A stretch of DNA of 31,539 nt, taken from a virus (lineage: Duplodnaviria > Caudoviricetes). A model generated the notes under the pieces. The model ran no database searches. It had not been told where the DNA came from and worked only from the letters and a program-made list of their open reading frames with translations. Both the position numbers and the translations under genes were made by a program. Location of the stretch: IMG/VR virus record IMGVR_UViG_3300027887_000006, positions 1 to 31,539 of that record; one strand, given 5' to 3'. Positions 1-31,539 of this stretch are shown one piece after another (the stretch's first letter is position 1; each line of letters opens with the position of its first letter).

Positions 1-99
1 GAGAATAGCGGTGAGAATATCCTTAGTCTCTTGATCGACAGTCCCAGCATAGACCACCTGTTTGAGATCATTGATAGCCTTGATGAACTTAGTCCCATC
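1..99. repeat. Terminal direct repeat, copy 1 (circular assembly overlap)
   Basis: 1-99 is identical to 31441-31539 and an ORF reads uninterrupted across the join. A 99-nt overlap is a typical assembler k-mer length. Confidence 0.95.
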
Positions 100-540
100 C
101 GACAATCTGACAGCGAGAGGATGAAGCGGATCAGTATATTTTTCAAGATCAGAGAAGTCGATTTCTTTGATTGATTTCAATTCTCTGATAATAGGAGAAT
201 AGATTTTCTTGAGCCAGTCAGGTTCGTTGAAATCGAAAGCAGTCGGTAGATTATCAATCGAGATATTCTTTGGTAGATCAATCTGATTCAATACTTTGAC
301 ATCGAACTCTTTTGGTAATTCTACCTTGAAATTATCGAGCCAGGATTTGATCTGTCCGAGTTGGATTGAAGATACCGCCCCCGATTTGTCGATCTCATCA
401 AGCCTTTTGAGAATAGCCTCACTCTTAGCAATCGAAAGCTGGGAGTGATTCTGGAATAGGTAATACTCCTCTCCCCTGGGTTTGATCCCGAGAGCCTGAT
501 TGACCTCATTCATGGGGAAGTGATTATTTTTTGATTTCAT
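1..540 (-). CDS. 5' part of a 295-aa virion-accessory protein spanning the circular junction (continues 31440-31093)
   Basis: Manual translation from ATG 540 (MKSKNNHFPMNEVNQALG...PLAVRLSDGTKFIKAINDLKQVVYAGTVDQ) is stop-free and in frame with ORF 31093..31497. The start overlaps the end of the portal gene. Absent from the ORF track. Confidence 0.88.
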   Translation of the reverse strand, partial: MKSKNNHFPMNEVNQALGIKPRGEEYYLFQNHSQLSIAKSEAILKRLDEIDKSGAVSSIQLGQIKSWLDNFKVELPKEFDVKVLNQIDLPKNISIDNLPTAFDFNEPDWLKKIYSPIIRELKSIKEIDFSDLEKYTDPLHPLAVRLSDGTKFIKAINDLKQVVYAGTVDQETKDILTAIL

Positions 541-2770
541 ATTCAGCCTCTAGTGCCTTATCTCTCAATGATACAAGATCATCAAGGATTTTCCCTTTTT
601 CGGCATTGGCTGAATTGATGGCATCGGCAATCACTTGATCGGCTTTTTTCTTTGCCTCATCCAGAATCCTTGCCGAATCTTGATCGATTTTTTCCTTTGA
701 TTCGATCTCTTTCTTTTTCAATTCTTGATCGACCTTTTTCATTTCAGCTTTCAGATGAGCATCGACTTGATTGAACATGGTGAAAGTAACCTCATCACCA
801 GTGAACCAATCAAGAGAGCATCGACAATTCGGATGTTCAGGTGGTGCGGATGATCCATTCGAGAAAGTAGCATTGAGCGGAATGACCCCATCCGATTCAG
901 CCGAGAGACAAGTCTCATCGACCAGATCATCACCAGCAGTTAGCCAGGATTTCCCGACCACGACTCCCGATTGTCTAGCACCCTCAAGCGATCCCTCTTC
1001 ATAGCCTTTCAATACCTCTGTCCGAGCGATTCTTTCAGCCCGATTGACAGGAGTATCAGTCAATTCAGATAGATCATCAGCGATTTCAGCGATTGATTTC
1101 CCCTCATCGACCCCAGCCGAGATGATTCCCCTCATCTCCTCTTTGACAGTATCATTGATTTTCTTAGCAGAATCGAGTCCATTTTGATTGATCCAATTGA
1201 CAGCTCTTTCAGTCCCAGTCGAGAACTCTGCCCCAGCATCGAGTTTGTCAGCGAGTTGTCTGAAAGTATCAGCCCCGCCCCGAGCCATTGAGACAGTCAG
1301 AGCATCATCGGTTTCCGATTCAATTTGATGAATGTGATCATCATTCCCGACAAACATAATCCGAATCAGATCATCCTTTCGAGACTTTCTGACTCCCTTG
1401 ATTCCCGATTCTTTGAGATTTGAGATCACATCCCGAATGATTGAATTGATAATCTCATCATATTTTTTCTCTCTCTTTTTGATTTGAGCGACTACCCATT
1501 TCACCCGATCATTAGCGATTGAGAATATGGCTTTCTGCCGGGGTGATAGGTGCTTTTTGACAGCCTTAGATTGAGTGGTAATGACAGCACCGAGAGGCAT
1601 AGCGTTGAGAGGGATGAGAAGCGAATCCCCATTCTCAATGGGTGGTAGTCCCTCTTCTGCCCGAACCTCATTAGGAGTCATCCAAGCCGATCCGAGAGTG
1701 AGTGAGGCAGTATATTTTCGAATCTCCTGATCTTCATTTTCAGGGACAGGATCATCAAAAGAGAATCGCCATTCCCGATCATCCATTTTGAATAGAGGGA
1801 GAAGCGACTCATTCAGCCTATCGACAAGAAAGGACATTCTGGGTTTGATCACTCTTTTGGCGAAAACATAGTCCCCAGTTTCAGCATTTGCCCGATTCAC
1901 ATCATCCGATATGCCGAGAATAGTCTTAGGTATTCTGAATATAGCCAGGATTTCATCTCTCGAGAACTTTCTCTGTTCGAGAAATTGCATATCCTTTTGA
2001 GATAATCCGATAGGTTGATAGTCCAGTCCATTCTGTAAGATAGCCAATCGATGAGCATTTTGAGTGCCAGTATATCTTGAGTCCCATTCAGCCTTGATCC
2101 TTTGGAATTGTTCATCAGTCAATTCACCAGAGGTTTTGAGTACAGCCGAGGGAACGGCAGCATTGAAAAAGAAATTGCGATTGAATTGAGCCGAATAATT
2201 ATCGATGTCGATAGCGACAGCCGATGCTTGTACAGTCCCCATCCCCCGAAAGCGATTGAGAGGATTGAACTTTTTGAAATGGATGATCTCATCAGGAGTG
2301 AAAGGGACAGCCTCTCCCTTTTGATTGGTATAGATATAACCCGAGACTACCTTATCCTCGGAAGTCGAAAGGGTAACTCGGTTAGGGTAGAGAGTCCATA
2401 TCTCCCCAGGTTTCCCAGTAGCCTCACCTTTTGGTAAGTACCAAAAAGCGTTGCCATCCAATTCAAGAAAGGATTGAGTCTGAATAATCAGATCAGAAAA
2501 GGTATCGAATTGATTGGTATTCTTGAGAAGATCAAGCACCATATTCTGTTGAACCGATACCCAGTCCCCATGTTCGAAGTGTTCCAGCTCTAATTCGATG
2601 GTAGCCACATCATCAGCGATAGCATTGACACAAGTATAGACCCATGAGGTATAGCTCTTGAGGTAATCATCCGATTTCATATCGGGTGCGACTTGAGAAT
2701 AAGCCATCCCGAATATCCGAGGATTCACGATTTTTTCAAACTTAGGGCGAAAGAAATCAAGTATTCCCAT
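524..2770 (-). CDS. HK97-family portal protein fused to a MuF/SPP1 gp7-like head morphogenesis domain and a C-terminal coiled coil
   Basis: Portal motifs (LELDGNAFW, EIIHFK, FFFNAAVPSAVL, MTPNEVRAEEGLPP) are followed by MuF motifs (RAERIARTE, KSWLTAGD, PPEHPNCRCSL). Lies downstream of TerL. Confidence 0.93.
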   Translation of the reverse strand: MGILDFFRPKFEKIVNPRIFGMAYSQVAPDMKSDDYLKSYTSWVYTCVNAIADDVATIELELEHFEHGDWVSVQQNMVLDLLKNTNQFDTFSDLIIQTQSFLELDGNAFWYLPKGEATGKPGEIWTLYPNRVTLSTSEDKVVSGYIYTNQKGEAVPFTPDEIIHFKKFNPLNRFRGMGTVQASAVAIDIDNYSAQFNRNFFFNAAVPSAVLKTSGELTDEQFQRIKAEWDSRYTGTQNAHRLAILQNGLDYQPIGLSQKDMQFLEQRKFSRDEILAIFRIPKTILGISDDVNRANAETGDYVFAKRVIKPRMSFLVDRLNESLLPLFKMDDREWRFSFDDPVPENEDQEIRKYTASLTLGSAWMTPNEVRAEEGLPPIENGDSLLIPLNAMPLGAVITTQSKAVKKHLSPRQKAIFSIANDRVKWVVAQIKKREKKYDEIINSIIRDVISNLKESGIKGVRKSRKDDLIRIMFVGNDDHIHQIESETDDALTVSMARGGADTFRQLADKLDAGAEFSTGTERAVNWINQNGLDSAKKINDTVKEEMRGIISAGVDEGKSIAEIADDLSELTDTPVNRAERIARTEVLKGYEEGSLEGARQSGVVVGKSWLTAGDDLVDETCLSAESDGVIPLNATFSNGSSAPPEHPNCRCSLDWFTGDEVTFTMFNQVDAHLKAEMKKVDQELKKKEIESKEKIDQDSARILDEAKKKADQVIADAINSANAEKGKILDDLVSLRDKALEAEYEIKK

Positions 2771-2808
2771 ATATACCCATTGTAAATTGATTGACAGCGA
2801 TTCTTATA
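2768..2808 (-). promoter_or_regulatory. Structural-gene (late-type) leaderless promoter of portal
   Basis: TATAA(2808-2804)-N19-TACAAT(2784-2779)-GGGTATAT-ATG, with the same spacing as five other copies. Confidence 0.75.
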
Positions 2809-2811
2809 TAG

Positions 2812-2859
2812 AAAAAAGACTGGACACGATTCCCTATGGTGAGAGAGTCCTGTCCAGGT
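2812..2859 (-). ncRNA. Candidate ~48-nt hairpin sRNA or terminator
   Basis: CUGGACA...UGUCCAG stem with inner pairs, loop CACCAU and a U6 tail, starting right after a TTGCTT-N17-TATTAT promoter. Confidence 0.45.
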
Positions 2860-2865
2860 GATACT

Positions 2866-2894
2866 ATAATAGGCACGATTGATATCAAAAGCAA
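2866..2894 (-). promoter_or_regulatory. sigma70-type promoter carrying the TTGATATCAA box (2879-2888)
   Basis: TTGCTT-TTGATATCAATCGTGCC(17)-TATTAT. Confidence 0.55.
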
Positions 2895-2922
2895 AAAAGA
2901 GGGGGAGATTTCTCTCCCCCCC
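2893..2922 (-). terminator. Intrinsic terminator after the 79-aa gene
   Basis: GGGGGAGA-GAAA-TCTCCCCC stem with GNRA loop, followed by TCTTTTTT on the minus strand. Confidence 0.8.
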
Positions 2923-2929
2923 GATCTTG

Positions 2930-3169
2930 TCAATATGTCTCAAGTCCCGAATAGACCTTGAGATTCTTTCGATCCTTATCCCAGTGGTAATGATAATCAC
3001 CGAGATTATCGACCCAGATATCACCTTTTTCAGTATCAGTGAAAATGAAGAGACCATATTTGTCCCCCCTCTTCAATCGTCCCCCCTCTTTGATGAGGTT
3101 TTGAAGAGCCTCTGAATAAGACTCACCTTTCCCCCAGTAACCGAGAGAGACAATCAAAAATGTGATCAT
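2930..3169 (-). CDS. 79-aa hypothetical protein (moron-like insertion between TerL and portal)
   Basis: RBS GAGGTGGTGA upstream, its own terminator downstream, and a 167-nt upstream gap. Confidence 0.75.
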   Translation of the reverse strand: MITFLIVSLGYWGKGESYSEALQNLIKEGGRLKRGDKYGLFIFTDTEKGDIWVDNLGDYHYHWDKDRKNLKVYSGLETY

Positions 3170-3336
3170 GATTTCTCACCACCTCTCAATGTGAATGTGC
3201 TATTTGATACCCTATAATTATCTCATCCGTATTGAAAATAGATTGTCAGATCAAGAGAAAATGAAATCTCTGATCGAGTGAGAAGCCCGAAAAAATCTGT
3301 CAAGTCGATCCTCTTGAGGTGAGACTGTCCAATTTT

Positions 3337-4674
3337 TCAGATGAATCGAATAGAGGGAGTGGGAATCGGTGGAGTGAAAGTCAGAGCCAGTGAATCAGCA
3401 TAGTCAGGCGATTTCCCAGTCCTTTGAACCATATCTTGTTTTGATTCGATTTGAAGCATCTTGTCAGTCGAGACCTTATATTTGATCCAGAGAAGTTGCA
3501 GAAAGCCATCATTTTTCTCAAGTTTTCCCCCAGCCTCAAGCCATTTTTTCATCATCCAATTGATTTCTGCCTTGATATTCTTGAACCGAGCCGAGTCATG
3601 AGCTTTCTCCCCGACTGAAATCCCATTGACTTTGATCCCTTTTTCTTTGAGTCGATCACAGACTCCTCTCCCGACCCCGATATCATCAATGAAAACCTGA
3701 CCAGCCTTGATCCCATATTTCCCCATGATCCTCTCGATTTCCGAGACATTGGTCATAGTATCATTCGATTGATTCCGAGCCTCAATCCAGGCGAAGCTCT
3801 TTGATCGAATGACATAGATATTGAAATCACCCCCACCACCGATATCGACTCCCAGTGAAAGATCATCTCCCGATTTTGACCCATCTGACCAGCTCGATTT
3901 GAGAGTCTCATCAGTGATCAGATTTCGATAACCTCGAGCATCGATTTGATCAGCATCAGGGAATCGGCACTGATACAGCACATCGAAAAAAGCCTCATCC
4001 CTCATTTCATCGATGAACTCGGGCGAGTATCTCCCCTCTTTGAGTCCCTGAATATAGTCGATGAAAATATGATGGTATCGATTCGATCCCCAGGTACGGA
4101 GAAAATGATTTCGATAGAAAGGATTGCCGATCTCAAGCAAAAAGGTATCGGAGTATTCATAACCCCCGAGCATCCTTTTGACAGTAGCATAGAGCCGATC
4201 ATCGATCAGAGATGATTCATCAAGAATGATCCGATTCCCCCCGAATCCCATGGCAGATTCAATCGATCTTTTTGAGTTTCGAGCATCCAGAGTCAAGACT
4301 TGAACTCCCCCCCCACCTTTGAAAGTGATATTCGATCTCGACCTCTCTCTCCTCAATCGATCCAGAGTGATGTTGGCATCCAATTCAAGAGCATTGATGA
4401 AGATCGAATCATCGAAAGCGTGATCGATAATATACTGCATGATGATCATGCCCTTTTTTTCCGATGGTGCGAGAATAGTCCAGCGATCCCCCATCCCGAC
4501 AGATGAACACAAGACCCCGAGAGCGATAGTCAGAGACTTGCCATATTGAGTAGGGGCGATCACTTGTACTCTAGGATGAGGCAAGTCGATGATCGAATTG
4601 AATATCTCCTCTTGACCAGCCGACAATTCAACAGCTTTCCCATTGATCCTGAATAATTGAAAGAGTTTGTTCAT
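3337..4674 (-). CDS. terL: Terminase large subunit
   Basis: Walker A-like APTQYGKS, Walker B IILDES, GNP coupling motif, RNase H-like nuclease motifs GVDIGGGGD and SPDYADSLAL. Confidence 0.93.
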   Translation of the reverse strand: MNKLFQLFRINGKAVELSAGQEEIFNSIIDLPHPRVQVIAPTQYGKSLTIALGVLCSSVGMGDRWTILAPSEKKGMIIMQYIIDHAFDDSIFINALELDANITLDRLRRERSRSNITFKGGGGVQVLTLDARNSKRSIESAMGFGGNRIILDESSLIDDRLYATVKRMLGGYEYSDTFLLEIGNPFYRNHFLRTWGSNRYHHIFIDYIQGLKEGRYSPEFIDEMRDEAFFDVLYQCRFPDADQIDARGYRNLITDETLKSSWSDGSKSGDDLSLGVDIGGGGDFNIYVIRSKSFAWIEARNQSNDTMTNVSEIERIMGKYGIKAGQVFIDDIGVGRGVCDRLKEKGIKVNGISVGEKAHDSARFKNIKAEINWMMKKWLEAGGKLEKNDGFLQLLWIKYKVSTDKMLQIESKQDMVQRTGKSPDYADSLALTFTPPIPTPSIRFI

Positions 4675-4735
4675 TCTATAAGTCTGATTGATAATTGATC
4701 CGAGCGGTGAGAGATTCTGCCTTTTTCTCGAGCGA

Positions 4736-5212
4736 CTATTTCTCCCCCTGATTTCTTATAGGATCATTATCATTGACGATTTCTCCCTCTGGTGATGGTA
4801 ATTTCTTGATCTTTCTCCTGGTAGCCACGATCTCCCGAAGTAAAATGACCCCCTCTTCAACGGGAGTGATGTCCTCAATCTTTTGAACCTTAGCGAACTC
4901 ATCCCCCTCATTTCTCTCGAGCCAATCGATAGATGTCTTGACATCACCCGAATTGATAGCCGACACGATGTTTCGTCTAGCGACCACATTTGGGAGAGTC
5001 CTCTCACGCTCTAATTTCTTTCGAAAATCCTCATCGGACTGACAATACTCCCAGAGCGAGGTATAAGGTACTTCTCCCATGAGAGCCGATTTGTAGATAG
5101 AATATCCGAGCTGTAAGAATGGTTGTAATTTTCTGAATGTCTCAACTAGATCAATCGGTGGTCTCCCCAGCCTCTTGAAATCCTTAGGGTCTTTCCGAAT
5201 ATATTTGCTCAT
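4736..5212 (-). CDS. Probable terminase small subunit
   Basis: Directly upstream of TerL; GRP motif, HTH-like segment and WLER motif typical of TerS. Confidence 0.7.
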   Translation of the reverse strand: MSKYIRKDPKDFKRLGRPPIDLVETFRKLQPFLQLGYSIYKSALMGEVPYTSLWEYCQSDEDFRKKLERERTLPNVVARRNIVSAINSGDVKTSIDWLERNEGDEFAKVQKIEDITPVEEGVILLREIVATRRKIKKLPSPEGEIVNDNDPIRNQGEK

Positions 5213-5970
5213 ATCCCCCGAATAGGTACTCGAATAATAGGATTGATATCGATATGCCGAGTCTTGTCAGTGTTATGAGACCTTGAGACACCATCATCAT
5301 ATTTGACGATTTTTGATCCCCATTTTTTTCGGAGTAAATCGAGCTGTTTTTTCTCCTCTTCAAAAGTCCGATAGGTAGAGCATCCCCCCGATTGTTCGAC
5401 CTGTCTAACCATGAGAAAGAACTTGTTGAGCCTCAATACCTTGCGATATTTGTTACAGTGTTGAAGTGTCATGTCGTAATCCTCTTTGAGCGGTAGTGAT
5501 TCATCATAGCGAATATCAGAATCGATATGAGCTTGAAATGGTCCACCAATATAAGAGGTGAGTGAGAAAGGGGTATATTCTCGGTAAGCCTGTTTGTCAG
5601 TAGTGATATTGACTCCCCAGAGTTTGACCCCGAGATCGATAGCCATGACCGAATACTTGAAGAGAAATCTCATGACCTCATTTTCATCATTGAGATGATG
5701 GACAGTTTCATCCTCATAATACCAGATGTATTTGAGATCATCATCCAAAATCACCACGATATTGCCGGGGTTATGATCGAGAATATAGTTTCGAATCCGA
5801 CAGAGATTTCCCTGATATTGAGGATCGACCCCGATGATATCAGCCCCAGGATTCTCTCTCTGATAATCTGACAGCTCTTCATTTGAGACATAGACCGAGG
5901 CATGGGGAAGATAGTCGAGGGTTTCGACTTTTGGTCGATGATAAGATGGAATACAGACTTTGATTTTCAT
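5209..5970 (-). CDS. TAGT/GREB1-like GT-A fold glycosyltransferase (putative DNA base modifier)
   Basis: IPSYHR start, RNYILD, LDDD metal motif, KEDYD and GGC motifs; located between ParB-like and TerS genes. Confidence 0.75.
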   Translation of the reverse strand: MKIKVCIPSYHRPKVETLDYLPHASVYVSNEELSDYQRENPGADIIGVDPQYQGNLCRIRNYILDHNPGNIVVILDDDLKYIWYYEDETVHHLNDENEVMRFLFKYSVMAIDLGVKLWGVNITTDKQAYREYTPFSLTSYIGGPFQAHIDSDIRYDESLPLKEDYDMTLQHCNKYRKVLRLNKFFLMVRQVEQSGGCSTYRTFEEEKKQLDLLRKKWGSKIVKYDDGVSRSHNTDKTRHIDINPIIRVPIRGI

Positions 5971-6620
5971 TGATCCTCGCCTCTGACTTTCTTGATGAAC
6001 TCGATCCCATTGACTACTCTCCCGACTCCCATTTTTTCGAATCCCTCTTTTGAATCAAGAGCCTTGACAGTCTTGAGTGGATAGACCGATTGAAGATAGA
6101 GCCAGTCGATATCATTGTTGAAATATAGCACCACATAATTTTGAGACTCGTATAACTCCTCACTGAATTGAATCTCGGGTTTGATCTCTTCTGGTGATGG
6201 TCGATACCGATCCAGAAGCTCATTGATTGAGGTAGATTTTGACAGATTGACCTTGAAATCTTTGAGAGAATCAGCATACGGAAGCGATAATTCAGCCAGT
6301 TTGTCAGCCTCGGTATGTCCAGCCTGATCATTATCCGAGAGAGCGATCTTCAATCTCTCCTGATCATTCTGACATTCGACTTGACTGACCCAGACTTTTT
6401 CGAAGCCTAGAGACCGATAAGCCCGAAGCCTCATATTCCCCCCGATCACAGTCAGATTTTGATCGACAATGAGCGGTTTGTATTGAGCATTTTCGACCCC
6501 CTTGATCTTTGACAGCTCTTTGATCTGACTGACCAGCCTCTCAAACTCCTCTTTGGTAATCCCTCTGGGATTCTTATCCCAGTTTTTCACTTGATCGATA
6601 GATACCCATTTGTTACTCAT
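5967..6620 (-). CDS. ParB/Srx N-terminal domain protein
   Basis: NPRGI, PLIVD...VIGGNMRLRA and ALSDN motifs; translationally coupled to the glycosyltransferase by an ATGA overlap. Confidence 0.85.
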   Translation of the reverse strand: MSNKWVSIDQVKNWDKNPRGITKEEFERLVSQIKELSKIKGVENAQYKPLIVDQNLTVIGGNMRLRAYRSLGFEKVWVSQVECQNDQERLKIALSDNDQAGHTEADKLAELSLPYADSLKDFKVNLSKSTSINELLDRYRPSPEEIKPEIQFSEELYESQNYVVLYFNNDIDWLYLQSVYPLKTVKALDSKEGFEKMGVGRVVNGIEFIKKVRGEDQ

Positions 6621-7074
6621 AGATTTTCCCCATAATTTTTTTGATTTGAGTGATCGATGGTCTCGGGTAATCCTTGAGGGCAGGGTGAAAGTGCCACCAT
6701 TTGAAAATTGATTCCGACTTGAGACCAGGATAGGTGATCATCAATATCAATATAAGCTCTCTCGAATAATCATTCAACTGGGGATCAGGGTAAGTCGAGA
6801 CATTGACTTTTTCTTTGAGCCTTTTTCGAATCCGAATGACGATCTGATGGACAGCTTGAACGCAAACATGGAGATCACCAGCGATTTCTTTCCGAGAATA
6901 GCCATCATCCAGAAGCCGAGCCACAGCCTTTTGTCTCTTAGTCAATATCGACAGGATATATTTTTTTTGAATCTTAGCGACATTCTCTTGATCTTCTCGA
7001 TCATCACCGATTTCGAAGCCCAGCTCTTCAAGCTCTTGGATAGATAATTGAGAAATGTAATATCTATGTCCCAT
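6613..7074 (-). CDS. sigma70 region-4/LuxR-like HTH protein (candidate late activator); probable start MGHRYY at 7074
   Basis: LTKRQKAVARLLDDGYSRKEIAGDLHVCVQAVHQIVIRIRKRL HTH. An extended -10 TGaTATATT lies 7 nt before ATG 7074. Confidence 0.75.
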   Translation of the reverse strand: MGHRYYISQLSIQELEELGFEIGDDREDQENVAKIQKKYILSILTKRQKAVARLLDDGYSRKEIAGDLHVCVQAVHQIVIRIRKRLKEKVNVSTYPDPQLNDYSRELILILMITYPGLKSESIFKWWHFHPALKDYPRPSITQIKKIMGKIYE

Positions 7075-7107
7075 TGATTCGAATATATCATCATTCAATA
7101 TCAATGG

Positions 7108-7338
7108 TTATTCGATTTTCAATTCCCCTTTTTGATAAGCCCGAACCCGAGCCACAGCCTCATCGATTTCAGCTTGAGTATAGTATCGAAGTTTGCCATT
7201 CCCGAAGCCGACAGCCCTCGAGGGTTGTTTCAATACTCCCATCGATTCATATTTGATGAGGGTAACATAAGAAAATGGTAAGCGATTTCTCTTGAGAGCT
7301 TTCAGGAGATATCTTTTTGAATAGAGTTGTTGATCCAT
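7108..7338 (-). CDS. MerR-like winged HTH DNA-binding protein (DNA-binding domain only); probable start 7338
   Basis: TLIKYESMGVLKQPSR...RYYTQAEI pattern. TATAAT lies 6 nt upstream of ATG 7338. Confidence 0.7.
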   Translation of the reverse strand: MDQQLYSKRYLLKALKRNRLPFSYVTLIKYESMGVLKQPSRAVGFGNGKLRYYTQAEIDEAVARVRAYQKGELKIE

Positions 7339-7344
7339 AGTCCC

Positions 7345-7376
7345 ATTATATATCAAGATTTGACATTGATATCAAT
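7345..7376 (-). promoter_or_regulatory. Promoter TTGATA-N19-TATAAT with ATTGATATCAAT palindrome over the -35
   Basis: -35 at 7375-7370, -10 at 7350-7345, palindrome at 7365-7376. Confidence 0.6.
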
Positions 7377-7378
7377 CA

Positions 7379-7819
7379 TCACAAGTATTGAACAATATAT
7401 TGCCGATTATCATCCAGATATTGATTGAGTGATGGAATCTCCCGAATCGTCTTATAATCAAACTTGACGATCTCCCGAGTCAGAGGATTCTTTGATACCT
7501 TAGTGGGGATCGATAAGTCCCCCCGAATGAACTGACCGACCCGATCCATATTCAAGCCCCATGAAGCCTTGCCGTCAGGTTTATAGACCAGCCCCCCAAA
7601 ATAGACCCAGTTTCCCCAGTTAGCGGTAACAGTAGTCCCATTTTTTTCGAGTATAGGATTGATATCTTTCCTTTTGAACTCATGACGATTCGATTTCTGA
7701 CACCACCACCAGACCTGAATCAGCGACTTGACCATGATCTTGTGAAGCGTGATGATCCTCGCATTGACCGATTGACCACAGGTAGGGCAAGTGATTTTAT
7801 TTTGAGTCGGTTGAGACAT
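7379..7819 (-). CDS. Hypothetical protein with N-terminal CPTCG Zn knuckle, possibly winged-helix
   Basis: 146-aa ORF within the operon; RBS GGGGGA. Confidence 0.75.
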   Translation of the reverse strand: MSQPTQNKITCPTCGQSVNARIITLHKIMVKSLIQVWWWCQKSNRHEFKRKDINPILEKNGTTVTANWGNWVYFGGLVYKPDGKASWGLNMDRVGQFIRGDLSIPTKVSKNPLTREIVKFDYKTIREIPSLNQYLDDNRQYIVQYL

Positions 7820-7979
7820 AGCGATCCCCCTCTGACAGTGCTAATTTGATGAACATATCCGACACGATAATTTTTTGAGTCCCGACAGTTTCAAGATCAG
7901 GAGAATTGATCAGCCTCTTCAATTCCAGCTCAAACTCTTTCACCAGCTCAATTCTCTTTTTGAGGAGTCGATTTTTCAT
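7797..7979 (-). CDS. 60-aa hypothetical protein
   Basis: Fits the gene tiling; RBS AAAGGGA. Confidence 0.55.
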   Translation of the reverse strand: MKNRLLKKRIELVKEFELELKRLINSPDLETVGTQKIIVSDMFIKLALSEGDRYVSTDSK

Positions 7980-8121
7980 GACATCCCTTTCTCGGACAGT
8001 ATGATGATTCTTGATAATAGCCTCGATATTTCAATCGAGTCCCACAGCGAGGGCAATAGATTCCATAGATCAGCCCGATCAGCCGATTCAATTTTTTCCG
8101 AGTCCATTTGACTCTAGGCAT
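7948..8121 (-). CDS. 57-aa Zn-ribbon protein (not in ORF track)
   Basis: Manual translation MPRVKW...YCPRCGTRL...YCPRKGCHEK; start overlaps the stop of the upstream small ORF. Confidence 0.55.
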   Translation of the reverse strand: MPRVKWTRKKLNRLIGLIYGIYCPRCGTRLKYRGYYQESSYCPRKGCHEKSTPQKEN

Positions 8122-8260
8122 AATATGTTTCAGTCCCTCGGGTACACTTGTATTTTCCCATTGACCAAGTGATCAGCCGACACCGATGAAAGGGACAATA
8201 CCCCCAGGAGATCAAAAAGCTCTGCCACCATTTCAGTTTTCTACCATCATTTGATACCAT
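8114..8260 (-). CDS. 48-aa Cys/His-containing protein (not in ORF track)
   Basis: MVSNDGRKLKWWQSFLISWGYCPFHRCRL...; RBS GAAAGGA. Confidence 0.5.
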   Translation of the reverse strand: MVSNDGRKLKWWQSFLISWGYCPFHRCRLITWSMGKYKCTRGTETYYA

Positions 8261-8276
8261 TTTCGATCCTTTCAAG

Positions 8277-8311
8277 TGGTGGGGGAGAGGGTACAGGCTC
8301 TCCCCTCACCA
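8277..8311. other. Intergenic hairpin
   Basis: TGGTGGGGGAGAG / CTCTCCCCTCACCA inverted repeat with one bulge, downstream of ORF 8321..8650. Confidence 0.55.
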
Positions 8312-8320
8312 TATTTGATT

Positions 8321-8650
8321 TCAGACAGCCGATTTCTTTGATTCAAGTCGAGAGACATCAGTGAATTGAGGATGAATGAAGATGATCCCCCCGACCTCAT
8401 GACCATGATTGACCCATTCTTGAATAGTGGTATAGACCACCTTTCCCGAATCAGTACATTCAAACCGAATCTCTTTGAGCCTTTCCCTGACAGCCGAGAG
8501 GATCACATATTTTTTGAGACCACATTCATCATCATTGATCCATTCATCGAGAATCTCTTGAGTGATTTTGTAGGTGAGGGTATAGTCCTCAACGAATCCG
8601 CACAGGTGATAGGTTTGAAGTTTTTTGTCGAAAAAAAGTAGCTTTCTCAT
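8321..8650 (-). CDS. 109-aa hypothetical protein
   Basis: ORF preceded by promoter TTGACC-N17-TACGAT (8691-8663). Confidence 0.75.
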   Translation of the reverse strand: MRKLLFFDKKLQTYHLCGFVEDYTLTYKITQEILDEWINDDECGLKKYVILSAVRERLKEIRFECTDSGKVVYTTIQEWVNHGHEVGGIIFIHPQFTDVSRLESKKSAV

Positions 8651-8659
8651 ATATCAATA

Positions 8660-8827
8660 TCAATCGTATATCACGATAATTGGTAGGTCAAACCTCTCGA
8701 CACAGAGGGGACAATGAAAAAAAAGAGTCCATCGATCCCCGACTTTTTTCCAGATCGGAATCGATTTGATATGGTTTTCAGGATCGATTGAATTATCGAC
8801 CCAGTGAGAATGATTATTTTTCACCAT
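8660..8827 (-). CDS. 55-aa protein with CPLC motif (not in ORF track)
   Basis: MVKNNHSHW...FFHCPLCVERFDLP; fills the gap and overlaps the end of the resolvase gene. Confidence 0.45.
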   Translation of the reverse strand: MVKNNHSHWVDNSIDPENHIKSIPIWKKVGDRWTLFFHCPLCVERFDLPIIVIYD

Positions 8828-9155
8828 AAGCCATTTTCAAAAGATTGATGAAATCATCGAGATCGACAGCCATGAGTATAGGTCGATTATTTGAGGAGAT
8901 AGCCAGTACAGGGATTCGATTCCCGATCCTCTGATTCCGACATTGATCCCACCAATCCCAGAGCCTCAATTTTTCTTGATTCTTACATTCAATCGAGAGC
9001 GGTAATTTTGAAAGATAGATATCCGAGGGTAATGACCATGAAGCCCCAGAGAGAGGCATCCTCATAGCCTTATCATCCAGACCAGATGATCGAATAGCCC
9101 TAGCGACTTTCAATTCGAGCCTCGATCCCTTTTTCTTTTGACCACCAGCTTTCAT
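8814..9155 (-). CDS. Hjc-like PD-(D/E)XK Holliday junction resolvase
   Basis: KGSRLELKVA...SGA...SDI...IECKNQEKL motifs. Confidence 0.8.
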   Translation of the reverse strand: MKAGGQKKKGSRLELKVARAIRSSGLDDKAMRMPLSGASWSLPSDIYLSKLPLSIECKNQEKLRLWDWWDQCRNQRIGNRIPVLAISSNNRPILMAVDLDDFINLLKMAYGEK

Positions 9156-9409
9156 TTTTTCTTAGCTTTCTTGAATGACTCCTCTTGAGCTTTCATATTC
9201 ATGACAGCGAATTGTTCCATTGAATTGACCAGACCATCAGCCATGAGATCATAGAGATGAGACATCTCAATTTTCCCCCGAGCCTCGATCATCAAAAGGG
9301 CACAGTCGAGTTTTGAATCGCACTCATGATCCATCCCGACAATGACATGATTATCTTGATGATCCAGCACATCGATATGGACAGTGTATCTCTTATTTGG
9401 TTTTTTCAT
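9152..9409 (-). CDS. Hypothetical protein; probable start MKKPNK at 9409
   Basis: RBS GAGGGGG before ATG 9409; ATGA overlap with the resolvase gene. Confidence 0.65.
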   Translation of the reverse strand: MKKPNKRYTVHIDVLDHQDNHVIVGMDHECDSKLDCALLMIEARGKIEMSHLYDLMADGLVNSMEQFAVMNMKAQEESFKKAKKK

Positions 9410-9815
9410 TTTCCCCCTCTTTCTTTTTTGAGACAGTGATTGAGACATAATCCGATTGACTTTGAATCACCCCATCAAGCTCATTCCCATCATTGATCAA
9501 CTTATTGATAACAGGTCTCATGTATTCAAGATCGAGAGTATAGACCAGCTCGACATCCCATTTCTTGAGATCAGCCTCGAGAGCTTTCTTATTCTCGACT
9601 TTGATATTGATCCTCTTTTTTCGAGCGATCAGATAGTCCTTAGTCTTGAGAGTCAAGACATCGAGTTTGTCCATCTCAATCAATAACTGGTCTTTGAGAG
9701 CCTTGAGTTTTGAGTCGATATCTTTTTGAAGCACCGACAGTTTGATGATCTGATTCGATATCTCGATAGGAGTGAGCGGATCAGAGGATTTCAGATTCGT
9801 TTTTTCGAGTTTCAT
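9393..9815 (-). CDS. Gp157/Gam-like coiled-coil protein; probable start 9815
   Basis: N-terminal coiled coil followed by short beta strands; lies near the ERF gene; RBS GAGGA. Confidence 0.55.
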   Translation of the reverse strand: MKLEKTNLKSSDPLTPIEISNQIIKLSVLQKDIDSKLKALKDQLLIEMDKLDVLTLKTKDYLIARKKRINIKVENKKALEADLKKWDVELVYTLDLEYMRPVINKLINDGNELDGVIQSQSDYVSITVSKKKEGENEKTK

Positions 9816-9975
9816 AATAGTCCTCACATTCTAATTGATAGCCACATTTTCGACATTGAAAGACCACCGATTCCGATTGACCATGACCATGAGGATAACT
9901 AGGATCAAACCAATCCGAGACCACCTCGACCAGCTCAAACTCATGATCTTGACCTTTCAATCTACAACTCGGCAT
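9781..9975 (-). CDS. 64-aa Zn-binding small protein; probable start MPSCRL at 9975
   Basis: C..H...CRKCG motif; start overlaps the end of the ERF gene. Confidence 0.55.
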   Translation of the reverse strand: MPSCRLKGQDHEFELVEVVSDWFDPSYPHGHGQSESVVFQCRKCGYQLECEDYYETRKNESEIL

Positions 9976-10546
9976 TCGGACAGCCTTTCTTGTGATATCT
10001 CCCGACAGCACCACAGACAGCACAAGCCCCAGGAGAGACCGAAGCCCGAGGGTTTTTGATCCAGTCAGGATCACCATCAGGATCAGGATTCGAGGGTGGA
10101 TTGACCTTTCTCGGGGGCATAGCAGTCTCGGCATCATCGTCCGAATCAGCCATAGTCAGAAGCGACTTGAGCGAGTATCTCCTAGCATAAGTCAGAGCCG
10201 ATCCTTGAGCTTGAGGATCATTCTCTCGAGCGGTAGTGATTTTCATTTTTGATGAGATAGCCTCACCATTCACATGAATAATAGTAGTACAGACATAGAC
10301 TCCCCCCTCATCCGATTCGATGGGTTGAAGCACGATCAGATTATTCTTATTCAGAGCTTTCTTACAAGCCTCGATTGAAGCCGAAAGCGAAGCATAATCC
10401 GATTTGTAGAAAGGATTTTTTTCATCCTTTTTGACCATCTCAATTTCAGTTTGAGCTTTCAATAGGTCTTTGAACATTTCTTGTCGATTGGTATATCGAA
10501 CCTGACTTGGATCGATAGCAGTCTCGACAGATTTTTCATCTGACAT
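9962..10546 (-). CDS. erf: ERF-family single-strand annealing protein with C-terminal Zn knuckle; probable start 10546
   Basis: KNPFYKSDYASL, QAQGSALTYARRYSL and DSDDDAE signatures; RBS GAGGAG. Confidence 0.9.
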   Translation of the reverse strand: MSDEKSVETAIDPSQVRYTNRQEMFKDLLKAQTEIEMVKKDEKNPFYKSDYASLSASIEACKKALNKNNLIVLQPIESDEGGVYVCTTIIHVNGEAISSKMKITTARENDPQAQGSALTYARRYSLKSLLTMADSDDDAETAMPPRKVNPPSNPDPDGDPDWIKNPRASVSPGACAVCGAVGRYHKKGCPNAEL

Positions 10547-10580
10547 ATAGAGGTTCTCCTCACTATTTTGATATATTTTG

Positions 10581-10609
10581 ATTCTACTTGGTATTGATAT
10601 CAATATCAA
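10581..10609 (-). promoter_or_regulatory. sigma70 promoter of erf with TATTGATATCAATA palindrome
   Basis: TTGATA-TTGATATCAATACCAAG(17)-TAGAAT. Confidence 0.75.
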
Positions 10610-10914
10610 GACTCTTCTCTTTGAAGCATTTGAGCGATCCCGATCACGACCTCTCTTTCAGTAGGAGATTCAGCCCGATAGAAAGAGCGATCATAGATAT
10701 TGACAGCCCGAGAGATATAATCAGCGACCCGATCATCAGCCGATTGATCATTCTTTTTGACGATCTCGACAATGAATCTCTGATTTGATACGACCTTTTT
10801 CATCTCAAAAATGACCCGATCCGAATCATCGACCAATCGGGAGAGGGTTTCCCACTCCCCCGAATTGGTCTTTTGATCAAGCTCTTTGAGAGTGATTTCT
10901 TTCATCCACATCAT
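10606..10914 (-). CDS. 102-aa hypothetical protein
   Basis: RBS AGGAGTGA; fits the gene tiling. Confidence 0.75.
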   Translation of the reverse strand: MMWMKEITLKELDQKTNSGEWETLSRLVDDSDRVIFEMKKVVSNQRFIVEIVKKNDQSADDRVADYISRAVNIYDRSFYRAESPTEREVVIGIAQMLQREES

Positions 10915-10926
10915 ATATTTTCACTC

Positions 10927-11343
10927 CTAGAAAATGAACTTTTTTGATTTCAATAGAGTCAATTCAGCTTGATGATTATCAAGATGTTCGACCATCATCG
11001 ATTCGATATGATCTAGTCTTTGAGCGATAACAGTGAGATCATTGAGATACTCATGATTGATCCTCTCTGACTTTCCCTCGACAGGATTTTCAATCTTGAT
11101 AGGCTCATCAGAGGGAGAATTGAGCTTTCCCTCTAGCTCGAGCCTTTCCTTATATCTCTCGAGATTGATCCTCTTATAATCCTCAATTGACCCATCCGAC
11201 AATTCGACAGTCTTGACCACAGTAGCCGAGCGACCAGTGATATCTTTGACCTTATTGGCACTGATCCCAGCCTCAAGCATGGTCTTGATCAGAGTGATTT
11301 CTTTCTGATTGACCCGATCTCTTTTTTCTTTATTTTCAGCCAT
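10927..11343 (-). CDS. HTH-containing protein (candidate regulator)
   Basis: IKTMLEAGISANKVKDITGRSATVV resembles an HTH; RBS GGGGGTGA. Confidence 0.65.
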   Translation of the reverse strand: MAENKEKRDRVNQKEITLIKTMLEAGISANKVKDITGRSATVVKTVELSDGSIEDYKRINLERYKERLELEGKLNSPSDEPIKIENPVEGKSERINHEYLNDLTVIAQRLDHIESMMVEHLDNHQAELTLLKSKKFIF

Positions 11344-11584
11344 AATTTTTCACCCCCGATCCAATTCGAAGCGACTCCTCAAGAGTCAATTTCTCTTCAT
11401 ATCTGATAGATTCTTTCAGCTCATCAATCCGACTTTCAGCCGATTTGACGAATGACCGATCCCCTCGATCCCAAGCCCCCTCGATCTCCTCTTCAATCAA
11501 TCCAATCTCCTCACGATAATCAGCGACATTTTTCAAGTGATTCTCGACCTTTTGAGAGCTTTCAATCATTTGATAACTATTCAT
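11336..11584 (-). CDS. 82-aa acidic coiled-coil protein
   Basis: RBS GGGGTGA; fits the gene tiling. Confidence 0.7.
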   Translation of the reverse strand: MNSYQMIESSQKVENHLKNVADYREEIGLIEEEIEGAWDRGDRSFVKSAESRIDELKESIRYEEKLTLEESLRIGSGVKNYG

Positions 11585-11597
11585 AATTCACCCCGAC

Positions 11598-11626
11598 AAA
11601 AATCCCCCAGCGAGATGCCGGGGGAT
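11598..11626 (-). terminator. Intrinsic terminator after the 67-aa gene
   Basis: AUCCCCCGGC-AUCUC-GCUGGGGGAU followed by a U tract; contains one CCCCGGCA octamer. Confidence 0.7.
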
Positions 11627-11635
11627 AGATTGATA

Positions 11636-11839
11636 TTATTGATCCCTACTTGATAAGCCATCGAGACAAGCCTCTTCAAACTTATTCCCATTGAACCGAT
11701 CATTGGTTTGACTCAATGAAGATTCAAACTTTGAAATCAGATCAGCATCAAGCCGATCCGATCCGATCCCCTCATCACGCCATTCACCGATTAGACGATT
11801 GATAGTAGAGGCGATCAACTCAAAATCTTTTTTGGTCAT
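11636..11839 (-). CDS. 67-aa small early phage protein (MTKKDFELIA...NDRFNGNKFEEAC)
   Basis: RBS AAAGGGGTGA; has its own promoter and terminator. Confidence 0.8.
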   Translation of the reverse strand: MTKKDFELIASTINRLIGEWRDEGIGSDRLDADLISKFESSLSQTNDRFNGNKFEEACLDGLSSRDQ

Positions 11840-11892
11840 TCGCTCTCACCCCTTTCTCAATTCAGCCCCGATTCACAGATCGAGACTATATA

Positions 11893-11936
11893 TTGATATC
11901 AAGAGGCATTTTCCCATAATATCGAGAAAGTGTCAA
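11893..11936 (-). promoter_or_regulatory. Early promoter TTGACA-N17-GAAAAT (extended TG) with TTGATATCAA box over the start site
   Basis: -35 at 11936-11931, -10 at 11913-11908, box at 11893-11902. Confidence 0.6.
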
Positions 11937-12021
11937 ACTTTCCGACATTTTCCGTCATTTCTCCCAGATAGCGACCCTCTGAAATCCGTCAAAAAAGGAT
12001 TTTCTCGATCTCACCCTATAA

Positions 12022-12516
12022 CTATATCCCCCCCTCAAGAGCCTTTTGAGCCATTCGCCACGATCTTTTTCTCTGATTGATCTTTTTCCGATTTTTCGAA
12101 TAGTATTTCCTTTGATAGTCCAGCCGATCCGAGTGGTTAGTGATCTCCCAGAGCTTTCTCAATTCCCGAGTCAGCCGAGTCCTATGACAGCCCCGACAGA
12201 TTTGAAGCGACTCCTCTCCCCGAATGATGATTCTCCCCCCGATCCGAGACCGACCACAGACCAGACAATCGATCCGACCTTTGATATAGGATTTCTTTGA
12301 GTCGAGATTCCGAGACCAAGCCGAAAGATTATAGCCACACGATTTCGAGCAAGTCCTTTTGGGAGATTTTCGAGTCCGATCCCGAATATAGATATTCATT
12401 CGCCACTGATAATAGTCTTTGACAGTGAGAGTGTTCCGATCAAAAAGCATGGGATATTTTTCTCGACAAGCCTCATCCAGCGACAGACCGCACATCTCAC
12501 AGTGCCAGTCATTCAT
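12022..12516 (-). CDS. Cys-rich basic protein (several CxxC pairs); probable start MNDWHC at 12516
   Basis: CEMC, CSKSC, CLVC and CRGC motifs with a basic C-terminus. Confidence 0.65.
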   Translation of the reverse strand: MNDWHCEMCGLSLDEACREKYPMLFDRNTLTVKDYYQWRMNIYIRDRTRKSPKRTCSKSCGYNLSAWSRNLDSKKSYIKGRIDCLVCGRSRIGGRIIIRGEESLQICRGCHRTRLTRELRKLWEITNHSDRLDYQRKYYSKNRKKINQRKRSWRMAQKALEGGI

Positions 12517-12718
12517 TCTCTTCTCTCCTACCTTGAAAATGATCCAGACATAATGAATCACCCTCGAACACGATTTCAGCCTCTTTGAAGCGACCCTCAA
12601 TGAAACAATCAACGCACCAATTTGAGACCGAGATCGATTTTTCAGGGAGTATAGAGAGATCACCCGAGAAAGAGTATTCAGGGAAGATTTGAGATGGTTT
12701 GATTTTTTTCGATTTCAT
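12509..12718 (-). CDS. Small Zn-finger protein; probable start MKSKK at 12718
   Basis: CVDC...LCLDH motif. Confidence 0.55.
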   Translation of the reverse strand: MKSKKIKPSQIFPEYSFSGDLSILPEKSISVSNWCVDCFIEGRFKEAEIVFEGDSLCLDHFQGRREENE

Positions 12719-13025
12719 ATCTTTCAAGGCATCACTTTGAATCGGCTCTATTGCCCCACCCCATTCATAATTCAAGACCATCCGCTCTATCTCTCCTCTC
12801 CCATCTATCCCCCTGATCATCTTCTCCCCCCCTCAATGATTTAGCCATTGAGAACTCGGGTATTCTCTCTTTCGAAAGAAAATAAAATCGGGCATCCGAT
12901 TTCAAAAAGATCAGTACGGATGAGTGGTCGAGTTTTTCAAGAGCCATGATGTAGACCTGTTACTTGGTTCACTCTTTCGAGTCGGTCTCCGCTTCATGTA
13001 GCGATCCATATCCCATTGATTTGAT

Positions 13026-13460
13026 TCAATGAAGAGATCGAGAATCGAGGGATTCCCGATCTTTTGCTTGAATGAAAACAGGGTTATATAAGACATTTGT
13101 TTTTGTAACCATGAAAGCCTGATCCCTTTTGACTCCTAGAAAGATCAATCTCCTCACTTGAGACGCTTTCTTATGGGTAAGATATCGGTTTTTGAAGTAG
13201 TAATGCCATAGCCTATGACAAGATGAACACAAAATCATGAGGTCTTTTTTCATCTCTCTACCGAGAAGAGACCCAGGATCAATTGGAATTGATAACCTTT
13301 TTCCAGATAACCTAGCCTCTTTTTCACCGATCCAATATCTTTTGTGATGAACCACAAGAGATTCTCTTGAATCACATATTTGACAATGATCACAGTCGGC
13401 TAATTTTTCTGATCTCAATTTTTTCCAATGATTCGATTGTAAATAGTTTTTGTAATCCAC
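13026..13460 (-). CDS. HNH endonuclease-family protein (GTG start)
   Basis: YLQSNHWKKLR, CQIC, LVVHHKRY and LCSSCHRLWH motifs. Confidence 0.85.
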   Translation of the reverse strand: MDYKNYLQSNHWKKLRSEKLADCDHCQICDSRESLVVHHKRYWIGEKEARLSGKRLSIPIDPGSLLGREMKKDLMILCSSCHRLWHYYFKNRYLTHKKASQVRRLIFLGVKRDQAFMVTKTNVLYNPVFIQAKDRESLDSRSLH

Positions 13461-13530
13461 AAAAAAATCCCTTCTTTCGGTGTGGTGCGAGTGTACGCCA
13501 TCTCATACACCACCGAAAAAAGAGATTCCT
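13461..13530 (-). ncRNA. Candidate ~70-nt hairpin RNA / attenuator directly upstream of the HNH start
   Basis: Long stem (GGAAUCUCUUUUUUCGGUG / CACCGAAAGAAGGGAUUUU; G-U pairs work only on the minus strand), loop AUGGCGUACA, U7 tail. The 3' arm contains the purine-rich RBS. Confidence 0.65.
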
Positions 13531-13537
13531 GGCGTAC

Positions 13538-13605
13538 ATTATATCACCGCACAGCACAGCATGTGAGCGTAATCAATATACACCCATGAACGGAGTCCGA
13601 GTCAA
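13538..13605 (-). promoter_or_regulatory. Tandem promoters: TTGACT-N19-TATATT (13605-13575) and extended -10 TGaTATAAT (13546-13538)
   Basis: Direct motif matches in the intergenic gap. Confidence 0.5.
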
Positions 13606-13841
13606 TCCTCATTTTTTCTTGACTCATCATCCAGCTCATCCCAGACCTCATTGATTGAATCAGCCCAGGGGAATCTCACCCACCAGGGCTTTTGAATCTT
13701 GAGAATCACATTGACAATTTTTTCCGATCCCGAAGCGACAGCATTGAGAAGAGATTGAGGAGTCCAGCACTCCCCATCTTCATTGTAAGGATTCTCACAA
13801 GACCGATCCAGACACTCATCACATTCGATTTTTTTGACCAT
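13602..13841 (-). CDS. 79-aa hypothetical protein with Cys cluster
   Basis: CDEC...C...C; RBS AAAGGA. Confidence 0.6.
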   Translation of the reverse strand: MVKKIECDECLDRSCENPYNEDGECWTPQSLLNAVASGSEKIVNVILKIQKPWWVRFPWADSINEVWDELDDESRKNED

Positions 13842-13971
13842 TCTTTTTCCTTTTGAAAAATCTTTGATGAGGTAATCTCGGGGGAATCTTCATTCGACTT
13901 TCAGCCCATATCAGATAGAGTGCTATTCCCACCATTAGCACGAATCCGATCAGTCCCAGCCACCATTTCAT
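13819..13971 (-). CDS. 50-aa single-TM basic protein (not in ORF track)
   Basis: MKWWLGLIGFVLMVGIALYLIWAESRMKIPPRLPHQRFFKRKK; follows the holin. Confidence 0.5.
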   Translation of the reverse strand: MKWWLGLIGFVLMVGIALYLIWAESRMKIPPRLPHQRFFKRKKNGQKNRM

Positions 13972-13981
13972 CCAGAGGGGA

Positions 13982-14242
13982 TCAGCCCCTCACGACATTT
14001 TGTAACCCAGATTTTTCATACCATAACTTGTAAATCATCTGGGATGAGATGAAAATGAGCGATCCGTTAGCGAGTATTTGATCGAAGCCATATTGAAGGT
14101 AGGCAAGAATCCCCCCAGCGACTAGCGAAAAAATGACAGCTACCAGAAATCTCAATTTCTCAACTTTGACGAAGCGATTGACCAGATCAATAAGAGGGGG
14201 CAATATAAGCCCGATCACGATCAATCCAATTTCTTGATTCAT
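13982..14242 (-). CDS. Putative holin (2-3 TM)
   Basis: Hydrophobic helices; downstream of the endolysin; RBS GAGGTGA. Confidence 0.75.
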   Translation of the reverse strand: MNQEIGLIVIGLILPPLIDLVNRFVKVEKLRFLVAVIFSLVAGGILAYLQYGFDQILANGSLIFISSQMIYKLWYEKSGLQNVVRG

Positions 14243-14376
14243 TTCAATTCACCTCGTTTCTTTTTCAGTTTTGATTCGAATAATAGAAAGCCTGTTTTCT
14301 TTCGAGGGACTTTCATTCTGATCCAGATTATCAGTATCTTGATCCGAGTGATAATTTTCATGATCAGAGTCCGAGA

Positions 14377-15201
14377 TCATTTTTCCTTTTTGAAAAAATC
14401 CCAGATTGTCTTTTTCTCGAGCTTATCGACTCTCAATTTCAATGATTCCAATTCAGCCGACAATACCTCACAGCAGTCAGGGACAGGATCGACCACAGGT
14501 GGGGCAGGAGTAGGTGGTACAGGAGTCGGTTCAGGAGTAGGGGGAATCGGTTGAGGAGTAGGATCAGGAGTTGCCGGGGGAGTAGGGACAGGGACTTGAT
14601 ATCCATATCTCATGAAAGCCAATTGATCACCAAAAAAGACATCCCCATCGGTTTTCGCAGGGATACCAGGGACAGTTTGAGCATTAGTCCATTGTTGAAT
14701 CGAAGCGAATGACCATGATCCAGTAGCGAAAGTATTGTTTCGAGGATCACCAGTATAGGCAGCGATCCACAGCCCGAACCCAGCATTTGAAACATTCGAC
14801 CAGTTGTAATTCTTGACCAGCGATTGATTCAGATAGATGAGCGGTTTGACATTGGTTTTCGAATAGACATGATTGAGCCAAGTCTTACACCAGCCGACCA
14901 CATCCCCAGTATAAGTATCTTCATAATCAAGACACAGCCATTCACCAGCTTGAAGAGTCCCGATCTTTGAGAGATAGAAATCAGCCTCACTTTCAGGGCT
15001 ATTCCCTTTCGATGGTCTAGCGAAGTGGTACGAACCATTCAAGAGACCGACTCTCCTAGCCTCTGATTGATTAGTTTTGAATTGAGAGTCGAGAAAGTTT
15101 ATTCCCTCGGTAGCTTTCGAGATAACAAAATTGGTGTTGTTCTTATACACATTGAAATCAATGATCCCCTGCCAGTGAGATATATCATTTCCGAGTAACA
15201 T
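14377..15201 (-). CDS. GH25 muramidase endolysin with Pro/Thr linker and C-terminal coiled coil
   Basis: GNDISHWQG, KATEG, GSYHFARP, LDYE, LWIAAY, QQWT and DGDVF motifs. Confidence 0.93.
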   Translation of the reverse strand: MLLGNDISHWQGIIDFNVYKNNTNFVISKATEGINFLDSQFKTNQSEARRVGLLNGSYHFARPSKGNSPESEADFYLSKIGTLQAGEWLCLDYEDTYTGDVVGWCKTWLNHVYSKTNVKPLIYLNQSLVKNYNWSNVSNAGFGLWIAAYTGDPRNNTFATGSWSFASIQQWTNAQTVPGIPAKTDGDVFFGDQLAFMRYGYQVPVPTPPATPDPTPQPIPPTPEPTPVPPTPAPPVVDPVPDCCEVLSAELESLKLRVDKLEKKTIWDFFKKEK

Positions 15202-15212
15202 ATTTGATCCCC

Positions 15213-15740
15213 CTATTGAATAATTTTGAATGGTTCAGATTCATAGACATAGGTCTTTTTTCTCAAGACATTGATTTGAAAGACATCGGTTGAGCGAGTA
15301 TGGCAAGTTGCCCCGATAGGTACATCATAAGGGATAGGATAAGCATCATTGACGATGAAATCGAACTCACCGACAGGGACATTCGAAGCCCTCGAGGGGA
15401 AGAGAAAATACTCTCCCGAATCACATAATATCGATGGATAGACAGTCGAGGGGACAGATTCATATTTTTTGATATGTATTTTGAGGATGAGCGACTCTCC
15501 CCTTTTGACCTCATGATTTTGATTCATGATTTTGATAGGTTGATCGACCTCTTGAATCTTAGTGGGGAAGATCATTAGTCCGATGATATGTATGATGATG
15601 AAAAATGCCACTCCTAGAGCCACCCACGATGCCACAGACAGGAGATTCACCCGATCCCGATGTCTGATAGCCATCCAAAAATAGACACCGAGAAAGAGTA
15701 TCAACGAAGCGACAAAAATCACGATCCACATCGAAGCCAT
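15213..15740 (-). CDS. Membrane protein (2 TM plus extracytoplasmic beta domain) in the lysis module
   Basis: Two N-terminal hydrophobic helices and two Cys residues. Confidence 0.7.
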   Translation of the reverse strand: MASMWIVIFVASLILFLGVYFWMAIRHRDRVNLLSVASWVALGVAFFIIIHIIGLMIFPTKIQEVDQPIKIMNQNHEVKRGESLILKIHIKKYESVPSTVYPSILCDSGEYFLFPSRASNVPVGEFDFIVNDAYPIPYDVPIGATCHTRSTDVFQINVLRKKTYVYESEPFKIIQ

Positions 15741-15980
15741 CTATCCCCCTTTATTGATCACGAATGAGAGCAACGCCCCGACCACAGCAGTTAGGATCAG
15801 AGCGACAATACCATAGACCAATTTTCTGATCGGATCGAACTCGGTCTGGGTAACAAACTTATCATCAAGTTTGTCAGAGATTTCATCGACCCGACCTTTC
15901 AGATAATCGACATCATTTTGAATCACAGCGATTTTGACCTCAAGTCCATTGTTAGATATATCAGGTTTGATCTGTTTCAT
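15741..15980 (-). CDS. Coiled-coil protein with C-terminal TM (XhlA/holin-like); probable start MKQIKP at 15980
   Basis: The ATG follows the stop of the Gly-rich gene; LVYGIVALILTAVVGALL is the TM segment. Confidence 0.7.
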   Translation of the reverse strand: MKQIKPDISNNGLEVKIAVIQNDVDYLKGRVDEISDKLDDKFVTQTEFDPIRKLVYGIVALILTAVVGALLSFVINKGG

Positions 15981-15981
15981 A

Positions 15982-17178
15982 TTATGTCTCGAGCCAAAAT
16001 CCCCCACCAGGTTGTTTGAGGGTGGAGTCCTGTCTGACATCAAGAGTGGGATTGGTAGTCCCCGAATAAGACTTGTTGTAGTCAAGGTGGATTCTCCCGA
16101 CTGATCCATATCCCCCAGGTCTCGGATTTCCCGATCCCGAAGTGCCACCGAGTCCACCAGTAGAGACAATTTTGTTCGATCCGAGAGTGGCAGTCATTGA
16201 TTTTATCAGCACCGATCCACCAGCCCCACCACCACCAGCAGACCAGCCATCAGTCCCAGTGGTGATATTCCCACCCCGACCACCATAATCGTTGATAATT
16301 CCCGACAGACTTATATTTTTTGATAGGATGAAAACCAATCCACCACCAGAGCCACCAGTCCCACCACACGAAGCCCCCCATTCACCAGAGCCACCGCCAC
16401 CACCACCACCCAGATGCATTGAGGTAAGTCCAGCATTTCCGACAGCGACACCCCCGAGACAATTGATGGCATATCCAGGGGAAGTTTGACCAGCGAGAGC
16501 ATTTCCCCCACCGCCACCACCACCCCCAGCTTTCCCACATCCCCCACCATTCCCATTATTTTCACCAGCAGTCGCATTCCATCCAGCCCCGACATGACCA
16601 TCACCATTTCGAGTATTGGTAGCGGGGTTAGTGAAATCACCATTCCCCCCTTTGAAGCCACCACCGACACCACCAGGGGCATTATCGACCTGTATTTGAT
16701 TATCAGCCCCGATATTACCATTGGCGGTGATAGTCCCAGTGATAGAAGTAGTCCCCTGATCCAGTAGAAAAATGATCCCCCCAGTCCCAGCCGACCAAGT
16801 AGGGATGGTGAGAGTTGCAGAGATAGTGAGATTCTTGTAAGGTATAGCCAAGACACATTGTGCCCCGACACCATAGGTATTTTGAAGCGGATATTTCATG
16901 GTAGAGACAGTCCCAGTGATATCAAGGATTCGATTCAATTCCCAGTTACCAGCCCCAGTCCCTTGAGTTTGATGAATGAAACAACACCAGCCACCATATC
17001 CATTCCCCCATCCAGTAGGGGTAGTCAGAGTATATGATCCAGTCGATCCAGAACAGACCCCGAGATATCCACCGACACCAACCCCATAAGTCCCAGAAAT
17101 TGAAGCCGATCCAGCTTTCCCATTTCCGAATCCCTCTTTCCATTTTGATGTATCATCCGAACGGAATTGTCTCGACAT
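15982..17178 (-). CDS. Glycine-rich tail fibre/receptor-binding-like protein
   Basis: Many GGGGG/GG.GG tracts; at the end of the tail module. Confidence 0.75.
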   Translation of the reverse strand: MSRQFRSDDTSKWKEGFGNGKAGSASISGTYGVGVGGYLGVCSGSTGSYTLTTPTGWGNGYGGWCCFIHQTQGTGAGNWELNRILDITGTVSTMKYPLQNTYGVGAQCVLAIPYKNLTISATLTIPTWSAGTGGIIFLLDQGTTSITGTITANGNIGADNQIQVDNAPGGVGGGFKGGNGDFTNPATNTRNGDGHVGAGWNATAGENNGNGGGCGKAGGGGGGGGNALAGQTSPGYAINCLGGVAVGNAGLTSMHLGGGGGGGSGEWGASCGGTGGSGGGLVFILSKNISLSGIINDYGGRGGNITTGTDGWSAGGGGAGGSVLIKSMTATLGSNKIVSTGGLGGTSGSGNPRPGGYGSVGRIHLDYNKSYSGTTNPTLDVRQDSTLKQPGGGFWLET

Positions 17179-17185
17179 GATTTTT

Positions 17186-18130
17186 CTACTCCTCGGTAAC
17201 GACCACGCAATCCCACTTCACAGCAGTCGAATTGTAGATGAATCCGATATAGATATATTTTGATAGAGTGGTAGTAGTCGGTAAATCAGCCCCCCGAGCG
17301 ATATAGAGAGTGTCCCAGGTCAATGCTCTAGCAGTCCCATTATCAAGAATCCTCACGATCAATCGATTCCCATTAGTAGGAGTGCCACTCGGGTTAGAAA
17401 TAGTCAGAGCATTAGCGAGAGCGGTAACATAGACCTCATTGATTTTCCGATCCCCAGTAGGGACAACAGGCGAGGTAGTAGCGGTCGAGACTTGGGATGA
17501 AACATAAGCTCTGACCGACATTTGAGTAGGGACACATTGATCAGAGTTTGAGACCATATTATCCTCATCTTTGATCCAGCCATCAGCCAAAAGCGAGGTA
17601 TATAGATTAGGTGAATACATTTTCACTCTAGCTCTTTGATCCGAGATATTAGCAGTCAAAATCGATGAAGCCCCAGAAGCGATAGTTATATGAGCGAGTC
17701 TCATGAAAGGATTTGAAGCCCCGATTTGAGTCGAGATAGTCCCATCGACAGGGGCGACAGGCGAGGGGGCAGGTGTCCCTTGAACCACAGCCAATTTTGC
17801 GACCCCAGTCCCATCAGATACAGGCGAAGCCGACAGATCAATATACAAGACCAGAGCATCGATTCGAGGATTTCCCGATGAGTTTGATCCGATCACCACA
17901 TTCTCAATAGCAGTCGAGCGGATCGGGTAACAGTTAGTCCCGAGCGACACCGAGACAGCATAAGCCCGACCAGTAGCCACATTGACCGACATATTTGGAG
18001 TACCATTTTGAGAGACCCCAAAATCAGAAGCACCGACCACACCAGAAGCGAGAGTTTCATCAGTATAGAATTGTAAGACGGAAGTCTCTGGGTGAAATGA
18101 AGCCCCAGATCGTAATGTATATAGAGCCAT
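17186..18130 (-). CDS. Tail tip/fibre-associated structural protein
   Basis: PNMSVNVATGRAY, NPRIDALV and LAHITI motifs typical of fibre-base proteins, plus a C-terminal beta domain. Confidence 0.75.
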   Translation of the reverse strand: MALYTLRSGASFHPETSVLQFYTDETLASGVVGASDFGVSQNGTPNMSVNVATGRAYAVSVSLGTNCYPIRSTAIENVVIGSNSSGNPRIDALVLYIDLSASPVSDGTGVAKLAVVQGTPAPSPVAPVDGTISTQIGASNPFMRLAHITIASGASSILTANISDQRARVKMYSPNLYTSLLADGWIKDEDNMVSNSDQCVPTQMSVRAYVSSQVSTATTSPVVPTGDRKINEVYVTALANALTISNPSGTPTNGNRLIVRILDNGTARALTWDTLYIARGADLPTTTTLSKYIYIGFIYNSTAVKWDCVVVTEE

Positions 18131-18168
18131 ATACTCCCATTCTATCCGATCATCATCGGATCGTTATA
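18128..18168 (-). promoter_or_regulatory. Late-type leaderless promoter
   Basis: TATAA-N19-TAGAAT-GGGAGTAT-ATG. Confidence 0.8.
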
Positions 18169-18378
18169 CTATTTCTTGACTTTATTTTTTCCTTTGACAT
18201 TATTGACATCTGATTCAATATCCCCCTGATTATCTTCAAGGACATTTTTCGAGACTTTGACAGCATATCTTTTGCCGAGATCATCCAGAATCATCTCAAA
18301 ATAGTTGTCAGGAGTATAGCCAAGATCAGAGATGATCTCTTCATATTCATCCGATAATTCAATAGTGAGTGTAGTCAT
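18169..18378 (-). CDS. 69-aa hypothetical protein
   Basis: RBS AAAGGA; fits the gene tiling. Confidence 0.65.
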   Translation of the reverse strand: MTTLTIELSDEYEEIISDLGYTPDNYFEMILDDLGKRYAVKVSKNVLEDNQGDIESDVNNVKGKNKVKK

Positions 18379-18392
18379 GATTCAGTCCTTTC

Positions 18393-18623
18393 TTATGGTG
18401 TAGTATTGATAACTCTCACCGATCCATTATGGAATACTTTGATTTGGTTAGAGACAGAGTTTCGCCACATCTGACCATTCACAGGAGAAGCAGGGTCAGA
18501 GGTATAAGAGGGGAGAACGAAAGAACCACTCGAGGGAAGAGCGATATTCTTGATCGATACAGCTCTTTCAAGAGCATCGAGCCGACTATTGATTTCTTTC
18601 AAGATTTTGATGAACTCATCCAT
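18393..18623 (-). CDS. 76-aa tail-tip accessory protein
   Basis: SDPASPVNGQMWRN motif typical of fibre/baseplate linkers. Confidence 0.65.
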   Translation of the reverse strand: MDEFIKILKEINSRLDALERAVSIKNIALPSSGSFVLPSYTSDPASPVNGQMWRNSVSNQIKVFHNGSVRVINTTP

Positions 18624-18624
18624 A

Positions 18625-19674
18625 TTATTTGAATCTCACAGTTACAAGGCACAAGCCTTGAGTGTCGATGGTAATCTGTCTTGATAATACTCGTTTATAT
18701 TCATTATTGATATCGACCTCATCCAGCTTGACCCTCAAGAGATCACCGATATCATAATTGAGAATATCGGGATCACCATCAGTATGTTGAATCCGAAAAT
18801 CCAGCATCGGTGATTGGTTATCAATGAGATATTTGTCCCCCTTATCATTGAGGTTAGCGACAGTCCCAGTATCTCTTTCATTGACAGTCCCCTCAAGAGT
18901 TTTGAAAGCCGATCTATAAGCGACATCAGCAGTCCTCAAGACCCATTGAAGTGCATCATCATATCCCTCACCCAAGACATAGACCTTGTTAGTCAGATTG
19001 AGAATGAGCGGTTTTTGAAATCCCCATGAGCGAATGTTTCCCTTATCAAGAAAAATCTCTGGTCGATTCATTCCCTTAGATGGGTAGAACACATTGAAAT
19101 TGGAGTTGTTATCGACCTCAAAATCGAAGCCATTTTTCAGATTATCAGCCGACATCTTATAGATAGAATCATGAACCTCTGAAAATCTGAAAGTCCGATC
19201 CCGACTGACCGAGGTTTGAATCAATCCTTGAACTATCCCGAAGCTCGAATAGGGGACATCACTCAATTGAGATTCATTGATCAGAGTCCAGGCAATAGTC
19301 CCAGCATCAGTAGCGACAAAAGTCCGAAGCGACCCAGTGAATCTTTTTTTCAGCATAGTCGAAAGACCAACAGAAGCGACATCGATAGTGAGAAGCCCCT
19401 TATCATCTTTCCCCAGAATGAAATCAGTGATCACCCCGAGGTAAATCTTGGTCATGTTTTTGGTAACATAGATAGTCCGAATCCCAGCAGTCAAAAGGAA
19501 CATGACGGTAGTCGAATAAGCATCACAGATTTTCTCGACATCACTATAGGCGAGTTTGAATCTAGCATTTTTCCCGACATTCAATTGATCAGTGAAATCG
19601 AGATTGAGATAGGGGATTTCAAAAATATCTCCCGAAGCATATTGAATGAAGAGCTGGTAAGTAGGATTTGTCAT
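18625..19674 (-). CDS. Siphovirus tail hub/Tal-like (ReqiPepy6 Gp37-like) protein
   Basis: Follows the Dit gene; NKVYVLGEG and YDIGDLLRV motifs. Confidence 0.75.
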   Translation of the reverse strand: MTNPTYQLFIQYASGDIFEIPYLNLDFTDQLNVGKNARFKLAYSDVEKICDAYSTTVMFLLTAGIRTIYVTKNMTKIYLGVITDFILGKDDKGLLTIDVASVGLSTMLKKRFTGSLRTFVATDAGTIAWTLINESQLSDVPYSSFGIVQGLIQTSVSRDRTFRFSEVHDSIYKMSADNLKNGFDFEVDNNSNFNVFYPSKGMNRPEIFLDKGNIRSWGFQKPLILNLTNKVYVLGEGYDDALQWVLRTADVAYRSAFKTLEGTVNERDTGTVANLNDKGDKYLIDNQSPMLDFRIQHTDGDPDILNYDIGDLLRVKLDEVDINNEYKRVLSRQITIDTQGLCLVTVRFK

Positions 19675-20507
19675 ATTCCGTAATAGTGATCCCGAGCGAT
19701 AATTTGACAGTTGCCCCCGATCACCGATGAGCCGAGCCGAATGACATTAGCACCAGGGGGCAAGACCCAGAAATCACCCGAAGCATACTGTCTGCCATTG
19801 AGAGCGGTAATATATGGATCAATCAAGACAGTCCTCAAGAAAGTATCGACCAGAATCTTGTTTGATCCCGAAGCCAGTGAATAGGATATATTGAGCGTTT
19901 CACCAGTGGTTACATTCATGAGCGAGGGATTTTGAAGCGGTCCAGTGAATAGAAATTGAGGATATGCCGGGGCATTTCCCCCCTGATTGATAGTGATCTC
20001 ATTCGATCCCCCACCCCCCATGTCCATCGGAATGATCATAGGGATAGCCATTCCCCCCCCACCATAGACATAAGCGGTAGAGGTTACAAGAAATTGATCT
20101 TGTAAGAAAGGATATTCGGTTTCCATCTCGATACGATAGACCGATGAAATAGTCTCTCTCGAATCAATATCCGAAGTGATATCGACTCCCTTGATAGCGA
20201 TTTGAAGATCAGTCCCATTATCTTTATTGATGAAGAGAGTTTGAGTCCCAGCATTGAGAGCATCAGCGATCAGAGCGGTGAAAGTCTCTCGAGCGGTAGC
20301 CAGTCCCGAGAAAGTAGTCGATCCGATAGTGAACTCGAGAGCGAACTTATATGAGGCGAAGTTTGATGGTGAGACCGATTGACCCCCGAATCCAGCCTTT
20401 CGAGTAGCCGAGTATTGAATGAAAGGGAATGATAGATTTTTGATCGAGGTGAGAATCCGATCATTAGCATCCAATTGAGTAGTGTTGAGAAAAATAGAGG
20501 TGATCAT
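19671..20507 (-). CDS. Distal tail protein (Dit)
   Basis: Follows the tape measure gene; NQGGNAPAYPQFLFTGPLQNP and FWVLPPGANVI motifs. Confidence 0.8.
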   Translation of the reverse strand: MITSIFLNTTQLDANDRILTSIKNLSFPFIQYSATRKAGFGGQSVSPSNFASYKFALEFTIGSTTFSGLATARETFTALIADALNAGTQTLFINKDNGTDLQIAIKGVDITSDIDSRETISSVYRIEMETEYPFLQDQFLVTSTAYVYGGGGMAIPMIIPMDMGGGGSNEITINQGGNAPAYPQFLFTGPLQNPSLMNVTTGETLNISYSLASGSNKILVDTFLRTVLIDPYITALNGRQYASGDFWVLPPGANVIRLGSSVIGGNCQIIARDHYYGI

Positions 20508-22738
20508 CGGCTATTCCTTAGAGCGAAAGCGACACGATCTCCCAAAAGATTCATGTCCAGTGAATCATTCACATTCGCCTGTATATTGATAGGTTGATTG
20601 AATACTTGTTCGACAGATGAGGGGACAGATTTTCGACCTTGAAGCATATCGGTTGAAGCGACAAACTCTCCCCGATGGAGAAGTGCCAATCCAGTTTGAG
20701 GCACGAATCCCCCCTCTTGAAAGGATTGAACATTCATTTTGCCGACAGCGATATCCGCAGCCTCTCTCGCCTTATTGATGAGCGATTGAAAGGTAGTGAT
20801 CACTCCCTCAATGATCCCTTTGACAAAATTGAATCTCTCGACCCACTTATTGACCCATGCTTCACCGATTGAAATCAATGAATCGAAAGCACTAGAGAAG
20901 ATGGGGACAATAGTATCTTTGAACCAATTGACGAATATATTGATCACATTCTTGATGAAATTGATTTGAACCATCCAGAGATTGACCCAGACCATCACGA
21001 TTGATTTCAAGACCTCGAACCCAGCCGATAGGACAGGGACTACATTCGACATGAACCATGAGGCGAATTGTTGAATCAAAATCCATATTCCCTGAAAGGC
21101 GATCATCCATGCCGAAGCCCAGATTTGAACCAGCGACATGAGGAGAGCGAATATGCCTTGAAATATGGGTAACAGATATGTAGAAAACCAATCGACAAAA
21201 GGTTGAACCACCAGCATGACAGCTTGAAAGCCGAGAATGAATCCATCGACAAGAGATTGGAGAAAGACTTTGATCATATCGAAAGCGGTCATGATTCCAG
21301 GTAATACAGTCCCAGAAAACCAAGCGACAAAAGCCCCGACTTTTTCTTGAATCCCAAACCAGTTTTGAGTCCAGGCAAGAGTCAGAAGAGCGATCAATCC
21401 GATAATAGCCCCGATGATCAGAGTCAATGGGCCACCAAGTACAGCGACCACCGCCCCGATAGCCGATCCGACCCCAGCGAATATAGTCCCGATCCCAGCG
21501 AATACTCCCGACAATGCACCGACAGCGGTGATGATCGAGCCGATAGATGAAATCAGAGTCCCGACAATCACTAGCACAGGTCCGATCACAGCCAAAAAAG
21601 CCCCGAATGCGACAATGGCAGTCGAGACTTTGGGATCGAGATTTGAAAACCAAGTGGCGAGTTTGTTGATTGAATCAATCACCGACATGATAGTAGGTCT
21701 CATTTTGTCGAATATATCAAGCATAGTTTGACCCAGTGGTTGAAGTGCGAGGGTAACTTGATTTTTCATTTGAGCCATTCTTTCATTGAAGCTCATAGTG
21801 TTAGCGGAAGTTTGATCCAGCACTCCCCCAGCATTTTCAAGAGCCTTGACCATTGAATCGATCTCGAAAGTCCCAGCCCTGATTTGACCAGCGAGTTTGT
21901 ACCCAGCTCTAGCACCGAATAAGTCAGAAGCGATTGAGACAGCCTCGAGATCAGTAGGGGCTTTTTTGATCTTCTCGATATAACTATTGAGAGCCTCTTC
22001 TGCCGACTTGAATCCCTTTGATGATAGATTCGATAAGGCTCTCCCCATCGACATCATCACCTCTTCTGGTTTAGCACCAGATTTTTCAAGTTGTGCCAAA
22101 AGAGCGATTGTTTGAGTAACAGAAAATCCGAGTGTCTTGAATGCCGGGGCAGAATCAGCGACCATAGTGGCGAGATTCCCAGCATTAGCACCAGATTTTT
22201 GAGAAGCGAGAGTCAATTGATCGAGATACATATTGAGATCAGCGACATTCCCACCAGTAGCTTTCAGCATCCGACCCAGACCCTCGACAGCACTCGAGGC
22301 ATCGATCTCATTCACCCGAGCGAAAGTCAAGACAGCTCTTGAGGCAGATTCCAATTCTCCCCCAGTGAGACCCAGCCTTTGATTCAGTCCCTTGATGGCA
22401 TCAGCGATATCACCGAAAGATTGAGTTGCCGACATTCCGACATCTTTCAAGACTCCCTGCATCTCGAGCATAGCATCACCCGAGACCCCAGTCCCAGCCA
22501 CGATTGAATCCATAGCCTCATCAAACTGATTCCCAGCGATAATGGCAGCAGACCCGACAGCAGTCAGAGGGAGAGTGAGTCCCATCGTCATTGATTTTCC
22601 TAGAGATGAAATTGATCCCCCGACATTCTTGAACTTTTTGTCTAGTCCCTCGACAGTAGTCCCCACCCCATCCAGCACTTTTGAAGCATCATCTTGAGCA
22701 GAAATCACCACTGATAATTCTTTGGAATCGAAAGCCAT
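20504..22738 (-). CDS. Tape measure protein (TP901-like core)
   Basis: ISAQDDAS start, GKSMTMGLTLPL, and Ala/Gly helices with W/F-periodic repeats. Confidence 0.92.
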   Translation of the reverse strand: MAFDSKELSVVISAQDDASKVLDGVGTTVEGLDKKFKNVGGSISSLGKSMTMGLTLPLTAVGSAAIIAGNQFDEAMDSIVAGTGVSGDAMLEMQGVLKDVGMSATQSFGDIADAIKGLNQRLGLTGGELESASRAVLTFARVNEIDASSAVEGLGRMLKATGGNVADLNMYLDQLTLASQKSGANAGNLATMVADSAPAFKTLGFSVTQTIALLAQLEKSGAKPEEVMMSMGRALSNLSSKGFKSAEEALNSYIEKIKKAPTDLEAVSIASDLFGARAGYKLAGQIRAGTFEIDSMVKALENAGGVLDQTSANTMSFNERMAQMKNQVTLALQPLGQTMLDIFDKMRPTIMSVIDSINKLATWFSNLDPKVSTAIVAFGAFLAVIGPVLVIVGTLISSIGSIITAVGALSGVFAGIGTIFAGVGSAIGAVVAVLGGPLTLIIGAIIGLIALLTLAWTQNWFGIQEKVGAFVAWFSGTVLPGIMTAFDMIKVFLQSLVDGFILGFQAVMLVVQPFVDWFSTYLLPIFQGIFALLMSLVQIWASAWMIAFQGIWILIQQFASWFMSNVVPVLSAGFEVLKSIVMVWVNLWMVQINFIKNVINIFVNWFKDTIVPIFSSAFDSLISIGEAWVNKWVERFNFVKGIIEGVITTFQSLINKAREAADIAVGKMNVQSFQEGGFVPQTGLALLHRGEFVASTDMLQGRKSVPSSVEQVFNQPINIQANVNDSLDMNLLGDRVAFALRNSR

Positions 22739-22776
22739 ATACTTTCATTCTACCCGACCATTCTCCCGATCTTATA
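22736..22776 (-). promoter_or_regulatory. Late-type leaderless promoter of the tape measure gene
   Basis: TATAA-N19-TAGAAT-GAAAGTAT-ATG. Confidence 0.8.
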
Positions 22777-22778
22777 TG

Positions 22779-23033
22779 TTACCGCCTACCCCGATTGACT
22801 GATCGATATTGAGGTCGATTTTTCATCCGATCCTTTTTCATGTTAGCCTCTTCTGCCTTAGATTTTCCCTCAAGATAGGCAGGATATTTCAAGACCCACC
22901 AGAGAGGCTGTTTGATGAGATCAGTGTAAGAAAGATGTAAGACATCACACAAGAGAATCACTTGAAGATCATCAGTGAGATTGATATTTTTCGAGTAGAA
23001 AGCCTTGAAAACCGATTGAGAAATCAACTCCCC
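22779..23033 (-). CDS. Tail assembly chaperone -1 frameshift extension (gpT-like)
   Basis: Lies in the -1 frame relative to 23024..23350 after A AAA AAG; no ATG start of its own. Confidence 0.75.
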   Translation of the reverse strand, partial: GELISQSVFKAFYSKNINLTDDLQVILLCDVLHLSYTDLIKQPLWWVLKYPAYLEGKSKAEEANMKKDRMKNRPQYRSVNRGRR

Positions 23034-23350
23034 TTTTTTTTTGAGAGTCCTTGGAGTTTTGACATAGAATCAATTTTTTTCTCGACCATCAATCCATCTT
23101 CTCTCGGCATATCCATAATAGCACCGACAGGATTTTCAGCGACTTTCCCATCGGGCATGATCACTTTTTGAACCAGGATTTCAAGAGCTTTTTGATTGAC
23201 CTCTAGCACCGATCCAGCATTGATATGTTGAAGCCCAGCACCAGTGAACTCTGCCGAAGCGACCATCTGTTTTTGAAGTTGGATATATTCACCATAAGAG
23301 AGATCATCTTTGCACTCGACCACATAACCAGCAGGGGTATTGATTATCAT
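23024..23350 (-). CDS. Tail assembly chaperone (gpG-like)
   Basis: Between tail tube and tape measure genes; ends TCA AAA AAA AAG GGG AGT TGA. Confidence 0.8.
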   Translation of the reverse strand: MIINTPAGYVVECKDDLSYGEYIQLQKQMVASAEFTGAGLQHINAGSVLEVNQKALEILVQKVIMPDGKVAENPVGAIMDMPREDGLMVEKKIDSMSKLQGLSKKKGS

Positions 23351-23356
23351 GAGACC

Positions 23357-23385
23357 AATCTATCACCGATTGATATCAATGGCAA
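23357..23385 (-). promoter_or_regulatory. sigma70-type leaderless promoter with TTGATATCAA box
   Basis: TTGCCA-TTGATATCAATCGGTGA(17)-TAGATT-N6-ATG. Confidence 0.7.
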
Positions 23386-23387
23386 GA

Positions 23388-24335
23388 CTAGATGTAAGAG
23401 GCGACCTCATTAGTCAAGACAAAATCGACCAGCTTAGAGGTAACTGAATCATAGATTCCCTCGAACTCGACTGTCAAAAGGTTGTAGTCATTTCCGAGAG
23501 GAGTTTCAGCAGTAGTGTAGATCACCTTGGGAACATTGATATTGAACCGATAGAATGATCCGACACCGATAGCTTTCCCAGTCAATTCAAGAGTGAGAGC
23601 CGATTCAGAAGCCGAAAGATATTTGGTCATTTCAGCGAGGGTGATGTTATCAAGATACATCTCGAATGATCCAGTCATTTCCGATCCATTGAGATAGACG
23701 AATTGAGGATCATTTGAATTGAGGACATATTTCAAACCGAGATTATTCTTGTAATCAAACTCAAACTTCTGCATCTCTTGAATAGCGACCCCATCGATTT
23801 TGACCACAGCATTGACAAAATTATAGTCAGGAGTGTCAGTATAGACAGGAGTGATAGCAGTAGCGGAAGCCTGACTCTTTGCCATCATCGAAGCGGTAGC
23901 GGTAACGATTTCCCCAGGATTTCCCGAGACCTTGAACTCCTGACAGATAGCACCAGCATATCGTCTGACATTATCACCGATTTTCTGTTCGATAGTGAGC
24001 GAGGGTTTTGATTCCGATTCAGAGAAAGTATGGTCATAGACCACAGTTTCACCCGAAGCGAGAGCGGATGAGACATCACCGATAGCAGTCAAGAGAAAGA
24101 ATCCAGAATGATCAGGATTCAATGAGAACTCAAAATCTCCCTCATGAGAGCGATTTCCCACGAAAGATGCTTGATTCTTAGCCAAGCGACCTCTCACCGA
24201 TTCAACGAATTGAATATCCTGTTGAGTCTGAATCCCACCAGTAAAATTGACGGGCATCGACTTGTCAGGGGTAACAGGAGTCCCCCAGACGGATTCTCTT
24301 TTGAAAGAGATGGCATTCAAGATTTGGTTACTCAT
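23388..24335 (-). CDS. Tail tube protein
   Basis: RESVWGTPVTP, YDHTF, SLTIE and YKNNL motifs; position in the tail operon. Confidence 0.85.
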   Translation of the reverse strand: MSNQILNAISFKRESVWGTPVTPDKSMPVNFTGGIQTQQDIQFVESVRGRLAKNQASFVGNRSHEGDFEFSLNPDHSGFFLLTAIGDVSSALASGETVVYDHTFSESESKPSLTIEQKIGDNVRRYAGAICQEFKVSGNPGEIVTATASMMAKSQASATAITPVYTDTPDYNFVNAVVKIDGVAIQEMQKFEFDYKNNLGLKYVLNSNDPQFVYLNGSEMTGSFEMYLDNITLAEMTKYLSASESALTLELTGKAIGVGSFYRFNINVPKVIYTTAETPLGNDYNLLTVEFEGIYDSVTSKLVDFVLTNEVASYI

Positions 24336-24499
24336 ATCTTATCCCCCTTTGATTTTTTCTTGATATCTTTGTCATGTCCCTCTTTCAGTTTGAAATCAGG
24401 ATGGTTGATAACGAGATTTGTCTCAAAAGTTTCACCAGGTTTGACCTGACCGAATCCATCAATACTGACTTTGACAGCACCGATGTATTTGTATTCCAT
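24332..24499 (-). CDS. 55-aa virion-associated protein (not in ORF track)
   Basis: MEYKYIGAVKVSIDGFGQVKPGETFET...; starts at a late promoter and has an ATGA overlap with the tail tube gene. Confidence 0.75.
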   Translation of the reverse strand: MEYKYIGAVKVSIDGFGQVKPGETFETNLVINHPDFKLKEGHDKDIKKKSKGDKI

Positions 24500-24537
24500 A
24501 TACCCTCATTCTATTATGTTACTTGGTAATCGTTATA
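24497..24537 (-). promoter_or_regulatory. Late-type leaderless promoter
   Basis: TATAA-N19-TAGAAT-GAGGGTAT-ATG. Confidence 0.8.
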
Positions 24538-24547
24538 TATTTTTCAA

Positions 24548-24949
24548 TTAGCGAGGCAGTCTTTTGAGACATTCGATCACGATCTCGACCACTCTGACAG
24601 GGACTTCTCTTTCCTGGTAAGCCCAGTTTCCCGATATAGGTCGAGCAAAATCACAAGACCCAGAGAGCGAAGTGTTCGCCTCAATAGTCGAGATCACCTG
24701 ATCAGCCAAGTCTCGAAGCACTCCCTCGGCATCTTGAGCGGTATCAGTCCGAAAATATAATCGAATAGTGAATCGAAAGATTCTCTGATTCGAAGCAGTC
24801 GAGGAGAAAGTGTCAGAGTGAGAGGTAGCGGTAACAGTACCACAGGGATATTTCAGAAGCTCTTTTGGTTCATAATTATAGACTTGATTGAAATCAGTGA
24901 TCCCTTGAAGAGTCGAATAGATAGCCGATCCGATTGATGAGTAGCTCAT
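24548..24949 (-). CDS. Tail terminator/completion protein
   Basis: Size and position after the gp10-like gene. Confidence 0.7.
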   Translation of the reverse strand: MSYSSIGSAIYSTLQGITDFNQVYNYEPKELLKYPCGTVTATSHSDTFSSTASNQRIFRFTIRLYFRTDTAQDAEGVLRDLADQVISTIEANTSLSGSCDFARPISGNWAYQEREVPVRVVEIVIECLKRLPR

Positions 24950-25431
24950 ACACCAGCCCCCAGATGATTGATAATTTCTCCCGAAGCCTCTTTCAGCCGA
25001 GATTCAAAAATAGGAGTGATCTCATCCCGAGCTTTCTGCATGAACTTTCTAGGTTTCGATCCTTTGACTGACTTAGCGAAAATCCATTTCCCTGATTTTG
25101 ATTTCCATCGAAGCATCTTTGCCCTCTTAGGTCTGATCGGTCCATTCCCAGCATATACACCAGTCCCCATTTCTTGATAGACAGCATATTTGAGATTTGA
25201 TCCGACCACAGCCATCATGGGATTTTGAGATGGTTGAGCGAAAGTGATCCCAGATGAAAGCGAAGCTCTCAATGCCCCCTTATCAATCGGGGCATAATTC
25301 CGAGCGATCCGAGTGAATGTAACAGCGGTCTCATTCACAGCCCGAGCCATTCTTGATCTGACAAACTCATCCGAACTCTTGAGAAGATCAGCGAATTGAG
25401 AAGCACCATCGATTTGAACGAATAACTGCAT
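24946..25431 (-). CDS. HK97 gp10-like neck protein
   Basis: APIDKGALRAS, SNLKYAVYQEMGTG and KPRKFMQKA motifs. Confidence 0.88.
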   Translation of the reverse strand: MQLFVQIDGASQFADLLKSSDEFVRSRMARAVNETAVTFTRIARNYAPIDKGALRASLSSGITFAQPSQNPMMAVVGSNLKYAVYQEMGTGVYAGNGPIRPKRAKMLRWKSKSGKWIFAKSVKGSKPRKFMQKARDEITPIFESRLKEASGEIINHLGAGV

Positions 25432-25434
25432 AGG

Positions 25435-25764
25435 TCAATTTCCCTCTACTTTTTCACCGACCATCTGTTGATATTTCAAGACAGTAGTCGAGACTTTTTG
25501 AACATCCCCCCGAATGATGAAAGTCCCCAGCGATCCGACCAGCTTATCCCCATTTTTGATCAGTCCCATTTCATAGACAAAAATCTCATTGAGAGTATAT
25601 GAGGATTCACCAGGATAGACAGCGAGAATGTCCGAACCCGCAGGCATTATTTGAGCCTTGATCCCAGTGAATGCCGGGGTAGCGGAGTATGCCTCTTTGT
25701 CCCCAGTCCGAGTCAATCGATAGATCGAGACAGTATCATTGGTGAGTAGAAATCCTTGAGCCAT
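25435..25764 (-). CDS. Head closure/stopper protein
   Basis: Size and position; IKNGDKL motif. Confidence 0.7.
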   Translation of the reverse strand: MAQGFLLTNDTVSIYRLTRTGDKEAYSATPAFTGIKAQIMPAGSDILAVYPGESSYTLNEIFVYEMGLIKNGDKLVGSLGTFIIRGDVQKVSTTVLKYQQMVGEKVEGN

Positions 25765-26345
25765 TATTTTGGTTCCAATCGGTAACGAATAAGAGCATCA
25801 TAAGCATAAGACGGAATATAGATGCCATTAGCGAATACCGATTGTTCAGTCTGATCATCCTTGAACTCTACCGACACCGATCCAGCGGTAAATCTCTTCA
25901 ACTCCTCTTCTGATACCGATCCCGATCCGAGTCCAGATGATTCAAGGGACTGACTCCCCCACCTGATCAGCGACTCTTTCAAGTCTTTTGGTACAGTATT
26001 CGAGGTGGTGTATTTGATCGACACATTTTGAAAACCGAAGAGAGGGGCATCATCAATCTTGACATAGTGATGGTAATTGTAATACTCATCCGATCCGAGA
26101 ATCGAGCCATCGACTTTCACCTCTTTGATTTGAGAGATGGGAATCTCTCTGACAAAAAAAGTATTGAAGCCACCATCAAAAAGCTCGGTTATATCCCCAG
26201 TGGCATCAAAAGTCCGATTGCAAAAGTTTCGAGCATATTGAGAAATCGAGGGAATGATCTGGTTATCAAGTAGAGTCCCTTGATCCGAGGTCAGTGTAAT
26301 CCCCATGTAAGATGCGACATCAGCTTTCAAAAATAGATCAGCCAT
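25764..26345 (-). CDS. Head-tail adaptor (gp6/gp15-like); probable start MADLF at 26345
   Basis: DVASYMGI, NFCNRTF and VPKDLKES motifs; the start is fixed by the late promoter. Confidence 0.8.
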   Translation of the reverse strand: MADLFLKADVASYMGITLTSDQGTLLDNQIIPSISQYARNFCNRTFDATGDITELFDGGFNTFFVREIPISQIKEVKVDGSILGSDEYYNYHHYVKIDDAPLFGFQNVSIKYTTSNTVPKDLKESLIRWGSQSLESSGLGSGSVSEEELKRFTAGSVSVEFKDDQTEQSVFANGIYIPSYAYDALIRYRLEPK

Positions 26346-26383
26346 ATATCCCCAGTATAACAAGCGAGGGATCAGGTCTTATA
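26343..26383 (-). promoter_or_regulatory. Late-type leaderless promoter
   Basis: TATAA-N19-TATACT-GGGGATAT-ATG. Confidence 0.75.
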
Positions 26384-26385
26384 TG

Positions 26386-26613
26386 TTATTTTTTCTTAGG
26401 GGATTTTTTGATCATCTTATCGACAGGGGCTTGATCGATATTCTTTTTTTCATCAGGCGATTCGACAGCCTTGATCTCCCCAGGAGTAGCCGACAATTTT
26501 TCAGCCAGTCCAGCCTTGACATACTTATCAGCCAGTTTTGATTCGAATCCAGCGACATCACCTATCTTGTAAGGTAATGAGTTTTGAGTGAATCTGATCC
26601 CGACATTTGCCAT
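26386..26613 (-). CDS. 75-aa post-capsid small protein; probable start MANVG at 26613
   Basis: RBS AGGAG; YKIGDVAGF...A..YVKAGLAE pattern common in genes following the major capsid gene. Confidence 0.7.
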   Translation of the reverse strand: MANVGIRFTQNSLPYKIGDVAGFESKLADKYVKAGLAEKLSATPGEIKAVESPDEKKNIDQAPVDKMIKKSPKKK

Positions 26614-26646
26614 ATATTGAATCTCCTGACTATTTGATATCAATCC

Positions 26647-26699
26647 TGACTCCTATTCTCTAACCCTAGTGTTATTCACCGCTAGAGAATAGAGAGTCA
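26647..26699 (-). other. Strong hairpin after the major capsid gene, followed by a TTGATATCAA box (26634-26643)
   Basis: TGACTC-CTATTCTCTA / TAGAGAATAG-A-GAGTCA inverted repeat. Confidence 0.65.
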
Positions 26700-26708
26700 A
26701 TTTTGAGC

Positions 26709-27791
26709 TTATTTGACACCACTCAAAAGGTAGAAAGATTCAGGTAAGGTCAATTGACCATCCAATCTTTCCCACATTTTCATGGCGACTTGATGATATT
26801 CGAATGCACCAGCACCTTGAGTCGTAGTCTCGACAGACATAGATTCACGATCACCGATCACATAGTAGGAGAGATCACCGAAAAAGACTTCGGATTCATC
26901 TAACCCAGTGCCGAGATTGGTGGGGATATCATTCTGTTCAAGTACAGGGCGACCCAAAATACTCGCAGGGGCATCAGTCAGACCATCAGTCCATAAGTAC
27001 CGACCAGAAAGATCGATAAGTTTTCGGACAGTCGGGAAGATTGAGTTGTTCATGATCCAGACAGCATTTCTGCGATATTGAGAGGGAAGTGCATAGAATA
27101 AATCGATCAGATCATCAGCCTTGAGACTTGCACCAGCTTGAGGGATAGAGGGTAGAGTGTAGGTTCTGATTCCCGTAGGTTCAGTAGTACCAGCACCAGC
27201 CATGAATCCAGCATCTTCTGCTTGAGCAAACTTTCTTGCCCAGAGAGAGGTCAGATAGTCCATGATATTCACAGCACTATCAGCGAATAACTCTCGAGAC
27301 ATTTTTGAAAGCCCAGTCAATTTGTTAGTGTTCAGAGTCAATGAATCGAAAGTGGGATTTGATTCGACTAGGACAGCATTTTCAGCTTTCCAGTAGGTCG
27401 TAACCGATGTAGCCTCGGCAGGTAAATCCATCTTATCTCGACTCATGGGGATCACAGTAGCTCTCGGGCGAATGACCGCCTCTTTGAGCAATTTTTCAAT
27501 GACCACAGCTCGGAACTCTTTAGGTACAAGGTAGCCACCATCAGCATCAGTGCCCTCGGATAATGCTTTCGCAGTTACGAGATCACCGAATACGATTGAC
27601 TTCATGAATGATGCGATCCTTTGAGTCTTAGTCAGACCTTTGAGAGCATCACCATTTTCATCTTCTTTTGTAGGGAAGATGCCATGTTTCCGATCAACTT
27701 TATCGAGACCCATCTCTCGGATTTTAGCATCAAACATTTCACCGAGTTTCGTCTCGAATTGTTCCATTGTCAATTCTTTTTTGTCATCCAT
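26709..27791 (-). CDS. HK97-fold major capsid protein; probable start MDDKK at 27791
   Basis: ADGGYLVPKEF, SRELFADS, GTTEPTGI, ILGRPV, FFGDLSYY and ERLDG motifs. Confidence 0.95.
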   Translation of the reverse strand: MDDKKELTMEQFETKLGEMFDAKIREMGLDKVDRKHGIFPTKEDENGDALKGLTKTQRIASFMKSIVFGDLVTAKALSEGTDADGGYLVPKEFRAVVIEKLLKEAVIRPRATVIPMSRDKMDLPAEATSVTTYWKAENAVLVESNPTFDSLTLNTNKLTGLSKMSRELFADSAVNIMDYLTSLWARKFAQAEDAGFMAGAGTTEPTGIRTYTLPSIPQAGASLKADDLIDLFYALPSQYRRNAVWIMNNSIFPTVRKLIDLSGRYLWTDGLTDAPASILGRPVLEQNDIPTNLGTGLDESEVFFGDLSYYVIGDRESMSVETTTQGAGAFEYHQVAMKMWERLDGQLTLPESFYLLSGVK

Positions 27792-27860
27792 AGATATATT
27801 TTTCAACTCCTTTCAGATTCTCTTATCAGGCAAGATGTGCGGATACTATGTCCAGATCAT

Positions 27861-29015
27861 CTATGACTTAGTGCTTTTGTAGTTTTTGAGGGCGAGACCG
27901 ATAGTCCTATCAGCCATTTTCAGCCCCTGCACTAGATCAATAACCATTTTGGTTTTTTCATCAGTTTCGACAGCTTTTTCAGCCATCACCAGCATCTCAA
28001 GATTTGAGACCAGGTCTTTGAGATTGACAATGACATCAGCCATCATCTTTCGAGTCTTAGTATCGACCACATATCTAGGTTCAGTCATGTCTTGAATCTC
28101 CTCTTTGATTTCATCAGGGAATAATTCTTTCAATTCAGATTCAGAATATGCTCTCATTTCAGGGGCATCTTTTTCAAACTCGGCATAATGTTTTGAAAGA
28201 TGAGCATAGACTCCCTCTCGGTCAGATTCAGGTAGATCGACTCCCCCTCTTGCCCCCATCAATGCACCCATGGCAGCCGATACTCCCATCCAGACAGTAT
28301 AGAGATCAGAAGCCCGATGGTGAGGTAGCTTATATGAGGATTTCACATCAGTATTTTCAGAGTCAAACCAGGTTGCCATTTCTTTGAGTTGTTCAGGAGT
28401 AGCACTAGCGATTTCTTTTGCCCCATCCCAAGCTGTTCCCTCTTCTGCGAGTGGATGAGCCTTGAACGGTACGACAGATTTCACAGTTTCATCAGCGATT
28501 TCTTTGACAGACTCAATCGATTTGACCACGCCTTTTTCATCGACATCGAATCCTTTTGATCGAAGCATGGTCAGAGCCTCGGGATTATCTGGTACAAGTA
28601 CAGCCGAATACTCGAGCAATTCCCACTGGGTAAAATCTTTCCCACCTTGATCATTTGGAGTAGCGGATTTGGGAATGAAGCCGATAGACCAGGCATTCAT
28701 GAATCCCCCCTTGTAGAGATCATAGACAGTATCAGCGAGAGGATAGACACCACGATCAGGGAATCGAACTTTTGCCATGATCCGATCATCATTGATTTCA
28801 AGCTGTTCAGTCTTAGCAATCGGTAAGCCTTGATAGTTATGATTCAGAGCGACAACAGGATTTCGGAGATAGGCTTCAATGTCAGCACCGCCAGGATCGA
28901 CTACATCATGAGACCGATCAGGATTCATAGTGGAGATGGTAACGATCAGAGATCGATCCTCATCCCCCTCTTTGGTTTCAACAGCCTCAAAAGACTTTCG
29001 AATGGTTTTTGCCAT
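27861..29015 (-). CDS. HK97-family prohead protease with an extra central domain and scaffold-like tail
   Basis: DRSHDVV, LNHNY, WSIGF and ELLEYSAVLVPDNPEA motifs. Confidence 0.92.
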   Translation of the reverse strand: MAKTIRKSFEAVETKEGDEDRSLIVTISTMNPDRSHDVVDPGGADIEAYLRNPVVALNHNYQGLPIAKTEQLEINDDRIMAKVRFPDRGVYPLADTVYDLYKGGFMNAWSIGFIPKSATPNDQGGKDFTQWELLEYSAVLVPDNPEALTMLRSKGFDVDEKGVVKSIESVKEIADETVKSVVPFKAHPLAEEGTAWDGAKEIASATPEQLKEMATWFDSENTDVKSSYKLPHHRASDLYTVWMGVSAAMGALMGARGGVDLPESDREGVYAHLSKHYAEFEKDAPEMRAYSESELKELFPDEIKEEIQDMTEPRYVVDTKTRKMMADVIVNLKDLVSNLEMLVMAEKAVETDEKTKMVIDLVQGLKMADRTIGLALKNYKSTKS

Positions 29016-29053
29016 ATACTCCTATTCTATGTAATGATTGCTAATTTCTTATA
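29013..29053 (-). promoter_or_regulatory. Late-type leaderless promoter of the protease/capsid genes
   Basis: TATAA-N19-TAGAAT-AGGAGTAT-ATG. Confidence 0.8.
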
Positions 29054-29078
29054 TATTTTCCGATTGATATCTATATAG

Positions 29079-29252
29079 TCATTCAGATAATTGTTTTCGA
29101 AAAAGAGCGAAAGCCTTGGTGGTAGTATTTTGAAACACAGCCACGAACTCCCAGCCCTGTAAGCCTTGAGTATTCAAGACAGCGGTGAGGGTGGTTTCAG
29201 TAACAGTCGAGGGATTGAATTGTATGACCTTATGATCATATTTGAGAGCCAT
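29079..29252 (-). CDS. 57-aa DUF4177-like protein (not in ORF track)
   Basis: YDHKVI...LNTQGLQGWEFVAV...FRK pattern; RBS GAAAGGA. Confidence 0.65.
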   Translation of the reverse strand: MALKYDHKVIQFNPSTVTETTLTAVLNTQGLQGWEFVAVFQNTTTKAFALFRKQLSE

Positions 29253-29265
29253 GATTTGATCCTTT

Positions 29266-29550
29266 CTATATAGGGTTATTCGTTAGTAGGTAGAGATCGT
29301 AGTGATCACCAGAGTCAATTTCTTTGACATCGACCCAAGTGAGAGGAGAAGCGATAGCCGATTTGAATTGAGCATAGGTCAATTGAGTGGTGAAAGTAGT
29401 TTCAGCGATCACCACATCCGATATTTTTTCAGTCGAGGATTGATGAGTCGAGGTATAGTCAGATAGGTCAGCATTATTTTGACTGACATTCAATCCATAT
29501 ATATGAGAGGTATTAGTGAATAGAGTGGTTTGATAGAGATATAGTGCCAT
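29266..29550 (-). CDS. 94-aa hypothetical virion-accessory protein
   Basis: Fits the tiling of the head operon. Confidence 0.7.
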   Translation of the reverse strand: MALYLYQTTLFTNTSHIYGLNVSQNNADLSDYTSTHQSSTEKISDVVIAETTFTTQLTYAQFKSAIASPLTWVDVKEIDSGDHYDLYLLTNNPI

Positions 29551-29553
29551 AGA

Positions 29554-30183
29554 TCAAGACTCCTCATACATGAATAAGAACCAGGTGAATTGTAAGTCCT
29601 GTTGAAGATTATTGGTAACTCTGACCACATATTTTGTCCCCGATTTCAAAATGATTTCATAGGGAGTGGTATAAGACGGAGAGACATAGGTTTCCCAGTC
29701 AGTATGCACCATATACGAATAGAGAGGAGTGCCGAGATTGGTAATGACAGGAGTCAAAAAGAAAGACGATGAGCAAGTATTCGAAGAGTTGCGATCATTA
29801 TTGAATGGAGTGATTGAAGAGCCATCACTTGAGGTAGTAACCCCAGCATTGAGCGACATCGAGACATAACCCGAAGCCGAGTTTCGAAGCACATTGACCG
29901 AGACATCCCGAAGCGATAATTTCACCGAAGCATGAGTCGAGATCAAAATATCATAGTTTGTATTTTTGACCAGAGTCAGCACCGATCCCGAGGTGAGCGA
30001 GTAGGCTTTCCCGATGTGAATAGCCTCATGTTCAGGAGTCAATACAGGTATTTCAACGCCAGTCCCGATCTCTGAAATCTTTGAATCGACCTTGAGCCGA
30101 TTCTCATTAGTAACATCAGCCGAATTGACCCCATCCGAGGCGAAAATAGTAACATCATCAGTCGGTTTGTTTATGTCAGCCAT
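29554..30183 (-). CDS. 209-aa beta-rich virion-accessory protein
   Basis: Ser/Thr-rich; C-terminal IILKSGTKYVVRVTN strand pattern. Confidence 0.75.
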   Translation of the reverse strand: MADINKPTDDVTIFASDGVNSADVTNENRLKVDSKISEIGTGVEIPVLTPEHEAIHIGKAYSLTSGSVLTLVKNTNYDILISTHASVKLSLRDVSVNVLRNSASGYVSMSLNAGVTTSSDGSSITPFNNDRNSSNTCSSSFFLTPVITNLGTPLYSYMVHTDWETYVSPSYTTPYEIILKSGTKYVVRVTNNLQQDLQFTWFLFMYEES

Positions 30184-30210
30184 AGTTTCAATTTTCTTTC
30201 AGGATACCAG

Positions 30211-30245
30211 TGAGAGAGCATAGACTCAATGTCTATGCCCCCCCA
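30211..30245 (-). other. Intergenic RNA hairpin (15 bp with G-U pairs on the minus strand)
   Basis: UGGGGGGGCAUAGAC-AUUGA-GUCUAUGCUCUCUCA. Confidence 0.6.
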
Positions 30246-30257
30246 TCAGGTAAGAGT

Positions 30258-30875
30258 CTATATTTCGTTGCCATTGATGAAGCCATAGACATCCGCATTG
30301 GCATTATCTTTGTTGGTAAGTATCAATAGCACTTTATCACCAGCGACCACTTCAATGGGTTGAGGGAATGTAACCTCGACAGTCCCAGAAGCGGTAGAGC
30401 AGAAAGCGACAGCCCGAGTGGTTTCCGATGAGGGAGTCCCAGCTTTCAATTCAGCCTTTCCCTTACCAGAGAAAGCACATTGAAACGCCTTGAGTTGTAG
30501 AGTTTTCCCAGTGGTAACAGTATAAGAGACCACAGTGTTCGGAGTCCCAGGTACACCAGCCGAGGCAGTCCCATATTCATGAACCTCTGCACCAGCGACA
30601 GCATCGACCACATTGACATTGATCGAACCATCACCATTGATCACCAGATCATCAGTACCATCCCAGATTTGAATCTTGGTAGCAGGGTCAAAAATGACAC
30701 TCAATTCCCCATTTGATCCGATAACTAGAGCATTAGTGCCATCGTTGAGATTGACTTGACCGATACCATTCGAATCGATAGACCATTGATTTGCCCCAGT
30801 GCTATCAGAGATCGAAGCGACCACATCAGCATTTGCCTGGGTACGAATCGGTAAACTAGAATCATAATCAGCCAT
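30258..30875 (-). CDS. 205-aa beta-rich virion-accessory protein (candidate decoration/head fibre)
   Basis: Three internal DG..L.I..DG repeats; C-terminal domain paralogous to that of the 295-aa junction protein; RBS GGGGGTGA. Confidence 0.78.
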   Translation of the reverse strand: MADYDSSLPIRTQANADVVASISDSTGANQWSIDSNGIGQVNLNDGTNALVIGSNGELSVIFDPATKIQIWDGTDDLVINGDGSINVNVVDAVAGAEVHEYGTASAGVPGTPNTVVSYTVTTGKTLQLKAFQCAFSGKGKAELKAGTPSSETTRAVAFCSTASGTVEVTFPQPIEVVAGDKVLLILTNKDNANADVYGFINGNEI

Positions 30876-30878
30876 ATA

Positions 30879-31109
30879 TTATTTTTCACCCCCTTTCAAT
30901 TTTTCAATATCCTCTATATCTTGAGGAGTCTGATCAATAGCCTCTTTGAGTGAGGCGATAGTCTCTCGGTACTTAGCATTTTGAATCTCATTTCTCATGA
31001 TCCCGATTTCAGCCGATAAGAGATGAGCCTTTTGATTGATCATTTGAAGCTCTCTCTCTTTGACTTTGATTTCATTTTCCATTGATTTGATACTAGATTT
31101 CTGATCCAT
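30879..31109 (-). CDS. 76-aa coiled-coil protein
   Basis: Fits the gene tiling; heptad pattern. Confidence 0.65.
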   Translation of the reverse strand: MDQKSSIKSMENEIKVKERELQMINQKAHLLSAEIGIMRNEIQNAKYRETIASLKEAIDQTPQDIEDIEKLKGGEK

Positions 31110-31440
31110 TGAATCCCCCTGTAAAATTATGATTGGTATTTTTTTGATTGGTTACTTTCAGCTCAATGAGATCACCAGCCCCGAGTTTTTTCCCGATATT
31201 CGAATTGACCGATGGACAAGTCCAGGCATTTCTCCCTGACCAGATAGCGGTTGAATTGACATAGAGAATCCAGATTCCATCAGTCCCAGCTTGACCATAG
31301 ACCGATTCGAGAGTGAATGACTTAGCAATAGGGACAGTGTAAGCGGTGATCAGAGTTTCAGTCGAGGGTGATCCAGTGATCGATCCATAGAATTGTTTGA
31401 CAGCCCCGACAGTGCCGGGGGAGATCGATCCGAGAGCATT
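31093..31440 (-). CDS. 3' part of the 295-aa junction-spanning protein (begins at 540)
   Basis: In frame with 540..1 across the terminal overlap; the GTG at 31497 is an internal Val codon. Confidence 0.85.
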   Translation of the reverse strand, partial: NALGSISPGTVGAVKQFYGSITGSPSTETLITAYTVPIAKSFTLESVYGQAGTDGIWILYVNSTAIWSGRNAWTCPSVNSNIGKKLGAGDLIELKVTNQKNTNHNFTGGFNGSEI

Positions 31441-31539
31441 GAGAATAGCGGTGAGAATATCCTTAGTCTCTTGATCGACAGTCCCAGCATAGACCACCTG
31501 TTTGAGATCATTGATAGCCTTGATGAACTTAGTCCCATC
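31441..31539. repeat. Terminal direct repeat, copy 2
   Basis: Identical to 1-99. Confidence 0.95.

Follow-up and report, generated by a model that had tools for sequence, protein, structure and literature searches.

A circular phage genome with eight copies of one octamer

The stretch of DNA analysed here (the window, 31,539 nt) comprises a 31,440-bp circle and a 99-nt end overlap: positions 31441..31539 exactly repeat bases 1–99, which we read as the assembly overlap of a circular contig. All genes of this small siphovirus lie on a single strand. Its host is likely an ultra-small member of the Patescibacteria, and its relatives point to the class Microgenomatia; the best TerL identity to cultured phages is 30% or less. 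Profile matches define a recombination block (9393..10609, − strand) with a Gp157-like protein (weak, E 2e-4) and an Erf annealing protein, and the phage also encodes a resolvase. Pfam and PHROG profiles found no exonuclease or replication genes, and the genome yielded no integrase, replication initiator, primase, methyltransferase, TET gene or ParA. Other genes that bear on what follows, all on the − strand, encode a TET-associated glycosyltransferase (TAGT, 5209..5970, profile matches), a protein with a ParB N-terminal domain (5967..6620, ParB_N E 0.005) that adjoins TAGT and the terminase small subunit, and a small HNH-type protein (13026..13460, Pfam HNH E 1e-4, PHROG HNH E 2e-5). Restriction-like words have been purged from the genome by the dozen, several of them on one strand only.

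CCGG occurs eight times in the circle, each time inside the octamer TGCCGGGG on the non-coding (+) strand, and the reversed octamer CCCCGGCA is absent from that strand. Seven copies lie in genes: portal (1536..1543; coding strand CCCCGGCA, phase 0, P-R-Q), TAGT (5763..5770; phase 2, N-P-G), the proline-rich linker of a GH25 endolysin (14572..14579; phase 1, P-P-A), distal tail protein Dit (19965..19972; phase 1, A-P-A), tape measure (22142..22149; phase 1, A-P-A), a 109-aa head-closure protein in the head-tail connector block (25672..25679; phase 1, T-P-A) and a gene crossing the contig join (31413..31420; phase 2, S-P-G). The remaining copy, the third (11616..11623), is intergenic; read on the coding strand, it makes up the 5′ side of a hairpin that resembles a terminator (11626–11602), the 3′ arm of which uses G-U pairing rather than a second CCGG. 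Phases 0, 1 and 2 are thus used once, four times and twice. The word is exact, as its 24 one-mismatch variants together contribute a single same-orientation copy. We found no common RNA structure, longer palindrome, base-composition halo, tRNA or Rfam feature at the sites, and the distance from gene start to octamer is not fixed, coordinates placing it anywhere between 32 and about 1600 bp. Neither TGCCGGGG nor CCCCGGCA as a whole word has a match in the main texts of the openly accessible literature. Assembled contigs run across copies 5–8, and none of the 40 population differences seen in 19000–31539 (4 runs) falls in these copies; about 0.1 were expected there, so this comparison has no power.

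Excess, codon choice and spacing

Under a strand-specific order-3 Markov model, 0.01 octamers are expected against the 8 present (log10 P −19.2); the next distinct word in that ranking reaches log10 P −8.2 and is confined to one codon phase. Codon shuffling of 54 CDS (60 shuffles) gives a mean of 0.083 copies and a maximum of 1, against 6 observed, while CCGG itself is observed 6 times where 62 are expected. Across calculations the expectation is 0.01–0.3 copies.

The 8:0 polarity alone is weak, because all genes share a strand and one-strand-only words are common in this genome (on the coding strand, CAAAT 91 and ATTTG 0; GGAAA 82 and TTTCC 0). Better support for polarity comes from synonymous opportunities, of which 7 of 15 are used in the octamer orientation and 0 of 22 in reverse (Fisher P 6e-4). 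All seven coding sites could have been encoded free of CCGG using words that the genome does use, with 2–22 such encodings per site. When relatives are aligned, most octamer sites correspond to different residues, and an octamer at the matching place was seen in none of them.

The copies, 1563–5853 bp apart at a density of 1 per 3.9 kb, are more evenly spaced than random (P 0.005–0.05). Against random points, P is 0.008 for the coefficient of variation (CV) and 0.005 for the largest gap; against a random pick of coding opportunities, the values are 0.022 (CV), 0.054 (largest gap) and 0.042 (smallest gap). The octamer is therefore in excess, held in one orientation, independent of frame and codon, and evenly spread.

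These counts bear out much of a preliminary description of this DNA. It had placed CCGG solely within the octamer at the eight positions above, co-oriented with no reverse copy, 1.6–5.9 kb apart and in all three codon phases plus one intergenic place, and exact counting agrees throughout. Its estimate that chance gives under one copy per strand is consistent with the calculated range, the Markov and codon-shuffled nulls that it proposed as a check both uphold the excess, and its view that the word is retained against strong CCGG avoidance, by selection on DNA rather than protein, is borne out by the CDS deficit, the opportunity test and the CCGG-free alternatives.

Distribution in related phages

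The related DNA compared reaches up to 69% capsid or 67% TerL identity; the closest relatives stand at 79–80% TerL. None of 307 related phage loci has the octamer pattern, and their 3.5 Mb hold 35 forward and 40 reverse copies. The window's own record (L080) was dropped from all counts; the tallies do include two genomes not yet published, G555 and G004 (the latter with locus L076), and no claim is made on these alone. Of two syntenic relatives, G405 (complete) carries 1 copy and G407 carries 0, and no comparable motif takes the octamer's place in either. One locus (L327) was considered as a carrier and rejected: of the 5 CCGG in its 4.9 kb, 2 lie in forward octamers, as is expected among 307 loci. 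Conservation in related phages and hosts, whose lack the preliminary description had said would refute its reading, is thus absent from the sampled loci (TerL ≤67%) and from the genomes treated below. In the related phages and host-class chromosomes that could be read, the octamer does not stand out as a signal.

A possible mark for programmed nicks

We tentatively favour, at somewhat less than even confidence, the reading that the eight copies of TGCCGGGG are a selected one-strand recognition site, marking programmed nicks made by an enzyme of the phage lineage. A protein would read the octamer, that reader would be phage-encoded, and the event at the site would be a nick on one strand. The small HNH protein may be the reader, since it appears to be the sole nickase-like candidate in the genome; it has no tblastn match in the fetched related loci and no PDB match. 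Against this candidate, its HNH match is weak, and small phage HNH nickases are known to recognise only 3–5 bp. Even spacing would serve a genome without fixed ends, so that a packaged or entering molecule would always have an octamer within about 6 kb. Searches for other readers gave weak helix-turn-helix or zinc-finger leads only, both in Atlas searches (ORFs 7379–7819 and 12022–12663) and with a single-sequence model (ORF 10927–11343).

In form, known nick motifs are the nearest parallel. In phage tf (46 kb), nicks at TACT/RTGMC are reported to number 14, all on one strand, to which near-matches are restricted (PMC3517423), a density of 1 per 3.3 kb compared with 1 per 3.9 kb here. The Rembedalsseter motif is described with 13 copies on a single strand, inside and outside coding sequences (PMC11780129), and phiKMV-like nicks are placed on the non-coding strand (PMC3517423), as is our octamer. 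Like the nick motifs of tf/LUZ24, Rembedalsseter, phiKMV and T5, the octamer is short, exact, phage-specific, frame-independent and confined to one strand, lies inside and outside coding sequences, and recurs about once per 3–4 kb. It differs from them in sequence and in being evenly spread rather than biased towards ends. Known nick motifs are described as common to whole phage groups and unevenly spread (PMC3517423, PMC11780129), whereas the octamer is not shared with the relatives within reach (pattern in 0/307 loci; 1 copy in G405, 0 in G407). Its bearer also differs from the nick-motif phages in being a small siphovirus in which replication genes were not found. Also against nicks, assembled contigs run through copies 5–8, and a nick within CCGG would not obviously protect the site from a restriction enzyme.

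Possible, though doubtful, is a broader reading in which the octamer is an evenly paced one-way 8-bp signal for an undescribed DNA-processing protein, the first in a Patescibacteria phage, and is retained although it costs the phage a common restriction-enzyme word, CCGG. Such a reader, be it nickase or translocase, might set the pace at which the genome enters, is packaged or replicates with the host's help.

Alternative readings and the host-class chromosomes

The preliminary description had suggested a Chi-like host signal; we consider this unlikely. A host helicase-nuclease that enters at a free end of the DNA would then be tamed on reaching TGCCGGGG. Such a signal would protect rolling-circle or terminase-cut ends and supply Erf-driven recombination, and a single orientation would suffice because one kind of end is exposed. 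The octamer resembles Chi of RecBCD/AddAB (PMC3784561) in being a polar octamer of Chi-like density, one per 3.9 kb, in a phage with Erf and resolvase in which exonuclease and replication genes were not found. For comparison, E. coli Chi is given as one per 5 kb, and Chi as over-represented in concatemer-packaging phages (PMC3784561). Of 5 host-class genomes, 4 encode a fusion of a PcrA-like helicase with a PD-(D/E)XK nuclease, and the sampled genomes do not include the true host.

Against it, and unlike Chi, TGCCGGGG is not over-represented on the host-class chromosomes tested. It is not outstanding among about 685 Patescibacteria genomes, its top density being about 117/Mb (tables of 401 class and 301 phylum genomes) versus 254/Mb in the phage. 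For the well-assembled G144 and G211 we used whole-genome counts and scaled expectations, because the sampled regions had been chosen for containing sites: G144 has 67/18 against an order-3 Markov expectation of 71/20, and G211 has 0/11, with 11 on the G-rich strand against 12 expected. The skews of both genomes were rejected as a host signal, as they track whole-chromosome GC skew and the Markov expectation. G090 is weakly skewed (10 leading, 6 lagging), and leading-strand enrichment was not found in the sampled Patescibacteria. Five genomes with high ratios of target to a control word containing GGCC (G156, G072, G225, G521 and G658) were inspected visually, and their contigs lacked a clean polarity. 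A search of 61 genomes detected RecC in 0. Matches to the AddB N-domain were weak (20 of 61 genomes, best E 5.6e-9) and lie in frames of about 960–1050 aa, a size that suggests they are probably the fused helicase-nuclease; neither of two loci inspected had an AddB-sized neighbour gene, and no clear AddB was found.

Somewhat less plausible is a loading or pacing site for some other processive one-way process on phage DNA or transcript, for instance the priming of lagging strands, the repeated loading of an antitermination factor or the action of a motor that draws DNA into the cell. Because the genes all lie on one strand, transcription, replication and entry share a polarity, which together with the even spacing and the lack of a detected initiator or primase fits such a site. 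No candidate protein presents itself, however, the sites have no common RNA fold, and relatives of identical gene order manage without the octamer.

Improbable, in our judgement, is a restriction-modification reading, in which an enzyme of host or phage modifies one strand of the octamer and so shields CCGG there, or the octamer is a Type III-type site tolerated one way. T7 is reported to carry 36 EcoP15 sites in a single orientation (PMC3874151), and the octamer is likewise an asymmetric site in single orientation; dozens of restriction-like words are purged here, some of them from just one strand, which agrees with Type III avoidance, and the phage encodes a TAGT glycosyltransferase. Avoidance with Type III strand bias (PMC3874151) explains the CCGG purge and the other purged and one-strand-only words, but it gives no reason to expect that a purged word would be positively selected in a single context. 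Tolerance accounts for survival, not for a roughly 70-fold excess (6 versus 0.083 in CDS, where a count no higher than neutral is expected) or for even spacing. Moreover, no methyltransferase gene was found, the sites lack a base-composition halo, and TAGT homologs occur in 6 fetched loci, none with the octamer pattern.

A KOPS/SRS-type guide for host FtsK, also proposed in the preliminary description, is very improbable and, for a Microgenomatia host, largely refuted. All 5 host-class genomes searched encode an FtsK gamma domain, and KOPS/SRS sites of FtsK/SpoIIIE (PMC3384302) are likewise polar octamers with a G run, but these have a GNAGGG core that the phage octamer lacks. In the probable host class the KOPS pattern belongs to another octamer, GTAGGGGA/GGGTAGGG (30:2 and 21:1 in G090). 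GTAGGGGA is convergent in G211, G144, G090, G044 and G113 and contig-polarised in G002, a genome with a related prophage, whereas TGCCGGGG was not seen to converge toward a terminus with rising density near it; the phage carries no GTAGGGGA and no integrase was found. A simple dif-core scan gave nothing in the phage and is uninformative, because three host regions also gave nothing. Among the matches listed, literature searches on Patescibacteria with KOPS/FtsK gave none naming Patescibacteria, and on candidate phyla radiation with KOPS only an unrelated review. As a separate observation, the KOPS-like GTAGGGGA converges on one point even where chromosome GC skew is one-way, which bears on the proposal of one-direction replication in some Microgenomates.

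We give hardly any credence to the octamer as a parS-like target of the phage's ParB-N protein, which the preliminary description had raised as a loading site. Against the ParB_N match (E 0.005) stand the absence of a detected ParA and the 44 fetched loci that have ParB-N homologs, none with the octamer pattern; being widespread in relatives that lack the octamer, and not co-occurring with it, this protein is an unlikely reader. Known parS sites, moreover, are palindromic, longer and grouped around an origin. Thus DNA-level selection, the single orientation and CCGG avoidance stand from the earlier interpretation, whereas KOPS and Chi lack support in the probable host class and ParB is weak.

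Least credible, and refuted by the counts and codon comparisons, is chance, or a least-bad codon choice amid heavy word avoidance: forced survivors do occur (E-E and V-T pairs), but log10 P is −19, the copies span three phases and an intergenic place, permitted alternatives exist at 7/7 coding sites, and Pro-Gly is encoded CCT-GGN in 18 of 20 cases, both exceptions being octamers.

Implications

The function of programmed phage nicks is described as unclear for 50 years (PMC11780129). If the octamer marks such nicks, as we tentatively favour, its retention within a restriction word that is otherwise purged shows a nick site to be of real benefit, and this phage offers eight exact, testable positions in a genome that is small and has few possible readers. 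Were it instead a host signal, it would be the first sequence known to control end resection in Patescibacteria.

A strand-polarised octamer inside an avoided word

The window represents a circular phage contig, 31,440 bp followed by an overlap of 99 nt. Exact counting finds eight CCGG in it, every one within the octamer TGCCGGGG on the + strand (CCCCGGCA on the coding strand; starts at 1536, 5763, 11616, 14572, 19965, 22142, 25672 and 31413) and none in a reverse octamer, confirming the preliminary description. All eight CCSGG of the genome also fall within these copies; restriction enzymes often target both CCGG and CCSGG. The feature is real and statistically extreme. Under a strand-specific order-3 Markov model the octamer outranks every other 8-mer by a wide margin (8 versus 0.01 expected, log10 P −19.2), and 60 codon shuffles of 54 genes give a mean of 0.083 copies of CCCCGGCA and never more than 1, versus 6 seen; CCGG in these genes is seen 6 times versus 62 expected by codon shuffle. 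The 24 one-mismatch variants total one copy in the octamer's orientation. Gaps between copies, 1563 to 5853 bp, are more even than those of random points (P 0.005–0.008); against random choice among coding opportunities, the evenness is modest (P 0.02–0.05).

Selection on the DNA word and not on protein, as previously proposed, is supported by silent encoding: CCCCGGCA could be written silently at 15 places in the proteome and is at 7, versus 0 of 22 for the reverse word (Fisher P 6e-4), and each of the seven coding sites has 2–22 CCGG-free encodings built from words that the genome uses elsewhere. Aligned residues in relatives differ at most coding sites, and none of the relatives compared has the octamer at an aligned position. 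The intergenic copy forms one arm of a terminator-like hairpin, and no common RNA fold was found among the eight flanks. The octamer is neither a protein nor an RNA effect.

Genome content and word avoidance

Every called gene lies on the − strand. Profile matches identify an HK97-type portal, protease and capsid, a terminase, a siphovirus tail and a GH25 lysin; other genes encode Erf, a Holliday-junction resolvase, a small HNH protein, a ParB-N protein and a TET-associated glycosyltransferase (TAGT), and a scan of 57 ORFs found no polymerase, primase, helicase, integrase or methyltransferase. The contig-end ORFs (31093–31440 joined to 1–540) form a single 295-codon gene on the circle, both halves of which are matched by the related loci L067 and L073. 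The sequence is natural, being present in four runs from 2012–2017 (one maybe the source), for which about 40 differences are listed over 12.5 kb; in three of the four, the prohead protease gene carries small compensating insertion/deletion variants at 28498–28503.

TTAA, ACGT, GCGC and CGCG are absent from the window and GGCC occurs once; GGNNCC (1 versus 69 expected), GCNNGC (1 versus 31) and CGNCG (0 versus 47) are similarly depleted, and GATC shows no avoidance (383 versus 396). Fifty-four pentamers are missing from both strands; in two complete relatives the corresponding counts are 16 and 0. Several other words are missing from a single strand, the coding strand lacking ATTTG, CTTTG, TTTCC, GAACT, GGAAG and TGGAG, a pattern produced by Type III restriction (PMC3874151). 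Polarity as such is therefore common in this phage; what sets the octamer apart is that a purged word is in excess in one particular context. The TAGT gene adjoins the ParB-N and small terminase genes (5209–6620); no methyltransferase or TET partner for it was found in the genome, which nonetheless purges restriction words.

Six copies of the palindrome TTGATATCAA (2879, 7366, 10594, 11893, 23370 and 26634) sit at gene starts or a short way upstream of them, and three or more overlap −35-like boxes. The palindrome probably serves as an operator or promoter element, for which the HTH proteins at 10927–11343 or 6613–7104 are candidate readers. Ribosome-binding sites upstream of start codons read GGGGGTGA, AGGGGG or AGGAGT, and GGAGG is absent from both genome strands.

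Relatives and probable host

Among 307 loci (3.5 Mb; partly redundant, many distant) gathered via TerL, portal, lysin and capsid, the octamer occurs 35 times forward and 40 times reverse, and none has a pattern comparable to that of the window. Two complete syntenic relatives, G405 and G407, carry one copy and none, and neither has a strong frame-independent motif of its own; the closest relatives (79–80% TerL identity) are known here as proteins alone. Homologs of the ParB-N protein (44 loci) and of TAGT (6 loci) all come without the octamer pattern, so neither tracks it; the HNH protein has no homolog in these loci. One distant TerL relative, L143:367-18740, carries AGCGCGTG 6:0; GCGCGTG is the Lactococcus Chi, so these copies may be genuine Chi sites of that phage's host.

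TerL and capsid homologs (61–67%) in records named Levybacteria, Daviesbacteria and Woykebacteria, one a prophage on a 107-kb contig with housekeeping genes on both sides (glyS, rsmH, murE; ileS, rodA), make Microgenomatia the likely host class. Near a related prophage on a Levybacteria contig (L380:80-4311, in G002:C2), a methyltransferase and a BPTD_3080-family restriction gene adjoin a tyrosine recombinase.

Possible readers of the octamer

Being exact, one-stranded, frame-independent, spaced about every 4 kb, lineage-specific and no chromosome signal in the host-class genomes read, the octamer best matches nick motifs. We tentatively favour, by analogy and at somewhat under even chances, an enzyme of the phage lineage, possibly the HNH protein, that would nick one strand at each copy; such regular spacing would fit a genome lacking fixed ends. 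Phage tf carries 14 one-strand nick sites over 46 kb and phiKMV is nicked on the non-coding strand (PMC3517423), and Rembedalsseter has a nick motif with 13 copies (PMC11780129). The octamer is likewise one-stranded and, as in phiKMV, on the non-coding strand; unlike the group-wide, unevenly spread motifs of these accounts, it is evenly spread and, among the relatives read, confined to a single phage lineage, which counts against nicking.

The main rival to nicking, a Chi-like signal of an unsampled host, is unlikely despite a precedent in phages (PMC3784561). Across 401 class and 301 phylum genomes (about 685 distinct), octamer densities noted in the tables reach at most about 117/Mb, versus 254/Mb in the phage, in raw counts uncorrected for GC content. 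The replichore skew expected of a host signal is weak or tracks GC skew: one Microgenomatia genome, G090, has 10 leading and 6 lagging copies, and in two single-contig genomes the skew of the octamer follows a one-way GC skew, itself a trait reported for some Microgenomates (PMC7143001), with counts equal to expectation. RecC was found in none of 61 genomes, where AddB-domain matches are weak; the class instead carries a fusion of a PcrA-like helicase and a nuclease. These results weaken the Chi reading for Microgenomatia. Slightly less likely is some other processive reader, and modification or Type III tolerance at the octamer is rather improbable, even though the one-strand-only absences match the Type III pattern.

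As a KOPS for host FtsK, the octamer is very improbable. FtsK gamma is present in all five genomes studied, but another word, GTAGGGGA, absent from the phage, carries the pattern, which together with the chromosome counts makes KOPS unlikely for this class. By hand counts, with switch points picked from the same data, GTAGGGGA aims at a single switch in G211 (44/45 copies; C1, ~685 kb), G090 (contig 1, 37/40; ~386.5 kb), G144 (15/16; C1, ~347 kb), G044 (12/12; C1, ~510 kb) and G113 (29/33; C1, ~89 kb), and its density rises near the switch in G211 and G090. It overlaps GGGTAGGG, which agrees with the GGGNAGGG consensus (PMC3384302); GGGTAGGG / GNAGGGGA accompany the convergence. Judged by sequence, GTAGGGGA appears KOPS-like in five Microgenomatia chromosomes; a literature search yielded nothing on KOPS for this class, and no dif site was located in these chromosomes. 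In G211 the GTAGGGGA arms are near equal (~395 and 406 kb) despite one-way GC skew in 18/18 windows sampled, and this speaks against simple one-directional replication of that chromosome.

A parS for the ParB-N protein, the loading site once suggested, is barely credible given its 44 pattern-free loci, and chance, given the Markov and codon-shuffle values, is less so still.

A literature search found neither octamer orientation. By kind, the octamer is a putative polarised recognition motif of phage DNA, placed in no named family, and its twist is that it is maintained within a purged restriction word. The broad word avoidance suggests that the phage has passed through hosts with many restriction–modification systems, some of them Type III-like.
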